This document shows, in pieces, positions 1 to 64,000 of a stretch of 64,000 bases of DNA. Source of the DNA: Methanobacteriota archaeon (lineage in GTDB: Archaea > Thermoplasmatota > E2 > DHVEG-1); assembly GCA_017885605.1 (NCBI GenBank), contig JAFNFT010000071.1:85519-149518 (forward strand), written 5' to 3'. Both the position numbers and the translations under genes were made by a program. A model generated the notes under the pieces. It saw only the letters and a program-made list of their open reading frames with translations, ran no database searches and was not told the DNA's origin. Positions within the stretch are counted from its first letter, which is position 1; the number at the start of each line of letters is the position of its first letter.

Positions 1-2
1 TA

Positions 3-830
3 ACGCTGTACCCTTTCTCCTTTACAGAATGCCTTCTCTTACACAACATCCAACCAAAAAACCCCGTTCTTCTCACTAATGAAAGAGCACAACTGAAAAA
101 AGAATTCAATACCTATCTTGAAAAAGGTGGTTTCCCTGAATATAGACTTTACAACAATAATCAGATGCTTAAAGACCTGTACGAGAACATCCTCTATCGA
201 GACGTCATTGCGAGATACCATATCGCAAATGAAAAAACACTCAAAGAGCTCTCCTTTTATTTGTTTTCAAACTATGGAAAAGAAATCAGTTACAATCAAC
301 TGAAAAACCTTCTGAAAACAGGTTCCGCAAACACGATAAAAAATTATATTGAATACCTTGAAAACGCCTATCTTGTATTTTCCGTTCCAAAGTACGATCC
401 CTCTGTTAAAAAACAAATCTATTCTAAAAAGAAAATATATGCTATTGATACGGGACTCATCAATTGTATCTCCTTTCAATTTTCAAAAAATATGGGAAGA
501 ATCCTCGAAAACACGGTGTTCCTTGAATTAAAAAGAAAAAACAAGGATATCTACTATTACAAAAATAAATACGAATGCGATTTTGTCATTACGGACAATC
601 GCACGATAACACAAGCAATACAAGTTACTCAAGAAGTAAACGATACAAATAAAGAAAGAGAAACAAAAGGACTCTTTGAAGTGTTAAAAAAGTTTAACCT
701 ACCATGTGGATTGATTCTCACCTACGATCAAGAAGAAGAAATGACGTATGAAAAGAAAAAAATTTTCATACAACCGGTATGGAAATGGCTGCTTGAAAAA
801 GAGCCACAAGAGATGAAAGCCCATATCTAA
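3..830 (+). CDS. AAA+ ATPase family protein, C-terminal part (DUF4143-like); 5-prime truncated by window edge
   Basis: Open frame runs from nt 3 with no stop, so the listed M at 165 is internal. The C-terminal region looks like the archaeal DUF4143-containing ATPase family. There is no Walker A in the visible part, consistent with the N-terminus lying upstream of the window. Confidence 0.45.
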   Translation, partial: TLYPFSFTECLLLHNIQPKNPVLLTNERAQLKKEFNTYLEKGGFPEYRLYNNNQMLKDLYENILYRDVIARYHIANEKTLKELSFYLFSNYGKEISYNQLKNLLKTGSANTIKNYIEYLENAYLVFSVPKYDPSVKKQIYSKKKIYAIDTGLINCISFQFSKNMGRILENTVFLELKRKNKDIYYYKNKYECDFVITDNRTITQAIQVTQEVNDTNKERETKGLFEVLKKFNLPCGLILTYDQEEEMTYEKKKIFIQPVWKWLLEKEPQEMKAHI

Positions 831-1281
831 GCGACAACGAACTCTGCCGTATAGAGGCTTCTTTTCCAGGGGTGGATGAATCTTATTGCTTCATGTGTAA
901 TCAGCATAGAAGTCTTTGCTATCCTCTTTTCGATTGAGAAAAAAAAAGATAAAATGTACCACGTGTTTGTTGGAAAGAATGAAACAATGTTTTGTCTTCT
1001 TTTTGTTATGTTAATGTCTTTATTAGTGCTCATTTAGTGTTTCATCATCCGTGACGCTTGATAGGAGATGATTTTGGCGATAGAATTCAGAGGGAGAACA
1101 AAAAGAATGAGAAGGAATGCCGTAGCATAAACTATTATTGCGAGCGCTGGGTATTTTGTTCCGAGTTGAAAGTAGGTTCTTATCAAGATTGGAAATCGTT
1201 CGTTTTTTAGAATGGCTATACTCGATTTCTTCCGCAGATATTATATACCTAAAAAATTATTCACCTGTGGCAATTACGATA

Positions 1282-1299
1282 GTAATTGTTAACAATTAC
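1282..1299. promoter_or_regulatory. Perfect 18-bp palindrome gtaattgttaacaattac (overlapped by a caattac-N4-gtaattg inverted repeat at 1271-1289) ~55 bp upstream of the histidine kinase start
   Basis: Read directly; its own reverse complement. Lies in the 520-bp intergenic region before the 1354 gene. Candidate operator. Confidence 0.35.
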
Positions 1300-1353
1300 G
1301 TATTTACCTTACTTGGATGGGATGCTATACGAACTATAAATTAGCGACTCTAA

Positions 1354-3321
1354 TTGGCGGAGAATTTATCACTAAGATGTTTTGGATGGGGATATTTAAT
1401 GCAGAATGTTACTGACCTCGAGCAGCAGACAGAACGAACCGTTCAGGATGCTCGTGAATACGCTGGAAGCATTGTAGAGACGCTCCGAGAGCCTTTGATA
1501 GTGCTTGATGCTGACTTAAAAGTAATCTCAGCTAATCGTTCCTTTTACCAGACCTTTAAAACGAAACCCGAGGAGACTGAGGGGAAATTGGTCTACGACA
1601 TAGGTAATCAGCAATGGAATATTCCAAAGCTCCGAGAGCTTTTGGAGGAGATTTTACCCAAGAATACTTCTTTCGACAACTTTGAGGTTGAGCATGATTT
1701 TCCTCATCTTGGTAAACGAATAATGCTCTTGAATGCTCGATTGGTACCCCAGCCGCCAGCAAAACCCCGAATAATGCTTCTTGCTATTGAGGATATCACA
1801 GAACGCAAGCAGGTTGAACAAATAGCCAACGATGCTCGTGAATACGCTGAAAGCATTGTAGAGACGCTCCGAGAGCCTTTGATAGTGCTTGATGCTGACT
1901 TAAAAGTAATCTCAGCTAATCGTACTTTTTACCAGACCTTTAAAACGAAACCCGAGGAGACTGAGGGGAAATTGGTCTACGATATAGGTAACCAGCAATG
2001 GAATATTCCAAAGCTCCGAGAGCTTTTGGAGGAGATTTTACCCAAGAATACTTCTTTCGACAACTTTGAGGTTGAGCATGATTTTCCTCATCTTGGTAAA
2101 CGAATAATGCTCTTGAATGCTCGATTGTTACCCCAGCCGCCAGCAAAACCCCGAATAATGCTTCTTGCTATTGAGGATATCACAGAGCGTAAATGGGCGG
2201 AGGCGCTGAGGACTTCGGAGATCCGGTATCGTCGGCTCTTTGAGTCGGCCAAAGACGGAATTATAATCCTCGATGCTGAGACCGGGATGATTGTAGACGC
2301 GAATCCGTTCTTAATTGAGATGTTGGGTTACTCAAAAGAACAGTTCCTGGGAAAGTCAATCTGGGAAATGGGGCTTCTCAAGGGTATCGTCACCAACAAA
2401 GACAAATTCATGGAATTGCAACGACAGGAATATGTCCGCTACGAGGATTTGCCGCTGAAAACCGCCGATGGGCGCCGTATCGAGGTGGAGTTCGTCAGTA
2501 ACGTCTATGTAGTGGACCACCAGAAGGTAATCCAGTGCAACATCCGGGACATCACCGAACGTAAGCAGATGGAACATAAACTTAATGAAGCGTATCAAAA
2601 AATCAAAACACATACCAAGGAACTTGAGATGATCAACGAAAATCTGGACAGTTTTGCATATTCTGTCTCTCATGATCTTCGCACACCACTTCGGGCTATA
2701 AGTGGCTTCGCCCAAGTGTTAAAAGATACACACGGCGATAAAATCGACGAGGAGATGCGACATTATCTAAACAGAATTAGTGAAGGCGCTCAAAAAATGG
2801 GCCAATTAATCGATGATCTCCTCGGTTTCTCAAGGGCTACCCGGAGCGAGATAAAATATAAGACGATAAATGTTGAAAATATCGTTAATGATCTCGTAAA
2901 GGCATATCGTGATGTCGAACCGGATAGGGACATTGAATTTATTGTGAATCCATTAGGGGAAGTTGAAGCAGATAAAGAAATGCTAAAGGTTGTTTTTTCT
3001 AATCTTCTGCAAAATGCAGTTAAATTCACTATCGATCGGAAAAAGGCTCGTATTGAGATTGGAAGCGAGCAGAAAGAGGATCATATTCAATTTTATGTTA
3101 AAGATAACGGTATAGGTTTTGATATGAAATATAAAGATAAATTGTTCGTTGCCTTCCAGCGGATCCAAACAGATCAAAGGTTCACGGGTACTGGAATAGG
3201 TCTTACAACCGTGAAAAGGATAGTAACCAAACATGGCGGAAATATATGGGCCAATGGAGAGGTTGATAAAGGAGCAGAATTCTATTTTACTCTGCCTTCC
3301 AAGACGCATGTAAAAGATTGA
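1354..3321 (+). CDS. Cytoplasmic sensor histidine kinase with two tandem-duplicated PAS-like modules, a third PAS, HisKA and HATPase_c
   Basis: H-box VSHDLRTPLRAISGFAQVL and G-box region GTGIGLTTVKRIV...HGGNIWANGEVDKGAEFYFTLP. Three DITERK PAS linkers. No TM segment. Alternative start ATG at 1399. Confidence 0.9.
   Translation: MAENLSLRCFGWGYLMQNVTDLEQQTERTVQDAREYAGSIVETLREPLIVLDADLKVISANRSFYQTFKTKPEETEGKLVYDIGNQQWNIPKLRELLEEILPKNTSFDNFEVEHDFPHLGKRIMLLNARLVPQPPAKPRIMLLAIEDITERKQVEQIANDAREYAESIVETLREPLIVLDADLKVISANRTFYQTFKTKPEETEGKLVYDIGNQQWNIPKLRELLEEILPKNTSFDNFEVEHDFPHLGKRIMLLNARLLPQPPAKPRIMLLAIEDITERKWAEALRTSEIRYRRLFESAKDGIIILDAETGMIVDANPFLIEMLGYSKEQFLGKSIWEMGLLKGIVTNKDKFMELQRQEYVRYEDLPLKTADGRRIEVEFVSNVYVVDHQKVIQCNIRDITERKQMEHKLNEAYQKIKTHTKELEMINENLDSFAYSVSHDLRTPLRAISGFAQVLKDTHGDKIDEEMRHYLNRISEGAQKMGQLIDDLLGFSRATRSEIKYKTINVENIVNDLVKAYRDVEPDRDIEFIVNPLGEVEADKEMLKVVFSNLLQNAVKFTIDRKKARIEIGSEQKEDHIQFYVKDNGIGFDMKYKDKLFVAFQRIQTDQRFTGTGIGLTTVKRIVTKHGGNIWANGEVDKGAEFYFTLPSKTHVKD
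1447..2190 (+). repeat. Near-perfect tandem duplication, 384-bp unit x ~1.9, in frame, duplicating one 128-aa PAS-like module
   Basis: Copy 1 starts at 1447 (gatgctcgtgaatacgctggaagc) and copy 2 at 1831 (gatgctcgtgaatacgctgaaagc). I count only about six substitutions by eye over ~360 bp. The antisense ORFs 1556-1762 and 1940-2146 are near-identical shadows of it. Confidence 0.9.
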
Positions 3322-3351
3322 AAAATGATGTAAAAAAGGTTGTAATAAAGT

Positions 3352-3795
3352 GTGGTAAAAATGGACAAAGAAATAGAAATATTACTGGTAGAAGATAATG
3401 CTACTGATGAAGAATTAGCAACAATCGCATTAAAAAAACACAATATAAAAAATAAACTAAAAATAGCGAGAGATGGCGTAGAGGCCCTGGAATATCTTTT
3501 TGGCTCTGTTGATAGTGAAACGCTTAAATGTTTTGGTCCATTGGTGATTCTTCTTGATCTCAAGTTACCCCGGATAAATGGACTTGAGGTGTTAAGAAGA
3601 ATAAAGTCGCATCCAGAAGCAAAAAAAATACCTGTTGTAATATTGACATCATCCAGTGAAGAGAAAGATATATTGGAATCTTATCAACTCGGTGCAAACA
3701 GCTATATTCGTAAACCTGTGGATTTTAACCAATTTGAAGAAGCGATAAATCAGATTGGTTTGTATTGGTTGGTGCTGAATAAGCAATCTTCGTAG
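3352..3795 (+). CDS. Single-domain response regulator (CheY-like receiver)
   Basis: Matches the receiver-domain D-D-K pattern: LLVEDNATDEEL ... VILLDLKLPRINGLEV ... ILTSS...IRKPV. Probable true start is ATG at 3361. Directly downstream of the histidine kinase. Confidence 0.85.
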   Translation: MVKMDKEIEILLVEDNATDEELATIALKKHNIKNKLKIARDGVEALEYLFGSVDSETLKCFGPLVILLDLKLPRINGLEVLRRIKSHPEAKKIPVVILTSSSEEKDILESYQLGANSYIRKPVDFNQFEEAINQIGLYWLVLNKQSS

Positions 3796-3965
3796 GTACA
3801 AATCTATGAAAAATCGATTCCAAGAGCTGCTGAACTCTTCGATAAAGAAGTTGCTGGGGACGAAGTGCATTGCAAAATGCAGGGCAATGAAAAATGTCTA
3901 TTTAGAATCATGGAGCAAAAAGAATCGGAGGAAAAAACAAGAGAAAGAATCAAAAAGATGTTGAA

Positions 3966-4535
3966 ATGAAAACAGAACAAATAGAGAAGATAAAAAATGC
4001 ATTCAACGATTTACCAGAACACTGGCTATTACTATTCTTAATTAACGCCGAAGATTATCTGGAGAAAAATATAGCAATCCTAAACGAAGTATTAAAACAA
4101 GAAGACGTTGTTGGTGTTTATGTCACCTTAAACCGACCTTATTCAGTGTTAATAAAAATTTTAGAGAAAAACAACATCAATACAGACAAATTATTCTTCA
4201 TAGACTGTATAACAAAAACATTAGGACTGGAAAGAGAAGAAAAGAAATGTTTATTTTTAGAAAATCCACAGAATTTGACAAATATTGCAATAGCAATAGA
4301 TGAAATCATGAGTGCGATACCAGCAAAGAATAAATCGCTGTTTGTTGACCCTATGAGCACATTGTTGATTTATAACAGGGTTGAAACTGTTTCAAAGTTT
4401 CTACATGTTCTCACAGGAAAGATACGGGTTTTGAATTTAAACGGGGTTCTACTTTCTGCAGAGAAAGAACTTGATCCTGAATTCGCAGATCAATTGGAGC
4501 AATTTGTTGACAAAACAGTAGATTTAAGCAAATAA
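3966..4535 (+). CDS. DUF835-like protein (paralog 1 of 4 free-standing copies)
   Basis: C-terminal SLFVDPMSTLLIYNRVETVSKFLHVLTGKIRVLNLNGVLLS...EKELDPEF matches my recollection of the DUF835 consensus (…vlLDglEYLllhNgFe.vlkFlh.l.d.....n..lli.idp.al.e.e...L). FIDCIT is a Walker-B-like strand. No Walker A. Confidence 0.5.
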   Translation: MKTEQIEKIKNAFNDLPEHWLLLFLINAEDYLEKNIAILNEVLKQEDVVGVYVTLNRPYSVLIKILEKNNINTDKLFFIDCITKTLGLEREEKKCLFLENPQNLTNIAIAIDEIMSAIPAKNKSLFVDPMSTLLIYNRVETVSKFLHVLTGKIRVLNLNGVLLSAEKELDPEFADQLEQFVDKTVDLSK

Positions 4536-4586
4536 AATATGAATAAGAGAAAGATGCAAAAAAATTATTGTTGATGGTGTTGTAAG

Positions 4587-5141
4587 GTGCAGGAAGAAAT
4601 TGTAACTATTGATAAAAAAATGATTGAACTTAAAAATTATGAAAGTGTTTTAATAATTGAGAATGTGAAATCCTTACGGGCAACAGTAAATGAAATTTTA
4701 AAAACTCTTCAAGATAAACCTATTATTTACCTTAATTTAACTACTACATATAATTCATTAGTATCAAATTTAAAAAAGGATGGGCTAAAGATAGATAATA
4801 TTCTATTTATTGACTGCATTACACAGTTAGCTGGAGGTACTGTCAGTGATCAAGAGAATGTTTTATTTATTAAAGAGCCAAATGATTTAACCAGTTTAGG
4901 AATCGCGATCTCTCAATTTTTTGAAAACATACTTGGTGAGAAATGGCTTGTTTTATATGGTTTTAGTATTTTTAAAATTTACAATAAAGAAGATATTGTT
5001 TTAAGGTTCATTCAATCTATTTTTGAAAATGCCTCAATGAATAATGCAAAAATTGTTATTTTATCGACGCAAGTAAAGAATGATAGTCTAATTAAAAAAA
5101 TGGCTCATTTTTTTGAAAAAGTTGTTATGGAAATTGAGTAA
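4587..5141 (+). CDS. DUF835-like protein (paralog 2)
   Basis: Same length class and motifs as 3966 (IYLNLTTTYNSL..., ILFIDCITQLAG, LVLYGFSIF..., KIVILS). Preceded by an SD-like gtaaggtg. More divergent than the others. Confidence 0.4.
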   Translation: MQEEIVTIDKKMIELKNYESVLIIENVKSLRATVNEILKTLQDKPIIYLNLTTTYNSLVSNLKKDGLKIDNILFIDCITQLAGGTVSDQENVLFIKEPNDLTSLGIAISQFFENILGEKWLVLYGFSIFKIYNKEDIVLRFIQSIFENASMNNAKIVILSTQVKNDSLIKKMAHFFEKVVMEIE

Positions 5142-5143
5142 AA

Positions 5144-6337
5144 ATGACGCAAGAAAAGAGTGAACAAAATATTGAGCGCTTGGAATTACGGAATAAGGAG
5201 AAAGCAGAATTACTACACAAGAAGCTAGATGAAAAACAAGCAAAACAGCAAGCAAAGCAGAAAGAGCGGGACGCAAAAAGACTAGCAAAAGAACATGAAG
5301 AGAAGTTACGATTAGAGCGATTAGAATTACGCATGAATGAGAAAGCAGAATTACTACACAAGAAGCTGGATGAAAAACAAGCAAGATGGGAAGCGAAGGA
5401 GAGGGGGCGGGAGGAGGAAAGACGCGCAAAGGCGGAACTGAAATCGAAGCAGCGCATACTTGCCTTAAAAGAACTTGAATGGAGGACAAAGGAAAAAGAA
5501 GAACGTATACAAAAAAAGATTGAAGAAAAAAAAGCAAAACAGGAAGAAAAAGAAAAACAACATCGTCTCAAAGAACGTGAAGAGAAATCACGGTTAAAAC
5601 AGGTAGAAATACAAGAGGAAAAAGAGAAACAGAAAAAATTGGAAGAGAAACTTGCAAAACGAGACGCAAAGGAAAAAGAACATGAAGCAATAAGACGTGA
5701 AAAAGAAGAGGAAAGAAGAAAGCAGCAAATTCTTTCTATGAAAGAAATGGAAATAAAAGAAAACGAAAAGGAAGAACAAAAACAGAAACATGTTAAGGAA
5801 AAAAGAGAAAGACTACATTTAAGTGAACTTGATTTCGGAAAAGCAAAAGATGATGGGGCTATAGAAGAACGTAAAAAAGCGGAAAAAATAAAAAATACGA
5901 TGTCTTTAGTAAGAATTGCCGCAGAAGAAAAAGAACTCCGTAAAACCAAAGTTTTTGAACGAAAGATGAAAAAAGAGATGAAAAAAAATGAAAAAGAAGA
6001 ACAAAAATTCAAAATGAAGGAAGAGATGAATGCGAGGAAAAAAATGGCTGTACATATACAAGAAGAAATCATTAAGGGAAAAATCAGTGGTCAAAAAGAA
6101 AGGAGTGATGCATTCGTTGCATTTGATGGTATTGATGAAGAAACCGCGATTTATCTCTTCGAGAATGGATATAACACAGTAGAAAAATTGCGACAGACAA
6201 CGGTTAAAGATCTTATGAAAATTGGTTTAAGGAAAAAAATTGCCCAAAGGATAGTTGCTGAATGTGAAGAATTTGTTGAATGGGACGTGTATGACGCTGA
6301 TGAATATACTACGAGAAAATCCGATACACTACTCTGA
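5144..6337 (+). CDS. Lys/Glu-rich coiled-coil protein with a C-terminal helix-hairpin-helix (RadA/Rad51 N-terminal-like) domain
   Basis: About 300 aa of KEKxELxxKK heptad-like charged repeats, including an internal near-repeat ERLELRNKEKAELLHKKLDEKQA at aa 12 and aa 58 (nt ~5180 and ~5318). C-terminal GIDEETAIYLFENGYNTVEKLRQTTVKDLMKIGLRKKIAQRIV resembles a HhH pair. Its start is 3 nt after the 4587 gene's stop. Confidence 0.55.
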   Translation: MTQEKSEQNIERLELRNKEKAELLHKKLDEKQAKQQAKQKERDAKRLAKEHEEKLRLERLELRMNEKAELLHKKLDEKQARWEAKERGREEERRAKAELKSKQRILALKELEWRTKEKEERIQKKIEEKKAKQEEKEKQHRLKEREEKSRLKQVEIQEEKEKQKKLEEKLAKRDAKEKEHEAIRREKEEERRKQQILSMKEMEIKENEKEEQKQKHVKEKRERLHLSELDFGKAKDDGAIEERKKAEKIKNTMSLVRIAAEEKELRKTKVFERKMKKEMKKNEKEEQKFKMKEEMNARKKMAVHIQEEIIKGKISGQKERSDAFVAFDGIDEETAIYLFENGYNTVEKLRQTTVKDLMKIGLRKKIAQRIVAECEEFVEWDVYDADEYTTRKSDTLL

Positions 6338-6409
6338 ACCCATAGAGGTTTCACCCGATATAAAAAGAGGTATTTGTAAAGTAAAATTTATATGCGATCA
6401 AACTATTCG

Positions 6410-6440
6410 TAATTTATATGTAATTTATATGTAATGTGTA
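6410..6440. promoter_or_regulatory. Direct repeat cgtaatttatatgtaatttatatgtaatgtg (unit tatatgtaattta x2) ~140 bp upstream of the KaiC-histidine kinase gene; TATA-like
   Basis: Read directly. AT-rich tandem motif in the 237-bp intergenic region. Confidence 0.25.
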
Positions 6441-6574
6441 TTGTGAGCGGGTAAGATGGGATGCAAAAAAACAGTTTCAATTAAGATTAGATTAACAAGA
6501 ATGTTATATATCACTTTATTTGCAACTATAATTCCGTTAATTTCTTTCTTTAAAAAACAAATTGCTTTAGATTA

Positions 6575-9500
6575 TTGGTGAAGGAGATGCAAAACAAAAA
6601 AAATCTCAATCAATTTTCCCAACAGCATCAGAGTGTTGTTCAAGAAGTTGAACAAATATTACAGGAAAAAAAATACGTCATACCACCTGAAAAACTACTA
6701 TCGCTTGATAATAATTTCCCATCTGCATTCAATGTTTCTTTTACGGGTATAAAAGAGTTTGATCAACTTCTTGATGGCGGATTTACTAAGGGTTCAATTA
6801 TCTTGCTTGCCGGATCATCAGGAAGCGGCAAAACTATCTTTTCCTTCCAATGGCTTTTTGAAGGAATTAAAAACAATGAAAATGGAATCTATATCACTCT
6901 TACAGAACCGCTTTTCAAAACCTTAGAAAATCTTGAAAAACTAAGTTTTTACAATAAAGAAGCTATAGAAAATGAAAAATTGAGAATCGTTGATCTGCGG
7001 AAGATATATGAAAAGGAAGGTTTTGACCAGCAAAAAATCCTCGATTTTATTGAAAACGAGGTCAAACGAACAAATGCAAAACGACTATGCATTGATTCGA
7101 TTACCGCTATCGCGTATCAGCTTGATGATAGGGCCAAGATTAGAGCTTTTATATTTGCTCTAGGTACGACACTTGCAACACTCGGTTGCACAACTGTTTT
7201 AACCAGTGAAGTTTCTGAAATGAATAAATACTCTAAGTACGAAGTCGAGGAATTTATATCTGATGCAATTTTACGATTTGATCAAATTAAAGAAAAAGAC
7301 GAACCACAAAGAATAATACAGATAATCAAAGTGAGAGGGAGAAACCATAGGTCAGATGACATTTATTTCAAAATTACAAAGGATGGCATCACCGTTTTTC
7401 CTAAACTCAGGATTCCGCTTGAACATTTTTCTACGACAGAACGGATCTCGATGGGCATTTCTACGCTGGATGACATGTTAGGCGGAGGTATTTTTGTTGG
7501 TTCTTCTACACTCATAACTGGTTCGCCTGGAACCGGAAAATCTACGTTGGGTTTAAGTTTCCTTGCTGAGGGATTGAAAAATGGGGAGATGTGCCTGTAT
7601 GTTGGATTCGAAGAAAGTAAGAAACAAGTATTAAGAAACGCCAAAAATTTTGGATGGGATTTCGAGAAGTCCGAAAGAAATGGTCTTCTTGTCATGCGAT
7701 GTATTTATCCGAACGAAAAGCATCTTGAAGAACATCTAGCAGATATAAGAAAAATAGTGGAAGAAAAAAAAATTAAAAGATGTGTTGTTGACCCTCTCTC
7801 TGCCATTTCGAGTGCGTTCTCACCGGATGCATTTATAAGTTTTTCAAAACGACTTAATGGATATTTGAAAACTCGTGAGGTGACTCCTTTATTTACATCA
7901 ACCACAAACTCGCTCATAGGCAATACAAAAGATGTAGATTCGCATATTTCTACGATATCAGATAATATTATCTTGTTGCGTTATGTTGAAATGCAAGGTG
8001 ATGTACAGTTTGTAATAAACATTATCAAAATGAGAGGGAGTGAGCATAGCAAAAATCTAAGAATGTACAACATAACAGATAAGGGCTTAGTCGTCGGTAA
8101 AAGTCTCGAAGGTTATGAAGGTGTTACAACTGGTGTCAGTAAAAAAATTGCTGAACTCGAGAAAGAAGGTTTGGAACTTAAGGAAGTTATCAAGCAGAAA
8201 GAAATGGCGGAAAAGGTTCTGCGAGAGAGCGAGGAGAAATTTAGATTATTGTTTAATGACTCTCCTTTAGGTATTGCACTGGTAGATCCAGAAGGAATCA
8301 TTAAAGAAGTAAACAGCAGCTTACTTCAGCTGTTATCAATACGAAAAGAAGAATTTATCGGTAAAAACTTTGTTCAATTAATCTCAGTTTATGGTTTAGA
8401 TGTCCAAGAGCAAACCTCAGATTTCAAAAACAGAATTGCCGGAAAACCATCAAAAAGTGAAATAACATTTTTATCTAAAGACAACAAGAAAGCGACGATG
8501 ACGGTACAGAGTTCGATTATTAAAAGTAACGATGTAATAATTGGTGTTCTCTTCATTTTAGAAGACATCACCGAGCGTAAGCGGGTGGAGGGTATGCTAA
8601 GTGAGACGAATCAATACCTCGAAAACCTATTCAACTATGCAAATGCTCCTATCATCGTCTGGGATGCACAATTCGCAATCACCCGTTTCAATCATGCCTT
8701 CGAATCGTTGACCGGCCGGAGCGTGAAAGATGTTATCGGAAAAACTCTTGAAATTCTCTTTCCCCCAGACCTGGTGGAAAGTTCAATGGAACTAATTCGA
8801 AAAACGCGGGAAGGGAAACAATGGGAGGTGGTCGAGATTGATGTTCTGCATCTCGATGGATCAAGGAGGACCGTCCTCTGGAACTCAGCCAACCTTTTCG
8901 CCCCAGACAGTAAGACTCTCATCGCCACAATTGCGCAAGGTCAAGATATCACCAAACGCAAGCGAGCACTGGACGAATTGAAGGTAGCTAATGAAAAACT
9001 TAATCAAATAAAATCAGATTTTTTCGAAGTGACAACTCGCGAAATAAGATCGCCGTTAACTACAATAAAAGGATATATGGAAATGTTGTCAAATCGAACC
9101 TTTGGTGAAATAAATGATGAGCAAAAAAAATATCTTGATATAATGTTACGGAATACAAATCAGCTTGACAACCTTGTATCAGATCTTGTGGGCATTTCAA
9201 GCATTGAATCAGGGGATATGACTTTTACTTTGAAAAAAACGAGTATTAGTAAGATGGTGAATGAAGCAGTTGAAAAAATACAGTCATCTGCAGATGTAAA
9301 AAACATTGCAGTCAATGTAGAAATAGAGGATCAAATACCTGATTTAATCGTTGACCAAGATCGGATAAAACAAGTCCTTATAGATATACTCGGGTACACA
9401 ATAAAATTCTCACCAGATAAAACTACGGTTAATATGCGCGCAAAAAAACAAGAAACCGATGTTTTATTCGAGATTCAAGACCAAGGATTGAATATACCAA

Positions 9501-9769
9501 AGGATAAACAGAAAAAGATTTTTAAGGCGTTTTACCGAGCTGAAGAAGGTAAAAGTAAAGAATACTTAGGAGGCGGTATTAGACTTGCACTATCACGAGG
9601 TATTATCACCATTCATGGCGGCAAGATGTGGGTAGAAAGCGAGGATGAAAAGGGAAGTACATTTAGATTTACACTGCCAATAAAACCAGTTGATAATATT
9701 CAAACAAGATATAAAGAATCTGACATATTCGAATCAAAAAAAGATGATGAAAACATTGAAATTAATTAA
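6575..9769 (+). CDS. Fusion protein: two KaiC/RecA-like ATPase domains + coiled coil + 2 PAS + HisKA + HATPase_c (KaiC-histidine kinase)
   Basis: Walker A LLAGSSGSGKTIF (domain 1) and LITGSPGTGKSTLG (domain 2), with KaiC-like FDQLLDGGFTKGS and LDDMLGGGIFVGS leaders. EDITERK PAS linkers. H-box TTREIRSPLTTIKGYMEML. G2 region GGGIRLALSRGIITIHGGKMWVESEDEKGSTFRFTLP. Listed start is GTG; ATG at 6587 is more likely. Confidence 0.85.
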   Translation: MVKEMQNKKNLNQFSQQHQSVVQEVEQILQEKKYVIPPEKLLSLDNNFPSAFNVSFTGIKEFDQLLDGGFTKGSIILLAGSSGSGKTIFSFQWLFEGIKNNENGIYITLTEPLFKTLENLEKLSFYNKEAIENEKLRIVDLRKIYEKEGFDQQKILDFIENEVKRTNAKRLCIDSITAIAYQLDDRAKIRAFIFALGTTLATLGCTTVLTSEVSEMNKYSKYEVEEFISDAILRFDQIKEKDEPQRIIQIIKVRGRNHRSDDIYFKITKDGITVFPKLRIPLEHFSTTERISMGISTLDDMLGGGIFVGSSTLITGSPGTGKSTLGLSFLAEGLKNGEMCLYVGFEESKKQVLRNAKNFGWDFEKSERNGLLVMRCIYPNEKHLEEHLADIRKIVEEKKIKRCVVDPLSAISSAFSPDAFISFSKRLNGYLKTREVTPLFTSTTNSLIGNTKDVDSHISTISDNIILLRYVEMQGDVQFVINIIKMRGSEHSKNLRMYNITDKGLVVGKSLEGYEGVTTGVSKKIAELEKEGLELKEVIKQKEMAEKVLRESEEKFRLLFNDSPLGIALVDPEGIIKEVNSSLLQLLSIRKEEFIGKNFVQLISVYGLDVQEQTSDFKNRIAGKPSKSEITFLSKDNKKATMTVQSSIIKSNDVIIGVLFILEDITERKRVEGMLSETNQYLENLFNYANAPIIVWDAQFAITRFNHAFESLTGRSVKDVIGKTLEILFPPDLVESSMELIRKTREGKQWEVVEIDVLHLDGSRRTVLWNSANLFAPDSKTLIATIAQGQDITKRKRALDELKVANEKLNQIKSDFFEVTTREIRSPLTTIKGYMEMLSNRTFGEINDEQKKYLDIMLRNTNQLDNLVSDLVGISSIESGDMTFTLKKTSISKMVNEAVEKIQSSADVKNIAVNVEIEDQIPDLIVDQDRIKQVLIDILGYTIKFSPDKTTVNMRAKKQETDVLFEIQDQGLNIPKDKQKKIFKAFYRAEEGKSKEYLGGGIRLALSRGIITIHGGKMWVESEDEKGSTFRFTLPIKPVDNIQTRYKESDIFESKKDDENIEIN

Positions 9770-9792
9770 AAAAAATTCCAATAAGTGATACC

Positions 9793-10380
9793 ATGTTAAA
9801 AGATGAAACAAAAAAATCTATTGAACAAGCAATACAAATGGACAAACATGGCGTCATAATTATGATAGAACTTCCAATAAATGCTTATTTTGAAATGAAT
9901 TCTTCCACCATTAAAATATTGACAAACCATGGTTTTCAAGGGATATACATTAGCTTTCAGAGACCGTTTAATAACATATCTTCCTTTTTTGAATCTGAGG
10001 GAATAGACACTAATACACTATTATTTATAGATGCTGCAACAGCCCTTTCCGGTGAAAAACAACATGAAGATGCTCGTTGTATACATGTCTCCCAAGAACT
10101 CGATATTGATGAACTGGTAAAAGCCATCTATCTTTCTCTGCCAAAGCTAAAAAGCCAAAAAAAGTTTATTTTTATCGATTCATTAACTACAATATCTCTT
10201 TACAAACCATTATCTCAAATAATGAGATTTTCAGAATTCCTGATGAGGACAGTACGTAAAGAAAACGAGGAAAATGTTATACTCATTTTTAACGTGGCAA
10301 AAGATCTCGCCCAAAAAAAATTTATCAGAGAGGTAGCCTTCCATGTGGACCAAGTAATAAGTGTGGATAATAATGAATGA
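9793..10380 (+). CDS. DUF835-like protein (paralog 3)
   Basis: GIYISFQRPFNNI...LLFIDAATALSG...KFIFIDSLTTISLYKPLSQIMRFSEFLMRTV...VILIFNV: same pattern as 3966. Starts 24 nt after the KaiC-histidine kinase stop. Confidence 0.45.
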   Translation: MLKDETKKSIEQAIQMDKHGVIIMIELPINAYFEMNSSTIKILTNHGFQGIYISFQRPFNNISSFFESEGIDTNTLLFIDAATALSGEKQHEDARCIHVSQELDIDELVKAIYLSLPKLKSQKKFIFIDSLTTISLYKPLSQIMRFSEFLMRTVRKENEENVILIFNVAKDLAQKKFIREVAFHVDQVISVDNNE

Positions 10381-10930
10381 TCTAGAAAAAATTTCTCAAG
10401 AATTAAACAATCTGCCAAAAGGCTGGATTGTAATGCTGGAAACTTCTCCAGAAAAAATGTTAGAGGTTTCTTTGTCAACGATAAAATTTTTATCTGATGA
10501 AAAAAACTACATTGGAATTATCGTATCAGCAAGCAGACCTCAAAAAAATTTGATACAACTCTACCAACAAAAAAAAATCGATATTAAAAAAATTCTCATT
10601 CTCGACTGTATCTCAAAAAGCCAGAGTTTGGACCTGGAGGAAGCGAGCAATGTTATATATCTTGAATCAGTATCTTCTCTTACAAATATTTCACTTGCAA
10701 TAACAGCGAGTATTCAACGAATACCGGGAGATAAATTTGTTTTTATTGACTCTATCAACAGCATGCTTATTCATAACAAACCTGAAGTTTTTGCTCAATT
10801 CATTCATGGGATTTTAACTAAGCTGAGAATTGGCGGGATAAACGGTTTACTTATTTCTCTAGAACATGAAACGAACAAAGAGATACATGCAGAAATTGCA
10901 CAACTGTGCGATCGGATTGTGAAAATATAA
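10361..10930 (+). CDS. DUF835-like protein (paralog 4)
   Basis: KFVFIDSINSMLIHNKPEVFAQFIHGILTKLRIGGINGLLISLEHETNKEIHAEIAQL is the strongest DUF835-type match of the four. Overlaps the upstream paralog by 20 nt and the downstream kaiC by 25 nt. Confidence 0.5.
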   Translation: MWIIMNDLEKISQELNNLPKGWIVMLETSPEKMLEVSLSTIKFLSDEKNYIGIIVSASRPQKNLIQLYQQKKIDIKKILILDCISKSQSLDLEEASNVIYLESVSSLTNISLAITASIQRIPGDKFVFIDSINSMLIHNKPEVFAQFIHGILTKLRIGGINGLLISLEHETNKEIHAEIAQLCDRIVKI

Positions 10931-11853
10931 TGGATGAAAAAAAGAGTAAACAAAGTAATATCTTTGACATGGCTAAAATCAAAGCAGAGATTGAGAATAA
11001 GCTAAAGGGTACTGATGACAAAGGTTATTCCACGGGAGGAACTTTAGAACAAAAAACGCAACAGTTGCATGAAACAAAAAATGAAGCTAAAACGGGAAAA
11101 AAATTTGTTTTAACAGGCGTTTCCGGATTTGATGAACTATTTGAAAATGGCATACCAAAAGGTTCCAATATTCTCGTTGCTGGAGGTGCAGGTTCAGGAA
11201 AAACAATTTTTTGTCTACAAACACTGTGGTACCATATCTTATGTGGGGAAAAATGTTTTTACATGAGTTTTGAAGAATCTGAAAAAAGATTAATGGAACA
11301 TATGGAGGATTTTGGTTGGAATCCAGAAAAACTTCTCGCATCAGGTAACTTTAAAATCAAGAGGTATCTACCGAGCGATATTCATTATGTATCTGAAAAA
11401 GGTAACGATAATGCAATGTTTGCTAAAGAAGAGGACAGTCAACTTTTACAGTTAGAGCCAGTAACTTTGGAAGAAGGATTTAATCCTGATTTTGTTGTCA
11501 TTGATTCACTTACGGCAATTGCCTCGGCATTTATGGGAAAAGAAGGTTCGTACAGGTTTTATGCTGAGCGACTCTTCAGGTTTTTTGAAAATATGGGGAG
11601 TACAAATTATTTTATAACAGAGACCGGACAGATGCCAGAAACTTTTTCACAGACCGGTGTTGAGGAGTTCTTAGCTGATGGGGTGATTGTTTTGTATAAT
11701 ATTAAACGAGAAAATATGCGGGAACGCGCTATAGAGGTTTTGAAAATGCGTGGTACAAAACATCAAGAGAGAATAGTTGCAATGAAAATTTCCGAAAAAG
11801 GTATGGTTGTGTATCCAAAACAGGAGATTTTTGGTGAGATTCACACTAAATAA
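10906..11853 (+). CDS. Single-domain KaiC-like (RecA superfamily) ATPase
   Basis: Walker A VAGGAGSGKTIFCLQ preceded by the KaiC-like GVSGFDELFENGIPKGSNIL. Walker B DFVVIDSLTAIAS. Confidence 0.8.
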   Translation: MRSDCENIMDEKKSKQSNIFDMAKIKAEIENKLKGTDDKGYSTGGTLEQKTQQLHETKNEAKTGKKFVLTGVSGFDELFENGIPKGSNILVAGGAGSGKTIFCLQTLWYHILCGEKCFYMSFEESEKRLMEHMEDFGWNPEKLLASGNFKIKRYLPSDIHYVSEKGNDNAMFAKEEDSQLLQLEPVTLEEGFNPDFVVIDSLTAIASAFMGKEGSYRFYAERLFRFFENMGSTNYFITETGQMPETFSQTGVEEFLADGVIVLYNIKRENMRERAIEVLKMRGTKHQERIVAMKISEKGMVVYPKQEIFGEIHTK

Positions 11854-11946
11854 AATTCATATTTATAGTGGCCCTCAAACCCGATTTAAACAACCGTTGG
11901 GGAAACGTGTTTGTCTAACTTGAAAACCATGTTTTTATTAAATCCA

Positions 11947-12777
11947 TCAAGAAGCTATCCACGCATCTATTTCTATGATGTTTAGAGCGAGATTAACGGT
12001 GGTGATTCCTAAAAATTCTATAGTTATTTCGCCAGTAGTATCCGTCACTGAAAAATTGGCTCCATAGGTAAGGTTTGCTGATTGTAATGTACTTTTAAAC
12101 GCTTGATGCCAGGCATTTGGATAATTTGTGGTAATTGTAATGTTTTTTATATTGTTCATCAAAGAAGTTTTATTACTAACGAATTCTGTCCGTATCGGAT
12201 AGGTTCCATATCCGCCTGCGGATGTTCTTCCACCAACTCCTGTGATGTTTACAATATCGAGGGTTAGGTTAACAACATTTACGTTTATTATTGCGGAAAA
12301 AGGTTTTATGGACATTACATTTCCTTCAGATTGATTCAATATTACAGATCCAGCCTCATAAATGTAAGATTGATCAAGATAGTATACATTTTTCGATGAA
12401 TATTTTATGATTCCAAGTGAATACGAAGCGGAGTTTGAGATATTTGTGATTGTCACTGTACAATTATTTGATAAAATCAGAAGAGACCCAAACGCTCTAC
12501 TCGCTGAGAAATAAGGTATTTCTTTATTTCCAAGAGTAATAGATGTTGACATTGGTGTTTTTTGCCCAGTTGCAGCTTGTATGTCTATCGCAGATTTTAA
12601 CTGAGAAAACTGATCTGCTACGTCACCCATATGCTCTGCTTCTATCGACCTCATCCATTTTGGCACATACGTGGTTTGTATCAATGAAATAACAATGACA
12701 ATGAGTCCTACAAGTAATATTGCAGTAATAATGCCTGCCACTGCATTATCCGAACACCATCTCTGGTTCACTCTCAT
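11947..12777 (-). CDS. Pilin-like protein with class III signal peptide / N-terminal hydrophobic helix (putative minor pilin), rich in N-x-S/T sequons
   Basis: N-terminus DNAVAGIITAILLVGLIVIVISLIQ, about ten N-x-S/T sequons. Last gene of the minus-strand pilus operon. Confidence 0.45.
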   Translation of the reverse strand: MRVNQRWCSDNAVAGIITAILLVGLIVIVISLIQTTYVPKWMRSIEAEHMGDVADQFSQLKSAIDIQAATGQKTPMSTSITLGNKEIPYFSASRAFGSLLILSNNCTVTITNISNSASYSLGIIKYSSKNVYYLDQSYIYEAGSVILNQSEGNVMSIKPFSAIINVNVVNLTLDIVNITGVGGRTSAGGYGTYPIRTEFVSNKTSLMNNIKNITITTNYPNAWHQAFKSTLQSANLTYGANFSVTDTTGEITIEFLGITTVNLALNIIEIDAWIAS

Positions 12778-12788
12778 CTCAATTCTCC

Positions 12789-14540
12789 TTACGTATGCCT
12801 ACATCTCGAATCAGCACTCGCAGGTGCGCCCTCGACAGTACCAGCATACCTCCCTCTACTGTAAAATTCATAATACACATTCCCATTCGGAAAATCAAAA
12901 CTCCAACTCCATGGATGCGAAGTATCAGGGTTATTCGAATTATTCCAGATTATCCAATTGCTCTGTATCAAAGAATAATTATTTTCCTGCCCCCAAGTTC
13001 CATGAGATGGTTCAGGGGAGACGTGTTTACAGACACGGATATCATCATAATATGAATAACTTCCATAGTGATTCTGTAATGAAATTTCTCCTGCGTTTGA
13101 ATATGCAGAAGAAGGAGGAGTCTCACTACATGTTTTTGTCTTCCCATCACATGTTATTGTAAACGATGAGCCACTTACGGTAATATTGAATGGTTTCCAT
13201 GATCCCGTTCCAACGGCAGTTCCTGTTACTGAACAACCGGTAAAAAACGCCCAAGCGGTATAGGGTGGTCTGAGGTAAGAAAGACCTTCATTGGTTCTTG
13301 CGTCCATTCTAGATTTATACCCGGTGTTACCCGTATAATTTCCTCGCCATCCGACTTCTGCAATGGCATTTGATGAAAGGTATACTTTTCCTTCAATTGT
13401 TCCATTGATGAATCCAGTATAGGTTGCATTTGAACCCAGAACGGTGTGGCCATAAGACCCGCTCGTTGAACCTCCACCACAGACGAGATATCCATTTTCA
13501 ATTCTTGGGTAAACTCCTGAGAGTTTGTGCCTTGTCCATTTACTGAGATCCCCACTAAAATCATCAAAGAAAATGAACGTATTCGTTCCATTACTTTTGT
13601 TCGTAGCAGCACTATTTCCATAATATAACCAGATTGAGCTGCCTGTTGTATTCAAATTGTCAGGTATTTTGACCCAAAAGGTAGCATTACTGCCTGTGTT
13701 TTTCTGTTCTATCCAGTAGTCCAGTTTGGTTGTATTATCAGTATAGCTGATAAATCGTATATCGCCAAAGTCGTTTCGTGCTTTGTTATTGATATAGACA
13801 GTGTCCTCACTATCAGTCCCTGTCCCATTTTTCACAATAATTTTTACTTGGTAATTTGATCCAGCGCCACTTGCGCTTCCTATGTCATGCTTCTTACGGT
13901 ACCCCCAAGAGTTGTTCCACCAATTTTCATTCTCGCCCCATGAAGCATTATCTGCAGAATAACGATACCAGAGCGTTACAATCTCCAATCCTGAATCGCC
14001 AGTAGCATTGACAGTAAGTGGAGAAGATGTTTGATGGTAGGGACTAATTGTATCAACAGAAGTAACAAGTGACGGAATAGTCGTTGTTTCTCCCTCCTGT
14101 AGAACTCCCATCATCATTATAGAATTGCTATCCCTATCAACTACAGTAGCCTCGATTTGCAAACCTGTCATATTCCCAGATAAATTGTAGTGGTAGACGA
14201 GCTGCTCACTAATATCCCATCGATAATTTCCATTAGAATCAATCAATAAATCGTGAACAGTCTTACTAATCCTTGTTCCCCCTACGATAAATGAGACTGT
14301 TGCGTTTTGATCCAGTGAATCTCCACCACGATGTTCTAGTACTATATTACTCCCTTCAATTGATCCGACAATATCTACAGAAGGTACCGACGGAGAAAAT
14401 GGATACGACATAACAATGAAATACAATATGGAGAAAAGTGCTACACCTATCCCTACCATTAAAATAGCGCCAATGACTTCAGAGACAGCACCATCCAGTT
14501 TTTTCCATTTCATTTTCATATCCATTATACCACTCTTCAA
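12789..14540 (-). CDS. Large pilin-like surface protein A: archaeal type IV pilin N-terminal domain + LamG/DUF2341-like beta-sandwich region
   Basis: KWKKLDGAVSEVIGAILMVGIGVALFSILYFIV matches the archaeal pilin N-terminal (class III signal) pattern. IWLYYGNSAATNKSNGTNTFIFFDDFSGDLSKW is typical of DUF2341/LamG. Many N-glycosylation sequons. Paralog of 15033-17282. Confidence 0.65.
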   Translation of the reverse strand: MKSGIMDMKMKWKKLDGAVSEVIGAILMVGIGVALFSILYFIVMSYPFSPSVPSVDIVGSIEGSNIVLEHRGGDSLDQNATVSFIVGGTRISKTVHDLLIDSNGNYRWDISEQLVYHYNLSGNMTGLQIEATVVDRDSNSIMMMGVLQEGETTTIPSLVTSVDTISPYHQTSSPLTVNATGDSGLEIVTLWYRYSADNASWGENENWWNNSWGYRKKHDIGSASGAGSNYQVKIIVKNGTGTDSEDTVYINNKARNDFGDIRFISYTDNTTKLDYWIEQKNTGSNATFWVKIPDNLNTTGSSIWLYYGNSAATNKSNGTNTFIFFDDFSGDLSKWTRHKLSGVYPRIENGYLVCGGGSTSGSYGHTVLGSNATYTGFINGTIEGKVYLSSNAIAEVGWRGNYTGNTGYKSRMDARTNEGLSYLRPPYTAWAFFTGCSVTGTAVGTGSWKPFNITVSGSSFTITCDGKTKTCSETPPSSAYSNAGEISLQNHYGSYSYYDDIRVCKHVSPEPSHGTWGQENNYSLIQSNWIIWNNSNNPDTSHPWSWSFDFPNGNVYYEFYSRGRYAGTVEGAPASADSRCRHT

Positions 14541-15013
14541 AATAAAAATTTGAAAACAAAAAGTGAGATCACACCAAGAACAAAACTGTACCGAAGGCCT
14601 GAAGAAAGTTTACCATCCATCATGAACCCTCCGATCATACCTGCACCAATACCCTGTGTAAAAACAAATGAACTCAATGCGTATTTCAACGCCACGGGAT
14701 CCACTTTATTCATCATGACACCAGCCATTTCAACCGTGCTGCTCTGACTCTTGAAAAATGAGGCGAACAGCGTGTTATTAAGAATCATAATTATTCCGAG
14801 GAACACAAAAAAACTCATGATAATTACAACGGTATAGGTAGCCATTTCCGATTTTCTCTGCTCCTTAATATTATTAATTTGATTGATTTCTTTTGCCGCT
14901 GCTTTAAAAACCTTTGACGTCATCCCCCCCATTCTCAATCCTGTATTTATCGAAACAACTATTCTTTTGACAATAGGAGATCTCATCCGTTCAGCAAAAT
15001 TCTCAAACTTCAT
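13955..15013 (-). repeat. Segmental duplication copy A (pilin 5-prime ~590 bp + tadC 3-prime ~480 bp); copy B at ~16695-17745
   Basis: The pilin N-terminal ~95 codons are essentially identical between 14225-14520 and 16950-17245. The tadC 3-prime 477 bp (14537-15013) is ~90% identical to 17260-17740 by eye. Confidence 0.6.
14537..15013 (-). pseudogene. 5-prime-truncated duplicate of the tadC/flaJ-like gene (C-terminal 158 codons only); may be expressed as a small 3-4 TM protein
   Basis: MKFENFAERMRSPIVKRIVVSINTGLRMGG... aligns residue-for-residue with the last 158 aa of the 586-aa protein at 17260-19020 (KVFENFAERMRSAIIKRIVVSINTGLRMGG...). Confidence 0.5.
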
Positions 15014-15032
15014 TTTTTTTTATCTCGCCTCT

Positions 15033-17282
15033 TTACATTTTTTGGCATCTTGCATCAGCGCTCACGGGTGCGCCCTCGATAGTACCAGCATACCTTCCTA
15101 TACTGTAAAACTCATAATATCCCACCCCTTTGGGAAAGTTAAAACTCCAACTCCATGGACTATTTAAGTCAGGATTAGTATCACCTGTATAAATAATCCA
15201 GTTATGTCCTTCTCCTCCACCTATATATGTTTCTTCAGCTCCAGCTGAGCTATAAGATGGTTCTATTGCAATGCATTTTCTAACAAAAACATCATCAAAA
15301 GAAGCTGTTTCTCCCATGCTTCCTCCATTAAGAGCAAGGTAACCTGGACGACCACTTCTTGGCCATGAATTAAAGGCACCCGGCGTCCCACCAATATTCC
15401 AGACTCTTCCTCTGACATTTGTTCCATCATGATAGATTTCAAACCAATACCATGTTCCAAAAGACCATGCAGTTCGAGTATATGATGTTCCCCAGGCTAC
15501 ATGGTCATCTAAGAATTGTTCTGTCGTCTTGGTAACGAAATCATGAAACACATAATTGTAACTTTCACCATTAGCGGCACTAGTTTTAATGCTTAGACCT
15601 GCCCTTCCATCGGCATCTGTTCCAGCCTCTGGTCTCACTTTTGCTCTAATTGCATAATAATTGGATTGAGGAGCTGATGTTGCAATACATTTCTTAGGGT
15701 CGGCAGTTCCTGTGGATGTCTGTCTCATTATCCCGCCTGTTTCGCTCCAAGTGCCTTGGTATGTAGTCCATTTGCTTGCATCAATAGAATTATCGTCAAA
15801 GTTATCAAAGAAATTAAAGGTGTTAGTTCCATTACTAGCATTTGAAGCAGATGGATTGCCGTAATAGCAATAAATGCTGGTACTGCTATTCAAGCTGTCT
15901 TTTACTTCTACCCATACCTTTGCAAGTCTGTTTGGGGCTGTTCCGGATACATCTTCTACCCAGAAATCAAGCGAGGTTGTACCACTCTTATTAGTAAATC
16001 TTAAGTCTCCACCTATGTTTTTCCCGCTAGGAAAGTTTGATGAGTGTCCACCCAAATTAAAATATGCCCCTGAAACACCAGACGTTTCCCCTATCATTAA
16101 AAGCACTTGATAGTTAGGTCCAGCTCCAGCTTGACCAGTAATGTTAATCTTCTTTCTATAAATCCAATTAGCATCATACCAGTTCTCACTATCCCCCTCA
16201 CCAACTGTAGCATTTACATATATTTGATCAATGTAAACATCATTGCTATTATTTTGTGCATCACAACGGAATTTAATCTTCATATCAGATGGGAACGTAT
16301 AACTCGTTTCATTAATCCAAACAATTTCATAATAAAACTGATCGTTTACAAAATCAGTACCAGCAACAAAAGAAGCTACAGTCTGCCAAATAGCTCCATC
16401 ATAATACTCCACAAAAAAATCATGACCATCGCTCAGACCCTCAGATCGAAACCAGAAACTAATAGTAATACAAGTATAACCCGGTGAATGTACATCCACC
16501 CCATTTGTATGATAAAAAGACGATGCATTACCACCATTACCCTGTATATCTGCAGCTTTGCTTCCCTGATGAGCGTATGTACCACCTGTATAAAGAGAAC
16601 AATTCACTCCACCGTCACTGTAATTACCAAATCCTCCTTCAAAATCATCATATGTCAATGTAGTCCAATCCACGGTCCAATTATCATTACTCCAACGATA
16701 ATAAAGTGTAACGTTATTCAACCCAGGATCACCAATAGCATAAACAGTAAGTGGAGAAGATGTTTGATGGTAGGGACTAATTGTATCAACAGAAGTATCT
16801 AGTGAAGGAATAGTCGTTGTTTTTCCCTCCTGTAGAACTGTCATTATCATTATAGAATTGCTGTCTGTATCAATTACGGTAGCCTCGACTTGCAAATTTG
16901 TCATAGATGAATTGTTGTAGACAAGCTGCTCACCTATATCCCATCGATGATTTCCATTAGTATCATTTAAAAAAAATCCAACTGTATTACTAATCCTTGT
17001 TCCCCCTACGATAAATGAGACTGTTGCGTTTTGATCCAGTGAATCTCCACCACGATGTTCTAGTACTATATTACTCCCTTCAATTGATCCGACAATATCT
17101 ACAGAAGGTACCGACGGAGAAAATGGATACGACATAACAATGAAATACAATATGGAGAAAAGTGCTACACCTATCCCTACCATTAAAATAGCGCCAATGA
17201 CCTCAGAGACAGCACCATCCAGTTTTTTCCACTTTATTTTCACAGCCATCAACCACCCTTCAAAATACAAACTTAAAAACAA
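15033..17282 (-). CDS. Large pilin-like surface protein B (749 aa): type IV pilin N-terminal domain + LamG/DUF2341-like domains with an extra ~170-aa insert
   Basis: N-terminal 180 aa nearly identical to protein A. YCYYGNPSASNASNGTNTFNFFDNFDDNSIDASKWT is DUF2341/LamG-like. Conserved C-terminus YYEFYSIGRYAGTIEGAPVSADARC. Likely true start is MAVKIKWKK (~17249). Confidence 0.65.
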   Translation of the reverse strand: MFLSLYFEGWLMAVKIKWKKLDGAVSEVIGAILMVGIGVALFSILYFIVMSYPFSPSVPSVDIVGSIEGSNIVLEHRGGDSLDQNATVSFIVGGTRISNTVGFFLNDTNGNHRWDIGEQLVYNNSSMTNLQVEATVIDTDSNSIMIMTVLQEGKTTTIPSLDTSVDTISPYHQTSSPLTVYAIGDPGLNNVTLYYRWSNDNWTVDWTTLTYDDFEGGFGNYSDGGVNCSLYTGGTYAHQGSKAADIQGNGGNASSFYHTNGVDVHSPGYTCITISFWFRSEGLSDGHDFFVEYYDGAIWQTVASFVAGTDFVNDQFYYEIVWINETSYTFPSDMKIKFRCDAQNNSNDVYIDQIYVNATVGEGDSENWYDANWIYRKKINITGQAGAGPNYQVLLMIGETSGVSGAYFNLGGHSSNFPSGKNIGGDLRFTNKSGTTSLDFWVEDVSGTAPNRLAKVWVEVKDSLNSSTSIYCYYGNPSASNASNGTNTFNFFDNFDDNSIDASKWTTYQGTWSETGGIMRQTSTGTADPKKCIATSAPQSNYYAIRAKVRPEAGTDADGRAGLSIKTSAANGESYNYVFHDFVTKTTEQFLDDHVAWGTSYTRTAWSFGTWYWFEIYHDGTNVRGRVWNIGGTPGAFNSWPRSGRPGYLALNGGSMGETASFDDVFVRKCIAIEPSYSSAGAEETYIGGGEGHNWIIYTGDTNPDLNSPWSWSFNFPKGVGYYEFYSIGRYAGTIEGAPVSADARCQKM

Positions 17283-19020
17283 AAAGTGAAATCACACCAA
17301 GAACAAAACTGTACCGAAGCCCTGAAGAAAGTTTACCATCCATCATGAACCCCCCAATCATACCGGCACCAATACCTTGAGTAAAAACAAATGAACACAA
17401 CGCGTATTTCAATGCCACCGGATCGACCTTATTCATCATGGCACCAGCCATTTTCACGGTACTACTCTGACTCTTGAAAAATGAGGCGAACAGTGTATTA
17501 TTAAGTATCATAATTATTCCGAGGAACACAAAAAAACTCATGATAATTACAGTGGTATACGTAGACATCTCCGATTTTCTCTGCTCTTCAATATTATTAA
17601 TTTGATTGATTTCTTTTGCTGCTGCGATAAAAACCTTTGATGTCATCCCCCCCATCCTCAATCCGGTATTTATCGAGACAACTATTCTTTTGATGATGGC
17701 GGATCTCATTCGTTCAGCGAAATTCTCAAACACCTTTGTTACGGGAATACTCCAAGATAGCTCAGATTTCATTTTTTGTATTTCAGGGGTCAATCTTCCA
17801 TAACGGCCTTTTGATGAAATTTTTATTGCATCAAAAATGGTCATCCCTGAGGAGATACAGTTTCCCATTTCGACCACAAAATCTGGTAATCTTCGCTCAA
17901 TCTCACGCTGTTTTTGCGCTTGCTTATGACAATAAAAGGTAATAGGCCCTATGAAAACCAGGACGGACAGGAAAAAAACATCAAAAAAGAAGTAGGTGGT
18001 GAAATTCATATATTTGTAATAACTTAATACATAAATAATGCAGTAAAAAGAAAGCAATAAACCTGTTGAAAGAAGCAGAATTAAAATAAATGGTCTGTTT
18101 TTTTTATAAAAATCTTTCACTGAAGGTCTCTTCTTCGAATGAGGGTTTCTTATCTCTTCTATACTTGTTGATCGTATGAGAGCGTAATATCCACCATATG
18201 CTATGGGTAGAACAACGAACGAAAAAATAAACAAAATCTCTATAGTGAAACTTGAGGAACCACCAAAAAAACCCATCACAGAGATAATGATCACAAGAAA
18301 AATCGGAAACGCGACAAGCGTGGTGACAAATGTTTCTGCAAGAACCCCAAGAGTATCCAAGTTTTTCTTCCTTGCTAAAAATTCATCGGCCATGTACTGA
18401 TCTACAATGGTTGAAAGGTAAATATGAAGGTCACTACCTGATTGAATAGTACCGATTATCCCTTGGAGAAACGATTTGAATTTTTTTGAAGGAGTGTTTT
18501 CAAGGGCGTGTTTTAGCGCAGTAATCGTATCAATCCCCATGACATCGAGTTCTATGATGATTTTCTTTGCTTCTTGTTGTACTTCACCATAGATATCGAT
18601 TGTTGCAAAAGATCGAAAGATATCTGCGGGTGAAACACCCGCAATTGCCATGGTGCTGATAAAATTCACCGCATAAGGTAAGAATCTATCGATATTCGCG
18701 GCTCTTTTTTTGATATGAGAGTGCGGGATGTATTGACACATCACCCAGATGCTAAACGGCACAAGTGCAGGCAAAAGAATCGCAAGTAAGAGAGTATTTA
18801 ATGAAGGGAAAAAGAGATACAGGAGTAAAGATGGGATGATGGTGAGTATAAACCCCAGGAGCATTGTCATCAAAAACATCGAGAAGTACTCCTGGTATAA
18901 CATATTGATATCGGCTTGTTTTAATAGTATGTTTTTCTCTTGGAGCCGCTGTTTTGTTTTTATTGAAAAAAATCTATCAAATTTCCAGAGGCAGAAGTTC
19001 GAATATTTTGAGGATTTCAT
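17260..19020 (-). CDS. Type IV pilus / archaellum assembly membrane platform protein (FlaJ/TadC/PilC-like)
   Basis: 586-aa polytopic membrane protein with the typical FlaJ/TadC topology, immediately downstream of the secretion ATPase and overlapping it by 4 nt (ATGA). Confidence 0.7.
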   Translation of the reverse strand: MKSSKYSNFCLWKFDRFFSIKTKQRLQEKNILLKQADINMLYQEYFSMFLMTMLLGFILTIIPSLLLYLFFPSLNTLLLAILLPALVPFSIWVMCQYIPHSHIKKRAANIDRFLPYAVNFISTMAIAGVSPADIFRSFATIDIYGEVQQEAKKIIIELDVMGIDTITALKHALENTPSKKFKSFLQGIIGTIQSGSDLHIYLSTIVDQYMADEFLARKKNLDTLGVLAETFVTTLVAFPIFLVIIISVMGFFGGSSSFTIEILFIFSFVVLPIAYGGYYALIRSTSIEEIRNPHSKKRPSVKDFYKKNRPFILILLLSTGLLLSFYCIIYVLSYYKYMNFTTYFFFDVFFLSVLVFIGPITFYCHKQAQKQREIERRLPDFVVEMGNCISSGMTIFDAIKISSKGRYGRLTPEIQKMKSELSWSIPVTKVFENFAERMRSAIIKRIVVSINTGLRMGGMTSKVFIAAAKEINQINNIEEQRKSEMSTYTTVIIMSFFVFLGIIMILNNTLFASFFKSQSSTVKMAGAMMNKVDPVALKYALCSFVFTQGIGAGMIGGFMMDGKLSSGLRYSFVLGVISLFVFKFVF

Positions 19021-21029
19021 TTAGAACCGCCTTTTGCCTTTTCCAATACAACCTCTGGCTCTCGGCTATAGTCTGCTACAACCTTTCCGACTTCCTTATA
19101 CGAGCGCAGATTATTTTTTCTCATCCATTCCAATACAATAATTCTATTTTTAACCTCTGAAATGAGCTGCGCATCGCTCCATCCTTTCTTACTTTGAGTT
19201 CTATCAAGTAAGATGCTTTTTGCTTCTTTCTTAAAATGATCCTCTGATTCGGAAACCCATGAAAAAGGGATTGAAAAAATTAGTTTGTTCGTACTAGGCT
19301 CCATTTTTATTATTTCGATAACATTGGTGATTCTTCGAGCAGGTTTCCCATTTATCACAGTAGCTTTTAAAAACACGACAAGATTAAGGGAGATAAGAAG
19401 TGCTTTCGGCAAAGAAATAGGGGGATTCTCCAGCCTCTGAACCAACGTATGAATATCACTTGCATGAATTGTTGAATATGAAATATGACCAGTAGCCATC
19501 GCTTGGAAAAGAGCATAGGCTTCTTGCCCACGTATCTCACCTACGATTACAACTTGTGGCCGCTGACGCAGTGCAGCCCTAGTAAGATCAAACATATCAA
19601 TATCTTTACTAGTTTTATGTTCTGCAGATTGAGAAAAACCAGTTCTCGTAGTACTCGCTATCCAGTTCTCATGGGGGAGCATCAGTTCTCTGGTATCCTC
19701 TATGGAAAAAATCTTATATGCAGCAGGTAAAAAAAGTGCAAAAGCATTCAATGTGGATGTCTTCCCAGAAGCAGTACCCCCACAGAAGAGAATAGATGCA
19801 CCATTTTCAATGGCAAGCCAGAAATATGCCGCCATCTCCAATGACATCGTGCCGGTATTAATCAAATCAATTGGAGTGAAGGGATCCTCTCGAAATCTCC
19901 TAATGGTAAATGTTGAAAATGGCGTCACGGTTTTCGCCAACATTACCGATAGCCGAGACCCATCCGCAAGTTTCCCATCGATAATCGGTTCATAAATTGA
20001 GATTTGTTTACCGCAAATCTGAGCCAATTTCACCGCAAAAGAATCCAATTCATCAGGATTTTCAAAGACGATGTTGCTCTTTATCGATTCATATGTTTTA
20101 TGATAAATAAAAATAGGGATATTAGGACCGTCACAAGAAATATCCTCAATACCTTCGTCATGCATCAATATATCGATTTTACCATATCCTGTGAACTCTT
20201 GAAAAATATAGTAAAAGATTTTATCCTTGGAGATTTCGCTGAGTTTAATATGGCCATCAACAATAATTTTTTGTAATGATTCATCCAGCTTTATTGATTT
20301 TTCAACGGTGTTACTTTCGAAAACATCAATAGTGGAACGTAATTCAAACAACTCAAGGAGTTTGTTTTTTATTTCTTGTTCCTCTTTTTCCAGCGAAGGC
20401 TCATGTACCTCATAGACGTAGGTCTTACTATTTTTATCAAACTTGATTACCCGACTTCCAAGACCTTTCCATCCAAAACCTGTTCGTTCGTCGTCTGCCT
20501 TCTCGCTGCTTTTTTTCTGTAACCCTTGTTGATCGTTTGATACAAAATCTTCTGATGCATTTAGAGTTTTTCCCCTTTGTGGTATTGGTAATTCTTTGGT
20601 TTTTTCAGGTGGTTTCATTACTTGTTGTAATTTTTGTGGTGCCATTGATTCTTTTTGAACCCCTGCGTCATCGTTTTCTCCTATCAACCTCGTGCGGAAC
20701 TCTGAGTCATCCGTCTGGTCTATATTTGCATCTCTTGTTTTTATCCCAAGAATATTTTTTAGTTGTCGTTCCACAGAGGCCATAAATTTAAAATTAGGGT
20801 TGTCGGTGGTGGGAATATCTGAAATAACGTTTCCTGATTCAACGGTTTTTTCATTAAAAATATCCTTTGAACATGTAACAAGCTCAAATTCCTGAGGTTT
20901 TTCCTCTATTTTTCCCAGCATTTCCTCTTTTCGAAGTATTTTTATTATCTCAGGTTCGTCCTTCATTGAAACCTCCAAAAAACAACTTTTTGTATTTGGA
21001 GAAAACAGAAATCTTCTTGACAGTATCAA
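19017..21029 (-). CDS. Type IV pilus assembly ATPase (FlaI/TadA/GspE-VirB11 family) with a long acidic N-terminal extension
   Basis: Walker A FCGGTASGKTSTLNAF, Asp box/Walker B RPQVVIVGEIRGQEA, His box ATGHISYSTIHASD. The ~190 aa before the conserved core are low-complexity and acidic. Confidence 0.85.
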   Translation of the reverse strand: MILSRRFLFSPNTKSCFLEVSMKDEPEIIKILRKEEMLGKIEEKPQEFELVTCSKDIFNEKTVESGNVISDIPTTDNPNFKFMASVERQLKNILGIKTRDANIDQTDDSEFRTRLIGENDDAGVQKESMAPQKLQQVMKPPEKTKELPIPQRGKTLNASEDFVSNDQQGLQKKSSEKADDERTGFGWKGLGSRVIKFDKNSKTYVYEVHEPSLEKEEQEIKNKLLELFELRSTIDVFESNTVEKSIKLDESLQKIIVDGHIKLSEISKDKIFYYIFQEFTGYGKIDILMHDEGIEDISCDGPNIPIFIYHKTYESIKSNIVFENPDELDSFAVKLAQICGKQISIYEPIIDGKLADGSRLSVMLAKTVTPFSTFTIRRFREDPFTPIDLINTGTMSLEMAAYFWLAIENGASILFCGGTASGKTSTLNAFALFLPAAYKIFSIEDTRELMLPHENWIASTTRTGFSQSAEHKTSKDIDMFDLTRAALRQRPQVVIVGEIRGQEAYALFQAMATGHISYSTIHASDIHTLVQRLENPPISLPKALLISLNLVVFLKATVINGKPARRITNVIEIIKMEPSTNKLIFSIPFSWVSESEDHFKKEAKSILLDRTQSKKGWSDAQLISEVKNRIIVLEWMRKNNLRSYKEVGKVVADYSREPEVVLEKAKGGSK

Positions 21030-21111
21030 TTATTAATACTCTATCCATCTGATGAATCCCATCCTCTATCAGTCCCTGTTTTTTTTTATGTAACCATCTG
21101 TAATGCTAGAA

Positions 21112-21127
21112 CATTACAATTGTAATG
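21112..21127. promoter_or_regulatory. Perfect 16-bp palindrome cattacaattgtaatg ~85 bp upstream of the pilus-operon ATPase gene
   Basis: Read directly; self-complementary. Embedded in tgtaaccatctgtaatgctagaacattacaattgtaatg, which has further GTAAT/ATTAC half-sites. Confidence 0.35.
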
Positions 21128-21311
21128 AATATCTTACCAATATAAAATATTAACGGATGAAAAATTACGAGCATATTTTTGAACGATAAAACTGAAACGG
21201 ATACATACCTCCAAAGAACAATGGTAGAACAGATTGAAGCTTAGAATATCTTTGGTATTATATGTTTTACCTCAAAATTACCTCAAAATATTTTTTTGTT
21301 ACAAGAATGTT

Positions 21312-22616
21312 TTAAGCATATTTTCTAATTACCAAAATGATAATAACAATTGCTATCCCCAAAAATGTGAAAATAAGGTAATCAAATAAAGGAGATCTCT
21401 GTAAATCTTTACCGGGCGAGGTTGAAATAAAGATGGTGACATATTCTGTCGCTGTATCACTAACACCATCGTTATCAATAACCCTTAGAGATATCTGATA
21501 TGTTCCTCCATGAGAATAATTATGACCAGGATTCCTCACATTCGAAGTTACTCCATCCCCAAAATCCCAACTCCAAGAAACCACTACTCCGTCAGCATCT
21601 AATGATGTATCGGTGAACAATATCGTATCATTAATCTTTGGAAGAAACGGTGAAAAAAACGTAAACATAGCGGTAGGCCCCACATTTAACGCGGATATCT
21701 TCCGAGAAACCTGATTTACTGCTTGATCATCATCAACAATACTCAAAGTCACAATATACGATCCATTATCAACATACTGATGTGTCACATTCTGCAATGT
21801 AGACGTATTTCCATCACCGAAATCCCAAAACCATGAAACAATATGGCCATCGAAATCTGTCGACGTATCATTAAAAGTCACGATTTGTAGATCAGTAGGA
21901 ATAAGGGGAGAAAAACTAAAATGAGCAACAGGCGGTACCGTAAACGGTTTCATCAACGGATGCATATCAAAACTACCAGCACCAGCAATACGATAGGAGG
22001 TATCACCAAATCCATCCCTATCACCATCCACACCGGTATAATCATCCCAATAGTTTCCACCGTGGAGATAACCAGCATCCCAGGAGTTCCTCCCCAGATC
22101 ATACGCATTCTGCGTATTATTCAAAAAATTATTATTATAGATAACGTTGTTAAAAACACTTCCTAAAAACATACCGTACTCTGCATCTCGAAAAGTGTTT
22201 TCCGTAATAATACTACCAGACGAATTATATATTCTAATACCACAGGTACCATTTTTGATTGTACAACCACATATCGTCACATTATCAGCAGAAATATTTA
22301 CAACATCTTTAGTTCCACAGCCATCAATAATCACATTTCCTTTACCAGTACGATTTACATTGATAGTTTTATTGATAACTATATTTCCACGATAGATCCC
22401 TGCAAAAACATATACAGTACCGTTTTCCGTTACCGCATCAATACCATCTTGAATAAACTGAAATGGATGACCAGATGAACCATCCCAAGGACCCACAGTA
22501 TTGTTACCATTAACAAAAATAGGAGACCCCGCGGCATGTACCGTATCAAATAGAAAAACAAATACAAATGAAAATACCATTAAAAAAACTACGAAGTATA
22601 CCAACTTTTTTTGCAT
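21312..22616 (-). CDS. Cell-surface protein: signal peptide, right-handed parallel beta-helix region, two PKD domains, C-terminal TM anchor
   Basis: N-terminal MQKKLVYFVVFLMVFSFVFVFLF...VHAAG. Beta-helix-like repeats NVTICGCTIKNGTCGIRIYNSSGSIITENTF. Two WxWDFGDG PKD motifs (SWFWDFGDGNTS, SWSWDFGDGVTS). C-terminal LIFTFLGIAIVIIILVIRKYA. Confidence 0.75.
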   Translation of the reverse strand: MQKKLVYFVVFLMVFSFVFVFLFDTVHAAGSPIFVNGNNTVGPWDGSSGHPFQFIQDGIDAVTENGTVYVFAGIYRGNIVINKTINVNRTGKGNVIIDGCGTKDVVNISADNVTICGCTIKNGTCGIRIYNSSGSIITENTFRDAEYGMFLGSVFNNVIYNNNFLNNTQNAYDLGRNSWDAGYLHGGNYWDDYTGVDGDRDGFGDTSYRIAGAGSFDMHPLMKPFTVPPVAHFSFSPLIPTDLQIVTFNDTSTDFDGHIVSWFWDFGDGNTSTLQNVTHQYVDNGSYIVTLSIVDDDQAVNQVSRKISALNVGPTAMFTFFSPFLPKINDTILFTDTSLDADGVVVSWSWDFGDGVTSNVRNPGHNYSHGGTYQISLRVIDNDGVSDTATEYVTIFISTSPGKDLQRSPLFDYLIFTFLGIAIVIIILVIRKYA

Positions 22617-22974
22617 GTTTCTCCGCGCAACAATAAAATCATACTGTCTTTATATAATATGATTTAAAAAAATATAGAGTGATATACTTTTTGTTCATTT
22701 TATATTTGCAATGAAATGAGTCTAACATAAATAAGGGATGTGAGAAATACTTAGATATTGTTAAACTCATATCATTGCTTATCCGTATGGGTTCAATCCA
22801 ATTGTTATTGCAACAATTAATACCATAGGTATAACAACAGAAATTCCTCTATTATCATCTTTCACAAGTTTTCTATGTGCTTTTATCCTCATCACCACCT
22901 ATCAAATTAAAATTACGATAAAATTACAGAAGCATTACATAATATAAATATTTTTTGGTAGGCAGTTGAAAAAT

Positions 22975-22998
22975 TCGTGAGAACTAAATAGTTCACGA
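22975..22998 (-). terminator. Imperfect inverted repeat cgtgagaacta-aa-tagttcacg followed on the minus strand by a T-run, just 3-prime of the histidine kinase at 23006
   Basis: Read directly. Archaeal intrinsic terminators are oligo-T tracts, sometimes with hairpins. Confidence 0.25.
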
Positions 22999-23005
22999 TT
23001 TCGTC

Positions 23006-24706
23006 TCATTCTTTTTCCAAACCAAACACATCTGCTCCTTTAAAACGCTCCTCGATATTAACAACAGATTCAACCGGTAAGGTAAACCGAAACGTACTTC
23101 CTTCTCCAGGTTTCCCTGTACTTTCAACCCAAATACGACCACCATGAGCAAGAATAATACCATAACAAATCGCAAGACCTAGGCCGGCTCCACCAAATTT
23201 TGTATCTGCATCAGAATCTACTTGATAGAAAGTCTGGAAGATTTTCTTATGATGTTCTTCTGGTATGCCTCTGCCGTAATCCTGCACCTCAAACAAAACA
23301 TCTTCCTTTTCTTTCCTTACTTTGATATGTATCATTGAACTATCCGGTGAGAACTTTATAGCGTTGTTTAAAAGATTGATGATAACTTGCGAAATCCGGT
23401 CTTTATCGATAGTTAATTCAGGGACATCTATTCCCATTTCTGCTATAATTTTTATTCTTTTTAAATCTGCGGATGCCTGCATAGTTTCCGCGACTTCTTT
23501 TACCATTTTTGTTACATCTGTTTTTTCAGTAACAAATTTCATCGTCCCAGATTCCAGTCGTGAAATATCGAGAATGTCTTGGATGAGACGATTCAGACGA
23601 TTTGTATTCCGTAAGATAACCTCCAAGGAATGTTTTTGTTCATCATTGATCGTTCCCAGATTACCTTTTAAAATCATTTGAATGTGGCCTTTGATCGCTG
23701 ACATCGGTGTACGTAGTTCGTGAGATGTGATATTTAAAAAAGCTGATTTTATTTGACTTAGCCGTCTTAGTTTATTAGTGGTTTCATCCAAATCCTTCAT
23801 GATGTTAAGAGTTGCGATCTCACTTTCTTTCAATTCAACAATTTTTTTATCGAGTTCTTTTGTTCGTCCTTCAATTTTTTCCTCAAGATTCTTTTGTGCA
23901 TCTAATAATTTTTTGCGCGCAACATTTAAAGATTGTCTCATTACTTCAAATGACTGACTCAATTCGCCTATTTCATCTTTTCTTTTAACATCCACTGTGA
24001 TATTAGTATTACCTATACTGATTTCTTTGGTGGTCTTGTTCAGTTTCTTAATATCTTTAATAAGTGTCAGAGAGAATAATCCAATGATACTTGCAGCAAT
24101 AAGAATCGCCACCCCGAGGATCCCATAAATCGTATTACCAATAAAATTCTGTTTTTCGATTACTTTCGTAATTGATATATCAAATCCAACGATCGCTACC
24201 ACAGTACCACTCGAAGTTTTTACCGGAGCATACCCTGAAAGAAGAGTCCCCCACCGGTCCGTAGAAAAATCTGTTTCTGCGATAGGGTGATCAAAACCTT
24301 GTAAGAGTACCGGGGTGGCGTTATAGATTTCGCCGATTGCAGCTCCGGGATCTTTAGGGTTACCATAATCTGCATCGACAATAAATTGAATTTGATTCGC
24401 AACTTTTCTCATTGTATAGACATATTTTATATCTGGATGAGAATCTCGTATATTCTTTAATTGGTCGCGAATTGATAGGAATTGAGTGGTATTTTCATTA
24501 CCAGGTTTCAATAAGGCAAGCGTGTCCCCATCTATCTGCGTTGCTGTTGTCGATGCCAGTGCGGTCAGTTCATCTCGTATTATTTCATTTAATGCTCTTT
24601 TTGCTTCAGTATATGTATATGTGAAGGTCAAGCCAGAAATGACTATTATTAAAACAATAAAACTTAGAATTAACTTTATTTGTAAGCTATGTATCATTTT
24701 GACCAT
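23006..24706 (-). CDS. Membrane sensor histidine kinase with extracellular Cache-like domain, HAMP/coiled coil, HisKA and HATPase_c
   Basis: TM1 ILSFIVLIIVISGLTF. A ~170-aa periplasmic domain. TM2 IYGILGVAILIAASIIGLFSLTLI. H-box TSHELRTPMSAIKGHIQMI. G-box GGAGLGLAICYGIILAHGGRIWVES. Confidence 0.85.
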   Translation of the reverse strand: MVKMIHSLQIKLILSFIVLIIVISGLTFTYTYTEAKRALNEIIRDELTALASTTATQIDGDTLALLKPGNENTTQFLSIRDQLKNIRDSHPDIKYVYTMRKVANQIQFIVDADYGNPKDPGAAIGEIYNATPVLLQGFDHPIAETDFSTDRWGTLLSGYAPVKTSSGTVVAIVGFDISITKVIEKQNFIGNTIYGILGVAILIAASIIGLFSLTLIKDIKKLNKTTKEISIGNTNITVDVKRKDEIGELSQSFEVMRQSLNVARKKLLDAQKNLEEKIEGRTKELDKKIVELKESEIATLNIMKDLDETTNKLRRLSQIKSAFLNITSHELRTPMSAIKGHIQMILKGNLGTINDEQKHSLEVILRNTNRLNRLIQDILDISRLESGTMKFVTEKTDVTKMVKEVAETMQASADLKRIKIIAEMGIDVPELTIDKDRISQVIINLLNNAIKFSPDSSMIHIKVRKEKEDVLFEVQDYGRGIPEEHHKKIFQTFYQVDSDADTKFGGAGLGLAICYGIILAHGGRIWVESTGKPGEGSTFRFTLPVESVVNIEERFKGADVFGLEKE

Positions 24707-24758
24707 ATTACCACCATATTCGTGAGTATTTTTTCTCTAAAGTATGAAGAATGGACTC

Positions 24759-27700
24759 CTACATTTCTCCTTTCAATTTTTCCTCCAATTCCGCTATTCT
24801 TTTTTTCAATTCAATCATTTTTAGTTCTCTATTTACTGTTAATTTTTTATATAGTTCAAGGGCATCAATTTCCTCCTTTAACTTTTTTTCAAGTTGTTTT
24901 TGCATGGTGATATCTCTGACAGTTGCCTGGAGAAATACCTTTCCACCCTGCACGACCCTTGATAAGAGCACCGTTGCGAAAAAATCCTCGCCATTGATTC
25001 GTTTGTGTGTCCACTCGAAGAATTTGGATCCATTGCGCATTGCTGTTTCAATCATCTCTTTAGCCTTCTCTGCTGAAGAACGTCCGTCTGGTTGGCGTTC
25101 GGGAGATAAATTCTCAGGTCCTTTGGAAGTGAATTCCTCTTCGTTCTTAACCTTGAACATTTCTAGTGTTGCCGGGTTTCCAGTTGTGAAATTCCAGGTC
25201 GGAGGCTCAAGGGTCATGATAGCGTCACGGGAGCTTTCAAAAAGAACCCGATGCCGTTCTTCACTATCCAGTAGCGCTTCCTCCGACCGCTTACGTTCGG
25301 TGATGTCTTTTGTTATAGCTACGAATGATAGTGGATTGCCAGAGGCATCTCTGATTAGGCACGCTGAAAGTTCTGCTGGAAACTCCTGACCGTCTTTCGT
25401 CAATAGGGTGTATTCTAAATTCTTTACCGATTCCGACTCAAGGGTTTCCTTTAAACTTTCTTTTGCCCTTTCGAGGTCTTTCGGTGAAAATAATTCTAAG
25501 GCATTTTTACCGATTAATTCCTTTTTATTAAAGCCATGCAACATTGATGTTGCTTGGTTACATTCGATAATGTTTCCATTTAGATCCGTGACGGTGATTG
25601 CGTCAGGAGATGAATCAAGTATTCGCCTTAGTTTTTCTGCGCTTTCAATGACTTCTTTTTCTGCCTTCTTGCGTTCGGTGATATCGGTGACCGTCCCAAT
25701 CCATCTGATGGGATGTCCGTCCGGCGTCCTTGCTACGGCGCCCCGCGCTGTCCACCACCGGCAGGTCCCATCTTTCGTTCGAACACGATATTCGATAGCA
25801 TAGGGCATGCGTTCGTCCAGATACGCCTGAACTGCAGCCGCAACGCGCTTCTTGTCCTCCGGATGGATCAAGTCCGTCCAAGCGTCAAATGTTCTCGGGA
25901 ACTCGCCTGGACCATAACCGAGCATCTCATCAATTTTTCCAAACCACTGAACGCTGTGTTGCAGGTCCCATTCGTACACCGCATCGTTTGAGGTCTCGGC
26001 GGCAATGCGAAAGCGTTCTTCTGTCTCGTGCAGTCTCTCCTCCATCCGCTTGCGCTCGGTGATATCTGCAAACGATGCCTCCATGCAGACTGGCTTACCA
26101 GCAGCATCCACTGTCATGCTTGCCGAAACCTGAACCTCAAAGAGAGCGCCATTCTTTCTATGAGCTACCAATTCCCCGATCCAACCTCCGCGAGTGCGCA
26201 ACGCATCTATGACTTCTGCTGCTTTTTCGCCCATCTGCCAGAATTCCGTAGCCGATTTCCTCAGTATTTCTGCTGAGGAACTATATCCCCACAACTTGAG
26301 AAATGCGGGATTCACATAGTTCAGGTTTCCCTGTAAGTCGGAGATTGCAATGGCGTTTATCGCCGATTCGATGACCCAATCCTTTACCCGCAGCGCCTCC
26401 TCCGCCTGCTTGCGCTCGGTGATGTCTCTTAGAATGCCCATCGTCCCTATTGGGTTACCCTTATCATCCTTGATAATAAAAGCAGATAAAATGGCAGGAA
26501 ATTTTTCCTTATTTTTTCTGATGTTTATTACGTCACCACTCCATCTCTCTTTCACAGCTATATCCTGCATAACTTTTTTGGCAACCATTGGATCGGCATC
26601 GAGTTCAGCTATGTTTAGCTTCAAGAATTCCTCAGAGGTATATCCAAATGCGCTGATAGCGGATTCATTTGCGTAAGTAATATTTCCCTTCACGTCAGTA
26701 AGCATAAAGCAATCAAAGGCGCTAGCGATAGCATCGGAAAATATCTTAATTTTCTCCTCTGCTTTCTTGCGCTCGGTGATGTCACGAGATATTGAAAGGA
26801 TCACGTGTTTCCCTGAAGCATCCTTCACAAGTTTCGCTGCGGTATCATAGATATGATACACACCTGATTTATCCCTTAGATGATATTCAAAACGAGAGCT
26901 CGTTCCTGGTTTATACATTCCAATGACTAATTGTTTTAACATGGAGGTAATACTTATCTTATCTTCAGGATGTAGTACGAAGAAACTATCTTGTCCAACC
27001 AGTTCATCAGGAGTATAACCTAACGATTTAATCGAGGGGCTCACATAACGAAAAGTTTTATCAATATTAGTGATAATTATCAGATCATTTGTATTTTCTG
27101 TAATCAACCGATACTTTTCTTGGCTCTCTATCAACGCTCCTTCTGCTTTCTTGCGCTCGGTGATGTCCCTTCCATATAAATTCACATATCCTTCGTCTGC
27201 TACGGGTGAAACGACAAATGAAAAGATTTTATCATTAATTTCTTCTTCTTCTTCTTCTGCTTTCAAATTCTTAGATACAAACTTTTTTCTGATTATGTTA
27301 CGCCATCGCTCTGGGACATCTTCTCCGATATTCGTTTTCCAAAAATCGAGTATCTGAAAACCCGCTTTATTACTATATACAACCTCACCATCCTTTTTAA
27401 TACGCAACACTGGATTAGGGTTCTCCGCTGGGAACTTTGCTAACCTTTTAATTTCTTCCTCTGCTTTCTTGCGCTCGGTGATATCCTGAAATACTATTCC
27501 TTGACTCCCTTCTTCTTCTGCTACTGTTTTTTTCACAACGAAGGAGCGAACATTAAAATCTTTTCCTCTAAATTTCAATTCCTTAGACCTACCATCTACT
27601 TGTAAAAGGTTTTCAAAAACAGCGAAAATCTCCGATGGTACCACATCTTTTAGATTCCTCGTGATATACTCATTTTTCGTTTCTCCAAACGCAGAAATAA

Positions 27701-29906
27701 AAGATTTGTTTACATACTCAATATGTTTTCCTTTCACAATCAATATCGGATTTGGATTACTTTCAAGAATATTCTCATTATAGTCTTTTAAATATCTAAT
27801 TTCTTCTTCTGCTATCTTCTGTACTGTAATATCTCTTGCAATTAATTGGATAGTTCTCTTCCCGCCAGGATGGATGATGGGGACATAAATATTTTGAAAA
27901 TATCGTCCTGCTCTTTCGTCCTCGTATTCTTGATTTTTCATTTCTTTAAGTGCCGTTCTGGCGATTTTTGCGCGTTCTTCAGCTATTTCTCTTGGAAGGA
28001 TATCAAAAATATTTTTACCAATTAACTTATCAGCTGGAACACCTATACTTTTTACCATCATTGGATTCATAGCTAGGATATTCCCTTTTTCATCAGTTTC
28101 AATGATTAAATCAGGAGACGAATCAAATAATCTTCTGAATTTTTCCTCAGATTCTTTTAATATTTGTTTCGCTTGCTTTTGTTCAGTAATGTTGTGCGCT
28201 ATCCCTTGAATAGCGTAGGGTTTTCCATCGCGATACACTTTCTCTGCAGTTGTTTCTATGTCGATAATCGTACCATTCTTTGTCTTCAGTCTGTATTCGG
28301 TCGATTCTTTTTGATGGCCATATTTTTTGATCTCGTTCAGCGCTTTCATTGCTTTCCATATTTGCCCGCCATCAAGTATTGAAGAAAAATTAAGCGAACC
28401 CAATTCTTCCTTACTGTAACCCAATAGTTTTAATGCCGTAGGATTCGCATCAATGAAATTTCCTTTGAGATCATGAAGATATACTAATTCAAATGAACTA
28501 TTAAATAACGCTTGATAACGTTCCTCGTTCTCCTTTGGGGTCGCGGTGATTTTTTCATGTTCTGTTATAGAACCAGATGCGTCTTCATCCGTTGTATCCG
28601 TTGTTACAGAATTCACAGCTAAGCCAACACTTTCCGCAGACGTATTCTCCGATGGCATCTCCTCCTTTAAATCTGTGTTATCCATATCGGAAATTGACTG
28701 AATGGGGAGCGTAAACAGAAATGTGCTACCGATGCCTTCTGTGCTCTCGAACCATATATTTCCACCGTGTAATCCTACAATACCTTTGGAGAGAGCAAGA
28801 CTAAGACCTACTCCACCAAACAGTCTATCATCACCAGAATCAGCCTGATAAAACGCATCAAAAATCATTCCCTGTTTATCCTTTGGTATGCCTTGTCCGA
28901 AATCCTGCACTTCAAACAAAACATCTTCCTTTTCTTTTCTTGTTTTTATATTTATTGTTGAACCATCTGGCGAGAACTTTATGGCATTGTCTACAAGGTT
29001 CAACAAAACTTGTTTAATCCGCTCACCATCAATCATCAAATCTGGAAGATCTTTTTCTAGATTAACATTAATTGTCATCTCTTTTTTATTCGCAAATGGT
29101 TCCATCGTTTTGGTTATTTCTTCCACGAGTGCTCTTGGATTTACTTTTCGTGGAATGAATTTCATACTCCCTGACTCCAAACTCGAAGCATCAAGGATAT
29201 TCTGGATTATCTGATCAAGACGATTTGTGTTACGCAAGATTACCTCAAGACCTTTCATCTGTCCTTCGTTAATTTCACCTAGAGTCTTTTTCATCAACAT
29301 CTGTACATATCCTTTTATGGACGTTATTGGAGTGCGTAATTCGTGGGACGTGGTTTTGAGAAAAGTTTTCTTGGTTTCATTTAGTTTTTGCAATTTTACA
29401 TTCTGCGACCAAAGATTTTTATTTAATTCATCATACATTTTATTAATTTCGGTAACATCCTTTAGTATAGATATGGAGTACAGAATCGCTCCATCAGCAC
29501 CTCTTACAGCACTTGCACTGAGCAACACTCTCCGTTTCTCCCCCTGTTTTGTCTCAATAACCATTTCTTCGTTATCTATTTCGCCGGTTTCTTTCCATTT
29601 GGAGAAGAGGATCTTCATCTTTTCATGGGATTCAGGAGCATAAATAGTGGTGAGATTTTTTCCTAGTAATTCCTCTTTTTTATAACCTAGATTCGTAAGC
29701 GCTGTTTTGTTTATTTCAAGAATTGTTCCTTCAGGCGAAACCATGTATTCATATAGCGGCGCGTTTTCAAAGAATTTTTTAAAACATGTATGTTCAAGGT
29801 TTTGATCAGAGGTATTATTTTTAGAGGATTCTTTTGATGAAGAAAAAAGTCTCCCATGTTTTTCTTCTTCTTTCAGTTCTTGAACAATTTCATAGTTATT
29901 CTTCAT
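24759..29906 (-). CDS. Giant cytoplasmic multi-PAS sensor histidine kinase (1715 aa): PAS1-HisKA-HATPase_c-acidic linker-10 further PAS domains-C-terminal coiled coil
   Basis: H-box TSHELRTPITSIKGYVQML and G-box GGVGLSLALSKGIVGLHGGNIWFEST lie at aa ~180-400. Eleven (D/N)IT(E/Q)(R/Q)K PAS junctions are counted along the protein. Confidence 0.9.
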   Translation of the reverse strand: MKNNYEIVQELKEEEKHGRLFSSSKESSKNNTSDQNLEHTCFKKFFENAPLYEYMVSPEGTILEINKTALTNLGYKKEELLGKNLTTIYAPESHEKMKILFSKWKETGEIDNEEMVIETKQGEKRRVLLSASAVRGADGAILYSISILKDVTEINKMYDELNKNLWSQNVKLQKLNETKKTFLKTTSHELRTPITSIKGYVQMLMKKTLGEINEGQMKGLEVILRNTNRLDQIIQNILDASSLESGSMKFIPRKVNPRALVEEITKTMEPFANKKEMTINVNLEKDLPDLMIDGERIKQVLLNLVDNAIKFSPDGSTINIKTRKEKEDVLFEVQDFGQGIPKDKQGMIFDAFYQADSGDDRLFGGVGLSLALSKGIVGLHGGNIWFESTEGIGSTFLFTLPIQSISDMDNTDLKEEMPSENTSAESVGLAVNSVTTDTTDEDASGSITEHEKITATPKENEERYQALFNSSFELVYLHDLKGNFIDANPTALKLLGYSKEELGSLNFSSILDGGQIWKAMKALNEIKKYGHQKESTEYRLKTKNGTIIDIETTAEKVYRDGKPYAIQGIAHNITEQKQAKQILKESEEKFRRLFDSSPDLIIETDEKGNILAMNPMMVKSIGVPADKLIGKNIFDILPREIAEERAKIARTALKEMKNQEYEDERAGRYFQNIYVPIIHPGGKRTIQLIARDITVQKIAEEEIRYLKDYNENILESNPNPILIVKGKHIEYVNKSFISAFGETKNEYITRNLKDVVPSEIFAVFENLLQVDGRSKELKFRGKDFNVRSFVVKKTVAEEEGSQGIVFQDITERKKAEEEIKRLAKFPAENPNPVLRIKKDGEVVYSNKAGFQILDFWKTNIGEDVPERWRNIIRKKFVSKNLKAEEEEEEINDKIFSFVVSPVADEGYVNLYGRDITERKKAEGALIESQEKYRLITENTNDLIIITNIDKTFRYVSPSIKSLGYTPDELVGQDSFFVLHPEDKISITSMLKQLVIGMYKPGTSSRFEYHLRDKSGVYHIYDTAAKLVKDASGKHVILSISRDITERKKAEEKIKIFSDAIASAFDCFMLTDVKGNITYANESAISAFGYTSEEFLKLNIAELDADPMVAKKVMQDIAVKERWSGDVINIRKNKEKFPAILSAFIIKDDKGNPIGTMGILRDITERKQAEEALRVKDWVIESAINAIAISDLQGNLNYVNPAFLKLWGYSSSAEILRKSATEFWQMGEKAAEVIDALRTRGGWIGELVAHRKNGALFEVQVSASMTVDAAGKPVCMEASFADITERKRMEERLHETEERFRIAAETSNDAVYEWDLQHSVQWFGKIDEMLGYGPGEFPRTFDAWTDLIHPEDKKRVAAAVQAYLDERMPYAIEYRVRTKDGTCRWWTARGAVARTPDGHPIRWIGTVTDITERKKAEKEVIESAEKLRRILDSSPDAITVTDLNGNIIECNQATSMLHGFNKKELIGKNALELFSPKDLERAKESLKETLESESVKNLEYTLLTKDGQEFPAELSACLIRDASGNPLSFVAITKDITERKRSEEALLDSEERHRVLFESSRDAIMTLEPPTWNFTTGNPATLEMFKVKNEEEFTSKGPENLSPERQPDGRSSAEKAKEMIETAMRNGSKFFEWTHKRINGEDFFATVLLSRVVQGGKVFLQATVRDITMQKQLEKKLKEEIDALELYKKLTVNRELKMIELKKRIAELEEKLKGEM

Positions 29907-30175
29907 AAAAAACCTCTCTAATATTTTAAAGGGTTTTCTCCTAAAATTGTAGCATCCACCTCAACGTCACAAAACAGCATCATTTCGTAACCCCTCATTT
30001 CCTTTTTCCCGCCACAATTAAATTACGCAAACATTACAATATAATACTTCTTTCTTATTTAACTTTAATGGACGAATCAAAAAAGTAAAAACAAAAAAAT
30101 CATCAGATGATCCTTATCTGATATGCAACAAAGTTGAATCAGGACGATATTTGGAGGAAGCAGCAATGTCTGGAC

Positions 30176-30232
30176 TGAATCATAAAACGATATTTTCAAT
30201 CAATCTCTTTCACCTTAGAGATGATTCGATAC
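30176..30232 (+). repeat. Copy A of a ~57-bp imperfect direct repeat flanking the MEDS-histidine kinase gene
   Basis: atcataaaacgatattttcaatcaatctctttcaccttagagatgattcgatac versus 31936-31995 atcataaaaacgatattttcaaaccatccttttcaccctagagatggtatctggtatc. The atctct/agagat inverted repeat is internal. About 45 of 55 positions match. Confidence 0.45.
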
Positions 30233-30456
30233 GAAGTTAAAAAAAAATTAACTATTGGGCAAAAATAAAATATATTTACTCGTTCTCGAAGAATGGGTTT
30301 ATTTTCAATATGTAAGATAATAGAGTTATTGTAGCGTGGGAATGAAATTAATGTAACAATTTGTAATAAATTTTTATTAAAAGTAAAAAACGTTGCAAAA
30401 CGAAACATTTAAGATTTGCTACAATATTGTAGTTTTATATTTTTATAGAGAAAAAA

Positions 30457-31848
30457 ATGAAAAACCCAGCAATAAGAAAACTAGGTCTCGATGTAATCAA
30501 GGAAGCCCCTTGGGGGACACATCTCTGTTTTTTTTACGACTCTATCAATGACTACTTAGATATTATAAAACCATATATCAAAGCAGGTTTAGAAAATAAT
30601 GAATTTTGCGTGTGGATTATTTCTAAAGACCTCGAGAAGGAAAAGGCATTTGAGATTTTACAAACAGCGATTCCTACCCTTGATTGTTATCAACGAAAGA
30701 AACAAATCGAGATTCTTTCACATTCTGAATATTATTTAAATAATGGAAGATTCGATGGAGAAGCAGTTATCACGAATTGGGAAAACAAACTTGACAACGC
30801 TCGATCCGCAGGATTTGATGGATTACGAGTAGAAGGTGACATTTCATGGGTTGGAACGAATCGGTGGAAACTCTTTAAGGATTATGAATTTGAACTTGGA
30901 AATGTAATTTTCAATAACAAGATTTTAGCTATTTGTTCGTACCCTCTTAAAAAGATTGGAGCAAGAGAAATTATTGATGTTATAGAAAATCATCATTTTG
31001 CTCTAATCAGGCGTAATGAGAAATGGATATATGCAAAGAGTTTTGTAGATATGATGGATAAATTACTCGACATCCAAAATCACATTAAAGGAGAAAATAT
31101 TGAATTAATAAAACAGGGAATAGTACAGAATACCCTTTTTAACGTATCATCCCATGAGATAAAAACACCTTTAAGTTCAATTAAAGGCTATACTCAAATG
31201 TTGATAAAAGAACAATTCGGTACAATTAATGAGCAACAAAAGGAGGTTCTCGAGATCCTGAAACGAAATACTGATTATTTGAACCACTTAATTAATAATT
31301 ATCTTAATTTAGTTCAACTACAAACAGGCACAATGAAATTCATAGTGGAGAAGATTCCTATAAAGAGTCTAATCAAAGATACTATGGATATTATGTCCCC
31401 GTTGGCAGATTCTAAAAAAGTTAAAATAGATGTCCGATTGGCAGACGGATTACCACCGCTTAGCATTGATGTTGATAAGATAAACCAAGTTCTAATAAAT
31501 ATCATTGGTAACGCTATTAAATTTTCACCTGAGGGGGCATCAATCAATATTAATGTGAAGAAAAAAAACGAGTATATCCTTTTTGAAATTCAGGATTTCG
31601 GATTGGGTATACCAAAGAATGAGCATGAAAAAATCTTTGGCATGTTTTTCCAATCTGAATCAATTCGGGATAAAAATATAAAGGGCTCTGGGCTGGGGCT
31701 TCCCATTTCAAAGGCTATCGTTGAAGCGCATGGGGGACAGATATGGGTTGATAGTAAAATAGGCAAAGGAAGCAAGTTTAGTTTTACACTGCCCATCAAG
31801 TCTGTGAAAGCACGTAAGATTAATCTCATAAAGGGCCTACTTGAGTAA
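30457..31848 (+). CDS. Cytoplasmic histidine kinase with N-terminal MEDS-like sensory domain
   Basis: [35 protein letters not shown]...[14 protein letters not shown] fits the MEDS pattern (conserved His and FY near the N-terminus, GLRV...W at the end). H-box [20 protein letters not shown]-box [24 protein letters not shown]. Confidence 0.75.
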
Positions 31849-31935
31849 TCGAACTTTTAGATGTGACCTGAACTTTGTTTGGTCGTTTATTCCATACTCA
31901 AGCTCCTTATCGTGCAGGTAGTATCTTCTTATTCA

Positions 31936-31995
31936 TCGATCATAAAAACGATATTTTCAAACCATCCTTTTCACCCTAGAGATGGTATCTGGTAT
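31936..31995 (+). repeat. Copy B of the ~57-bp direct repeat (see 30176-30232), 90 bp downstream of the MEDS-histidine kinase stop
   Basis: See copy A. Confidence 0.45.
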
Positions 31996-32115
31996 CAATC
32001 AGATATTGATAGTGGTATTTGCGAGATTTAAGTATTACTCGGACAAGTTCAAATCATACGAATGAAAGATTACAGGAACACAAAATCAATATTCTGAACG
32101 GAGGAAAAAATCGTT

Positions 32116-32505
32116 CTACTGTTCCAACATAGTACGTACTCTGTTCAACAAATCATCCACATCAAAGGGTTTGGTGATATAATCGATAACCTTCAAATCA
32201 TTTAAAATCTGTTTTCCCTGTTCCTTAAAATTTGCAACGGTAAAAAACGCAATCTTGATATCCTTCAAACCAGGATCTTTCTCGGCTCTGATCGTTTTGC
32301 ATACTTCCCTTCCGCTCATCCCTGGCATAAACATGTCAAGCAATATAAGATCGGGTCTCTCGTCATCTTTCACGCTCCGTAATTTATCCAGTGCTTCTTT
32401 CCCATTAAAAGCGATGATGGTAGTATACCCTTCAGATTTCAGAAGTTTTTCAACCAGCTCCACGGTATCCCTTGTATCATCAACAATCATAATTTTTTTT
32501 ACCAT
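32116..32505 (-). CDS. Single-domain response regulator (CheY-like receiver)
   Basis: IMIVDDTRDTVEL...LILLDMFMPGMSGREV...FTVANFKEQ...YITKPF. Receiver-domain pattern with D-D-K residues. Confidence 0.85.
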   Translation of the reverse strand: MVKKIMIVDDTRDTVELVEKLLKSEGYTTIIAFNGKEALDKLRSVKDDERPDLILLDMFMPGMSGREVCKTIRAEKDPGLKDIKIAFFTVANFKEQGKQILNDLKVIDYITKPFDVDDLLNRVRTMLEQ

Positions 32506-33275
32506 TTTTCCTCACCCAGCACTCTATCCACAAGCATTGAAATGTCGTTTATGGTTTGTTTATCAAGAGATTCTATTTTTCCAATAAAAAAACCCTGGGC
32601 TCCATTTGATTTAATCAGGGAAGCAGTATCTTGGACAAAGAGCGGCATCTCAAATTTTTCAATATTCTTTACCGCAGAAACGTTATCCACAATAACGCAT
32701 TTTATATCTTTTTCCTTAAGTATCCTATCCAATGAGCTTTTGATATCACTTGGATTATTTTTTACCGTTACACAGTTTTTGGCGTTGCAATCTCCACCTG
32801 ATGCATCTAAAAATTGAAAGCCGGACGTATCTATTCCATACAAATCGAAAACATCAACTATCTTTTCGTACGGTACTTCCAGCGTCAAATAACAGATGCC
32901 CCGTATATTTTTAACAAGATCCACGAGCTTGCCTTCATATTTGTCCTTGGATGTGATTAAAAATGCTTGGCCAAAATCTGAAAGATTTTTGATAAGCGTT
33001 TTCAGTTTGTACAGTCCGATCACGAGGAAGAAAATAAAGACAATGGTGAATAACTCAGGAGCAATCGTTTGAGGTAAAATTAAAAATAATTCAAATATCT
33101 TAAACGTTTCTAACAAGACAAACGCTATCATGCCTATGAGAAGAAAAACAAAGCCTTGTCGTATCGCAGATTTGGTCCTTTTCATTATGGCAAACACTAT
33201 TCCAATGGTAAAGAGACCAAAACAGAATCCTATTATACTTAGGAGTCCTGATGCGGTCAACAGATCCATGTTCAC
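32499..33275 (-). CDS. Membrane protein (4 TM) with C-terminal cytoplasmic DUF835-like domain
   Basis: Four N-terminal hydrophobic helices. Then ICYLTLEVPYEKIVDVFDLYGIDTSGFQFLDAS...KCVIVDNVSAVKNIEKFEMPLFVQDTASLIKSNGAQGFFIGKIESLDKQTINDISMLVDRV, matching the DUF835-like pattern of the small paralogs. Overlaps the receiver gene by 7 nt. Confidence 0.45.
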   Translation of the reverse strand: MNMDLLTASGLLSIIGFCFGLFTIGIVFAIMKRTKSAIRQGFVFLLIGMIAFVLLETFKIFELFLILPQTIAPELFTIVFIFFLVIGLYKLKTLIKNLSDFGQAFLITSKDKYEGKLVDLVKNIRGICYLTLEVPYEKIVDVFDLYGIDTSGFQFLDASGGDCNAKNCVTVKNNPSDIKSSLDRILKEKDIKCVIVDNVSAVKNIEKFEMPLFVQDTASLIKSNGAQGFFIGKIESLDKQTINDISMLVDRVLGEEKW

Positions 33276-33475
33276 TGTCTACCCGCAGTTTTTATGAATT
33301 TTTGGAGATCTTTCACAGAAACAGTGAGAACCTCGCTCGTAGCAGGTTTACGATCCAACATTTTTCTCACGCTATCTCGGACCGCTTCAGATCTATTTGG
33401 ATAGGTGCCCTGTTGTATCAAAACATCAATTCTCTCCAACATATTTTTTGTCAATCTTATTTGAAGTGTTTCCAT
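33272..33475 (-). CDS. Ribbon-helix-helix (CopG/Arc/MetJ-like) transcriptional regulator
   Basis: IRLTKNMLERIDVLIQQGTYPNRSEAVRDSVRKMLD is a textbook beta-alpha-alpha RHH. The 4-nt ATGA overlap with the downstream membrane-DUF835 gene implies an RHH / DUF835 / receiver operon. Confidence 0.6.
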   Translation of the reverse strand: METLQIRLTKNMLERIDVLIQQGTYPNRSEAVRDSVRKMLDRKPATSEVLTVSVKDLQKFIKTAGRQ

Positions 33476-33599
33476 TTTTTATCACGTCCATTTTTCTTTT
33501 TTTGATATTATTTTTGTGCTGCTTATACCATTACAACACAATTACGTATAAGCGTGCATGTTTTATAAAATTATCTCTTTCGAAAAATCAGGATTTTTT

Positions 33600-34199
33600 T
33601 CATTTAAAAAATTTCTCCAATTCAATAAACTTCTTCAAATCATCCTCGGAAACCTTCAATTTTGATATCCGCCTGTGCTCATGAAACAATCCACCGACCG
33701 TAATAATCAATGCCCCGCCCATGACATACTCGATCAATAGTTGCTGATTCGCTGACACCTCAACGACACTAAAGGATTTACTCGCTTCCACATATTTCGT
33801 CCCATCAAGCGAGGTAACATTTGCTTTCACGAGATAGACCCCACCTTTAATGGTTTCTGGTAATTGTATCTCCTCGGAAAAAGAACTTAACGTTTCTATT
33901 GCCACGGTTGTACTTTCAACCAAAATACTGTTGTCTTTTAAATCAGTTACCTCGTAGGTAACCTTCACATCAACCCTGCCCGATGATTTTGAGTTTCTGA
34001 TCTCCGTAATAATGTGGAACGATTGACCTGGTCGAAATGTATCGCCCTCTACGACCGACACGGAGATCGCTAGCGATGCAGTAGATTCTGAAATGACCGT
34101 TGCCCCACACAGGAGTGAAAAAAGAAAATATGCGACGAACAAGAGTATGCAAATCTTTCCCAAGCTACTTTTGAACCCATGGTGCAATCCCATAGCCAC
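33600..34199 (-). CDS. Hypothetical secreted/membrane-anchored protein (N-terminal TM or signal, beta-rich ectodomain, C-terminal TM)
   Basis: N-terminal ICILLFVAYFLFSLLCGATV and C-terminal GGALIITVGGLF followed by a basic tail. No recognisable motifs. Confidence 0.4.
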   Translation of the reverse strand: MAMGLHHGFKSSLGKICILLFVAYFLFSLLCGATVISESTASLAISVSVVEGDTFRPGQSFHIITEIRNSKSSGRVDVKVTYEVTDLKDNSILVESTTVAIETLSSFSEEIQLPETIKGGVYLVKANVTSLDGTKYVEASKSFSVVEVSANQQLLIEYVMGGALIITVGGLFHEHRRISKLKVSEDDLKKFIELEKFFK

Positions 34200-34346
34200 G
34201 CTCCGATATACAAAAATGAAATAGGAAGATATTGTTTAAATTTTTTGATTGATAGTTTCTTTCGAACGAGGGCGTAAAAAGAGAATGACAAGTTTTTCCA
34301 GTAGCGTGGTCGCTTTCCCGTCTCACGGATCTTTCTTCCTTGTCAA

Positions 34347-35327
34347 TTACGATACGGTGACGAAGAGATGTGTTTCTCGGTACGCATCCGTGATCTTTTC
34401 TGCGATACTATCTTTGTAGTCTATAGTATAATTCGAGGCGTCTTTTGGGGTGGTAAATAAGAGGAACTCAAGTTTGAGGTCTTTTCCTTTCTGGCTGATG
34501 TTGAAGGTATAGTTGTATTCCCATTGCGGCTCCCATGCTGCTTCGATATCAACAGAGGTATGATTGAGCATGACCGTAACGCTGTTCATGAACCATGCAT
34601 GGTTGTACAAGGTTTCGTTATTTTGTGTTGAGTTGCTGTACACTATAGTTTGATTGATGAGCCATACCTCAACTGTGTAAGTAATTGGTCGGTATTCATG
34701 GTTGACGATGCCAATGATGACCGATGCTTCTTCACCCACGGTAAGATTCGTTGGGTAGTCATCTGCTCGTCGTTCGGTGCTCAGCAGGTAGAACTCAGTG
34801 AATTTCTCACCTGTTTTTGGGACCACGATAACATAGGTTAAGGAGGTAATTGCAATAATGATGGCAGCACCCAGCATTAGAGTCAATGCTTTATCTATTC
34901 TCTGTTCAGCTTTTGGTAATGCTACATCAAGAGCTATGGTAAATCTTTCGCTGGTGTCGGTTTTCGTCCATCGGTAGATTGCAATGGATCCGACACCTAT
35001 GATAAAAATGAATACTGAGAGGAGAATAGGTTGTAGTCGTATGCCCCATGGCGTGTAATTTAATCCTAGCCCTATCAGGGGTACAATTGCTATTGACAGG
35101 CCGAAGCTGAGGGCAATTCTTTCTATGGAATCTATTCCTTTGTCTGTTATTCTAGTGGGGAATAGTGCAAAGATGAGTACGTATCCTGGTATGAAGAGGA
35201 TGAACGGTAAACCCAGTATGATCCTTACGGTTCCTTCTATGTTTAGTGTTGCTATTGGTAAAATAATCATGCTCCATGTTATACTTAGAAGTATGTCGAT
35301 TGGATATTTTTCGAATCGTATCCTCAT
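34347..35327 (-). CDS. Polytopic membrane protein with C-terminal extracytoplasmic N-x-S/T-rich domain (possibly the archaeal DUF1616 family)
   Basis: 4-5 N-terminal TM helices, then a ~170-aa region with many sequons (NLTV, NQTI, NSTQ, NETL, NHTS, NYTF, NISQ, NYTI). Family assignment is from memory of the architecture only. Confidence 0.4.
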   Translation of the reverse strand: MRIRFEKYPIDILLSITWSMIILPIATLNIEGTVRIILGLPFILFIPGYVLIFALFPTRITDKGIDSIERIALSFGLSIAIVPLIGLGLNYTPWGIRLQPILLSVFIFIIGVGSIAIYRWTKTDTSERFTIALDVALPKAEQRIDKALTLMLGAAIIIAITSLTYVIVVPKTGEKFTEFYLLSTERRADDYPTNLTVGEEASVIIGIVNHEYRPITYTVEVWLINQTIVYSNSTQNNETLYNHAWFMNSVTVMLNHTSVDIEAAWEPQWEYNYTFNISQKGKDLKLEFLLFTTPKDASNYTIDYKDSIAEKITDAYRETHLFVTVS

Positions 35328-35456
35328 CTTTCCCCGGCATTTAGATGATGTAACAGTTTAATTACCTTTTTCTTTTAAAAAAGGAAGAGTATAAATATAA
35401 CTTTACATATACAGTACATAAGTGATGTTTAAAAATCACAACGTGAGGGTGATGAG

Positions 35457-35720
35457 ATGATAACAACTGTAACAACTACGACAACCACTGTCGTTGCGAC
35501 AACTACCACGACAACGGCAGCAATATCGATAACTGCCTCCTTGGCAATAATAGGCACAATTGTTTTAATATCACTCCTCATAGCAAAGGAGCTTTTATCA
35601 TCACATGAGGCAGAACGAACACAGTTTTTATCGGACAGACTCAGCATCGCCATCGTACCACTATTGATGATGTTTGCGATGATTGTCATAACAAAAATAG
35701 TGGATGTTCTTCATTTTTAA
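35457..35720 (+). CDS. Small Thr-rich membrane protein (poly-Thr N-terminus, 2 predicted TM helices)
   Basis: SD-like gagggtgatgag 7 nt before the ATG. TTVTTTTTTVVATTTTTT, then AAISITASLAIIGTIVLISLLIA and LSIAIVPLLMMFAMIVITKIV. The antisense ORF 35429-35689 is its Val-rich mirror; which strand is real is uncertain. Confidence 0.25.
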   Translation: MITTVTTTTTTVVATTTTTTAAISITASLAIIGTIVLISLLIAKELLSSHEAERTQFLSDRLSIAIVPLLMMFAMIVITKIVDVLHF

Positions 35721-36577
35721 ATCAGAACGAGCGGGCAGATTATAAAAAGAAATACGTTCACTACTGTGTGTGATATACTTACTCCTATAACTGTTTTGGT
35801 TGTTTTTACGACGACGGCGTATAATCCACCGATAGAAAAAACAAGCAGCACGTCCAGCAAAGAGAGATTTCCAATGTGAAGCACCGCGAAAATAAGGGTG
35901 ATAAAAAATATGCCCGGCCATACTCCAAGGATGTCTGTAGATTTTTTTTGAAGAAGTCCTCTGAAGATTAATTCCTCCATGAGTCCCGTTGCTATGAACA
36001 AGATCAGAACAGCTACGATGATGTTTTCTATGGAAAATGAGTCAATAAAAGGGGTAGGCCTTAGTATATAATACTCTGCGAATCCTAAAGGTATTCCAAG
36101 CAGTATGATGCCAACCTCTATGGGAATGTGTTTTTTGGTTGGAAGCCGTAGGCCGCATTCCTTGATATTGATTTTTTGCTGAAATAATAAGACGAAAAAT
36201 GCAAGATAGACTGCAACGCCGATGATGATAAACCATTGTATGCGTGGAAAATGAGAGAGCGGCATGACCAGGCTTAAGATGCGTATGAGCGGGACAAGGG
36301 TGAGAGCAAGGAGTATTGAGGTAAGTTTTACCCTGTTGTCTATAAGTTTCTGTACTAGGCTTGAAGGTTTTTTCTTCTCTTTGATCATGAGCCATTGTAA
36401 TTTGTTTATTGACATTTTTTCTTTATTTATGAATCCCGAATGAATGAAGAGCAGACAGAGAATGATGATGTGGAAGAATATCCCTGCCTGTGGACTGACA
36501 TATGCGACAGTAATTTCTGCGAGAGTTATGAGAATGAGATACAGTAAGAGGTACTGTCCGTCCGATATTTTGTTCAT
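35717..36577 (-). CDS. CPBP family intramembrane glutamic endopeptidase (CAAX protease / Abi domain)
   Basis: Motif 1 GLMEELIFRG and motif 2 FAVLHIGN. Multi-TM. Confidence 0.8.
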   Translation of the reverse strand: MNKISDGQYLLLYLILITLAEITVAYVSPQAGIFFHIIILCLLFIHSGFINKEKMSINKLQWLMIKEKKKPSSLVQKLIDNRVKLTSILLALTLVPLIRILSLVMPLSHFPRIQWFIIIGVAVYLAFFVLLFQQKINIKECGLRLPTKKHIPIEVGIILLGIPLGFAEYYILRPTPFIDSFSIENIIVAVLILFIATGLMEELIFRGLLQKKSTDILGVWPGIFFITLIFAVLHIGNLSLLDVLLVFSIGGLYAVVVKTTKTVIGVSISHTVVNVFLFIICPLVLI

Positions 36578-36793
36578 TCAGACAAGGAATCGATATAGTG
36601 CATATAAAAATTACGGGGAAATTACGCATGGTGGACAATTTTAGTCTTTTAAAACCACTATCTTTATAAATAAAAAAAATATTACATTAGTAATTGTATC
36701 GTAATGTATTTGTGTTGCTCTCTTGCAGCACAAGTGGGGGTGATGTAATCGATCACATACTACCCGAAATACACTAGGATGGATAATCAAACT

Positions 36794-36813
36794 GAGATGA
36801 GATGAGATGAGAT
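36794..36813 (+). repeat. Pentanucleotide microsatellite (gagat)4 immediately 5-prime of, and overlapping, the ATG of the 36812 gene
   Basis: ctgagatgagatgagatgagatgagtgg read directly. Contains four ATGs spaced 5 nt apart. Confidence 0.6.
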
Positions 36814-37228
36814 GAGTGGTGAGGAAGCCTGGCACAGGGGAAAATGTTCTCATGTAGATTGTGGTAGAGAACACAGGATATGGCTCCCTGAAACCATCGC
36901 TTCTTCAGATGATACGAGAACTCCTAGTAGTACTGGAAAATCAGACGTCTCGTTACACCACTGGTGCGTGCTTTGCGGATGCATACAAAATATCTCTGAT
37001 GATCGCCCTAAAAAAATGGGTTATTGGATAAATGTTCTTTCGAAGATGGCGCGAGAATATCATCTCACAGACTGCCAGAAACGACTTGTTATTAAAGCAT
37101 TGGAAACCAATGAATTCTTTGAGGACCTGTACGGAACCACAGGTTCTGCACAACAGGGGGTATTTGTTAAGGTAGTACAAAACTATAGTAATCTAGGTGA
37201 AAACACGATTGATTCATTTATCTTTTAG
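36812..37228 (+). CDS. Hypothetical protein with Cys/His cluster (possible zinc ribbon)
   Basis: CSHVDCGREH and HHWCVLCGC. No further similarity recognised. Confidence 0.35.
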   Translation: MSGEEAWHRGKCSHVDCGREHRIWLPETIASSDDTRTPSSTGKSDVSLHHWCVLCGCIQNISDDRPKKMGYWINVLSKMAREYHLTDCQKRLVIKALETNEFFEDLYGTTGSAQQGVFVKVVQNYSNLGENTIDSFIF

Positions 37229-37315
37229 ACTGAATTGACAACCTCTATGGTTGAGTGATACGAGGCTAAAGGATGGGTAGTCTGAGGAAGGATAAGGTTG
37301 AGGAGCAGAGAATAA

Positions 37316-38215
37316 ATGGTTAATGGAATTAAACGTACGCTTGTCGTTATCCCCTGTTTTAATGAAGAGGCAACGATCGGCAGCGTTGTCCTAAAGGCGA
37401 AACAATATGTTGACGAGGTTGTTGTCATCGATGATGGGAGCACAGACAAAACAGCAAAGATAGCGGAATACGCGGGTGCAACAGTCCTCAGACATGATGA
37501 AAACAAAGGATATGGGGCTGCACTGAAAAGCGGTTTTGAATATGCACGTGAGAAAGACTTTGATGTCATGACAATCCTTGATGGAGACGGGCAGCATGAC
37601 GCGGATCAAATTCAAACGGTTATGATGCCTGTTTCAGATGGGAAGGCAGATATCTGTGTTGGTTCTCGTTTCCTTGACAGCACCGGCAACATGGTTCCGA
37701 TGTATCGTCATTTTGGTATTGCGGTGTTAACCAAGTTTACCAATGCAGGCTCAGAGAAGGAAAATAAAGTGACCGATGGCCAGAGTGGTTTTCGCTCGTA
37801 TTCGCGAAAAGCCATCGAAAATATTGATCTGAAAGATACTCAGATGGGGGCGTCAGCCGAAATCCTTATGCAAGGTCGAAGGATGCATCTCAACTGCGAG
37901 GAGGTCCCCATCACGTGTAGTTATGAAGGAGATTGCTCGACAGAACGACCAGTTGATCACGGTCTCGGGGTTCTTATTTCCATCTTGAAATATTTTGAAG
38001 TAGAGCATTCTTTGTTGTTCTTTGGCGTCCCTGGTCTTATCATGTTTGTTGCAGGGCTTGCCTTGGGCACCTGGGTATATTTTGATTTCATGGCAAACAA
38101 CGTTCTTGCACTTGGTAATGCGTTAATTACCGTGATACTCCTTGTTCTTGGGACGCTTGCAGGTATCACAGGGTTGATCTTACATGCTGTGATCAACGCA
38201 AATCAACGAAGATAG
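37316..38215 (+). CDS. GT2 family dolichyl-phosphate sugar synthase-like glycosyltransferase (Dpm1/AglJ-like) with C-terminal TM helices
   Basis: VVIPCFNEEATI, VIDDGSTD and DGDGQHD motifs (GT-A DXD). Two C-terminal TM segments. Confidence 0.85.
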   Translation: MVNGIKRTLVVIPCFNEEATIGSVVLKAKQYVDEVVVIDDGSTDKTAKIAEYAGATVLRHDENKGYGAALKSGFEYAREKDFDVMTILDGDGQHDADQIQTVMMPVSDGKADICVGSRFLDSTGNMVPMYRHFGIAVLTKFTNAGSEKENKVTDGQSGFRSYSRKAIENIDLKDTQMGASAEILMQGRRMHLNCEEVPITCSYEGDCSTERPVDHGLGVLISILKYFEVEHSLLFFGVPGLIMFVAGLALGTWVYFDFMANNVLALGNALITVILLVLGTLAGITGLILHAVINANQRR

Positions 38216-38422
38216 AACCAAGGTTTTTCCAAATGGTAGGTGCTCTTCCTATGTTTATTGATTTTCTTCTCAATTCGTTTCCTCGTATTATACAACGGAC
38301 GATACGTGAGGTTCGGTGGGAGCAGTAAGATGGATATTTCTATTTGCAGACCTTGAAAACCATATACCATAGGTGGAACCGCTATTTTAAATGTAAAAAA
38401 GGAAGACGGATAAAGGGTTGTA

Positions 38423-40216
38423 ATGCCAGTCGAATTTGTTGAACTAGCAAAGTTAATAGGTGGCGTTATTCTCCTCATTGTTCCAGGTTATCTCTGGAGT
38501 TTTATTTTATTTCCAAAAATCATGCATCTCGAAAGAATCGTGTTTGGGTTTGTATTGGACCTATGCGTACTTTCCTGTGGAATGTTTATTTTGAATGTCG
38601 TATTTGGGATAACCCTAACATATACAGTTATATGGGTGCTCCTTGCGTTTTACACCATTCCTGTTCTGATTATAATTATATATTGTTTATTAGTATTCAA
38701 ATTTGATTTTAAAAAACCAAGTTTTAAAGATTTTAAAAACCCCAAATTATTGTTACTTGTATTTGTCTTAGGGTTTACAGTGTTAATGATCTTTTTACCT
38801 CATCTTAAAGAAGGTTATTTTCTCCCGTTTCATGTTGATGAATGGGAGCACTGGAGTTATTCAAGAGCTGTGGCAGAATCTGGTTCTACTTCATTTGTTA
38901 ATCCTTACTTAGGGCAAGGAATTCTTCAGCCTCTTGAAATAGGATTTAACCTTGTCGTCTTAGGTGTTTCTTGGAGTTCTGGAAGTAATCTTGTCACTAT
39001 CTTTGTGTTTATGCCATCTCTTATTGCAATATTTACAAGCCTTGCAGCATTTAACATAGGCGAAAGAACAGAACGGAAATTTGGTCTTGAGGCAGCATTT
39101 TTTGTGGCATTGATTCCAACCACCTGCCGGATGATGGGGCCGTCTTTCTTTGTGCCGGTGGCGTTAGGATTGTTATTCATCGTACTTATCATCTGGATTT
39201 TACAGCAGAAAACATATCGAGCAATGCTGCTTATTCCTTTCATTATTTGGTGTATGTTTCTTATTCATCCACCCACCGCACTCGCTGGATTCATGGTGTG
39301 CATAATTTTTACCGTACTGTTTCTGTTTGAAAAGAAATATAAATTATCCCTGCTCGCTGCCGGATTATCTCTAATCCCCATAGGATTTGTGTTACTTCTT
39401 TCAACAAGATGGAATATGTCCATTCAAGATGTAGTCAAGGCGTTTCTTGGAGAAGGAAGATTTATGGATCTAGACCTTCCAAAAATCTGGATCTCCTTTG
39501 AACATATGGGCATAGTCATTTGGGTATTTTTTATCATTGGGGCATACTTTGCATTCAGTAAAGGAAAAACAACGGTGCGTGCCATAGGTCTTTTGGCTAT
39601 CGCATTTATTACACTCATTGGACTATATGACAAATTCAATTATGGCATACCAATCATGTATGAACGCTCGTTTTTGTATCTTTTTTTGATGGTGGCATTG
39701 ATGGCGGGTTGGGGATTGAGTGAACTGAAAAGAACCTTGGCTGAGAACTCAGAAAAATTTGTGCCAAAACGATATGGGGAGCTTTTGAAACACAACAATA
39801 TCATTATCTCTCTTGTAGTATGTCTCATCTTGGTGGCAACAACGGTTCCTGCTCATCTCAATATCCCCTATTACCATATGATAAATGAAGATGAATATGA
39901 AGCTTTCTCCTGGATTCATGATAATATCAAATCCTTTAGAGACGAAAATCATTCATACGATAGATGTGCCGTTGATCCATTTAAAGCATCACCATTTGTT
40001 GCAATATCGGGATTGTATATTGTCTCCTCTACGATGAGTCCACTTTATGGATATAGTTCGCACGCTGAGGTAGAACAGTTTCTGAATGGTAAATGCACTG
40101 ATACAAATTTTTTGTATAAATACCAAATTTCTGTGATTTATTCTCCAAGTTGTAACAATAAAAATTTCACTATCATATATCCAAATGTTTACCTGTATCC
40201 TGGATTGAATAAATAA
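38423..40216 (+). CDS. Polytopic membrane protein, putative GT-C-type glycosyltransferase (PMT/ArnT-like)
   Basis: 12+ hydrophobic helices. LPFHVDEWEHWSY sits in the first extracytoplasmic loop, as does the acidic DE motif of GT-C enzymes. No STT3 WWDYG motif seen, so probably not AglB. Confidence 0.4.
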   Translation: MPVEFVELAKLIGGVILLIVPGYLWSFILFPKIMHLERIVFGFVLDLCVLSCGMFILNVVFGITLTYTVIWVLLAFYTIPVLIIIIYCLLVFKFDFKKPSFKDFKNPKLLLLVFVLGFTVLMIFLPHLKEGYFLPFHVDEWEHWSYSRAVAESGSTSFVNPYLGQGILQPLEIGFNLVVLGVSWSSGSNLVTIFVFMPSLIAIFTSLAAFNIGERTERKFGLEAAFFVALIPTTCRMMGPSFFVPVALGLLFIVLIIWILQQKTYRAMLLIPFIIWCMFLIHPPTALAGFMVCIIFTVLFLFEKKYKLSLLAAGLSLIPIGFVLLLSTRWNMSIQDVVKAFLGEGRFMDLDLPKIWISFEHMGIVIWVFFIIGAYFAFSKGKTTVRAIGLLAIAFITLIGLYDKFNYGIPIMYERSFLYLFLMVALMAGWGLSELKRTLAENSEKFVPKRYGELLKHNNIIISLVVCLILVATTVPAHLNIPYYHMINEDEYEAFSWIHDNIKSFRDENHSYDRCAVDPFKASPFVAISGLYIVSSTMSPLYGYSSHAEVEQFLNGKCTDTNFLYKYQISVIYSPSCNNKNFTIIYPNVYLYPGLNK

Positions 40217-40235
40217 AAATGAGCAAGGTTTTTTT

Positions 40236-41330
40236 ATGAAGGATCATACATTAAGAATAGCAATAGTTGTCGGTACTCGCCCTGAAATAATCAAGATGTC
40301 TCCGATAATCCGTGAATGCAAAAGAAGAAAACAAGATTATTTTATCTTGCATACAGGGCAACATTATTCCTATAATATGGATCAGGTTTTTTTTGAACAA
40401 CTTGAGCTACCAAAACCAAAATACAATCTTGATGTCGGCTCTGGTACGCAAGCAGAGCAAACCGGAAGAGCCCTTATCGGAATTGAGCAAGTGTTACTAA
40501 AGGAAAAGCCAGATGTTGTATTGGTTGAAGGCGACACAAATACGGTTCTTGCAGGAGCTCTTGCAGCAACAAAGTTACACATAAAAGTTGGACATGTTGA
40601 GGCAGGTCTGAGATCCTATGACCGAACCATGCCTGAGGAGATCAATAGGGTTTTGACCGATCATATCTCAGATTTTTGTTTTGCACCAACGGAACAATCC
40701 CGACAAACGCTTCTCAGAGAAGGTATTGAAGAAAACAAGATTTTTGTCACGGGAAATACGATTGTCGATGCAGTGTATCAAAATCTTGAACTTGCACGTA
40801 AAAAGGCAAATATATTGGAACGACTTGGTCTCAAAGAAAAGGAATATTTTCTTGTTACTGTACATAGGCCGGAAAATGTCGATAACAAAGACCGCTTTCA
40901 AGGAATTCTTTCTGGTTTGCAGCAATTAGAAAAGGAATATAATATACCGGTCGTCTATCCTATTCATCCTCGTTCTCGCAAGAAGATGGATGAGTTTGGG
41001 CTGTTCGCAGACAACATTAATCTTGTTGATCCTCAAGATTTATTTGGTTTTTTACAACTTGAGCAAAATGCAAAAGTGGTTCTCACAGATTCCGGGGGTG
41101 TCCAGGAGGAGACGTGCATTCTAGGAAATCCCTGTGTAACCCTAAGAGATAATACTGAGAGACCAGAAACCATAGACGTAGGATCCAATGTTTTGGCAGG
41201 TACACATCCGGAGGATATTGTTAACGCGGTTTCAATGATGCTTCATAAAGAAAGAGAGGGAAGCAATCCGTTTGGTGATGGTCAATCTGGTAAAAAAATT
41301 GTTGATATATTGGAGAAAGAAATTACATGA
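40236..41330 (+). CDS. wecB: UDP-N-acetylglucosamine 2-epimerase (non-hydrolysing)
   Basis: IVVGTRPEIIKMSPI, HTGQH and HVEAGLRS with typical length. Canonical WecB/MnaA motifs. Confidence 0.9.
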   Translation: MKDHTLRIAIVVGTRPEIIKMSPIIRECKRRKQDYFILHTGQHYSYNMDQVFFEQLELPKPKYNLDVGSGTQAEQTGRALIGIEQVLLKEKPDVVLVEGDTNTVLAGALAATKLHIKVGHVEAGLRSYDRTMPEEINRVLTDHISDFCFAPTEQSRQTLLREGIEENKIFVTGNTIVDAVYQNLELARKKANILERLGLKEKEYFLVTVHRPENVDNKDRFQGILSGLQQLEKEYNIPVVYPIHPRSRKKMDEFGLFADNINLVDPQDLFGFLQLEQNAKVVLTDSGGVQEETCILGNPCVTLRDNTERPETIDVGSNVLAGTHPEDIVNAVSMMLHKEREGSNPFGDGQSGKKIVDILEKEIT

Positions 41331-42304
41331 ATAAAGAGAAAAAGATACTTGTTACTGGTGGAAGTGGTTTTATTGGTACGAATCTTGTGAATGAATTACG
41401 TAAACGTGGTCACAAGGTAATAGCGTGTGATTTATTGAATCACGAACTTCCGGATTATATCCGTTGTGATGTTCGAAATTTTCGTCAGTTGGAGCGGGTG
41501 TTTGATCGATTCGGATCTTTTGAATATTTGTACCATCTTGCTGCGGAGTACGGACGGTGGAACGGGGAGGATTACTATGAGAATTTGTGGGAAACGAACG
41601 TGATCGGGACGAAACACATGATTCGGCTGCAGGAGAAGCATAAATTCCAGATGATTTTCTTCTCGAGCGCAGAAGTATATGGAGATTTCATGGGAACGAT
41701 GAGAGAGAACGTCATGGAGGATGCCCTGATTAAAGAAGTGTATCAAATGAATGATTATGCGATTACGAAATGGGCTGGGGAGCTGATGTGTTTGAATTCC
41801 GCGAAGATGTTTGGAGCGGAGACCGTGCGAGTGCGACCCGTGAACTGTTATGGTCCGCATGAGCAGTATAATCCGTATCGTGGGTTCATTCCGAAATTCA
41901 TCTATCACGCGTTGCATGATAAATCGTATACGGTGTATTGTGGCCATACGCGCATTATTGATTATGTGGAGGACACGTGTCGTACGTTTGCGAACATTGT
42001 TGACAACTTTATTCCTGGTGAGGTGTACAATGTTGGTGGCCGCGAAGAATGGGAGCGAGATATCAAGGAATACTCTGATTTAGTACTCAAAGCGTGTGGG
42101 AAGGATGATTCGCTCGTAACGTACAAAGATGCGGAGCCGCATACTACAAAAGTGAAACATATGGATTTTTCAAAAGCAGAACACGATTTACATCATAACC
42201 CAAAGATAACTCCTGACGAAGGAATTCAAAGAACAGTGGATTGGATGAAATGGTTTTATCGATTTGATAGAAAAGAAAAGCCGGATCTTGAAACAATTGC
42301 CTAA
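41327..42304 (+). CDS. NAD-dependent nucleotide-sugar epimerase/dehydratase (extended SDR)
   Basis: VTGGSGFIGTNL Rossmann motif and catalytic YAITK. Visibly GC-richer than its neighbours. Confidence 0.8.
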   Translation: MNKEKKILVTGGSGFIGTNLVNELRKRGHKVIACDLLNHELPDYIRCDVRNFRQLERVFDRFGSFEYLYHLAAEYGRWNGEDYYENLWETNVIGTKHMIRLQEKHKFQMIFFSSAEVYGDFMGTMRENVMEDALIKEVYQMNDYAITKWAGELMCLNSAKMFGAETVRVRPVNCYGPHEQYNPYRGFIPKFIYHALHDKSYTVYCGHTRIIDYVEDTCRTFANIVDNFIPGEVYNVGGREEWERDIKEYSDLVLKACGKDDSLVTYKDAEPHTTKVKHMDFSKAEHDLHHNPKITPDEGIQRTVDWMKWFYRFDRKEKPDLETIA

Positions 42305-42330
42305 AAAAAATAATTGGGGGTGAAGAAAAA

Positions 42331-43389
42331 ATGGGAAGATTTAATGAATACAATGGTAAAACTATTTTAGTCACCGGTGGCGCAGGTTGCATTGGTGGCA
42401 ACCTGTGTAAAAAGCTATCAGAGCTCCATGCTCGCAACATCATCATTCTTGATAATTTATCATCAGCCTATGAATGGAATATACCTCAAGCAGACAACAT
42501 TTCTTTTGTCAAAGGAGATGTACTTTCTGATGAAGATCTCAAACGAGTGTTCAAAGAAAAACCAGACCATGTGTTTCATTTGGCCGCGCATTTCGCTAAT
42601 CAAAACAGTGTTGATAGCCCGGAAACAAATCTTCTTGTCAACGGCCTCGGCATCCTAAAGACACTGGAACATGCACAGCTCACCGGAGTAAAACGATTTG
42701 TGTACTCATCCTCAGGCTGTGGCGTGTATGGACTAGATTCACAGATGCCCTTTAAAGAACATGACATATCAATACACCTTCATACACCCTATCAAGTAAC
42801 AAAACTTCTTGGCGAACTCTACACAAATTATTTCCACAACCTCTACAACCTCCCCATCGTCAACGCACGGTTCTTCAACGTCTTTGGACCAGGTGAAGTC
42901 CCAGGGAAATATCGAAACGTGATTCCTAATTTTATGTACTGGGCAATGCATCATCAACCATTACCAATCACAGGAGATGGCAGCGAAACAAGGGATTGGA
43001 CCTATGTTAGTGACATCGTCAACGGACTTCTTGCAATGGGTGTGGTCGATGAAGCAATTGGTGAAGCAATAAATCTAGGATCAGCTACGGAAACTAAGGT
43101 TATCGATATGGCTCATCTGATCAATGATCTCACAGGAAACCCTAATGGCATCAAATACATTGAAAGACGGAACTGGGATGTAAAGACACGACTTCTTTCA
43201 TCAGTTGACAAAGCCAAAGATATCTTGGATTACAAGCCGCAAACATCCTTTGAAGCTGGTGCTGAACAACTGTATCAGTGGTTTGTTGAAAACTGGACGC
43301 TTATTCAAAAAAGTGCAGAGTTTGCAGGGTATAAGAAACAACAATGGGAACACACTACGCCTCAAAAAACCCAAGAGGCTATCGCATAG
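42331..43389 (+). CDS. NAD-dependent nucleotide-sugar epimerase/dehydratase (extended SDR)
   Basis: VTGGAGCIGGNL and catalytic YQVTK. Confidence 0.8.
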   Translation: MGRFNEYNGKTILVTGGAGCIGGNLCKKLSELHARNIIILDNLSSAYEWNIPQADNISFVKGDVLSDEDLKRVFKEKPDHVFHLAAHFANQNSVDSPETNLLVNGLGILKTLEHAQLTGVKRFVYSSSGCGVYGLDSQMPFKEHDISIHLHTPYQVTKLLGELYTNYFHNLYNLPIVNARFFNVFGPGEVPGKYRNVIPNFMYWAMHHQPLPITGDGSETRDWTYVSDIVNGLLAMGVVDEAIGEAINLGSATETKVIDMAHLINDLTGNPNGIKYIERRNWDVKTRLLSSVDKAKDILDYKPQTSFEAGAEQLYQWFVENWTLIQKSAEFAGYKKQQWEHTTPQKTQEAIA

Positions 43390-43466
43390 ATGAATATATG
43401 TTACAAGTTGAACATCGTAATACCTATTGATTTAAGTTTCAATGGTTCAAAGTCTACTTAGATTGG

Positions 43467-43486
43467 AGTGGCAAATTTTTGCCACT
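43467..43486 (+). terminator. Inverted repeat agtggcaaa-tt-tttgccact 78 bp after the epimerase stop
   Basis: Read directly. Lies at the left boundary of the AT-rich methyltransferase insert. Confidence 0.3.
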
Positions 43487-43568
43487 TCCATTATTTAAAT
43501 TTATACAAAGATTTAAAAATGGAAATTATGCTAGAATGATAAATATTTTTTTTAAATACAATGGTTGA

Positions 43569-44528
43569 ATGGTCGATTTTATGAACAAAGTTGCTAGAAA
43601 TTTGCAAAAAAGCTTTTTATTATTTCATAAAATTGGGCTTAAGGTTGGATTGCAATTACTTCCCAATCATTACTATTCATCATATGCTGATATAAATTAC
43701 CTAGAAAGAAACAAGGAACTCTGGGCAAAAAGATCAGATTTGCCAGGCATTAAAATAAATCTCAAAAATCAAGTGAAAAACTTAAAAAAGATTTGTTTAC
43801 CTTTTAAAGAAGAGTATATCGGTAACAAAGTGTTTCTAGGCGCGGTAAAAGGTGATTGCGGTTCGGGTTTTGGATATATCGAAGCGCAAGTATTGCATTC
43901 GATTATTCGATATTACAAACCAAAAAAAATCATTGAAATTGGTAGTGGTGTTTCTACATATTGTTCATTAAATGCAATTCACTTAAATAAATGTGATACT
44001 GATTATAAATTTAATATGACTTGTATAGAGCCCAATCCTAGTAAAAAGTTACAATTAGAAAAAAAAGTCGAACTTATTAAAAATGATGTTCAAAAAGTAC
44101 CATTGGATTTATTCGAGAATTTGCAGGAAGACGATCTATTATTCATTGATTCTACTCATACCGTAAAACCTGGATCTGATGTAAACTATTTGATTCTTGA
44201 AGTTCTACCAAGACTTCAACATGGTGTAATTATCCATTTTCATGACATATTTTTTCCTTACGATTATCAAAGAGATGTACTCCAAACTTTTTTTCAATGG
44301 AATGAAAATTCACTACTTAGATCTTACCTAACATATAATAATACTATTGAGATTTTATTTTGTTTATCTATGTTACATTATGAAGCTAGAGATGCTCTAA
44401 AAGAAGTGTTCCCAGAATACGTCCCACAAAAGGATAAAAACGGACTGGTGGATGATTATTATAAACCTTTTCAGAAAATCAAAGAACATTTTCCTTCATC
44501 AATTTATTTGAAAGTAAATAAGACATAG
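43569..44528 (+). CDS. Class I SAM-dependent methyltransferase (TylF/CmcI-like O-methyltransferase fold)
   Basis: Motif I IIEIGSGVSTY and acidic motif LLFIDSTHT. Very AT-rich relative to the upstream genes. Confidence 0.6.
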   Translation: MVDFMNKVARNLQKSFLLFHKIGLKVGLQLLPNHYYSSYADINYLERNKELWAKRSDLPGIKINLKNQVKNLKKICLPFKEEYIGNKVFLGAVKGDCGSGFGYIEAQVLHSIIRYYKPKKIIEIGSGVSTYCSLNAIHLNKCDTDYKFNMTCIEPNPSKKLQLEKKVELIKNDVQKVPLDLFENLQEDDLLFIDSTHTVKPGSDVNYLILEVLPRLQHGVIIHFHDIFFPYDYQRDVLQTFFQWNENSLLRSYLTYNNTIEILFCLSMLHYEARDALKEVFPEYVPQKDKNGLVDDYYKPFQKIKEHFPSSIYLKVNKT

Positions 44529-44529
44529 A

Positions 44530-44815
44530 GATTTGCCAGCGCAACAGATGCAAGAGTCATCGGCATGGCAAATAGAGTCAATGAGCTCATCGCAAATCAA
44601 ACAAGCATCATCTACACTAAAAGACGTAACTGGGATGTGAAAAAACGACTTATTTCATCAGTTGACAAAGTCAAAGACATCTTGAATTACAAGTCACAAA
44701 CATCATTTGAAGATGGTGTTTAACAACTGTATCCGTGGTTTACAAACAACTGGAATAATATTGAGGAATCTGCTGAGTTTCTCAAGTATCTGAAAAATCA
44801 ATGGGAAAAGAATAT
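44530..44815 (+). pseudogene. Decayed 3-prime remnant of an NAD-dependent epimerase/dehydratase gene, homologous to the C-terminus of 42331-43389, with an in-frame stop
   Basis: ...ELIANQTSIIYTKRRNWDVKKRLISSVDKVKDILNYKSQTSFEDGV*QLYPWFTNNWNNIEESAEFLKYLKNQWEK aligns with ...AHLINDLTGNPNGIKYIERRNWDVKTRLLSSVDKAKDILDYKPQTSFEAGAEQLYQWFVENWTLIQKSAEFAGYKKQQWEH. TAA at ~44720. No start or N-terminal part. Confidence 0.6.
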
Positions 44816-45999
44816 TGATAGAGGTGAGATGGTTGACATCAAAAAAAGATGTTGATGTATTTTCAGATGTAAAACGTTGCAGTAAATGTATTTTACCCCA
44901 AACTTTTCCAGGTATATCCTTTGACAAGAACGGTGTGTGTAAGTATTGTCATGACTGGGAACCTGTAAAAGTATTAGGTGAAAAAGAACTTGAAAAGAAA
45001 CTTCAGGAATATAAAAACAAAGGAGTAGAGTATGATGTTTTGGTCCCGTTTAGCGGTGGTAGGGATAGCTCATTTGTGTTGCATCAAATGGTTAAAAAAT
45101 ATCATATGAGAACTTTAGCAATTACTGTTGATAGTGGTTTTTTAACAAAAGAAGGTTTTCAGAACATAGAAACGGTTACCAAAGCATTACATGTTGATCA
45201 TGTATGGTTAAAAAATGAAGGAAAAATTGATACTTCGAAGCAGAACTGTAAAATTAAATTTCATGGCTGGCTAAAAAAACCATCGATTAACACTATTGTT
45301 CCTGTGTTGAACTCTGGTGATAAAACGATGAATCTTCAGATGTTTCAGTATGCTCATGATCATAATATTCCTGTGGTCATGGGTGGAAACAACATCGGGA
45401 ACAGTATTTTTGAGCAGGAGCATTGGAAGACCGGTTTTCTCGGTGTTTTCCCCAATGAACGAGGATACTACGGACCATCTGATCGGTTGAAGTTATCGTT
45501 TCTTTTTGGAGTCGAATATCTCCGAAATCCTGCGAACTTTAGTTTTCCTATTTTTAAAGAGTATTTCAAAGGAGCAAGTGTATATTTCTTTGAATCGTTT
45601 CTCAAACCAAACGATGTTGACACGCTAGGGTTCTACGACTATATCTACTGGGATGAAAAAAAGATACTGTCTACCATTCTGAAGGAAGCCGGTTGGAAAG
45701 GGGCGGCGGATACAACCGCAACTTGGCGGGTTGATGATTCCGCATATCCGTTAATTAACTACATGTATCATACACTCGTAGGTTTTACAGAGCATGATGA
45801 ATTCTATAGTAAGATGATTCGTGAGGGTCAGCTAACACGTAAAGAAGCATTGGAGCGATGTCTCTCAGATCAGAAACCCCGGTTGCCATCGCTTCATAGA
45901 ACGTTTGGGGAGTTGGACGTCACGAAAGAGCAGGTGGATGACTTACTCGAAAAATATAGGACGAAATTGCTAGGGCAGATCAAGGGAGATTACCGATGA
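44815..45999 (+). CDS. N-acetyl sugar amidotransferase (PP-loop ATP pyrophosphatase, WbuX/WbpG-like)
   Basis: N-terminal CxxC...CxxC (CSKCILP...CKYCHDW). PP-loop VPFSGGRDSSFVL. Matches the architecture of the LPS N-acetyl sugar amidotransferase family. Confidence 0.6.
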   Translation: MIEVRWLTSKKDVDVFSDVKRCSKCILPQTFPGISFDKNGVCKYCHDWEPVKVLGEKELEKKLQEYKNKGVEYDVLVPFSGGRDSSFVLHQMVKKYHMRTLAITVDSGFLTKEGFQNIETVTKALHVDHVWLKNEGKIDTSKQNCKIKFHGWLKKPSINTIVPVLNSGDKTMNLQMFQYAHDHNIPVVMGGNNIGNSIFEQEHWKTGFLGVFPNERGYYGPSDRLKLSFLFGVEYLRNPANFSFPIFKEYFKGASVYFFESFLKPNDVDTLGFYDYIYWDEKKILSTILKEAGWKGAADTTATWRVDDSAYPLINYMYHTLVGFTEHDEFYSKMIREGQLTRKEALERCLSDQKPRLPSLHRTFGELDVTKEQVDDLLEKYRTKLLGQIKGDYR

Positions 46000-46907
46000 A
46001 AATCGTCATACCAGGTGGTGCTGGGTTTGTTGGGCGAAATCTTGTCAGAATGCTCTATTCGACGAATCAAACCATGTCTGAAGTTATTATCTTCGATATC
46101 AACCAGATTAATTTAGAGTATGTCAAAAAGTATGGTGTTCACGCAGTCAATGCAGATCTCTCAAAACAAGGAGATTGGAATCATGAATTTGAGAATGCAG
46201 ACATGGTCATTAATCTTGCAGCTCAATTGTCTTCATCCAACCATGAACCATTCCATAGGAACAACGTATTGACTACGAAAAATATCATAGACGCAATGAA
46301 AAAAGCAAATGTTCAAAGAATCATTCATTTTAGTTCAGCAGCAGTTCTCTCTCTCTGGCAAGATGACTATGCTCGTACGAAAAATGAAGGGGAAAATCTC
46401 GTAAAGTCAAGTGATCTTGACTACTGTATTCTCCAACCCTCGATTATGTACGGACCAACCGATGAAACAAATATCGGCTATCTGATCAATTTTGCAAAAA
46501 AGATACCGGTTTTTCCCATACCCGGACAAGGAAAGTGGCCCAGACAACCTCTCTATATTGATGATGTATGTCGTTTGATTTTGAGAATTATTGAGGATTT
46601 CCCTCATAACGAGACTCTGAGTATCAATGGACAAGAGGTCATTTATTTCAAGGATATGGTCAAAATCGTCCTTCAAGAACTTGGAGGAATCAAATTTCGG
46701 GTTTTTTTGCCGATACGTCTTTTTACGGTCCTCATGATGATCTACCAGAAGGTAAAAGGGGTCACCGAATTTACCCCTGATCAAGTACGAGCTCTTACGA
46801 CCGTCGAGACCTTTCCAGAATACCCCTGGTGGGATACATTTGATATCCCAGTCACATCATTTGAGCAAGGTGTCAGAACAATGCTAACTCACAAGGAGAT
46901 GATATAA
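45996..46907 (+). CDS. NAD-dependent epimerase/dehydratase family protein (short form)
   Basis: IPGGAGFVGRNL and YARTK. Overlaps the upstream gene by 4 nt. Confidence 0.7.
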   Translation: MKIVIPGGAGFVGRNLVRMLYSTNQTMSEVIIFDINQINLEYVKKYGVHAVNADLSKQGDWNHEFENADMVINLAAQLSSSNHEPFHRNNVLTTKNIIDAMKKANVQRIIHFSSAAVLSLWQDDYARTKNEGENLVKSSDLDYCILQPSIMYGPTDETNIGYLINFAKKIPVFPIPGQGKWPRQPLYIDDVCRLILRIIEDFPHNETLSINGQEVIYFKDMVKIVLQELGGIKFRVFLPIRLFTVLMMIYQKVKGVTEFTPDQVRALTTVETFPEYPWWDTFDIPVTSFEQGVRTMLTHKEMI

Positions 46908-47020
46908 GGGGGGATTTGGGCTATTTCAAAGATTCCAAGCAATATCTATCTCGAATTCAAAGAATAATACTCAACTATGAAAAGAATATCTATGACTAAA
47001 TATTTTAGGAAACGAGTCGA

Positions 47021-48199
47021 ATGAAAATTCTATTCTTACAGGATACTGATTGGATTAAGCGTAATCCTCATCAACAAGTTCATTTAGCAGAACGTATGGT
47101 ACAAAGGGACCACGAGGTTCGTGTCATCGACTACGAAATCCTCTGGCATGATGAGAAGAAACGGGAGTTATTATCGAAAAAAAAGATTCATACCGTTAGT
47201 AAAGTCTTTCCTGACGTAAAAATCACCGTCATCCGCCCCCCGATTCTCAAAATACTCCTTCTTGATTATATCTCGATGCTTTTTACGTATTCGCGAGAAA
47301 TCAAACATCAGATCAAGGAGTTCAAACCCGATGTCATCTTCTCCATGGACATCCTTATTGCATTTCTCGCATATCCTCTTGCAAAGCGTCATGGTATCCG
47401 AGTCGTTTACTATACAATCGATATCGATTATCGCCTTATTCCCTATCAATTCCTTCAACCCCTTGGGAAATGGTTAGAGAGTTGGAATATCCGGCGTGCG
47501 GACCTGGTTCTCTCCATCAACGAAGGATTACGAGAATATACTATTCGAATGGGTGCCGATCCAAAGAAGACAATGGTGATTCGTGCTGGTGTCGATTTTC
47601 AGAGATTTCACTCGGGAGTTAACGGTGATGAGATACGGAAAAAATACGGTATTGGGCAGGATGATACTCTATTGTTTTTTGTCGGCTGGTTGTATCATTT
47701 CTCAGGATTAAAAGAAGTTGTAGTTGAGCTATCAAAAATAAAAAGAGACGACATTAAACTTTTAATCGTCGGCGATGGAGATGGTTATGATGATCTCAAA
47801 CAAATGATGTCAGACTATCATCTTGAAAATAAAATGATTATGACCGGTAAGCAACCATACGATTTACTTCCACAATATCTTGCTGCAGCAGATATCTGCT
47901 TACTTCCAGCATATAACAATGAGATTATGAGGGATATTGTACCTATAAAAATGTATGAATACATGGCAATGGGAAATCCTGTTATTGCTACAAGACTACC
48001 AGGTATTGAAAAAGAATTTGGTGATGATAATGGCATTATTTTTATTAATAATTCGAATGAAACAGTAAACAGATCATTAGAATTAATCGAAAAGGGAGTA
48101 ATAATCAGTGAAGGAAAAAAAGCGAGGAAGTTTATTGAAAAAAACGATTGGAACAAAATTACAGATGATTTTGAAAAGGTTTTAAAGGAATTAATATGA
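47021..48199 (+). CDS. Glycosyltransferase family 4 (GT-B)
   Basis: C-terminal GT4 pattern LLFFVGWLYHFSGLKEVV...IVGDGDGYDDLKQ...EYMAMGNPVIAT. Confidence 0.8.
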   Translation: MKILFLQDTDWIKRNPHQQVHLAERMVQRDHEVRVIDYEILWHDEKKRELLSKKKIHTVSKVFPDVKITVIRPPILKILLLDYISMLFTYSREIKHQIKEFKPDVIFSMDILIAFLAYPLAKRHGIRVVYYTIDIDYRLIPYQFLQPLGKWLESWNIRRADLVLSINEGLREYTIRMGADPKKTMVIRAGVDFQRFHSGVNGDEIRKKYGIGQDDTLLFFVGWLYHFSGLKEVVVELSKIKRDDIKLLIVGDGDGYDDLKQMMSDYHLENKMIMTGKQPYDLLPQYLAAADICLLPAYNNEIMRDIVPIKMYEYMAMGNPVIATRLPGIEKEFGDDNGIIFINNSNETVNRSLELIEKGVIISEGKKARKFIEKNDWNKITDDFEKVLKELI

Positions 48200-49335
48200 A
48201 AATTCTGCATGTTATTCCTTATTTCAATCCGAAGCGCGGCGGAGATGTGAATGTGTGTTATCACATTGCAAAACATCTCGCTAAGCGAGGATATGATGTA
48301 ACGATATTTACTACGGATTTTGAATTCGATGAGAAGTTTGCTCGTACTCTTAATGGTGTTCGTGTCGTTCCGTTTCATTGTTGTCTCAATATTCAATTAT
48401 TTCTTTATTCACCTCAGATGAAAAAGGAGTTGAAAAAAGAAATTAAAAATTTTGATATTATTCACGTACATGATTTTCGAACGTATCAGAATGTCGTAGG
48501 GCATCACTATGCAATGAACTATCACGTCCCTATTGTATTACAGGCTCATGGAGATATTCCGTTCTTTGAAAAAAGCAGATTAAAAACTCTTTATGATTTT
48601 GTTTGGGGAAAACGGATTTTAAATAATACGACAAAAGTTATTGCTCTTACTAAGGTGGAAGCAGAACAGTACAAGAAGATGGGTGTGAATCCAAATAAAA
48701 TTGAGATTATACCGAATGGAGTGGATCTCTCTGAATATGAGAACCTGCCTGAAAGAGGAATCTTTAGGAAAAAATATGGAATAAACAACGATGAAAAAAT
48801 TGTTTTGTATCTAGGTAGGATTCATAGGATTAAAGGTATTGATCTACTGGTCGAGGCATTCGCAGATCTGGAAAAAGAAATGGATGATGTGAAGCTTGTA
48901 ATTGCTGGGCCTGACGACGGATTTTTATCAATTTTGGAAAGGAAAATAAACGATTTGAAGATTGGTAGAAAAATTTTGTTTACAGGTCCACTTTATGAAC
49001 GGGATAAATTCGGAGCGTATGTGGATGCCGATGTCTATGTTCTTCCCTCCGTCTATGATGCATTTCCAAATACCGTTCTTGAAGCATGGGCTTGTGGCAC
49101 GCCTGTAATCGTTACGGATCGCTGTGGGATTGCCAACCTTGTGGACGATAAAGTCGGATGTGTAGTTGAATTTGATAAAAGTCAATTAAGGAATACAATG
49201 TTCAAGGTTTTGAGTAATGAAAAATTGAGGAGGAAATTTGGGGAAAATGGCAGGAAATTAGTTGATGAACGATTCGATTGGGGTAAAATTATTGATAGGG
49301 TAGAAAAAGTGTATTCTGCATTGAAGAACCGGTAA
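48196..49335 (+). CDS. Glycosyltransferase family 4 (GT-B)
   Basis: ILHVIPYFNPKRGGD...YLGRIHRIKGIDLLVEAF...IAGPDDG...EAWACGTPVIVTD. Overlaps the upstream gene by 4 nt. Confidence 0.85.
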   Translation: MKILHVIPYFNPKRGGDVNVCYHIAKHLAKRGYDVTIFTTDFEFDEKFARTLNGVRVVPFHCCLNIQLFLYSPQMKKELKKEIKNFDIIHVHDFRTYQNVVGHHYAMNYHVPIVLQAHGDIPFFEKSRLKTLYDFVWGKRILNNTTKVIALTKVEAEQYKKMGVNPNKIEIIPNGVDLSEYENLPERGIFRKKYGINNDEKIVLYLGRIHRIKGIDLLVEAFADLEKEMDDVKLVIAGPDDGFLSILERKINDLKIGRKILFTGPLYERDKFGAYVDADVYVLPSVYDAFPNTVLEAWACGTPVIVTDRCGIANLVDDKVGCVVEFDKSQLRNTMFKVLSNEKLRRKFGENGRKLVDERFDWGKIIDRVEKVYSALKNR

Positions 49336-49363
49336 AGATAGCTTTACAAGGAGTTGATTAATT

Positions 49364-50725
49364 TTGACAAGTGTAAATTCTGATGTATGCAATGTTGAAA
49401 AAAAGAAACGAATTCTCTTCATCGGTTATAACCTACCTCCACTGGGAGGTCCCCACAGTAACAGACTCATTAATTTTGTTAATTATCTTGATAAATTAGG
49501 TTGGAAGGTTGATGTATTGACAATTTCACCTCCTCCAAGTTTTCCTCTTTATGACAATAATTCAGGTAACTGTTTTCGAGAATCTATTAGGTTTTTCAGA
49601 ACTTCTCATGGATTTATAAATAGAACTTACTATGATATGATGAAAACTGCTAACGATAAAATAAAACATGCATACACATCCGATAGTAAAATAAATGCCA
49701 AAAAATTACGAACTTACCTCTTGAAAATTCTTAGACATATTGCAAATTCTGTATTGGTACCGGATAGCACGATTGAGTGGTTTCCTTTTGGAGTTTATCA
49801 AGGGCTCAAGCTAACAAAAAAATACAAATATGATCTTTTGATTTCTTCAGCATTTCCCGCTACTTGTCACTTTATTGCCTACATCATTAAGAAACGAAGA
49901 GGTCTGCCATGGATTGCTGATTACGGAGACCCATGGGTTTTTAATCCCACGTTCAATCCCAAAAGAATTAAGTTTCCTATTGAATATAAAGTAGAATCGA
50001 GTATTTTAAAAGCAGCTGATGCTATAATTGTGACAGCTGATGAAACTAAGCAGAATTATTTAAAAAACTATCCTGTGCTTAAGGAAGAAAAAATAATTGT
50101 TATACCGATGGGTACAGATTATAATTTGTTTAAAAGAATGCAAATTGAAAGATCAAAAAAATTTAGAATATTATATGCTGGTACGTTGTATGCTGGTACA
50201 AAATATGGATCTAAAAATCTAGAGCCGTTTTTAGATGCAGTTGAATTACTTTTTGAACAGGAGAAATTTAGGAAGGACATTGAAATCATTTTCATTGGTA
50301 ATATTCTAGATGATGCTATTGAAGTTATAGAAAACAAACAACTTCAGGATAAAGTAATACTTAAAGGGTATCTTCCACATGATAAAATCCCCTCTTTACT
50401 TATGGGTTCGGATATACTTCTTTTATTTGGCGGGGAGGGCGAAATTCAAGTTGCCAGTAAAATATTTGAGTACATCGCCGCACGGAGACCCATTTTATGT
50501 GTAAAAGGAAGTGAAAAGGATCCAACATTAAAATTACTTCAAGGATTGAATAGGGGAATTATTGTGGATAATAAAAAGGAGAATATTTATTCAGAAATAA
50601 TTGGGCTATACAATCTTTATCAAAAACAAGAACTTGAGGGGACATTCGATTTAAGAGCGAGACTGGATTGTTCATGGGAAAATAGGGTAAGGGTTTTAGA
50701 TAAAATATGTGGTGAATTAATATGA
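49364..50725 (+). CDS. GT-B fold glycosyltransferase (GT4-like, divergent)
   Basis: ILFIGYNLPPLGGPHSNRL N-terminal donor-site-like motif and C-terminal FEYIAARRPILC. Weaker match. Confidence 0.5.
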   Translation: MTSVNSDVCNVEKKKRILFIGYNLPPLGGPHSNRLINFVNYLDKLGWKVDVLTISPPPSFPLYDNNSGNCFRESIRFFRTSHGFINRTYYDMMKTANDKIKHAYTSDSKINAKKLRTYLLKILRHIANSVLVPDSTIEWFPFGVYQGLKLTKKYKYDLLISSAFPATCHFIAYIIKKRRGLPWIADYGDPWVFNPTFNPKRIKFPIEYKVESSILKAADAIIVTADETKQNYLKNYPVLKEEKIIVIPMGTDYNLFKRMQIERSKKFRILYAGTLYAGTKYGSKNLEPFLDAVELLFEQEKFRKDIEIIFIGNILDDAIEVIENKQLQDKVILKGYLPHDKIPSLLMGSDILLLFGGEGEIQVASKIFEYIAARRPILCVKGSEKDPTLKLLQGLNRGIIVDNKKENIYSEIIGLYNLYQKQELEGTFDLRARLDCSWENRVRVLDKICGELI

Positions 50726-50821
50726 TGGCCAAAAAATATCTTAAAACCCAAACTTTGGATTGTTAAAATATGAAGTTTAGATATTGTTTTAGATATATCT
50801 TTTTTTGGCACTAATAGGGGA

Positions 50822-51589
50822 ATGTTATATATGGTAATGAAGAACATGAGATTTAAAAATAGATCTGTAATTGTAACAGGTAGCTCAAGGGGTTTAGGAA
50901 AGGTAATGGCTTTGGCCTTCGCAAGGGAAGGGGCCAATATTGTAGTTAATTATGTAAAAAATGTCAAAGCAGCAAAGGAGGTTGCAAATTCAATTGGGAA
51001 AATTGGCAGTCGCTTCTTAGTGATTAAAGCCGACGTTGCAGAGTATAAGCAAGTAGAGAAATTAGTGGAACAAACTTTAGATGAGTTTGGAAAGATAGAT
51101 GTATTGATCAATAATACCGGCGTTCATAATGACAGTGTTGTTTGGAAGATGGATAATGAACAATGGAATGACATTATAGATGTTAATCTTACAGGTGTTT
51201 TTCATTGTACAAGGGCTGTAATAGGACATATGATAAAACAAGAATATGGGCGGATTATAAATATGTCCTCGGTTGTTGGACAAATTGGTGCATTTGGCAC
51301 ATCAAACTACTCTGCTTCAAAAGCAGGTATAATTGGGTTTACCAAAGCAGTAGCAAAAGAGGTTGCAAAAAAAGGAGTAACAGTAAATGCTATTGCAGTA
51401 GGTTACATTGATGTAGGCATGGGCCGGAGACTTCCACAAGAACTGAAAAATACTTTAATTCAACAGACGCCCATTGGAAGATTTGGGAAGCCAAAAGAAG
51501 TTGCACAAACAGTTATGTTTTTAGCTTCAAAGGATGCTAGTTTTATCACAGGCCAAGTGATTAATGTAAATGGAGGCTATTATTTATGA
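50822..51589 (+). CDS. SDR family oxidoreductase (3-oxoacyl-ACP reductase FabG-like)
   Basis: VTGSSRGLGKVMA, NNTGV and catalytic SNYSASKAG. Confidence 0.85.
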   Translation: MLYMVMKNMRFKNRSVIVTGSSRGLGKVMALAFAREGANIVVNYVKNVKAAKEVANSIGKIGSRFLVIKADVAEYKQVEKLVEQTLDEFGKIDVLINNTGVHNDSVVWKMDNEQWNDIIDVNLTGVFHCTRAVIGHMIKQEYGRIINMSSVVGQIGAFGTSNYSASKAGIIGFTKAVAKEVAKKGVTVNAIAVGYIDVGMGRRLPQELKNTLIQQTPIGRFGKPKEVAQTVMFLASKDASFITGQVINVNGGYYL

Positions 51590-52455
51590 TTCTATGTAAT
51601 AAAAAGAAAGTTGGATACAAATTCAAAGTTGGTAAGAATGTCAAGATAGTATGTGATACAATGATAGTGGGCGATGAAACAATAATAGAAGATGGTACAG
51701 ATATTTATTTACATGGTAAATTGGAAATCGGTAATTTAAGTAATATCGGCCCAAATACTACTATTAGAGGAAATAATGTATCCATTGGCTCTGAGTTTTT
51801 TAGTGATGGAGGCTTAGAAATTGGTGGAGGGGGTTGGCACAATCCAATTGCAAATCTAATTATAGGTGATAGATGTGTTATGCATAACAATCATATCAAT
51901 ATCAACAGTCCAATTACTATATGTAATCATGTTGGTTTGAGCCCCAATGTAGATTTAATAACACACGGGTACTGGCTTTCAATATTGAAAGGATTCCCTT
52001 TTAGAGAAGGGCCAATTACTATAAAAGATAATGTGATCGTTGGAAGAAATAGTATTATTTTAGCTAATGTTTTAATAGGTGAAAATGCCGTTATTGGTGC
52101 TGGTTCCATCGTTACAAAAAATGTTGATGCTTATCATGTAGTTGGAGGTGTCCCGGCCAAAACAATTTACATCATCAAACCAAATAAATTAACAATGACG
52201 GAAAAGGAAAAAATAGCCAAAAATATCATAAATGAGTATAAAAAATCATTAGCGTTTAGAAAAATCACCGATGTTAAAATAAACTTAGAATATCCAAAAG
52301 TTTATGTAAACAACGCAGTTTTTAATTTAGAAAAAGAGACTTTTGATGTAAAAGATCATACAGATATTACTGATGATTTTAGGGATTTTATGCGAAGAAA
52401 GGGCATATGGTTTTATGGTAGAAGGTTTAAATCTATTAGAAAAGTGATATTATGA
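51586..52455 (+). CDS. Hexapeptide-repeat (left-handed beta-helix) acyl/acetyltransferase
   Basis: Runs of [LIV]-G-x-x-x-x hexads (IGNLSNIGPNTTIRGNNVSIGSE...IGDRCVMHNNHININ...IGENAVIGAGSIVT). Confidence 0.65.
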   Translation: MILCNKKKVGYKFKVGKNVKIVCDTMIVGDETIIEDGTDIYLHGKLEIGNLSNIGPNTTIRGNNVSIGSEFFSDGGLEIGGGGWHNPIANLIIGDRCVMHNNHININSPITICNHVGLSPNVDLITHGYWLSILKGFPFREGPITIKDNVIVGRNSIILANVLIGENAVIGAGSIVTKNVDAYHVVGGVPAKTIYIIKPNKLTMTEKEKIAKNIINEYKKSLAFRKITDVKINLEYPKVYVNNAVFNLEKETFDVKDHTDITDDFRDFMRRKGIWFYGRRFKSIRKVIL

Positions 52456-53057
52456 AAATATTAGTAATAGGAGCACATCCTGATGATATCGAACTGGGAT
52501 GTGGCGGAACTATCAATTTATATAATTCGAATAACCACCCGGTTTATGGTCTAATATTAAGTAATGGAGAAAGATCAGGTGACCCGGTAATCAGGAAACA
52601 AGAGACTGTAGATTCATTGAACGCATTAGGTGTTAAAAGGTTGTTCTTTGGAGAATTACCTGATACTAAAATAGGAAATGATATATCTACAATTAGTGTA
52701 ATAGAAAATATTGTTAACAAATTAAAACCGGATATTATTTTTACTCATTCTATAAACGAGATACATCAAGATCATCGGAATACTGCATTATCTACATTTT
52801 CAGCAGCGAGAAATGTTCCCACAATACTATGTTATGAAAGCCCATCATTGATGTTAGATTTTAAACCTCAATGCTACTACGATATAATAAAAACCATTGA
52901 TCAAAAAATTGAGGCTTTAAAACTCCATAAATCCCAAATTGATAAACGATATTTTAAAATCGATGCTATTTTTGGTCTTGCTAAGTATAGGGGAAATCAA
53001 ATGAATCTAAAATATGCAGAATCATTTGAAGTATTTAAAATGCTAAATTTTGTTTAA
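52452..53057 (+). CDS. PIG-L/LmbE family N-acetyl-sugar deacetylase (copy 1)
   Basis: GAHPDDIELGCGGT plus a downstream HQDH metal-binding motif. Confidence 0.8.
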   Translation: MKILVIGAHPDDIELGCGGTINLYNSNNHPVYGLILSNGERSGDPVIRKQETVDSLNALGVKRLFFGELPDTKIGNDISTISVIENIVNKLKPDIIFTHSINEIHQDHRNTALSTFSAARNVPTILCYESPSLMLDFKPQCYYDIIKTIDQKIEALKLHKSQIDKRYFKIDAIFGLAKYRGNQMNLKYAESFEVFKMLNFV

Positions 53058-53125
53058 TATATTTTAAAGCAGAACATATAATGATGATGGATGAAAAAGA
53101 AAATCTAGAGGATCGATAAGTTAAA

Positions 53126-54313
53126 ATGAAAATCTGTCACATAACTTATGATTTTCCACCCACCAAGGGTGGAGTTGAAACGCATAATTATTCATTAGTT
53201 AAGTATTTACTTAAAAAAGGCTATGATGTGGATGTAATAGTTCTAAGATCTTCTTTACCAAAGGCGCAAATTGCAAAAGCATCTGCCACTGTTAATAAAG
53301 GTATAAAAGTACACGACATTTCTCCTAAGCCCTTTCCATTCTGGATTTTTCAGGTAAGAAAAAAGATTAAAAAAATAGAGGAAGAAGGAAAAATAGACGT
53401 TTTTGACATTCATTCAATAAATCATGCGTTCCCATTTGTATTTCAGAAGAGAAAAATTGTTTTTTCTTTACATTACTTTGAACTAAATTGTCCAGGTCCG
53501 CGAGTAAATCCTTTTCCTCAACCATGTATCAGTTCTTTTACGAAATGTTGGCGATGTTGCGGTATCAAGCGCTATTTCGAATGGAAGTTGACAAGATGTC
53601 TCGCCATAAAAAAGACAACAAAATTTATGGCTAAATATGATCATATGAAAAAATTAATAGTTAAAAGCGGAGTCGGAGAAGACAGAATCAAAGTGGTTCC
53701 GCACTGGATAGATGTAGATAAAAATAGAAAAATAATGGAAAATTCTAAATTAACAATTGTCGGTGTCGATGAACATAACAATATTTTTGTTCATGTAGGT
53801 AGACTATCGCCAGAAAAGGGAGTTATGGAATTGTTAAAAGCATTTAATATTCTAATTAAAAAATATAAAAATGCAAAATTAATTTTTGTAGGTGATGGTG
53901 TTCTTAAGACCAAAATGGAAGATTTTTGTAGTAAGAACAATATCGATAATAATGTTATTTTCGTTGGAGCAGTGAAACATGATGCTATTTTTAAATATCT
54001 TTCTATAACTAATTATATTGTATCTTGTCAACTTTACGATAACTATGGATGGGCTTTACTCGAATATATGTGTGCAGTAAAGCCAATTATTGCAACAAAT
54101 GTGGGGGCAACATCAGACATTCTTGAAGATGGTTATAATGCTCTATTCGCAGAGCCAACTATAGAATCTTTAAGTATGAAAATGCAGGAAATATTAGAGA
54201 ATCCAAAGTTAGCGAAAAAGATAGCGAAAAACGCATTAGAAACAGTAAGAGCGAAACATGGATATGGAAATTTGAGGAAATATGAAGAGCTTGTCAAAGA
54301 GGTGGTTGAATGA
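53126..54313 (+). CDS. Glycosyltransferase family 4 (GT-B)
   Basis: HVGRLSPEKGVMELLKAF...FVGDG...EYMCAVKPIIATNVG. Confidence 0.8.
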   Translation: MKICHITYDFPPTKGGVETHNYSLVKYLLKKGYDVDVIVLRSSLPKAQIAKASATVNKGIKVHDISPKPFPFWIFQVRKKIKKIEEEGKIDVFDIHSINHAFPFVFQKRKIVFSLHYFELNCPGPRVNPFPQPCISSFTKCWRCCGIKRYFEWKLTRCLAIKKTTKFMAKYDHMKKLIVKSGVGEDRIKVVPHWIDVDKNRKIMENSKLTIVGVDEHNNIFVHVGRLSPEKGVMELLKAFNILIKKYKNAKLIFVGDGVLKTKMEDFCSKNNIDNNVIFVGAVKHDAIFKYLSITNYIVSCQLYDNYGWALLEYMCAVKPIIATNVGATSDILEDGYNALFAEPTIESLSMKMQEILENPKLAKKIAKNALETVRAKHGYGNLRKYEELVKEVVE

Positions 54314-55464
54314 ATATTTGTGTAATTGCTTCGGGGTATCCTTCTCGATCTAATCCTGTTTTAGATATTTTTATCCATGAACAAGCGAGAGAGATGGTCA
54401 GACAAGGATTGAACATTCATGTGATTACGATCGGCACTAGTGAAGATTTTTGTGAGGAGATAATGGATGGAGTCTATGTCCATAGAGTAATTCGTGATGA
54501 TTTTAAACCATCGTATTTGCTATTTCTTGCATTCTCCTTAAAGGCCTTAAGGGCTGCGATTCAATTAAATCGTAAATTGAGATTTGACATAATCCATTCT
54601 CATTTTGCAGATCATGCTGGGTTTGCCGGAGCAGTCATATCAAAATTGTTAGGAAAACCCTTTGTGCTAACATCACATGGTTATGATATATATTATAACA
54701 AAAAGTTAGGTTATGGGCTAGGTTCCCATTTGCCCTCACGACTTTTAATATGGTTTATTCTTAAAATGCCAAGCAAAATAACAGTAGCAAGTAAGGCATT
54801 AAAGAATCAGCTAAAAACTTGGAATGTTGATTCCAAGAAAATCGAGATTATAAATAATGGGATAAATTTGGATTTCATAAAGAGCGATATTACTCCAAAA
54901 ATAATTAAAAATTCTCAAGTTATATTAACAGTAGCCAATCTTTTACCAATTAAAAACATTGGATATATGCTGGAAGCAATGCCTTATGTGCTTGAAAAAT
55001 TTACAGATGTTCGATATATAGTTGTGGGCGATGGCCCCGAGAGAGAAAAATTGGAGAGAATCGCAGACAAAAGAGAATTGACCAATAATGTTGATTTTGT
55101 CGGCGAACTTAGAAATAATGAATTGCCACGATATTATTCAATGGCTGATGTATTTGTGTTGCCATCGGTTCATGAAGGTTTTGGGATTGTAAAGTTAGAA
55201 GCATTTGCTTTTGGAGTGCCTGTTATTGTTACAAATGGCGGAGGAGCTGTTGAAGGGGTAAACCATGGGGAAAACGGATTTGTGGTGCCGCTTAACCAGC
55301 CGAAAAAATTAGCAGAAGCAATTATCACAATACTAGCTAACCCTGAGTTAAAAGAGAGTATGGGTCGAAGAGGAAAAGAAATCGTGATGAAAAACTATCT
55401 ATGGAAACATAATGTCAAAAAAGTTATCAAAGTCTACAGTGGGTTGATGAGTAATCACACGTGA
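54310..55464 (+). CDS. Glycosyltransferase family 4 (GT-B)
   Basis: LTSHGYD..., VVGDGPEREKLE and LEAFAFGVPVIVTNGGG. Confidence 0.85.
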   Translation: MNICVIASGYPSRSNPVLDIFIHEQAREMVRQGLNIHVITIGTSEDFCEEIMDGVYVHRVIRDDFKPSYLLFLAFSLKALRAAIQLNRKLRFDIIHSHFADHAGFAGAVISKLLGKPFVLTSHGYDIYYNKKLGYGLGSHLPSRLLIWFILKMPSKITVASKALKNQLKTWNVDSKKIEIINNGINLDFIKSDITPKIIKNSQVILTVANLLPIKNIGYMLEAMPYVLEKFTDVRYIVVGDGPEREKLERIADKRELTNNVDFVGELRNNELPRYYSMADVFVLPSVHEGFGIVKLEAFAFGVPVIVTNGGGAVEGVNHGENGFVVPLNQPKKLAEAIITILANPELKESMGRRGKEIVMKNYLWKHNVKKVIKVYSGLMSNHT

Positions 55465-55467
55465 TAT

Positions 55468-56598
55468 ATGATGGAAAAAATAAAAATTTTCGCATTGGTT
55501 GAGGGGAAAATCATAGATGAACTTAGCGATAGGGTTAGCGGGACTTTTATACGGATTCACTATATATTAAAACATTTACAACAGCATAAAGACATTAAGT
55601 TAATCTACATTCCTTTTGAATATAAGCAGAAATATTCAGATACATATTCCAGAATCAGCTGGTGTATTGATACATTTTACCATTTTGCAATTCCCTTTTT
55701 TTCCTTGCTAATCATTATTTTCAAGCGTCCTCATTTCATTTATTTTTCATATCCGAACGTTGTTTATAATGATAAGTTCAATATCCCTTTGCTGAAATTT
55801 GCCAAAAAAATCGGGACAAAGCTATTGATGTATTCACATGATTGGACGGAGCAGAGCGAGGTTTCAGGGCAGGGCAAAAACAAGTTTTTATCAGAAAAGC
55901 TAGAAGACGAGTTGGTAAAGCTTTCTGATGTTTTGGTGGTAGTATTGAGTAAATATCCAGAGCATGAAACGGCGATACTTCCTGGTGGTTTGGAAGAAAA
56001 CGAATTTGAAAGCTTGAAATATGAAATCCATGATGGAAGGTTTAACATTGCGTATACAGGTGCTATGGTGATAGATACCGGAGTTAACCTACTTGTGGAT
56101 GCGGCTGTTATGCTTCATAAAAAATATCCCTACATAAAACTTTATCTTTTTGGAAGAATCTTTGCATTAGATGATGAAACAAAGAAAAAGATAGAAGAAA
56201 CAAGTTTCATCATACAAAAAGTAGTACCAAGAACGAAATTAATTAGTTATTTCTCTGAGATTGATGTATTTGCTTATGCATATAACCCAAATATTCCTTA
56301 TTATAACAATACTAGACCAACAAAATTTTTTGAATACATTGGTTCTGAGATACCATTTATAGCAACGAAGTGCGATGGATTAAAGATGATTAGTGATGGA
56401 AAGGGATTTTTGTGGGTTAATTATTCAGTGAAGGGTTTTTGTGAAAAATTAGAATATTTATTAAAAAACCCACAAAAGAGGATGAGATTGAGTAAAGAAT
56501 TGCATGAATTGAAAAAGGATAACACCTGGGAAAAAAGAGCTGATACGTTACATGAGATACTATTACAAAATTTAATAAAGGAAGAACTGTCAAAATGA
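55468..56598 (+). CDS. GT-B-like glycosyltransferase (divergent)
   Basis: Position, size and weak GT4-like C-terminal pattern only (IAYTGAMVIDTGVNLLVDAA...FEYIGSEIPFIATKCDG). Confidence 0.4.
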   Translation: MMEKIKIFALVEGKIIDELSDRVSGTFIRIHYILKHLQQHKDIKLIYIPFEYKQKYSDTYSRISWCIDTFYHFAIPFFSLLIIIFKRPHFIYFSYPNVVYNDKFNIPLLKFAKKIGTKLLMYSHDWTEQSEVSGQGKNKFLSEKLEDELVKLSDVLVVVLSKYPEHETAILPGGLEENEFESLKYEIHDGRFNIAYTGAMVIDTGVNLLVDAAVMLHKKYPYIKLYLFGRIFALDDETKKKIEETSFIIQKVVPRTKLISYFSEIDVFAYAYNPNIPYYNNTRPTKFFEYIGSEIPFIATKCDGLKMISDGKGFLWVNYSVKGFCEKLEYLLKNPQKRMRLSKELHELKKDNTWEKRADTLHEILLQNLIKEELSK

Positions 56599-56675
56599 TA
56601 CATTCTGTGAAAAAACAGAAGGAGTGGCATATGCAATATTTGGATAAAATATCTCTTTCAAATAAATTATAGGAC

Positions 56676-58070
56676 TTGTTTATAATGAGCAAATTAGATT
56701 GTGTATTAGTTTATCCTGAACCAAGTTTAGAAAGTCCAGCTAAAGGTCCAGCTTTAAGTATTTTTTATCCAGGCGCTATGTTAGAATATAAGGGTTATAA
56801 AGTTGAATATATAGATCTCAGATTTGACAAGCAAAAAGTTTTGGAGAATATCATCTCTGAATGTCCATTGGCCGTAGGTATTAGTTCTATGACAGGTTAT
56901 CAGTTAGTCGGTGCTAAAAAAGTAATTGAGTTTGTTAAGGAATATGATAAAAATATTAAAACGATTTTGGGTGGACCCCATGTTACTATTCAAAAAGAAA
57001 AGGTATTGAAAGAACAAAAAGGAATTGATTATTACATCGTGGGGGAAGGTGAAATTCAATTATGTAATCTCATGCATTGCATTAAGAATAACAAGAAATT
57101 TGATCCTAAACGGTATGAGAATAGTCATGTTAATTTAGATACAATTCCATCACCTTTAACTGAAAAAACTAAACCTTATTATAAAATAGCAAATAATGCC
57201 AACTCGATCAGAGTTCTAACGACAAGAGGTTGTATGTATTCCTGTAATTTCTGTTATAATCAAGCAGTATATAATGGTAAATGGGAAAAAATGGGCATTC
57301 ACATTTTTGAGAAAGAGATTGAGAATTTAAACAAAGAATTTGACATTAAACATATTATCCTAGGTGATGATAACATAGGAAATAATAAGAAAAGAATAAA
57401 GAATATTGGGGATATAATGAAGCGTTATGATATCAAATGGCATTCATCTATTAGGCCTGAGTGGGTTAAACCCGATATGATCAATATCTTGGAGAAAGGT
57501 GGTTGTGACTCTCTATTTCTTGGAATCGAGTCCGGGTCTGAAAGAATTTTAACTGAAGTTATCAATAAGAGGTTGCCTCGCGGTTTGCTAGATATAAGAG
57601 ATTGCACTAAAAATCTAGGTAAATCAACTATTAGCGGTATGTATTCTTTTATGTGTGCTATTCCAACAGAAACAAATGAAGAACTGTTAGAGTCAATGAA
57701 TTTGGCTGATTGGATATGTAAAACTGATCCAAATGCTCGATTAGGATTCTATGTTTATGCGCCGTATCCGGGAACTAAAATGTATGAAATGGCTTTGGCA
57801 ACAGGATTTAATGAACCAAGAAATTGGGACGAGTGGAGCAAAGTCAGTCTTTCAGAATCTTGGGGGGATGAGTGGGAAAATTTTTACTACATGACGGGAT
57901 TGCATTTTAGAAAGGATAAAACGGAACAGAATTTTCCAGGTATCCGAAGAGATATTATTAAACTATACGAAGACTTGGCGAACTTGCACTGGCGAAACAG
58001 AACCTGGAAGAACTTCCCAGGGAAAAATGTTAAACATCTTATTATAAAAGAACGGCATAGATTGAACTAG
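56676..58070 (+). CDS. B12-binding domain radical SAM protein (class B rSAM, putative methyltransferase)
   Basis: N-terminal cobalamin-binding-like region and CxxxCxxC cluster TTRGCMYSCNFCYN. Confidence 0.8.
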   Translation: MFIMSKLDCVLVYPEPSLESPAKGPALSIFYPGAMLEYKGYKVEYIDLRFDKQKVLENIISECPLAVGISSMTGYQLVGAKKVIEFVKEYDKNIKTILGGPHVTIQKEKVLKEQKGIDYYIVGEGEIQLCNLMHCIKNNKKFDPKRYENSHVNLDTIPSPLTEKTKPYYKIANNANSIRVLTTRGCMYSCNFCYNQAVYNGKWEKMGIHIFEKEIENLNKEFDIKHIILGDDNIGNNKKRIKNIGDIMKRYDIKWHSSIRPEWVKPDMINILEKGGCDSLFLGIESGSERILTEVINKRLPRGLLDIRDCTKNLGKSTISGMYSFMCAIPTETNEELLESMNLADWICKTDPNARLGFYVYAPYPGTKMYEMALATGFNEPRNWDEWSKVSLSESWGDEWENFYYMTGLHFRKDKTEQNFPGIRRDIIKLYEDLANLHWRNRTWKNFPGKNVKHLIIKERHRLN

Positions 58071-58266
58071 AGGATTTGAGCCTTTGAGAAAGTGCATTAT
58101 CATGAACGTCCCATCTTGTCTTTAAATTTTAATTTAAAGCTATATTCGGTCTAATGATTCTAGTTTTTAAATTTTTTTATTTACTTATTTGAAATAAAAA
58201 ATTTCAACCCATTTTATTTTTCATTACATATACTTTTCTATTTTTAAAAAATAATGGAGACAGATT

Positions 58267-58905
58267 ATGAGATCATTCGATAAAATTTTGGTTTTATCTC
58301 CACACGCAGATGATGGAGAGGTTGGTGCAGGAGCTACAATTGCAAGATTTATTGAAGAAGATAAAGAGGTTCATTATGTGGCATTTTCAAGCTGCGAATT
58401 ATCAGTACCAAATGGATTTCCAAAAGATATTTTGAAGAAGGAATGTAAAAAGGCAACTAAAATGTTAGGAATTTTTCAAGAAAATTTATATATGTTGAAT
58501 TATGAAGTCAGGAAATTTCCTACATTTAGGCAAGAAATTTTAGAGGATATAGTACAACTCAATAAAAAAATCAGGCCAGATTTAATTTTGACTCCTTCAT
58601 CAAATGATACTCATCAAGACCATCAGACAATTTTTAAAGAAACATTAAGGACATTCAAAAAAACATCATCTATATGGGGTTATGAACATCCCTGGAACAA
58701 TTTTACATTCACTACAGACGTTTTTGTTAAATTGGAAGAAAAACACATTCAAAAGAAGATCAATGCTTTAAAACAATACAAATCTCAAGAGTTCCGTACT
58801 TATTTTGATGAGCGTTATATTAAATCATTAGGTTTTACAAGAGGGACACAAGTAAACTTTAATTATGCGGAATGTTTTGAGTTATTAAGAATGTTAGTGA
58901 AATAG
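58267..58905 (+). CDS. PIG-L/LmbE family N-acetyl-sugar deacetylase (copy 2)
   Basis: LSPHADDGEVGAGAT and THQDHQ. First gene after a 200-bp AT-rich promoter-like gap. Confidence 0.8.
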   Translation: MRSFDKILVLSPHADDGEVGAGATIARFIEEDKEVHYVAFSSCELSVPNGFPKDILKKECKKATKMLGIFQENLYMLNYEVRKFPTFRQEILEDIVQLNKKIRPDLILTPSSNDTHQDHQTIFKETLRTFKKTSSIWGYEHPWNNFTFTTDVFVKLEEKHIQKKINALKQYKSQEFRTYFDERYIKSLGFTRGTQVNFNYAECFELLRMLVK

Positions 58906-58925
58906 GAAGGATACGAGGAAGTTCC

Positions 58926-59675
58926 ATGATTTTCACTACTCTTGAAGATAAAATGAGTCCAATATTAGCTAAACAAACAGATTTGAACGCCGTCAGAGTC
59001 GCCATTCATCAACCTAACTACTTGCCATATATTGGATTTTTTCAAAAGATGGCTTTAGTAGATGTTTTTGTTATTTTGGATGTGGTACAATTTTCCAAAG
59101 ACAGTTATACACAAAGAACGAAAATAAGAACAAAAGATGGATGGATGTGGCTAACAATACCTATAGAAAAAAAATATTATTTTAAACCCATTAAAGATAT
59201 TTATTTACCACAAGATAAAAAATGGTTTAAAAAACATAAACTATCAATTATCTCAAACTATTCAAAATATAAATTTATTGATGATAAATTTATTGATGAA
59301 TATTATTCTTGTCAAGGAAATTTTAAGAAATTGCATGAATTCAATGAATATGGGATTTTTTATTTAAAAGATAAATTCAGAATAAAAACTAGAATTGTTA
59401 GAGCAAGTGAGTTGAATATCGATGAGAAGTTAAAATCTTCAGATTTGCTGGTGGACATTGTAAAAAAAGTCGAAGGGGATATTTATATTTCTGGTTCGGG
59501 AGGCAAAAACTACATGGATACTAAGAAGTTTTTGATAAATAAAATAAAGCTAAAGTATTTTGAATTTAAACCGATGGAGTATCCTCAAAGATGGAATGGC
59601 TTTGAACCTTATATGAGTGCGATTGATTTGTTATTTAATGTTGGGGAACCAAATGAGAATATGTTTTTTTGGTAA
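58926..59675 (+). CDS. WbqC-like family protein
   Basis: VAIHQPNYLPYIGFFQKMALVDVFVILDVVQFSKDSYTQRTKIRTKDGWMWLTIP fits my recollection of the WbqC consensus (IHQPnYlPw.GyF.K...aD.FV.lDdVQf......NRN.I......wLTvP). Confidence 0.65.
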   Translation: MIFTTLEDKMSPILAKQTDLNAVRVAIHQPNYLPYIGFFQKMALVDVFVILDVVQFSKDSYTQRTKIRTKDGWMWLTIPIEKKYYFKPIKDIYLPQDKKWFKKHKLSIISNYSKYKFIDDKFIDEYYSCQGNFKKLHEFNEYGIFYLKDKFRIKTRIVRASELNIDEKLKSSDLLVDIVKKVEGDIYISGSGGKNYMDTKKFLINKIKLKYFEFKPMEYPQRWNGFEPYMSAIDLLFNVGEPNENMFFW

Positions 59676-60789
59676 TTTACAGAGCATCCATCTTCAAAGA
59701 TGGGTGAGATATTTTGTGGAGAAGGGACACGAGGTTCATATAATTACACGGGAACCATCTGAGATTTCTGATGTACACATTCATGTTTTTGTTAGTCATT
59801 CGATATTATCATTCTTTTATAAAATTCCTATTATCGCTCGCCTCTTCTACTCTTTACATAAATATTTTGAAATAAACAGATTAAAAAAACTTATAAACAA
59901 AATTAAACCTGATTTAATAAACGCCCATTATTTAACTGATTACGGAATTTTAGCATCTAAGTTAAATTTTCATCCATTAGTAATAACCTGTTGGGGAAGC
60001 GATATATTAATTGCACCAGCTAAATTTGGAGAAAAACATGTTAAAGAAATGAGGGGAAGTCTCAGTAGTGCAGATAGGATACTAGTTGAGTCTAATTATA
60101 TGAAAAAGGAAATCGAAAAATTCGGTATTAATGAGGAAAAGATAATCTTAAACCCTTGTGGCGTTGACACAAATATGTTTAATCCCAAAGCCAAATCAAT
60201 TGATCTCAGGAAGTTACACGATCTATGTGATGGACCAATATTTATCACTACAAGGAATTTGGAAGATATATACAATCAAAGCTGTCTTTTAAAGGCAATT
60301 CCAATTGTTAAGAAGAGGCATCCAAAGGTAAATCTTTTAGTTGCAGGGAAAGGGAGTAAAAAGGATGAATTGGAAAAAATTGTAAAAGAATTAAAAATTG
60401 GTGAAAATGTACGGTTCTTGGGTTTTATTGACCATCATAAACTTCCCAGCTATCTAGTCAGCTCGAACATCTATATCTCAACAGCCCTTAGCGAAGGAAT
60501 GGGTAAATCTAACTTAGAAGCTTTATCTTGTGGGATAATTACGATTGTTACGGATGTTCCTGTTGTACACGAATACATTAACCCGGGTGTTACTGGTTTT
60601 ATTGTAAAGGATGATCCTAGTGAGTTGGCAGAACAAATAAAAAACTGCATTGATAATTATGCAGAATATAAGCGGTTACTATCAAAAAATAGTATAAAGC
60701 TGATTAATGAACGATATAATTGGAATAAAAATATGGATGAGATTGAAGAATTATATTGTGAATTAGCTAAAAATTCTCATTCACTATGA
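59653..60789 (+). CDS. Glycosyltransferase family 4 (GT-B)
   Basis: The listed ORF starts at 59617; ATG at 59653 (MRICFFGN...) is the more likely start. ...LVAGKGSKKDELE...EGMGKSNLEALSCGIITIVTD. Confidence 0.8.
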   Translation: MRICFFGNLQSIHLQRWVRYFVEKGHEVHIITREPSEISDVHIHVFVSHSILSFFYKIPIIARLFYSLHKYFEINRLKKLINKIKPDLINAHYLTDYGILASKLNFHPLVITCWGSDILIAPAKFGEKHVKEMRGSLSSADRILVESNYMKKEIEKFGINEEKIILNPCGVDTNMFNPKAKSIDLRKLHDLCDGPIFITTRNLEDIYNQSCLLKAIPIVKKRHPKVNLLVAGKGSKKDELEKIVKELKIGENVRFLGFIDHHKLPSYLVSSNIYISTALSEGMGKSNLEALSCGIITIVTDVPVVHEYINPGVTGFIVKDDPSELAEQIKNCIDNYAEYKRLLSKNSIKLINERYNWNKNMDEIEELYCELAKNSHSL

Positions 60790-60814
60790 TGTTGGCAATA
60801 TCATATAACTAAGG

Positions 60815-61669
60815 GTGAAACATACGACTGAAAAAATAACGACATACGAACCGGATAACTCGCTGAGAAAAGGATATCGATTTATCTTTGGTGAGATATT
60901 CAACGAACTTAAAAAAAATCGATGGCTAATCTTTCAATTATTCAAAAGAGATTTTTTTACTATATATAAACAATCATTTATTGGGGTTTTATGGGCGGTT
61001 GTTATACCGATTGTCAGCGTTGGCACATTTATTGTGTTGAACCAATCTGGTGTGTTTGCTATCGGCGATATTGATGTCCCGTATCCGATTTATGCAGTAC
61101 TTGGTATGGCATTCTGGCAGTTGTTCTCAACCGGTTTGATTGCAAGTTCGAATTCATTGGTATCTGCGGGTTCAATGATAACCAAAATTAACTTTTCTAA
61201 GAAATCTTTAGTAATTGCTTCCACTGGCCAGGCAATTGTATCATTTCTGATTCAAATTTTTTTGATAGTTATATTATTTGTTTACTATGGACTCAAACCA
61301 AACATAGCAATTTTATTGATTCCAATAACTATGATTCCGATGATGCTACTTACACTTGGACTGGGTTTTATTTTATCGATTCTAAATGGAATTATGCGGG
61401 ATATTGGAAAAATAATCGTAGTGCTTATGACATTTTTAATGTTCTTGACTCCTGTTTTGTATGCAAAGCCGACCACAGGAATCCTTGCAACTGTTACAAA
61501 ATATAATCCACTATATTATTTAGTTTCAGTACCAAGAGAACTTGTACTGAAGGGGACGATTTCCGAATGGAAAGGATTTTTAATCGCCAGTATCGCATCA
61601 TTTATCATTTTTATAATATGTTTAATTGTTTTCCATCTGACTGAAACGAGGGTTGCGGAGAGAATTTAA
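60815..61669 (+). CDS. wzm: ABC-2 type polysaccharide exporter permease (Wzm/TagG/KpsM-like)
   Basis: Six TM helices and ABC-2 family topology. Immediately upstream of the ATPase, overlapping it by 17 nt. Confidence 0.8.
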   Translation: MKHTTEKITTYEPDNSLRKGYRFIFGEIFNELKKNRWLIFQLFKRDFFTIYKQSFIGVLWAVVIPIVSVGTFIVLNQSGVFAIGDIDVPYPIYAVLGMAFWQLFSTGLIASSNSLVSAGSMITKINFSKKSLVIASTGQAIVSFLIQIFLIVILFVYYGLKPNIAILLIPITMIPMMLLTLGLGFILSILNGIMRDIGKIIVVLMTFLMFLTPVLYAKPTTGILATVTKYNPLYYLVSVPRELVLKGTISEWKGFLIASIASFIIFIICLIVFHLTETRVAERI

Positions 61670-62954
61670 TATGGATGACGGAACAGCTATAAAAGTCGAA
61701 AACGTGTCCAAGAAATATTGTAAGTCATTAAAGAGATCTATGCTTTATGGTGTGAAGGATATTGGACGAAATACATTTGGATTGAGTTCTCATTCTGATC
61801 GATTGAGAAATGGTGAGTTTTGGGCGGTTGATGATATTTCTTTTGAAGTGAAAAAAGGAGAAACGCTTGGAATTATTGGTCCTAATGGTTCAGGTAAAAC
61901 TACCCTTTTAAAAATGCTCAATGGTATTTTTTGGCCAGATAAAGGCAAAATCACAATGAAAGGTGAGGTTGGCGCACTTATTGAGATAGGGGCTGGTTTT
62001 CACCCACTGCTCACGGGAAGAGAAAATATTTACATTAATGCAGCGATATTAGGTATGAACAAAAAATATGTAGATGAAAAATTTGAGGATATTATAAAAT
62101 TTGCAGATATCGGTGATTTTATTGACACACCAGTTAAATTTTATTCATCAGGAATGTTTGTAAGACTTGGATTTGCTGTTGCTGTGCACTGTGAACCAGA
62201 TATATTGCTTGTGGATGAGGTTTTAGCGGTTGGAGATACATCGTTTATAAATAAATGTTATAAAAGATTACATGAAATTAAAAGTGATAAAAATGCAGCT
62301 ATACTCATTGTGTCACATAATTTATATATTTTAGAAAGGTTTTGTGATAAAGGAATATTTATTAACCATGGAAAAAACACAAGTTATGGCGAAATTCACA
62401 AAGTTATTGGGGATTATCAGGTTGTAATTCACCAATTAATGAAAAATCAGGAAAGTATTGCTGCCCCCCTCCTTGAGGAAAGTTGCACTAAGGACGTTAA
62501 AATAACGAATGTGAAATTATTGACTCAAGATGGCATAGAAAAAAAAGTATTTAATTTTAGGGATACGTTAAGAATAAAGATAGAATATGAATCTAAAGAT
62601 ATAATTCACAATCCTCAATTTCAGATACTTTTATGGAGTTACGATGGAAAACTTATTTCTGCATTTGGGCCCCATCTAGATAATCTTAAAATCTCAAACA
62701 TCGATAAAGGACAAGGGGTAGCAGAGTGCTGTATCGAAAAACTTCCTCTTCTGGCAAATAGGTATTATATAACGGTTGGAATGTATGATAAAACTCGTAC
62801 AATTACTTTAGATTATTGGGCGGCTGATACACATCCGGAACTTTCTTTTGGTATATTGCCAAATTTAGTTAGCACAACAATGGGGCAAATGGCATCTATT
62901 TGTCATTTTGATAGTAGATGGTTAATAGATGGAAAACAATTAGATCGAACTTAA
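61653..62954 (+). CDS. wzt: ABC transporter ATP-binding protein for polysaccharide export (Wzt/TagH-like) with extra C-terminal ~170-aa domain
   Basis: Walker A GPNGSGKTTLLK, signature YSSGMFVRLGFA, Walker B ILLVDEVLAVGD and H-loop VSHN. C-terminal extension beyond the nucleotide-binding domain, as in Wzt carbohydrate-binding domains. Confidence 0.85.
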   Translation: MRREFNMDDGTAIKVENVSKKYCKSLKRSMLYGVKDIGRNTFGLSSHSDRLRNGEFWAVDDISFEVKKGETLGIIGPNGSGKTTLLKMLNGIFWPDKGKITMKGEVGALIEIGAGFHPLLTGRENIYINAAILGMNKKYVDEKFEDIIKFADIGDFIDTPVKFYSSGMFVRLGFAVAVHCEPDILLVDEVLAVGDTSFINKCYKRLHEIKSDKNAAILIVSHNLYILERFCDKGIFINHGKNTSYGEIHKVIGDYQVVIHQLMKNQESIAAPLLEESCTKDVKITNVKLLTQDGIEKKVFNFRDTLRIKIEYESKDIIHNPQFQILLWSYDGKLISAFGPHLDNLKISNIDKGQGVAECCIEKLPLLANRYYITVGMYDKTRTITLDYWAADTHPELSFGILPNLVSTTMGQMASICHFDSRWLIDGKQLDRT

Positions 62955-63047
62955 AAAAAGAAAACCAGCCATCTGATGAATCATTCTTTGATAAAACAAT
63001 TATGACTAAAGTATTGTTGGAAATGATACGTCGTAAAGAGGTAATAA

Positions 63048-63950
63048 ATGAAAATTAAATCCGTAGTAAGTAGGTTCCTTGGAAAAATTATTAGAATTGA
63101 AATATTAAATACTTCATTGAGACGATTAATAAAACTATTTTTGCCAATAATGCCAAAGAATGTTATAAGCAGCATACCTGTAGTTGGAATAATTTGTTTA
63201 AAATTAACTGATTCAAAGAAAATTTATCTTAAATCAGACGAAGATCCTATAGCACAACTCTTATACTGGCATGGTATAGACGGCTTTGAACATAATTCGA
63301 TTCAACTTTTCATCAAATTATTGAAATATTCAGATACTGTTTTTGACATTGGTGCTAATACAGGGATATATGCCTTAATTGCAGCAATTGATAATTCTCA
63401 TAGAATGGTGTATGCTTTTGAGCCAGTTCCAAGAATTGTTGATTACTTGAAGGAGAATGTCAAAATTAACAAACTGCACAACTTACAAATCAATTCCAGT
63501 GCAATCACTAACTATGACGGAAAAATTACATTATATGTCCCTTCTTTTACTATTCCCTCGAGTGCTTCAACGTTACAGGGGTTTAGAGATGTTTCTGAAA
63601 CAATTTCTGTTCCTGCATTAACAATAGATTCTTTTGTTGCTATGAACAGTATACCAAAAGTTGATTTAATAAAAATAGATACAGAGGCGACTGAGCATAT
63701 GGTTTTGGAAGGTGCAAAGAACTTATTAAAACGGGATGAACCCATAATAATTTGTGAAGTTTTAAAAGGAAGAACAGAAAAATATTTACATTCTATTTTG
63801 GATAACTTACAGTACAAGTATTATTGGATATCTGATGAAGGCCTGATTGAAAAGGAACAGATTGAGGGGGATGGGACATATAAAAACAGTAATTATCTTT
63901 TCATCACGAAAAAGAAAATACGAGTGGTCATGAAAGAAATAACTGTGTAA
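63048..63950 (+). CDS. FkbM family SAM-dependent methyltransferase
   Basis: VFDIGANTGIYAL, YAFEP and DLIKIDTEATE are FkbM (Methyltransf_21) hallmarks. Confidence 0.8.
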   Translation: MKIKSVVSRFLGKIIRIEILNTSLRRLIKLFLPIMPKNVISSIPVVGIICLKLTDSKKIYLKSDEDPIAQLLYWHGIDGFEHNSIQLFIKLLKYSDTVFDIGANTGIYALIAAIDNSHRMVYAFEPVPRIVDYLKENVKINKLHNLQINSSAITNYDGKITLYVPSFTIPSSASTLQGFRDVSETISVPALTIDSFVAMNSIPKVDLIKIDTEATEHMVLEGAKNLLKRDEPIIICEVLKGRTEKYLHSILDNLQYKYYWISDEGLIEKEQIEGDGTYKNSNYLFITKKKIRVVMKEITV

Positions 63951-64000
63951 GTTTTTCAGCACGTTTAAACATGTTCGCCCCTAGAAACCTTTTTTTACCT

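Follow-up and report, generated by a model that had tools for sequence, protein, structure and literature searches.

The window analysed here is a 64,000-nucleotide stretch of archaeal DNA in which arrays of a short box, GTAAT or its complement ATTAC, precede genes of several kinds: those for histidine kinases, receivers and large surface proteins, a type IV pilus operon, a CPBP protease gene and a glycosylation operon. Eight arrays are intact and one has decayed; all lie between genes and within 1.2–36.7 kb of the window, and no arrays were found in the glycosylation region at 37–64 kb or in the ∼6 kb past either window end. Near the middle of the window is the gene for a small, CdrS/aCcr1-like ribbon-helix-helix (RHH) protein. 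The arrays and the features around the RHH gene are listed here.

1273–1299, no strand assigned: array A, with ATTAC at 1273, GTAAT at 1282 and ATTAC at 1295; the inverted neighbours give an 18-bp palindrome
6409–6435, plus strand: array B, with GTAAT three times in direct orientation at 11-bp intervals
21100–21126, no strand assigned: array C, with GTAAT at 21100, ATTAC at 21113 and GTAAT at 21122; includes a 16-bp palindrome
22912–22938, minus strand: array D, three direct units with GTAAT on the minus strand
30022–30037, minus strand: array E, two direct units
32116–32505, minus strand: stand-alone receiver (REC) with DD/D57/T/K residues intact; third gene of the RHH operon
32499–33275, minus strand: 258-aa protein with three N-terminal membrane helices and a KaiC-like domain without Walker A; second gene of the operon
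33272–33475, minus strand: RHH gene (67 aa), with a strand at residues 2–9, helices at 10–21 and 28–42, a flexible linker and a C-terminal helix
33530–33545, minus strand: array F, GTAATTGTGTTGTAAT, in the RHH gene promoter
33563–33570, minus strand: TATA box of the RHH promoter, TTTTATAA, 17 nt upstream of array F
33600–34199, minus strand: single-pass membrane protein; its ectodomain has a weak MG2-like match that falls below threshold
35413–35439, no strand assigned: decayed array, AGTAC-N4-GTGAT-N8-ATCAC, its geometry intact, with one substitution per unit
36610–36625, minus strand: array G, two direct units abutting a conserved TATA box, TTTTATAT (36602–36609)
36681–36705, plus strand: array H, with ATTAC at 36681, GTAAT at 36690 and GTAAT at 36701, downstream of the TATA box tttataaata

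Array A lies ∼100 nt upstream of a PAS histidine kinase (the public gene call begins at ATG 1399), and array B is upstream of a KaiC-PAS histidine kinase with a start at about 6575–6587. Array C is 70 nt upstream of a type IV pilus/archaellum-type ATPase operon (21029, minus strand), array D points at a PKD/NosD surface-protein gene (22616, minus strand), and array E is 115 nt upstream of a 1715-aa multi-PAS histidine kinase (29906, minus strand). Array G occupies the BRE position upstream of its TATA box, and the two together precede by 24 nt the ATG of a CPBP/Rce1-like protease gene (36577, minus strand) whose mRNA is probably leaderless. Array H heads the structured leader of a 138-aa gene and glycosyltransferase operon (36812, plus strand), with a conserved hairpin directly after the array. 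The decayed array sits in the promoter of a Thr-rich small ORF (35457, plus strand).

An initial annotation of this DNA had drawn attention to palindromes and shared words in these promoters and proposed for them a common operator of the form GTAAT-Nx-ATTAC. The words are all present: the 18-bp palindrome gtaattgttaacaattac at 1282–1299, the 16-bp palindrome cattacaattgtaatg at 21112–21127, and ATTAC-atta-GTAAT...cGTAATgta at 36681–36708. The 12-mer ACAATTACGTAT is confined to 1292 and 33538 (0.03 expected), and the 11-mer AACATTACAAT is found at 21110 and 30030 (0.14 expected), with a third copy, overlooked earlier, on the minus strand at 12134 within coding sequence. The aattac repeats that had been remarked on at two other sites are three direct units each (22912–22938 and 6409–6435). 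The palindromic form of the operator was not supported, since direct repeats are found in 34 of 60 non-redundant arrays; inverted-neighbour palindromes are the minority, and are a by-product where adjacent units happen to be inverted. The proposal of one operator family common to signalling and pilus promoters stands, as phased arrays that are conserved at orthologous genes.

The basic unit behind the palindromes, both in the window and in its relatives, is a 7-bp box, yGTAATKk, present in two to three copies per array in the window and up to four in relatives. Box centres are exactly 11 bp apart whichever way the boxes are oriented. Start-to-start distances in the window are 11 bp for boxes on the same strand, 9 bp from ATTAC to GTAAT and 13 bp from GTAAT to ATTAC, which reduce to a single 11-bp centre spacing if the second A of GTAAT is taken as the unit centre. 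The same distances form sharp peaks among 181 non-redundant adjacent pairs (11 bp direct, 43 pairs; 9 bp ATTAC to GTAAT, 17; 13 bp GTAAT to ATTAC, 15). This spacing is one helical turn and places the boxes on the same face of the DNA, and a two-fold symmetric module at each box would produce just such a constant distance in all orientations. In a profile of 202 unit contexts, in which the GTAAT core is invariant by construction as exact matches were collected, position +2 is G or T in 96% (A in 4%) and position +3 is T or G in 82% (C in 12%); the box is non-palindromic, with TKK as its right half instead of TAC. Most direct arrays are oriented along transcription, a bias not readily accounted for by a fully symmetric binder. 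The strictness of the core comes from a separate mismatch scan: GTAAT-N6-GTAAT has nine exact matches against 0.22 expected, and the pentamer is strict because allowing one mismatch adds just four matches, where chance at one mismatch or fewer is ∼7.5.

Intergenic DNA makes up 5,330 bp of the window and contains 35 ATTAC or GTAAT pentamers, against 16.7 ± 3.9 (maximum 31) in 2000 dinucleotide-preserving shuffles of the same DNA. The fixed geometry is far more telling, with 13 pairs observed against 0.055 ± 0.24 (maximum 3) in the shuffles, an excess far beyond AT-rich chance; coding DNA holds two such pairs in 58.7 kb. An unbiased scan of 5-mers and spacings ranked ATTAC at spacing 11 first in the window, and the same scan, run independently on diverged loci, ranked it first again.

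Arrays are conserved at orthologous promoters while their flanks drift and the neighbouring protein is 47–66% identical, in a sample of relatives all centred on this one neighbourhood. The arrangement of array C is kept in L052, array D has an orthologue in L038 at 20628, array E is retained in L011, L016, L018, L035, L037, L038 and L042, array G in L019, L023, L042, L048 and L056, and array H in L013, L023, L042 and L056. The counterpart of the decayed array is intact, with two to three exact units, in L002, L030, L056, L019, L023, L042 and L048. Most conserved of all is the RHH-promoter array, which is found in all of the near clade: about 17 non-redundant diverged lineages have TTTTATAA-N17-GTAATTG-N4-GTAATG ahead of the RHH gene, and the DNA between and around the TATA and array blocks is variable. 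With just 31 nt between the first box and the ATG in L013, L048 and L054, the upstream TATA must be that of the RHH promoter. No arrays were found in a distant clade (L026–L028), though the operon is kept there and its RHH proteins retain the predicted base-contacting residues T3, Q5 and R7; L029 has just one degenerate array, GTAGT-N6-GTAAT.

By transcription starts that are all predicted from TATA spacing, the arrays lie either over the start or against the TATA box. Start-spanning arrays cover about −6 to +10/+21, 17 nt downstream of TATA, and the predicted start of the RHH gene, at ∼33539–33540, falls within array F. For many non-RHH arrays a TATA-like box is possible on either side, making their placement ambiguous.

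The RHH protein matches Pfam RHH_1 (E 5.9e-7) and also RHH_8, and in the PDB the RHH domain of NikR (E 7e-4); an AF2 model has an extended N-terminus and helices at 10–21 and 28–42. Its best NCBIfam model is CdrS (E 4.2e-12, residues 1–46), with 45.9 bits against the 100-bit cut-off of that equivalog (NF058555) and thus below it. The KaiC-like domain of the 258-aa protein encoded next is, to judge by its sequence, an inactivated KaiC (iKaiC), and the operon order of RHH, membrane iKaiC and receiver is kept in all relatives. The single-pass membrane protein is always the product of the gene immediately upstream of RHH. A Pfam scan of the window genes (1–38 kb) turned up no further DNA-binding domain, and no other DNA-binding gene is linked in the relatives' loci.

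The operators of Arc/Mnt, CopG, omega and ParR are arrays of short boxes that bind one RHH dimer per box, with cooperation between neighbours; the omega heptads are direct or inverted, and Arc sites, like the ParR-parC repeats of plasmid R1, have a spacing of ∼11 bp on one face. ParG tetramer boxes are also direct or inverted, with AT-rich spacers (PMC3130281). The arrays described here similarly have several short boxes, direct or inverted, at fixed spacing, and a putative operator is present in the candidate regulator's own promoter (∼17 lineages). They differ in that the classical systems are those of bacterial phages and plasmids, acting at sigma-70 promoters or centromeres, whereas these are in chromosomal archaeal promoters of a dispersed regulon.

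The box of aCcr1, a small RHH cell-cycle regulator of the Sulfolobales, also bears comparison: its binding site is AGTATTA / A(T/G)G(A)TA(G)A(T/G)TACN, a motif likened by the authors to the core of the CdrS motif (PMC9976878, PMC9976892). We read the aCcr1-box as GTA(A/T)TAC, which holds the pentamer GTAAT on one strand and has at the centre of its palindrome the same position as the unit centre deduced from geometry here. Both aCcr1 and the candidate regulator here are small RHH proteins, compared on box and protein type. The RHH promoter also agrees in placement (TATA-N17-array, with the ATG 31 nt from the first box in three lineages), array G being the exception. The aCcr1-box is a palindromic 9-bp box, whereas here GTAAT is followed by K K, not A C, in strict 11-bp phased arrays of two to four copies in either orientation. 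The targets here are signalling, pilus and surface genes and not cdvA or cell-cycle genes, and the host is an uncultured Thermoplasmata archaeon whose RHH gene shares its operon with genes for a receiver and a membrane KaiC-like protein. CdrS, a haloarchaeal RHH regulator of cell division, controls multiple targets and has a symmetric motif (PMC8406309), and its N-terminus in Haloferax volcanii, MERVTLRIP as read from a cloning primer, resembles METLQIRLT here. It differs in being co-transcribed with ftsZ2, whereas iKaiC and REC are downstream in every locus here, and in binding mostly 41–110 nt upstream of starts, whereas our boxes are at the start or TATA.

Other known regulators were considered and rejected. 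OmpR/PhoB-type sites are direct repeats with an 11-bp period, but the receivers found here are all receiver domain only, without a DNA-binding output domain. EarA, an activator of the winged-helix type, has its sites upstream of BRE, and these are repeated 6-bp boxes, TACATA. The repeated boxes near the promoter of an archaellum/pilus-type operon are reminiscent of this, and relative L015 has an EarA gene. However, the box sequence is different, no EarA (PF07381) match was found among the window proteins scanned, and the EarA gene of L015/L020 is without an array.

We lean towards interpreting the arrays as operators of one regulator, most likely the RHH protein, that would repress a regulon. 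The RHH protein, which the initial annotation had also put forward, is the best candidate binder because the most conserved array is on its promoter, it is the sole DNA-binding protein found among the window genes scanned (1–38 kb), and archaeal RHH relatives bind GTA(A/T)TAC. Each box would be occupied by one RHH dimer, adjacent dimers would bind cooperatively, and bound dimers would block recruitment of TFB or RNA polymerase. The protein would autoregulate its RHH/membrane iKaiC/receiver operon and co-regulate the histidine kinases, receivers, pilus operon, surface proteins, CPBP protease and glycosylation operon. Its activity would probably be set through the conserved C-terminal tail by the membrane KaiC-like protein, the receiver, or both.

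The same operators could instead be bound by a regulator encoded outside the window, such as a helix-turn-helix protein or an RHH paralogue, for example a true CdrS, with the RHH-iKaiC-REC operon merely one regulated target. We regard this as possible, if on the whole unlikely. A promoter array shows regulation of a gene and not by that gene, the far clade has RHH proteins with identical strand residues and no arrays, and our view takes in ∼76 kb of the genome; paralogues are also plausible given the sub-cut-off CdrS score of the RHH protein. Against this are the invariance of the RHH-promoter array throughout the near clade, the lack of any other DNA-binding gene linked in the loci, the EarA gene of L015/L020 with no array upstream, and the agreement of the box with targets of RHH regulators of this type.

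That the boxes are a lineage-specific core-promoter element (BRE, TATA or initiator), read by the basal machinery or an alternative TFB/TBP, we consider improbable. The fixed distances from array to TATA and the transcriptional orientation of direct arrays would suit such an element, and in arrays B and G the combination of GTAAT with a T-rich stretch after it looks like BRE plus TATA. However, the boxes are invertible at constant spacing in two to four copies, occur either downstream or upstream of TATA, and in the RHH promoter are accompanied by a separate conserved TATA box 17 nt upstream; moreover, arrays are present at only 8 of roughly 25–35 promoter regions in the window and flanks (manual count). 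The initial annotation's second suggestion, a BRE/TATA variant, was judged unsupported on these last two grounds. About equally improbable is a role in RNA, with GUAAU boxes at the leader 5′ end being bound by an RNA-binding protein or belonging to a leader structure. A start predicted inside an array means that its downstream units would be transcribed, direct arrays are mostly in the sense orientation, and array H is followed by its leader hairpin; but inverted units occur within one array at exact DNA spacing, array G is upstream of its TATA and would stay untranscribed, and there is no Rfam match at gathering thresholds. Chance in AT-rich intergenic DNA (25–37% G+C) or duplication of promoters is practically negligible as an explanation. 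Certain kinase promoters that contain GTAAT-N8-ATTAC resemble each other over a longer stretch, perhaps as paralogous copies. Arrays nonetheless precede unrelated genes, have unrelated flanks and remain where flanks have diverged, and no shuffle gave more than three phased pairs.

The four conserved genes, for the single-pass membrane protein, the RHH protein, the membrane iKaiC and the stand-alone receiver, could form a previously undescribed archaeal signal-output module in which the RHH repressor would be held or released through a short C-terminal docking helix, a proposal that we make tentatively and with considerable doubt. The RHH protein's C-terminal helix carries VSVKDLQKFI, and a putative docking-helix motif, L-x-V-S-x-x-D-L-x-K/R-F-I, recurs in its tail and in that of the membrane protein on the cytoplasmic side (KLKVSEDDLKKFIE); the two tails could compete for an iKaiC or receiver partner. 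Receiver-only two-component systems, which are dominant in archaea, have no known route to DNA; were the module to operate as proposed, they would reach transcription through it, and through the GTAAT arrays it would feed back on the cell's own kinases and receivers as well as on genes for pili and the surface. One gene tested downstream of an array elsewhere had no domain match, and ten others that follow arrays in other loci are four receiver-only genes, one giant gene with weak matches, and five PAS or kinase genes, one of whose products also has a receiver domain.

All of the palindromes and repeated words quoted in the initial annotation are present at the positions it reported, and one of them, the 11-mer aacattacaat, has an additional copy at 12134 on the minus strand within coding sequence. 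The window is AT-rich (29–42% G+C), so that short AT-rich words repeat by chance, but the phasing of ATTAC/GTAAT pentamers goes beyond this. Every intergenic ATTAC and GTAAT in the window was marked and the pairwise distances were tabulated. Same-strand copies lie 11 bp apart, start to start (nine cases, eight of them intergenic), ATTAC followed by GTAAT is spaced at 9 bp, and GTAAT followed by ATTAC at 13 bp. The 5,330 bp of intergenic DNA contain 13 such phased pairs against 0.055 ± 0.24 expected from 2000 dinucleotide-preserving shuffles, none of which gave more than three; composition thus does not account for their frequency, and chance is an unlikely explanation. In a scan of all 5-mers at spacings of 6 to 15, ATTAC at spacing 11 ranks first, and GTAAT-N6-GTAAT has nine exact matches in the window where 0.22 are expected. 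Allowing one mismatch in a search for extra arrays in the window added just four matches, not above chance, and the pentamer is therefore strict. Two phased pairs occur in the 58.7 kb of coding DNA, both with the correct spacing, in the N-terminus of a DUF7289 pilin-like gene (12714–12729) and in a HAMP histidine kinase gene (24159–24172); these could be chance occurrences, or internal or antisense promoters.

Across 202 distinct contexts the unit has the profile y-GTAAT-K-k, with G or T at position +2 in 96% and T or G at position +3 in 82%. With the second A of GTAAT taken as the centre of each unit, the spacings of 11, 9 and 13 bp all become 11 bp centre to centre, and the adjacent pairs of all related loci (181, non-redundant) show peaks at start-to-start distances of 11, 9 and 13 bp (43, 17 and 15 pairs, respectively) over a low background. 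A spacing that is independent of orientation would be expected if every box held a module with two-fold symmetry, as we infer. The proposed GTAAT-Nx-ATTAC palindromic operator is replaced by this arrangement, as the two perfect palindromes are parts of arrays A and C, where adjacent units happen to be inverted. Eight intact arrays are present in the window.

Intact GTAAT arrays in the window, with the genes that they precede.
A, 1273–1299: three units, neighbours inverted; PAS histidine kinase
B, 6409–6435: three units, direct; KaiC-PAS histidine kinase
C, 21100–21126: three units, neighbours inverted; operon of a type IV pilus-type ATPase, T2SS-F and pilin
D, 22912–22938: three units, direct; PKD/NosD surface protein
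E, 30022–30037: two units, direct; 1715-aa multi-PAS kinase
F, 33530–33545: two units, direct; ribbon-helix-helix (RHH) protein
G, 36610–36625: two units, direct; CPBP protease
H, 36681–36705: three units, the first inverted; 138-aa gene heading a glycosyltransferase operon

A ninth, decayed array, AGTAC-N4-GTGAT-N8-ATCAC, lies at 35413–35439 in the promoter of a small Thr-rich ORF (35457–35720, plus strand). It retains the 9/13 geometry with one substitution in each of its three units, and the units are intact in the near-identical strain L002 and in six more distant relatives; it represents a natural operator loss at the strain level.

The window derives from an uncultured lineage of Thermoplasmata (Thermoplasmatota) that is represented solely by metagenome-assembled genomes, such as those from Lac Pavin sediment. 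Loci for comparison were collected from genome and metagenome collections through homologues of the 258-aa protein encoded downstream of the RHH gene, down to 43% identity; the near-identical strains L001–L010 are too similar to be informative about conservation. The RHH promoter, TTTTATAA-N17-GTAATTG-N4-GTAATG, is retained in lineages whose 258-aa proteins are 47–66% identical, and arrays C, E, G and H are retained at orthologous genes. An unbiased 5-mer scan of independent related loci again places ATTAC at spacing 11 at the top (17 pairs across 9.5 kb of intergenic sequence). In the close relative L016 an E-type promoter, TTAAATAA-N17-GTAATGTTTACGTAAT, is found at both 5874 and 8873, 3 kb apart, which points to a promoter duplication, with or without copying of the kinase gene.

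Domain searches covered ten genes that follow arrays in other loci, and among the genes behind these arrays are four receiver-only proteins, five PAS/histidine-kinase proteins (one with a receiver domain too), one giant protein with weak domain matches, and one without a match. Together with those in the window, the predicted targets constitute a signalling, pilus and cell-surface regulon. The cis-element family is real, sharply defined and evolutionarily conserved. The initial proposal of a single operator family at signalling and pilus promoters was largely right; the arrays are very probably an operator for some regulator, and an element acting at the RNA level is unlikely.

The same proposal had allowed that the motif might be a lineage-specific BRE/TATA variant. 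A separate TATA box is present upstream of the RHH array, however, and no arrays were found in the glycosylation region (37–64 kb) or within ∼6 kb past either end of the window, so the arrays are not common to promoters in general and are unlikely to be a core-promoter element. In the RHH promoter the first box begins 17 nt after the end of the conserved TATA 8-mer. The upstream TATA must serve this promoter, since in three lineages only 31 nt, including a GGTGAT Shine-Dalgarno sequence, separate the first box from the ATG of the RHH gene. Transcription is predicted to start at the TG directly after the first GTAAT, such that the array would extend from about −6 to about +10. The CPBP array instead adjoins a conserved TTTTATAT box 24 nt upstream of the ATG in six lineages; it occupies the BRE position, and the gene is probably leaderless. 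The majority of direct arrays are oriented along transcription. Among the 23 other non-redundant direct arrays, a TATA-like box is found at the upstream offset in 12 and adjoining the last unit in eight, and their placement is less certain because such boxes occur at either position. Either placement, at the start site or at the BRE, would hinder assembly of the pre-initiation complex, and it is possible that the BRE-abutting position is used for activation instead.

The sole DNA-binding protein found among the window genes scanned against Pfam (covering 1–38 kb) is the 67-aa RHH protein (33272–33475, minus strand), which the initial annotation had offered as a candidate regulator and which stands up well as such. 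Its best family model is haloarchaeal CdrS (E = 4e-12, below the family cut-off), followed by the NikR RHH domain, and its N-terminus, METLQIRLT, parallels the MERVTLRIP of Haloferax CdrS as read off a cloning primer. Residues T3, Q5 and R7, the predicted DNA-facing positions, do not vary across 35 homologues; since the pentamer is likewise invariant in the near clade, covariation of these residues with the box is uninformative. Arc, CopG, omega and ParR are RHH proteins that bind arrays of short boxes in either orientation. ParG, with its tetramer boxes, does likewise (PMC3130281). In Sulfolobales, the RHH regulator aCcr1 recognises AGTATTA, also given as A(T/G)G(A)TA(G)A(T/G)TACN, which according to its authors resembles the CdrS motif core (PMC9976878, PMC9976892). 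We parse the aCcr1 box as the palindrome GTA(A/T)TAC; the GTAAT unit covers five of its seven positions, and its centre falls on the same base as the unit centre deduced here from the spacing geometry.

Given this precedent, the conserved operon and the lack of another candidate in 1–38 kb, we favour the RHH protein as the putative binder of the arrays, with moderate confidence. The main alternative, which we consider appreciably less probable, is that the binder is encoded elsewhere, for example as a paralogous RHH protein. This is somewhat favoured by the far clade (L026–L029), which retains the operon essentially without arrays. In L029 the corresponding position relative to the TATA box still holds a degenerate array, GTAGT-N6-GTAAT, and as a consequence the far-clade substitution N11D in the RHH protein tracks array loss imperfectly; a scan of the far clade for an alternative phased 5-mer found none. 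Two other regulators were considered and rejected. No gene for EarA was found among the window genes scanned, and the one in loci L015 and L020 is not preceded by an array. The Haloferax CsmR motif, TATCA-N4-TGATA, differs, with no ribbon-helix-helix or CopG annotation in its paper.

The RHH gene is the first of a conserved operon; its two partners encode the 258-aa protein (three membrane helices and a KaiC-like domain lacking Walker A; iKaiC) and a canonical stand-alone receiver. Weak precomputed Pfam matches in homologues, together with the missing Walker A, hint at a relationship to KaiC; a profile of the family run against PDB sequences gave nothing useful. In an AF2 model the RHH fold is followed by a flexible linker (residues 44–53) and a C-terminal helix (54–64) with the motif L-x-V-S-x-x-D-L-x-K/R-F-I. 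A single-pass membrane protein, whose gene lies immediately upstream of the RHH gene, has this motif at the end of its cytoplasmic tail as well.

Tail motif in the window (also in loci L013 and L015–L063).
33272–33340: RHH protein C-terminus, EVLNVSVKDLQRFIK
33600–33650: membrane-protein C-terminus, ISKLKVSGKDLKKFIE

The two tails share the motif in more than 20 lineages, the far clade among them, and in L027 Y replaces F in both. This suggests that both may dock onto a common partner, either the iKaiC protein or the receiver, and as a lead only, two-component signalling could reach the RHH repressor by this route.

Histidine kinases and receiver-only response regulators are numerous in archaea, but almost none of them has a DNA-binding output (PMC5847659), which raises the question of how these two-component systems reach transcription. 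Here a single strict and readily recognisable operator marks kinase, receiver, pilus-operon and surface-protein promoters in an uncultured, kinase-rich Thermoplasmata lineage, providing a testable wiring diagram for organisms beyond the reach of cultivation, made up of an operator sequence, a candidate binder and candidate inputs. As an RHH-type repeat operator the arrays are of a kind already known; new are the strict, orientation-independent 11-bp phasing, the signalling regulon, and the genetic association with a membrane KaiC-like protein and a receiver. We found no description of GTAAT repeats in archaea in the literature searched. The findings extend the emerging picture of small RHH proteins such as CdrS and aCcr1 as multi-target archaeal regulators, and the exact spacing is a simple rule for regulon prediction in related metagenome-assembled genomes.

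About one third of non-redundant arrays are followed, 5–35 nt downstream on the sense strand, by a purine-rich box (GGATGGGATG or a close variant), sometimes distant from the start codon; its seven matches against 3.1 expected are not significant in the window alone.

Purine-rich boxes in the window (also in many related loci).
1315–1324: GGATGGGATG or close variant
6454–6463: GGATGGGATG or close variant
21055–21064, minus strand: GGATGGGATG or close variant

The leader of the 138-aa gene and glycosyltransferase operon (36706–36811) is conserved, with counterparts in L013 (15419–15520), L023, L042 and L056, and looks structured. A hairpin, TTTGTGTTGC...GCACAA, directly follows array H, and a second, with compensatory changes by eye (GTGAT/ATCAC, ATATG/CATAT, GTACC/GGTAC), is followed by CTAGGATGGATA. 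RNAalifold found changes on both sides at just two of 23 pairs, and an Rfam scan of the whole window, leader included, gave no matches at gathering thresholds. Directly ahead of the ATG of the 138-aa gene is a 5-nt tandem repeat, GATGA/GAGAT (36792–36814), with four copies in the window and three in L002, L003 and L036; slippage could alter the spacing ahead of the start codon.

On both sides of the KaiC-PAS histidine kinase lies a set of short genes of KaiC-like or inactivated-KaiC character (DUF7504/DUF7090-type; 3966–5141 and 9793–11853). KaiC-family and two-component genes are unusually frequent in this region for a Thermoplasmata genome. The left flank (L073 1–7300, ∼6 kb left of the window) is free of arrays and contains three AAA_14/DUF4143 ATPase genes and a ParE/MazE-like toxin-antitoxin pair. 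DUF4143 is the sole match of the first ORF of the window (165–830), which may represent the C-terminal portion of an AAA_14/DUF4143 ATPase gene.

Follow-up and report, generated by a model that had tools for sequence, protein, structure and literature searches.

What are the four small proteins that a block of signalling genes encodes in two tandem pairs in this window (the whole 64,000-nt stretch of DNA analyzed here), and which process does the block serve? A sequence-only reading had described the small proteins as DUF835-like partners of a KaiC/histidine kinase core. All nine open reading frames that it had placed on the plus strand lie where it put them, and its domain calls for the histidine kinase, receiver, helix-hairpin-helix (HhH) protein, KaiC fusion and single KaiC hold in Pfam (Table 1). 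The window as a whole is rich in signalling genes.

Table 1. Features of the signalling block, the adjoining pilus locus and the membrane-anchored iKaiC region.
Feature	Position	Strand	Evidence or remark
HK1, cytoplasmic sensor histidine kinase	1354–3321	+	Pfam: three PAS, HisKA, HATPase_c
Stand-alone receiver (REC, CheY-like)	3352–3795	+	Response_reg E 2.7e-20; 30 nt after HK1
Vestige of KaiB-V4R gene, C-terminal half of V4R domain	3796–3969	+	V4R, sub-threshold match
S1a, iKaiC, DUF7504 type, pair 1 first member	3966–4535	+	
S1b, iKaiC, pair 1 second member	4587–5141	+	blastp to S1a 1e-16; DUF7090 E 2e-4
KE-rich coiled-coil protein with C-terminal HhH	5144–6337	+	HHH_5 E 1.4e-8 (Pfam)
KaiC(CI)-KaiC(CII)-PAS-PAS-HisKA*-HATPase_c* fusion	6575–9769	+	Pfam KaiC x2, 344.9 bits; NCBIfam
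S2a, iKaiC, pair 2 first member	9793–10380	+	KaiC PF06745, 28.0 bits
S2b, iKaiC, pair 2 second member	10373–10930	+	ATG start, GTG at 10361; KaiC 26.8 bits
KaiC1d, active-looking single-domain KaiC	10930–11853	+	ATG start, GTG at 10906; KaiC 182 bits
DUF7289 protein	11947–12777	−	Pfam
Pilin_N+DUF2341 protein	12789–14540	−	Pfam
Truncated T2SSF	14537–15013	−	Pfam
Pilin_N+DUF2341 protein	15033–17282	−	Pfam
T2SSF platform	17260–19020	−	Pfam
T2SSE ATPase	19017–21029	−	Pfam
MEDS-HK	30457–31848		
Receiver (REC)	32116–32505	−	
Membrane-anchored iKaiC	32499–33275	−	N-terminal hydrophobic segments, C-terminal iKaiC domain
RHH regulator	33272–33475	−	RHH_1 E 5.9e-7

Pfam HMM searches do not bear out the DUF835 label: Only S1a matches that model, at 19.9 bits against a cut-off of 33.1, and the other three give no DUF835 match. 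S1a exceeds the cut-off of DUF7504 (37.1 bits), which S2b also matches (E 2.8e-4); S2a and S2b both exceed the KaiC cut-off of 26.6 bits, and the closest Pfam match of S1b, DUF7090, is sub-threshold. The four are real paralogues by blastp (S1a–S2b 3e-32, S1a–S1b 1e-16, S1a–S2a 1.5e-15, S1b–S2a 4e-8). Profile alignment assigns the Walker B strand to SLFVDPMS/FIFIDSLT (D128 of S1a), so that of the two strands previously likened to Walker B, FIDSLT qualifies and FIDCIT does not; FFIDCIT (D80) is a different strand, and D80 is the only position invariant across the family. P-loop and arginine finger are both absent. In keeping with the proposal of inactivated RecA-fold paralogues, the small proteins, here termed iKaiC, are by sequence truncated KaiC folds unable to bind or hydrolyze ATP in the KaiC manner. 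At E ≤ 1e-3 the family counts 3,964 clusters, of which 2,538 remain at E ≤ 1e-10.

The dead RecA-fold paralogues could instead act in DNA repair or recombination, in the way of Rad51 paralogues, the Shu complex or archaeal RadA paralogues, and the HHH_5 domain in the block would suit mediators of that kind, with the HhH protein binding DNA and a tie to pilus-mediated DNA exchange that might follow. We regard this role as very improbable: The best profile matches of the iKaiC proteins are KaiC-type rather than RadA-type, their neighbors are PAS, histidine kinase, receiver and KaiC proteins and pilins, with no repair genes among them, and conservation of the module does not extend to the HhH gene.

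Comparison with related contigs revises the layout of the block. Instead of two operons repeating one architecture, it holds two different modules joined around one common KaiC gene; instead of a single 10-kb system, it is a mosaic from which a 5.8-kb segment (5172–10936) is missing in L011, L013, L014 and L015 and the HhH gene in L011 and L012. The recurring core consists of two distinct iKaiC proteins and one active single-domain KaiC. In relatives it occurs as form A (HK-REC-pair 1-KaiC) or form B (KaiC2-PAS-kinase-like fusion-pair 2-KaiC), with KaiC1d as the end common to both by synteny, and the block in the window is, on this gene-order evidence, a composite of A and B around a single KaiC. 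The HhH gene is a variable accessory gene: Its product varies in length (302 aa in L092, 254 aa in L094), and the gene starts with codons (MTQEKSEQN) that are matched at the N-terminus of the KaiC in L011. The tight packing of S2b and KaiC1d stands, whereas the 20- and 25-nt overlaps reported for them depend on GTG starts; in-frame ATGs at 10373 and 10930, those of the public gene calls on the identical contig (L001), leave overlaps of 8 nt with S2a (ATGAATGA) and 1 nt with S2b (TAATG).

The upstream genes of form A comprise an intact sensor kinase, a receiver and a gene remnant. HK1, whose start lies 15 codons further downstream in the public gene calls, keeps its phospho-acceptor His (H-box SVSHDLRTPL) and intact N, G1 and G2 boxes. 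Within it, positions 1447–2186 hold a tandem duplication of 384 nt at 98% identity. The vestige lies in frame behind the REC stop codon (TAG), and its TGA overlaps the S1a ATG. It matches V4R below the cut-off (E 6.9e-6, 26.5 bits against 31) and its alignment to the fusion protein P0180 falls at the end of the KaiB-V4R portion (E 2e-7); L094 and L015 have an intact KaiB/V4R gene of 223–231 aa at this position.

Across genomes, what stays constant beside the iKaiC pairs is the single-domain KaiC1d, not the histidine kinase. Of 80 genome loci, 44 have a Walker A-positive KaiC no more than 1.5 kb from iKaiC, and extending the distance to 5 kb adds none; in a separate set of 80 loci with KaiC1d orthologues, 38 carry an iKaiC within 2 kb and 16 carry two. 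Neighbors were detected by phmmer with window seeds, which makes these counts incomplete, and the loci are not phylogenetically independent. The earlier proposal of dedicated partners therefore stands for KaiC but not for the histidine kinase, since HK/REC neighbors are confined to four close relatives among the 80 genome loci. KaiC1d has intact Walker A (GGAGSGKT), SFEES, VVIDSLT and KMRGTKH motifs, and its orthologues (56–95%) follow a pair in L011–L015, L091, L092 and L094–L100. The two members of each pair are distinct proteins whose order and orthologues are kept across relatives, with position-specific orthologues down to 40–47% identity for pair 1 (S1a at the same position in L011–L015, L092 and L094; S1b at 40–92%) and 48–55% for pair 2 (S2a at 55–93% in L012 and L091–L093; S2b at 48–96%). 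Proteins naturally fused into one chain speak for physical association (iKaiC-iKaiC in P0189 and P0250, DUF835-DUF7504 in P0295), and the KaiB-V4R-iKaiC fusion P0180 connects the family with partners of KaiC. In Methanosarcinaceae, iKaiC copies stand alone with ribosomal genes as neighbors.

A type IV pilus locus (11947–21029), not mentioned in the sequence-only reading, converges on KaiC1d from 93 nt downstream. It adjoins the module in several lineages and gene orders, distant archaea included (L011, L091, L092, L093, L094–L100, L127, L130–L132 and L136). The link is kept in L091 though the fusion there is only 41% identical; in L093 the pilus genes sit between KaiC1d and the fusion operon; and in a second order (L127, L130–L132, L136) KaiC1-iKaiC-iKaiC is followed by convergent pilus genes. 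In Altiarchaeota, KaiC, iKaiC, T2SSE and T2SSF run in the same direction in a single cluster, spaced −4 to 43 nt apart (L006; also L016–L019). Counted over all 80 genome loci, 24 have T2SSE within 10 kb; among the 39 with full flanks, 17 do. In the window the pilus genes, convergent to the module, are not co-transcribed with it, and 8 of the 16 two-iKaiC loci have no pilus gene in view, most of these contigs being short.

On balance, and with slightly more confidence than doubt, we favor a KaiC-centered signalling module whose most likely output is the neighboring pilus machine, which, judging from sequence, it probably controls. The two dead paralogues would form a hetero-oligomer with KaiC1d. 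This could be a ring of mixed RecA-fold subunits, comparable to Elp4/5/6, or a KaiC hexamer capped by a heterodimer; lacking both P-loop and arginine finger, the dead paralogues would determine how many ATP sites are active and where they lie, and would provide docking surfaces. With ArlH as the model, this complex would act as a gate on the T2SSE ATPase and its T2SSF platform. HK1 would sense through its PAS domains and phosphorylate the receiver, and the double-domain KaiC with its PAS domains and His-less kinase-like module would serve as a second sensor; this fusion may scaffold the receiver, or be a non-histidine kinase where relatives keep ATP-binding motifs. Two-component input would be lineage-specific, with KaiB-V4R, dCache-HAMP-PAS or a small membrane protein as inputs in other relatives.

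The fusion bears on the original proposal of a self-contained KaiC-based sensory/timing device with the pilus locus as a mere neighbor, which we consider unlikely yet still deserving weight. Here the double-domain KaiC would autophosphorylate on its CII Ser/Thr pair, iKaiC pairs and, in relatives, KaiB-like proteins would bind it state-dependently, and the output would be carried by the kinase-like module, by the receiver or by DNA-binding proteins (HhH or RHH). The fusion passes the NCBIfam KaiC model PRK09302 (436 bits, cut-off 408), and its CII retains GFEES and DSHIST, the latter present in solved KaiC sequences. S1a orthologues occur together with KaiB-like genes or fusions (L015, L094, P0180), L015 has the complete KaiC2/KaiB-like/pair/KaiC1d set with no pilus gene within 9 kb downstream, and signalling genes are dense in the window. 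A sequence-level likeness to cyanobacterial KaiABC with SasA/CikA extends to the double-domain KaiC with its intact CII Glu-Glu and Ser-Thr motifs, KaiB-like proteins in relatives and a kinase-type module coupled to KaiC. Unlike there, however, this module is fused to KaiC, and the part formerly called a histidine kinase has Arg at the acceptor position (H-box TTREIRSPL, N-box YTIKF, G1 DQGLN), as do all fusion orthologues down to 41% identity except one with Gln; in the window's sublineage ATP-lid motifs are missing too, whereas some relatives keep ATP-binding motifs. CI has ITLTEP in place of FEE and so lacks the first catalytic Glu. KaiB persists only as the vestige, and neither KaiA nor an intact KaiB gene was found among the proteins scanned with Pfam (block, pilus locus and 30457–33475). 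The HhH gene is dispensable, and pilus adjacency survives rearrangements.

Modules of this type were earlier predicted from genomes; published predictions cover both KaiC hubs that include inactivated paralogues and the presence of KaiC genes in pilus loci. Galperin et al. 2018 (PMC5847659), citing Makarova et al. 2017, summarize inactivated KaiC domains (iKaiC: DUF835, MEDS) as archaeal signalling components, with KaiC paralogues clustered with PAS, HK, REC, MEDS and ATPase-dead homologues, a purely computational picture like ours; the window likewise has a MEDS-HK and a membrane-anchored iKaiC. Measured against that summary, the present proteins differ in being DUF7504-like, neither DUF835 nor MEDS by Pfam threshold, in forming ordered hetero-pairs with a dedicated single-domain KaiC, in a fused kinase module without acceptor His and in an apparently uncultured Thermoplasmatota host, although Makarova 2017 may already describe some of this. 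KaiC-family genes in or next to archaeal type IV pilus loci, and DUF2341 pilus proteins, were described by Makarova, Koonin & Albers 2016 (PMC4858521), where a second component for the KaiC-like ATPase was not evident in most cases; here a specific iKaiC pair is consistently present. The KaiC-like ArlH binds the archaellum ATPase ArlI according to phosphorylation state (bioRxiv 10.1101/2021.03.19.436134). KaiC1d was rejected as an ArlH orthologue (NCBIfam ArlH 54.6 bits, cut-off 215), and the filament genes here are Pilin_N/DUF2341 adhesin-like, not archaellins. To our knowledge, ArlH has no dead paralogue partners. Elongator Elp4/5/6 and Rad51 paralogue complexes (BCDX2) are heteromers of inactive RecA-fold paralogues, the assembly predicted here, but they share no sequence relation beyond the fold and serve unrelated biology (tRNA modification, DNA repair).

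DUF835 proteins typically combine a membrane segment with the domain. The fifth copy in the window is membrane-anchored beside an RHH regulator and a receiver, as previously noted, and its C-terminal domain is iKaiC; the genes run RHH, membrane iKaiC, REC with overlaps of 4 and 7 nt. More widely, a gene for a small multi-pass membrane protein (~100–140 aa) lies within 300 nt of iKaiC in 55 of 80 loci, always on the same strand and mostly 0–30 nt away; the family was gathered by jackhmmer from compositionally biased sequences, and only the strict adjacency argues for its reality. These observations would fit iKaiC proteins that are membrane-proximal adaptors, not ring subunits, tethering KaiC ATPases to the membrane or pilus platform much as archaellum ArlX or ArlCDE might. 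We think this improbable: The four small proteins of the block have neither a hydrophobic segment nor a membrane partner gene. Soluble tandem pairs would then be derived, a second iKaiC replacing the membrane partner, and the membrane-protein gene is indeed missing from 9 of 11 tandem-pair loci (L011–L015, L031, L035, L046, L080; L050 is a clear exception). The KaiC1d orthologue of L099 is directly preceded by genes for a 263-aa iKaiC and a REC.

The four small proteins S1a and S1b (pair 1) and S2a and S2b (pair 2) are paralogues of one another (S1a–S2b, E 3e-32; S1a–S1b, 1e-16; S1a–S2a, 1.5e-15; S1b–S2a, 4e-8). Their identities are only 21–31%, and the pairs are therefore old; S1a is nearest to S2b, not to S2a, which excludes pair 2 as a recent copy of pair 1. 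The sequence-only reading had called these proteins DUF835-like, a label that falls below threshold: S1a scored 19.9 bits (E 6.6e-4) against a PF05763 cut-off of 33.1, and the Pfam scan gave no PF05763 (DUF835) match for S1b, S2a, S2b or the membrane-anchored 32499 protein. DUF835 proteins typically carry N-terminal membrane segments followed by a C-terminal domain. The small proteins (184–195 aa, N terminus not hydrophobic) lack this layout, which is seen only in the 32499 protein. S1a matches DUF7504 (PF24336) at 37.1 bits, above the cut-off of 27, and most of its homologues bear the precomputed PF24336 label; S2b reaches 21.9 bits, under that cut-off, and S1b and S2a were without a PF24336 match in the same scan. 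S2a and S2b also match the KaiC profile PF06745 (28.0 and 26.8 bits, profile positions about 45–190 of 231), and S1b weakly matches DUF7090.

When the profile of 36 family members was compared with that of 17 active KaiC domains, the small proteins fell within the KaiC fold (probability 96.5%, E 8e-10), and the loss of their ATPase motifs could be located. The Walker A position (GGAGSGKT in KaiC) reads INAEDYLE, the catalytic FEES position reads LNRP, and Walker B (VVIDSLT) aligns with LFVDPMS, whose Asp is the only ATPase motif residue retained. Alignment with KaiC extends no further than residue 255 of 307, ahead of KMRGTKH, and this arginine-finger segment therefore has no counterpart in the family. 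FIDCIT, previously read as a Walker B-like strand, is a separate strand; its Asp (D80) is the sole invariant residue of the family. The AlphaFold model of S1a is confident (pLDDT 91.9, pTM 0.89), and the earlier guess of inactivated RecA-fold paralogues proved right. With KaiC/RecA-fold homology and disrupted ATPase motifs, the proteins belong to the class that Galperin et al. 2018 (PMC5847659) call inactivated KaiC (iKaiC), citing Makarova et al. 2017. A sequence-profile search of solved structures returned weak KaiC/FlaH matches only (E 0.0025–0.43) and no iKaiC-family member. A recombination-mediator role for these RecA-fold proteins is highly improbable.

All nine plus-strand ORFs that had been described here lie where they had been placed, and Pfam supports the domain calls for the five marked in the table. 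Within the second gene set, the proposed overlaps of 20 and 25 nt need GTG starts; they shrink to 8 nt and 1 nt if translation begins at the in-frame ATG codons 10373 and 10930, and gene calls on the identical public contig L001 adopt these ATG starts. Since this is archaeal DNA, promoters were sought as simple TATA-like and oligo-T motifs and not by sigma-70 scanning; the search showed only that the 249-nt spacer before the fusion gene is AT-rich (27% GC) and holds several TATA-like motifs.

Features of the window and examples of the small membrane protein gene in related loci
Feature	Coordinates	Strand	Content
HK1	1354–3321	+	three PAS, HisKA, HATPase_c (Pfam)
Receiver REC	3352–3795	+	receiver (Pfam)
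S1a	3966–4535	+	iKaiC, pair 1
S1b	4587–5141	+	iKaiC, pair 1
KE-rich HhH protein	5144–6337	+	HHH_5 domain at end (Pfam)
Fusion	6575–9769	+	two KaiC, two PAS, HisKA, HATPase_c (Pfam)
S2a	9793–10380	+	iKaiC, pair 2
S2b	10373–10930	+	iKaiC, pair 2
KaiC1d	10930–11853 (10906–11853 with the GTG start of the sequence-only reading)	+	one KaiC domain (Pfam)
Pilus locus genes	11947–21029	-	DUF7289, two large Pilin_N+DUF2341, truncated and full T2SSF, T2SSE ATPase
NosD/PKD surface protein	21312–22616	-	beyond pilus locus
HAMP histidine kinase	23006–24706	-	beyond pilus locus
1,715-aa histidine kinase	24759–29906	-	kinase core N-terminal, long PAS-rich remainder
MEDS-histidine kinase	30457–31848	+	beyond pilus locus
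32499 protein	32499–33275	-	membrane-anchored iKaiC
Small membrane protein, L006	3809–4093		about 50 more loci
Small membrane protein, L007	8480–8824
Small membrane protein, L009	8690–9013
Small membrane protein, L054	9646–9969

The block had been described as two operons of one architecture; synteny with the related contigs L011 and L091 resolves it instead into two different module types sharing one KaiC1d. The nearest relatives are four Thermoplasmatota MAGs (77–88% identity to S1a), and the source organism therefore probably lies outside Methanosarcinales, the order named for follow-up in the sequence-only reading. At the nucleotide level, window 2545–5171 runs straight into window 10937–12915 on L011, whose order is thus HK-REC-S1a-S1b-KaiC1d; the extra 5.8 kb of the window (5172–10936) holds the HhH gene, the fusion, S2a and S2b. 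Pair 1 is likewise followed directly by KaiC1d in L013, L014 and the distant L015 (S1a 47% identical). In L091, the second set—fusion (41% identical)-S2a-S2b-KaiC1d—stands alone, with position-specific orthologues of S2a, S2b and KaiC1d (55%, 48% and 56%), and L012 combines the fusion with pair 2 and lacks the HhH gene. These arrangements therefore define two module types with ordered orthologous pairs, both closed by a KaiC of one kind, and by gene order the window is a composite of both around one KaiC1d. The junction has left a mark: the HhH gene product begins with MTQEKSEQN, the N terminus of L011 KaiC1d, and about 21 nt of L011 match both window 5144–5171 and 10930–10957, bordering the extra segment.

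The input side of pair 1 also appears to have changed. In the 170-nt spacer between REC and S1a (window 3796–3969) lies the coding sequence for the C-terminal half of a V4R domain, in frame with REC past its TAG stop and ending in an ATGA overlap with S1a; it aligns to the end of the KaiB-V4R part of the related protein P0180 and seems to be what is left of a KaiB-V4R gene. In L094 and L015 this place is taken by an intact KaiB/V4R gene (223–231 aa), which suggests that the HK-REC input took over from an older KaiB-V4R gene. TAG ends 6 of 45 long window ORFs, so it is an ordinary stop here and pyrrolysine read-through into the remnant is rejected. Among the window proteins scanned (all from the first 36 kb), neither KaiA nor KaiB was matched beyond the V4R remnant. 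KaiB-like genes do occur in L015 and L094, and L015 has no pilus gene within 9 kb downstream; both points would suit a self-contained KaiC sensor or timer, a reading that we regard as possible but doubtful.

KaiC1d and the fusion differ in what they retain. KaiC1d matches PF06745 at 182 bits (cut-off 26.6), with Walker A, the Glu-Glu pair, Walker B and the arginine-finger segment all intact, and looks like an active ATPase. The fusion exceeds the NCBIfam PRK09302 cut-off (436 versus 408 bits) and falls below that of TIGR02655 (355.3 versus 546.25 bits). In its KaiC family, fused or unfused (including L015), the first KaiC domain (CI) has ITLTEP for FEE at residues about 80–115, so the first catalytic Glu is Thr; the second (CII) keeps GFEES and, in the fusion, DSHIST, a motif visible in solved KaiC sequences that we take to be the KaiC phosphorylation site. 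The H-box of the fusion is FFEVTTREIRSPL; the window's other four kinases have SHELRTPL-type boxes, with which TTREIRSPL aligns, lacking the phospho-acceptor His. Arg occupies the acceptor position in 14 of 14 close orthologues and in P0074 and P0075 (Gln in P0077). The window sublineage has further altered NAIKF to YTIKF, DxGxG to DQGLN and GGGIGL to GGGIRL; the more distant orthologues P0069–P0077 keep the N, G1 and G2 boxes. Judged by these motifs, the fusion would not work as a histidine kinase. The loss is conserved and matters for annotation: proteins of this kind carry the label of histidine kinase or circadian clock protein and probably work as neither. In HK1 and REC, the H-box His, the N/G1/G2 boxes and the receiver domain are all present, and phosphotransfer is predicted.

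A type IV pilus locus, overlooked in the sequence-only reading, begins 93 nt past KaiC1d on the opposite strand. Its assignment follows from a T2SSE ATPase (E 2.1e-29), a T2SSF platform protein (E 4.1e-28), class III signal-peptide pilins (Pilin_N, E 3.4e-11 and 6.5e-11) and DUF2341 (E 1e-20 or better), the last marking likely tip adhesins (Makarova et al. 2016, PMC4858521). KaiC1d is distinct from the archaellum component ArlH/FlaH, scoring 54.6 bits against an NCBIfam equivalog cut-off of 215, and in contrast to archaellum loci its neighbours are Pilin_N/DUF2341 genes, with no archaellin or ArlF/G among those scanned. The same pilus neighbourhood recurs in L011, L091 and L092, and in L093 the pilus genes separate KaiC1d from the fusion operon. 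A metagenome scan for KaiC1d orthologues (80 loci, 52–95% identity) found an iKaiC gene within 2 kb in 38 and two in 16; pilus genes lay within 10 kb in 16 of the 80, including 8 of the 16 loci with two iKaiC genes. In L127, L130–L132 and L136 the genes run in a second order, KaiC1-iKaiC-iKaiC and then convergent pilin/DUF7289/T2SSF genes, and in the Altiarchaeota locus L006 KaiC, iKaiC, membrane protein, T2SSE and T2SSF genes are co-directional with gaps of -4 to 43 nt.

The family extends well beyond these relatives. Clustered at 50% identity, the matches of an exhaustive profile search number 3,964 at E ≤ 1e-3, falling to 2,538 at E ≤ 1e-10 and to 827 at E ≤ 1e-30; most are 175–200 aa long. 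Single-chain fusions join iKaiC to iKaiC (P0189, P0250), DUF835 to DUF7504 (P0295), KaiB-V4R to iKaiC (P0180), adenylate cyclase to iKaiC (P0268) and iKaiC to WD40 (P0214); in a single-sequence AlphaFold model of P0250 (pLDDT 41.9), the domain interface is not readable. A genome scan with a 13-sequence alignment subset gave 80 loci from Thermoplasmatota, DPANN lineages, Altiarchaeota, Methanosarcinaceae and Asgard archaea. Neighbours were counted by phmmer with single-sequence seeds from the window, and the related sequences are all metagenomic, many of them closely related to each other. On this basis, 44 of 80 loci have a Walker A-positive KaiC no more than 1.5 kb from iKaiC (none added at 1.5–5 kb), 24 of 80 have T2SSE within 10 kb (17 of the 39 having at least 5 kb on both sides) and 11 of 80 have an adjacent second iKaiC; HK or REC neighbours are confined to the four closest relatives.

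More than half of the genome loci (55 of 80) carry a small multi-pass membrane protein gene within 300 nt of iKaiC, always on the same strand and usually 0–30 nt away. The protein has about 100–140 aa and an FGF-like motif at its end; its gene lies downstream in DPANN/Altiarchaeota and upstream in Methanosarcinaceae, where iKaiC copies stand alone with it beside ribosomal genes. It is absent from the window and from 9 of the 11 tandem-pair loci. That iKaiC proteins serve as membrane-tethering adaptors is a reading we consider improbable.

A second component for KaiC-like ATPases is usually not evident, and KaiC genes in archaeal pilus loci have been noted before (Makarova et al. 2016, PMC4858521). 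We judge it somewhat probable, by analogy with the action of ArlH on ArlI in the archaellum (bioRxiv 10.1101/2021.03.19.436134), that two dead paralogues and KaiC1d assemble into a hetero-oligomer that acts on the pilus ATPase. Such a complex would dock on T2SSE, and signals would enter it from HK1-REC and the PAS-bearing double-domain KaiC. A more specific version seems unlikely: that two dead KaiC proteins plus KaiC1d form a hetero-hexameric ring (perhaps 2:2:2, Elp4/5/6-like) as a hitherto unrecognised regulatory subunit of non-archaellum type IV pilus motors, widespread from DPANN to Thermoplasmatota, with the His-less module a scaffold or a Ser/Thr kinase writing the ring state.

Archaea have many KaiC paralogues, which have been proposed to serve as their main signalling hubs; to our knowledge, almost none has a known partner or output. 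The locus and its relatives offer a concrete set—two dead paralogues, one active KaiC and an adjoining pilus ATPase. Were this set to assemble as proposed, it would explain the role of about 4,000 DUF7504-like protein clusters, the switching of archaeal adhesive pili, and the grafting of bacterial-type two-component parts onto an archaeal KaiC core. KaiC hubs, inactivated paralogues, and two-component and pilus links are published as predictions. As far as could be checked, four features are new: the triad in which an ordered pair is joined by its own KaiC, the return of this triad next to pilus loci in two gene orders, the partners of KaiB-V4R and membrane-protein type, and the conserved His-less kinase module.

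The operon seems to be a hot spot for gain and loss of KaiC cassettes. In the close relative L012, about 3 kb of further inserted sequence (314–3271) separates REC from S1a and carries a canonical double-domain KaiC of 513 aa with both Glu-Glu pairs intact. Within HK1, a 384-nt unit is present 1.9 times at 98% identity (window 1447–2186), a recent tandem duplication of a whole PAS domain; HK1 length on public contigs is 387–655 aa, some copies being cut by contig ends. The KE-rich part of the HhH gene repeats a 141-nt unit 1.8 times (window 5174–5430, 81% matches), and its products measure 254, 302 and 397 aa across relatives. In the pilus locus, window 13961–15007 and 16653–17700 both match L011 14073–15157, and therefore record a segmental duplication, which yielded the second Pilin_N+DUF2341 gene and the truncated T2SSF (14537–15013).

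To the left lie AAA_14/DUF4143-type ATPase genes (window 165–830), to which the related contig L002 (1432–6865) adds a ParE/MazE-like toxin-antitoxin pair, suggesting that the region upstream of HK1 is variable. PADLOC found only local P-loop matches, to mad8 and PDC-M43B, and a defence role is not supported. To the right, a dense signalling island (window 21312–31848) follows the pilus locus; it includes a MEDS domain, itself counted as an inactivated KaiC domain (PMC5847659).

Follow-up and report, generated by a model that had tools for sequence, protein, structure and literature searches.

Two nearly identical PAS modules in an archaeal sensor histidine kinase gene: an old array that was probably homogenised recently by recombination

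Concerted evolution of prokaryotic repeats, by gene conversion or by unequal exchange, is a known process. The concerted evolution of repeats in prokaryotes is reportedly the subject of a review that Santoyo and Romero published in FEMS Microbiol Rev in 2005. Known cases include rRNA operons, tuf and surface-protein genes, whereas the repeats described here are sensor modules in one kinase gene; what they have in common is the likeness of repeats within a genome, a sharp-ended tract in conserved sequence, incongruent trees for different segments and a variable copy number. Literature searches found no specific prior description of concerted evolution of PAS modules. Archaeal kinases are frequently cytoplasmic proteins that have several PAS or GAF domains, and whole-gene tandem duplication has been reported among them, with nearly identical adjacent genes (Galperin et al., 2018, PMC5847659). 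The archaeal multi-PAS kinases of that survey are like the protein studied here in that they are soluble, have a number of PAS domains at the N-terminus together with a HisKA/HATPase_c core, and are accompanied by a neighbouring stand-alone receiver, but the near-identity in the survey is between adjacent genes and here it is between homogenised modules within one gene. The gene lies in a 64-kb stretch of DNA assigned to a Methanobacteriota archaeon (64,000 nucleotides, referred to below as the window; positions are counted from its first nucleotide). The locus is a case of ordinary concerted evolution, a well-understood process, with unusually clear internal evidence, and nothing points to a system of a new kind. 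The reading we prefer, with a rough probability of 0.82, is that an old two-module array was recently homogenised in the window lineage by recombination from module 1 to module 2.

The protein has 640 residues when read from the ATG at 1399 and 655 if translation begins at an alternative TTG at 1354, with the ORF intact to 3321 on the + strand; both forms have counterparts in the databases (P0002, 640 aa, 100%; P0121, 655 aa). Its architecture is PAS–PAS–PAS–HisKA–HATPase_c, and the matches to PAS_4, PAS_9, HisKA and HATPase_c all exceed the curated Pfam cut-offs. PAS_4 scores 87 bits against a cut-off of 23.1 (whole-protein E = 1.3e-24) in two stretches, one per module, PAS_9 scores 95.7 bits against a cut-off of 27, and HisKA and HATPase_c score 65 and 83.6 bits. 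The H-box SVSHDLRTP (core SHDLRTP) is readable in the translation. With an H-box, HisKA together with HATPase_c, and a receiver encoded nearby, the protein is predicted to be a sensor histidine kinase of the HisKA class. The gene and its surroundings are laid out as follows.

1399–3321, + strand, sensor histidine kinase gene, cytoplasmic product (640 aa from the ATG at 1399; from the ORF list, Pfam and database proteins)
2224–2559, + strand, third PAS domain (PAS_9 at aa 301–402 and PAS at aa 291–400 of the 655-aa ORF)
2647–3303, + strand, kinase core (HisKA at aa 432–496, HATPase_c at aa 540–650; from Pfam and sequence)
3361–3795, + strand, stand-alone receiver (response regulator) gene (Pfam Response_reg, E = 2.7e-20)

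The receiver gene starts 40 nt past the kinase stop and is kept downstream of the kinase in the related loci L001–L011 (gene tables of L001–L012, on contigs reaching that far). The third PAS domain is unrelated in sequence to the first two (23% aa identity by tblastn of the module against the window). Other genes of the window are KaiC-like or encode MEDS kinases, archaeal type IV pilins and members of DUF families typical of archaea.

The first two PAS domains form the near-identical pair. Tandem Repeats Finder returned 1447–2186 as 1.9 copies of a period of 384 with 98% matches and 0 indels. Comparison of bases at a lag of 384 gave 8 differences in 360 nt (1447–1806 against 1831–2190, 97.8% identity), and BLAST of 1447–1802 against 1831–2186 gave 6 mismatches in 356 nt (98.3%).

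1447–1809, + strand, PAS module 1, loop type P (121 aa, DAREYAGS...IEDITERK; from module extraction and the best Pfam PAS_4 stretch, aa 42–153 of the 655-aa ORF)
1810–1830, + strand, inter-module linker (outside the near-identical repeat and matching neither flank)
1831–2193, + strand, PAS module 2, loop type P in the window lineage (121 aa; from module comparison and segment trees)

Amino acids are changed by the copy differences at 1466 (G/A, Gly/Glu), at 1540 and 1542 together (Ser/Thr) and at 1744 (G/T, Val/Leu); those at 1599, 1608, 1803 and 1806 are synonymous, and a further one, at 1809, lies just past the 360-nt stretch. Over the 363-nt modules there are 3 nonsynonymous and 6 synonymous differences (dN/dS 0.011/0.079), which are too few to show selection between the copies. 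This was one of the checks suggested in the preliminary description of the locus, which had recognised two almost identical PAS modules in frame inside an intact histidine kinase ORF. The ORF (1354/1399–3321) and the two PAS_4 matches bear it out on that point, and the near-identity holds as well, although its count of about six differences between 384-bp copies becomes 8 in 360 nt and the similar stretch does not reach 384. Searches with the module by tblastn and blastn found no third copy in the 64-kb window, so a donor module elsewhere in the window was ruled out.

An AlphaFold model of residues 1–145, built on a 52-sequence alignment, has a mean pLDDT of 81.9 for module 1 with core blocks at 89 or above, and its strands and helices follow in PAS order with N- and C-terminal helices. 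Foldseek matched the model to PAS/LOV structures at probability 1.00 with E-values down to 6e-07 (TMq 0.53–0.68 among the 50 matches listed). Given that the curated Pfam threshold is passed and that the model of module 1 has the PAS fold, modules 1 and 2 are assigned to the PAS domain. DosP, the PAS domains of BvgS and Rv1364c, NifL and short LOV proteins resemble module 1 in fold and in their flanking helices but share only 10–21% sequence identity with it. The PDB holds no close sequence relative (the best, 3a0r_A, is insignificant at E = 0.49), neither a LOV cysteine motif nor any known ligand pattern for haem or flavin was recognised in the module, and the PDB sequence and fold searches returned only generic PAS relatives from which no ligand can be deduced. 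The model of the full-length kinase (10 orthologues, mean pLDDT 55.9) was too poor for use.

Relatives were found by protein search, after which the DNA of the matching genes was fetched and compared with the window gene (W). All of the sequences are metagenome assemblies and they contain only five distinct two-module alleles. The closest proteins are P0002 (100%) and P0003 (99%). Further two-module proteins are found at 85–88% (P0005/P0006, P0011 and P0014) and one-module proteins at 82–86% (P0043, P0074, P0092 and P0064); one more of the latter, P0042, carries an extra inserted segment; BLASTP lists it at 62%, but alignment A1 puts its identity to the window protein at 84%. At the DNA level, a JGI contig (L005) is 100% identical to window positions 1–4822, two-module structure included, and a 271-kb contig from another sample (L001) has the same gene order at 95.5% nucleotide identity over 8.3 kb and represents a different population. 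Four two-module relatives that share the DNA between the modules have kinase cores only 90–99% identical to that of the window, and the nearest named genomes are those of an uncultured Thermoplasmatales archaeon and a Methanobacteriota archaeon. A linker-pattern scan of metagenome contigs for more two-module alleles gave a single further locus (L093), which is the contig of P0006, a protein identical to P0005 of L002 except in its annotated first residue. P0018 (515 aa, 100%) was considered as a one-copy allele, but it starts in the module-1 tail on a 3.1-kb contig and was read as a contig-end cut. As an RR-RR arrangement lies upstream of the kinase in L002, L006, L007 and L010 and is absent from W and L001, the synteny from which we take these kinases to be orthologous is only partial.

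The two modules are not simply a unit repeated twice, because the 24 nt between them match neither flank. This junction (1807–1830, AAG at 1807–1809 plus the linker) reads AAGCAGGTTGAACAAATAGCCAAC and codes for KQVEQIAN; it agrees with the upstream flank (1423–1446) at 13 of 23 nt and with the downstream flank (2191–2214) at background level. A fresh 384-nt duplication would predict 384 matching positions, but no more than 360 are similar, and at both ends the similarity drops from 98.3% over 356 nt to background within a few bases. A simple tandem duplication should give full-period similarity with unit joined directly to unit, where 24 nt are unmatched, and should have close relatives with one copy and no such junction, where the junction is common to L001–L005. 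It is identical in W, L001, L003 and L005, with 1 change in L002 and 3 in L004. Because this DNA is shared despite a kinase-core dS of 0.22–0.40 between W and L002–L004, the duplication predates the split from L002–L004.

These observations bear directly on the preliminary description, which took the repeat to have arisen very recently, by tandem duplication of 384 nt in what would have been a one-module gene. In favour of such a de novo event are the identity of 97.8% over 360 nt, the maintained frame without indels and the existence of one-module relatives. On that account, however, 24 of the 384 nt would be left matching neither flank, the existing 24-nt linker would have to be recreated by chance, and the two-module state would not be expected in L001, 95.5% identical across the locus, where it is nevertheless present. 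We consider this origin very improbable. The comparison of orthologues proposed at the same time found both one- and two-module genes, with the two-module junction shared by L001–L005, and the relatives at core dS 0.22–0.40 that share it have modules only 84–88% identical to each other. Because the modules differ in relatives with the same junction, the near-identity in the window is best explained as secondary homogenisation of an old repeat.

The possibility that the repeat is an assembly artefact (a false expansion or a longer array collapsed, as raised in the preliminary description, or two strain variants joined in tandem) has to be taken seriously in metagenome assemblies, where a near-identical repeat of 360 nt exceeds typical short-read k-mers, and the JGI contig that ends inside the repeat (that of P0018) indicates that assemblers struggle here. 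Yet L005 has the identical two-copy structure with identical copy-specific differences and L001, from another sample, has two copies with differences of its own; the unique linker, which is kept in L002–L004, requires genuine reads that run from module 1 into module 2; and among the 8 copy differences those at 1540, 1744 and 1806 (with 1809 in addition) are fixed in both W and L001. With the two-copy structure present in several assemblies (L005, L001 and L002–L004), an artefact is very improbable, although from the assemblies alone a collapsed third interior copy is possible.

The history of the array can be followed through the differences between modules in the relatives. All 16 extracted modules are 363 nt long without indels, and they were divided into segment A (nt 1–288) and segment B (nt 289–363, the last 75 nt), with type-separating sites taken from an alignment of 14 modules. 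Overall, modules 1 and 2 are 87.6% identical in L002, 86.2% in L003 and 84.3% in L004, but the differences are unevenly spread. In segment A the two modules of these loci are 89–94% identical (dS 0.12–0.41), whereas in segment B they are 63–67% identical with dS above 1 and dN about 0.3, the dS values being noisy over only 75 nt. Segment B exists in two types, P (...PQPPAKPRIMLL) and G (...YGEANKTEMILL), which are separated at 100% bootstrap in the segment B tree. In the model of module 1 strands run from 105 to 116 and from 125 to 132 around a loop at 117–124, which places segment B at the end of H-beta, the H–I loop and I-beta.

1735–1809, + strand, segment B of module 1, type P (end of H-beta, H–I loop with PQPPAKP, and I-beta; from the alignment and the model)
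2119–2193, + strand, segment B of module 2, here also type P (from the alignment, identities and segment trees)

The module-2 position holds type G in L002 and L004. In L003 the order is reversed, G then P, so the history is more complex than one conversion and includes more than one rearrangement. The segment A tree has no grouping by type, the modules of W and L001 falling together at 100%. Because segment A is not grouped by type and its dS is low, modules 1 and 2 appear to have exchanged sequence repeatedly in several lineages.

In the window, in contrast to L002 and L004, both modules are of type P. Segment B of W module 2 is 88% identical to module 1 of L002 and 60% identical to module 2 of L002. 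W and L001 together contribute four modules, and these group as a single clade with 100% support in segment A and 96.6% in segment B; in the segment B tree the clade adjoins module 1 of L002 (85%). The two W modules have lineage-specific substitutions in common, for example at 1483 and 1782. Because both modules are of type P and share these substitutions, module 2 would seem to have been overwritten by module 1 in the window lineage; the m1-to-m2 direction is itself something we infer. Over the whole module, identity is 97.5% between the two modules of W, 83.7% between the module 2 sequences of W and L002 and 91.7% between their module 1 sequences, so that the two repeats of one genome resemble each other more closely than either resembles its counterpart in the other genome, even though the duplication is older than the split; together with the incongruent segment A and B trees and the discrete tract this is the pattern of concerted evolution. 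The lineage-specific shared states run from 1483 to 1782, with type-P states at 1791 and 1794 in both modules, and from the informative sites the tract covers at least 1483–1794 and at most about 1447–1805. Its ends sit in the conserved DAREYAE and LLAIEDITERK stretches.

1447–1802, + strand, homogenised tract, module-1 copy (6 mismatches in 356 nt against 1831–2186)
1831–2186, + strand, homogenised tract, module-2 copy, the probable recipient (in segment trees module 2 of W and of L001 lie in the type-P clade beside module 1 of L002)

The event can be placed in time relative to the relatives. W has a dS of 0.079 between its two modules and L001 one of 0.025; for the kinase core, dS is 0.030 between W and L001 and 0.223 between W and L002. 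Because W and L001 have the module differences at 1540, 1744, 1806 and 1809 in common, the overwriting is older than the split of these two; it thus falls after the split from the 92%-identical relative (L002) and before that from the 98.8%-identical one (L001). On the scale of the gene family the homogenisation is recent, yet older than the divergence of two populations. Since the W/L001 split the modules have gained 8 substitutions in 747 nt and the rest of the gene 15 in 1176 nt, an about equal rate. A W-specific T occupies both 1578 and 1962, which are homologous sites, and this one site pair, for which we roughly estimate the chance of coincidence at 0.01–0.05, suggests a further short exchange between the modules after that split.

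We propose the following course of events. An ancestral duplication would have given the arrangement of module, 8-aa linker and module, and the modules would then have diverged into types P and G, chiefly in the H-beta/I-beta hairpin. In the window lineage homologous recombination would have copied module 1 (type P) over module 2, most likely in a single event of non-reciprocal gene conversion with a tract of about 312–359 nt that left the old linker and the flanks intact. Afterwards a few substitutions were presumably gained and probably one more short patch exchanged (1578/1962). The expected consequence would be two modules of the same ligand specificity in series before the third PAS domain and the kinase core. 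A repeat prone to recombination in this way would also explain the one-module relatives and the mosaic similarity seen across segment A in every relative. The suggestion in the preliminary description that the locus is a snapshot of sensor-domain expansion by unequal crossing-over is upheld in so far as recombination between the repeats is concerned; the expansion itself is not young, as the junction is old.

Unequal crossing-over between sister chromosomes could nevertheless have produced the same homogenised array in two steps, still by recombination. The first step would be an exchange in segment A between misaligned modules, giving a P-P-G array and, reciprocally, a one-module gene of type G; in the second, an exchange in LLAIEDITERK would remove G and leave P-P with the old linker. 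The predicted reciprocal product exists, since the one-module genes L006, L007 and L010 combine the module-1 upstream flank with a type-G segment B; arrays of three to five modules of the same PAS family are common in homologues, and the tract has its 3' end inside the conserved ...IEDITERK stretch. Against this, the route takes two events and conversion a single one, the search of close relatives yielded no three-module allele, and the second exchange would have had to fall in a target of only about 30 nt. By sequence alone the two routes are indistinguishable, and we regard the two-step route as possible but unlikely. The same one-module genes have the gene order RR-RR-kinase-RR, as does the two-module L002, and the kinase-core tree places them within the clade of two-module genes (88–91% bootstrap; L002 with L010 at 79%); this is a neighbour-joining tree of moderate support that could itself be affected by recombination. 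Because one-module genes nest among two-module genes in this way, the copy number of the module appears to be dynamic among the relatives, and L006, L007 and L010 may be deletion products, of the kind expected if modules 1 and 2 misalign and recombine.

Returning to homogenisation by gene conversion as the preferred reading, it follows that near-identity of tandem domains does not date their duplication, since an old repeat can be given the look of a new one by recombination. On a small scale the locus shows cleanly how the sensor region of a two-component kinase changes, through conversion, swapping and loss of modules next to a steadily evolving kinase core. It also draws attention to a PAS subfamily in which highly similar arrays recur across distant phyla. 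At least two modules of this subfamily are present in 113 of the 120 best homologues, a figure biased upward by a two-module query that favours multi-module proteins, and four are present in 76. A pair of modules at least 90% identical in protein sequence occurs in 35 of the same 120. More distant homologues in alignment A2 are 51–62% identical to module 1 at the amino acid level, with one outlier at 23%. It is conceivable, though we hold it doubtful, that this subfamily (arrays of two to five modules, in archaea and many bacterial phyla) is unusually prone to intragenic recombination, and that the number of modules and the type of H–I hairpin evolve fast and are selectable, and not subject to neutral turnover. 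If so, the input of such kinases would have a built-in means of retuning, and the window would be a snapshot of it in which loop type G has been replaced by type P.

Homogenised arrays appear to be a recurrent property of the subfamily because, besides the 35 proteins with pairs of at least 90% identity, the bacterial locus L094 has an array in which a 426-nt unit occurs in 3.9 copies at 93%, with 100% identity between neighbouring copies over about 430 nt, and L015 and L022 have module arrays at 82–88%. The bacterial arrays (for example P0015/L094 and P0036, labelled 'two-component system CheB/CheR fusion protein' or 'PAS domain S-box protein') belong to the same PAS subfamily but have a unit of 142 aa as against 128 aa in the window, the linker being about 14 aa longer, and usually contain three to five copies whereas the window gene is archaeal and has two.

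Two arrays in related genes show further states of the PAS modules, P and G being the two forms of the module's last 75 nt, the H-beta/I-beta hairpin:

L003 (a two-module relative), 208-2127: kinase gene, module order G, then P.
L094 (contig of the bacterial MAG GCA_041643095.1), 1778-3435: PAS array of protein P0015, four modules with a 426-nt period.

The order in L003 is the opposite of that in L002 and L004, the other two-module relatives. As the initial 288 nt of each L003 module nevertheless still resemble the module in the same position of L002, the hairpin segments appear from these sequences to have been exchanged between modules. The L094 modules belong to the same PAS subfamily as those of the window kinase, and the adjacent copies 3 and 4 are identical (100%) across about 430 nt; judged by the sequences, their homogenisation or duplication is more recent than that in the window.

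The PAS-encoding half of the window kinase gene (1400-2800) has a G+C content of 43-48% (kinase core of the same gene, 35-37%; whole window, 36.3%). This difference in composition may hint at a separate origin of the sensor region, which would fit its numerous bacterial homologues. Between the kinase genes of the window (1399-3321) and of L001, the 95.5%-identical relative from another sample (5001-6923), there are 23 differences, and when these were polarised with L002 as outgroup the derived state lay on the window side at 18 and on the L001 side at five. Candidate causes of this asymmetry are faster substitution along one branch, a history of recombination in L001, and consensus effects confined to one assembly.

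A pair of archaeal pilin-like paralogues adjoins the T2SSF (17260-19020) and T2SSE (19017-21029) genes:

12789-14540 (-): pilin-like gene (Pilin_N + DUF2341).
15033-17282 (-): its paralogue, with the same domains.

In DNA they have repeated stretches in common, with 13961-14828 corresponding to 16694-17551 and 12785-12915 to 15029-15159; identities are 80-94% and the spacing is about 2.72 kb, but 2.24 kb for the 80% pair. The pattern may represent a further instance of duplication plus conversion, as proposed for the kinase PAS modules.

Immediately 3' of the kinase/receiver pair lies a KaiC-like gene cluster (3966-5141, 6575-9769 and 9793-11853). Its members and the neighbouring ORF are:

Cluster: small DUF7504/DUF7090 proteins and further KaiC-like ORFs.
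Cluster: KaiC-KaiC-PAS-PAS-HisKA-HATPase_c fusion, 1064 aa.
5144-6337 (+): Lys/Glu-rich ORF, 397 aa, helix-hairpin-helix domain at the C-terminal end.

The 397-aa ORF carries tandem repeats of a 141-nt unit (1.8 copies at 81%, with a weaker third copy), and L001 has a similarly sized gene at the equivalent position.

One further multi-PAS protein is encoded in the window:

24759-29906 (-): 1714-aa protein, HisKA + HATPase_c (aa 178-402), then at least six PAS domains.

The placing of HisKA/HATPase_c close to the N-terminus, ahead of the PAS domains, is an uncommon order. Stretches of its gene have 84-93% DNA identity to the large gene upstream of the kinase in L002.

Finally, a 274-nt direct repeat (43084-43357 vs 44541-44814, 74% identity) has both copies inside a glycosylation gene cluster: the first falls in the final part of an NAD-dependent epimerase/dehydratase gene (42331-43389), the second directly downstream of a methyltransferase gene (43569-44528).
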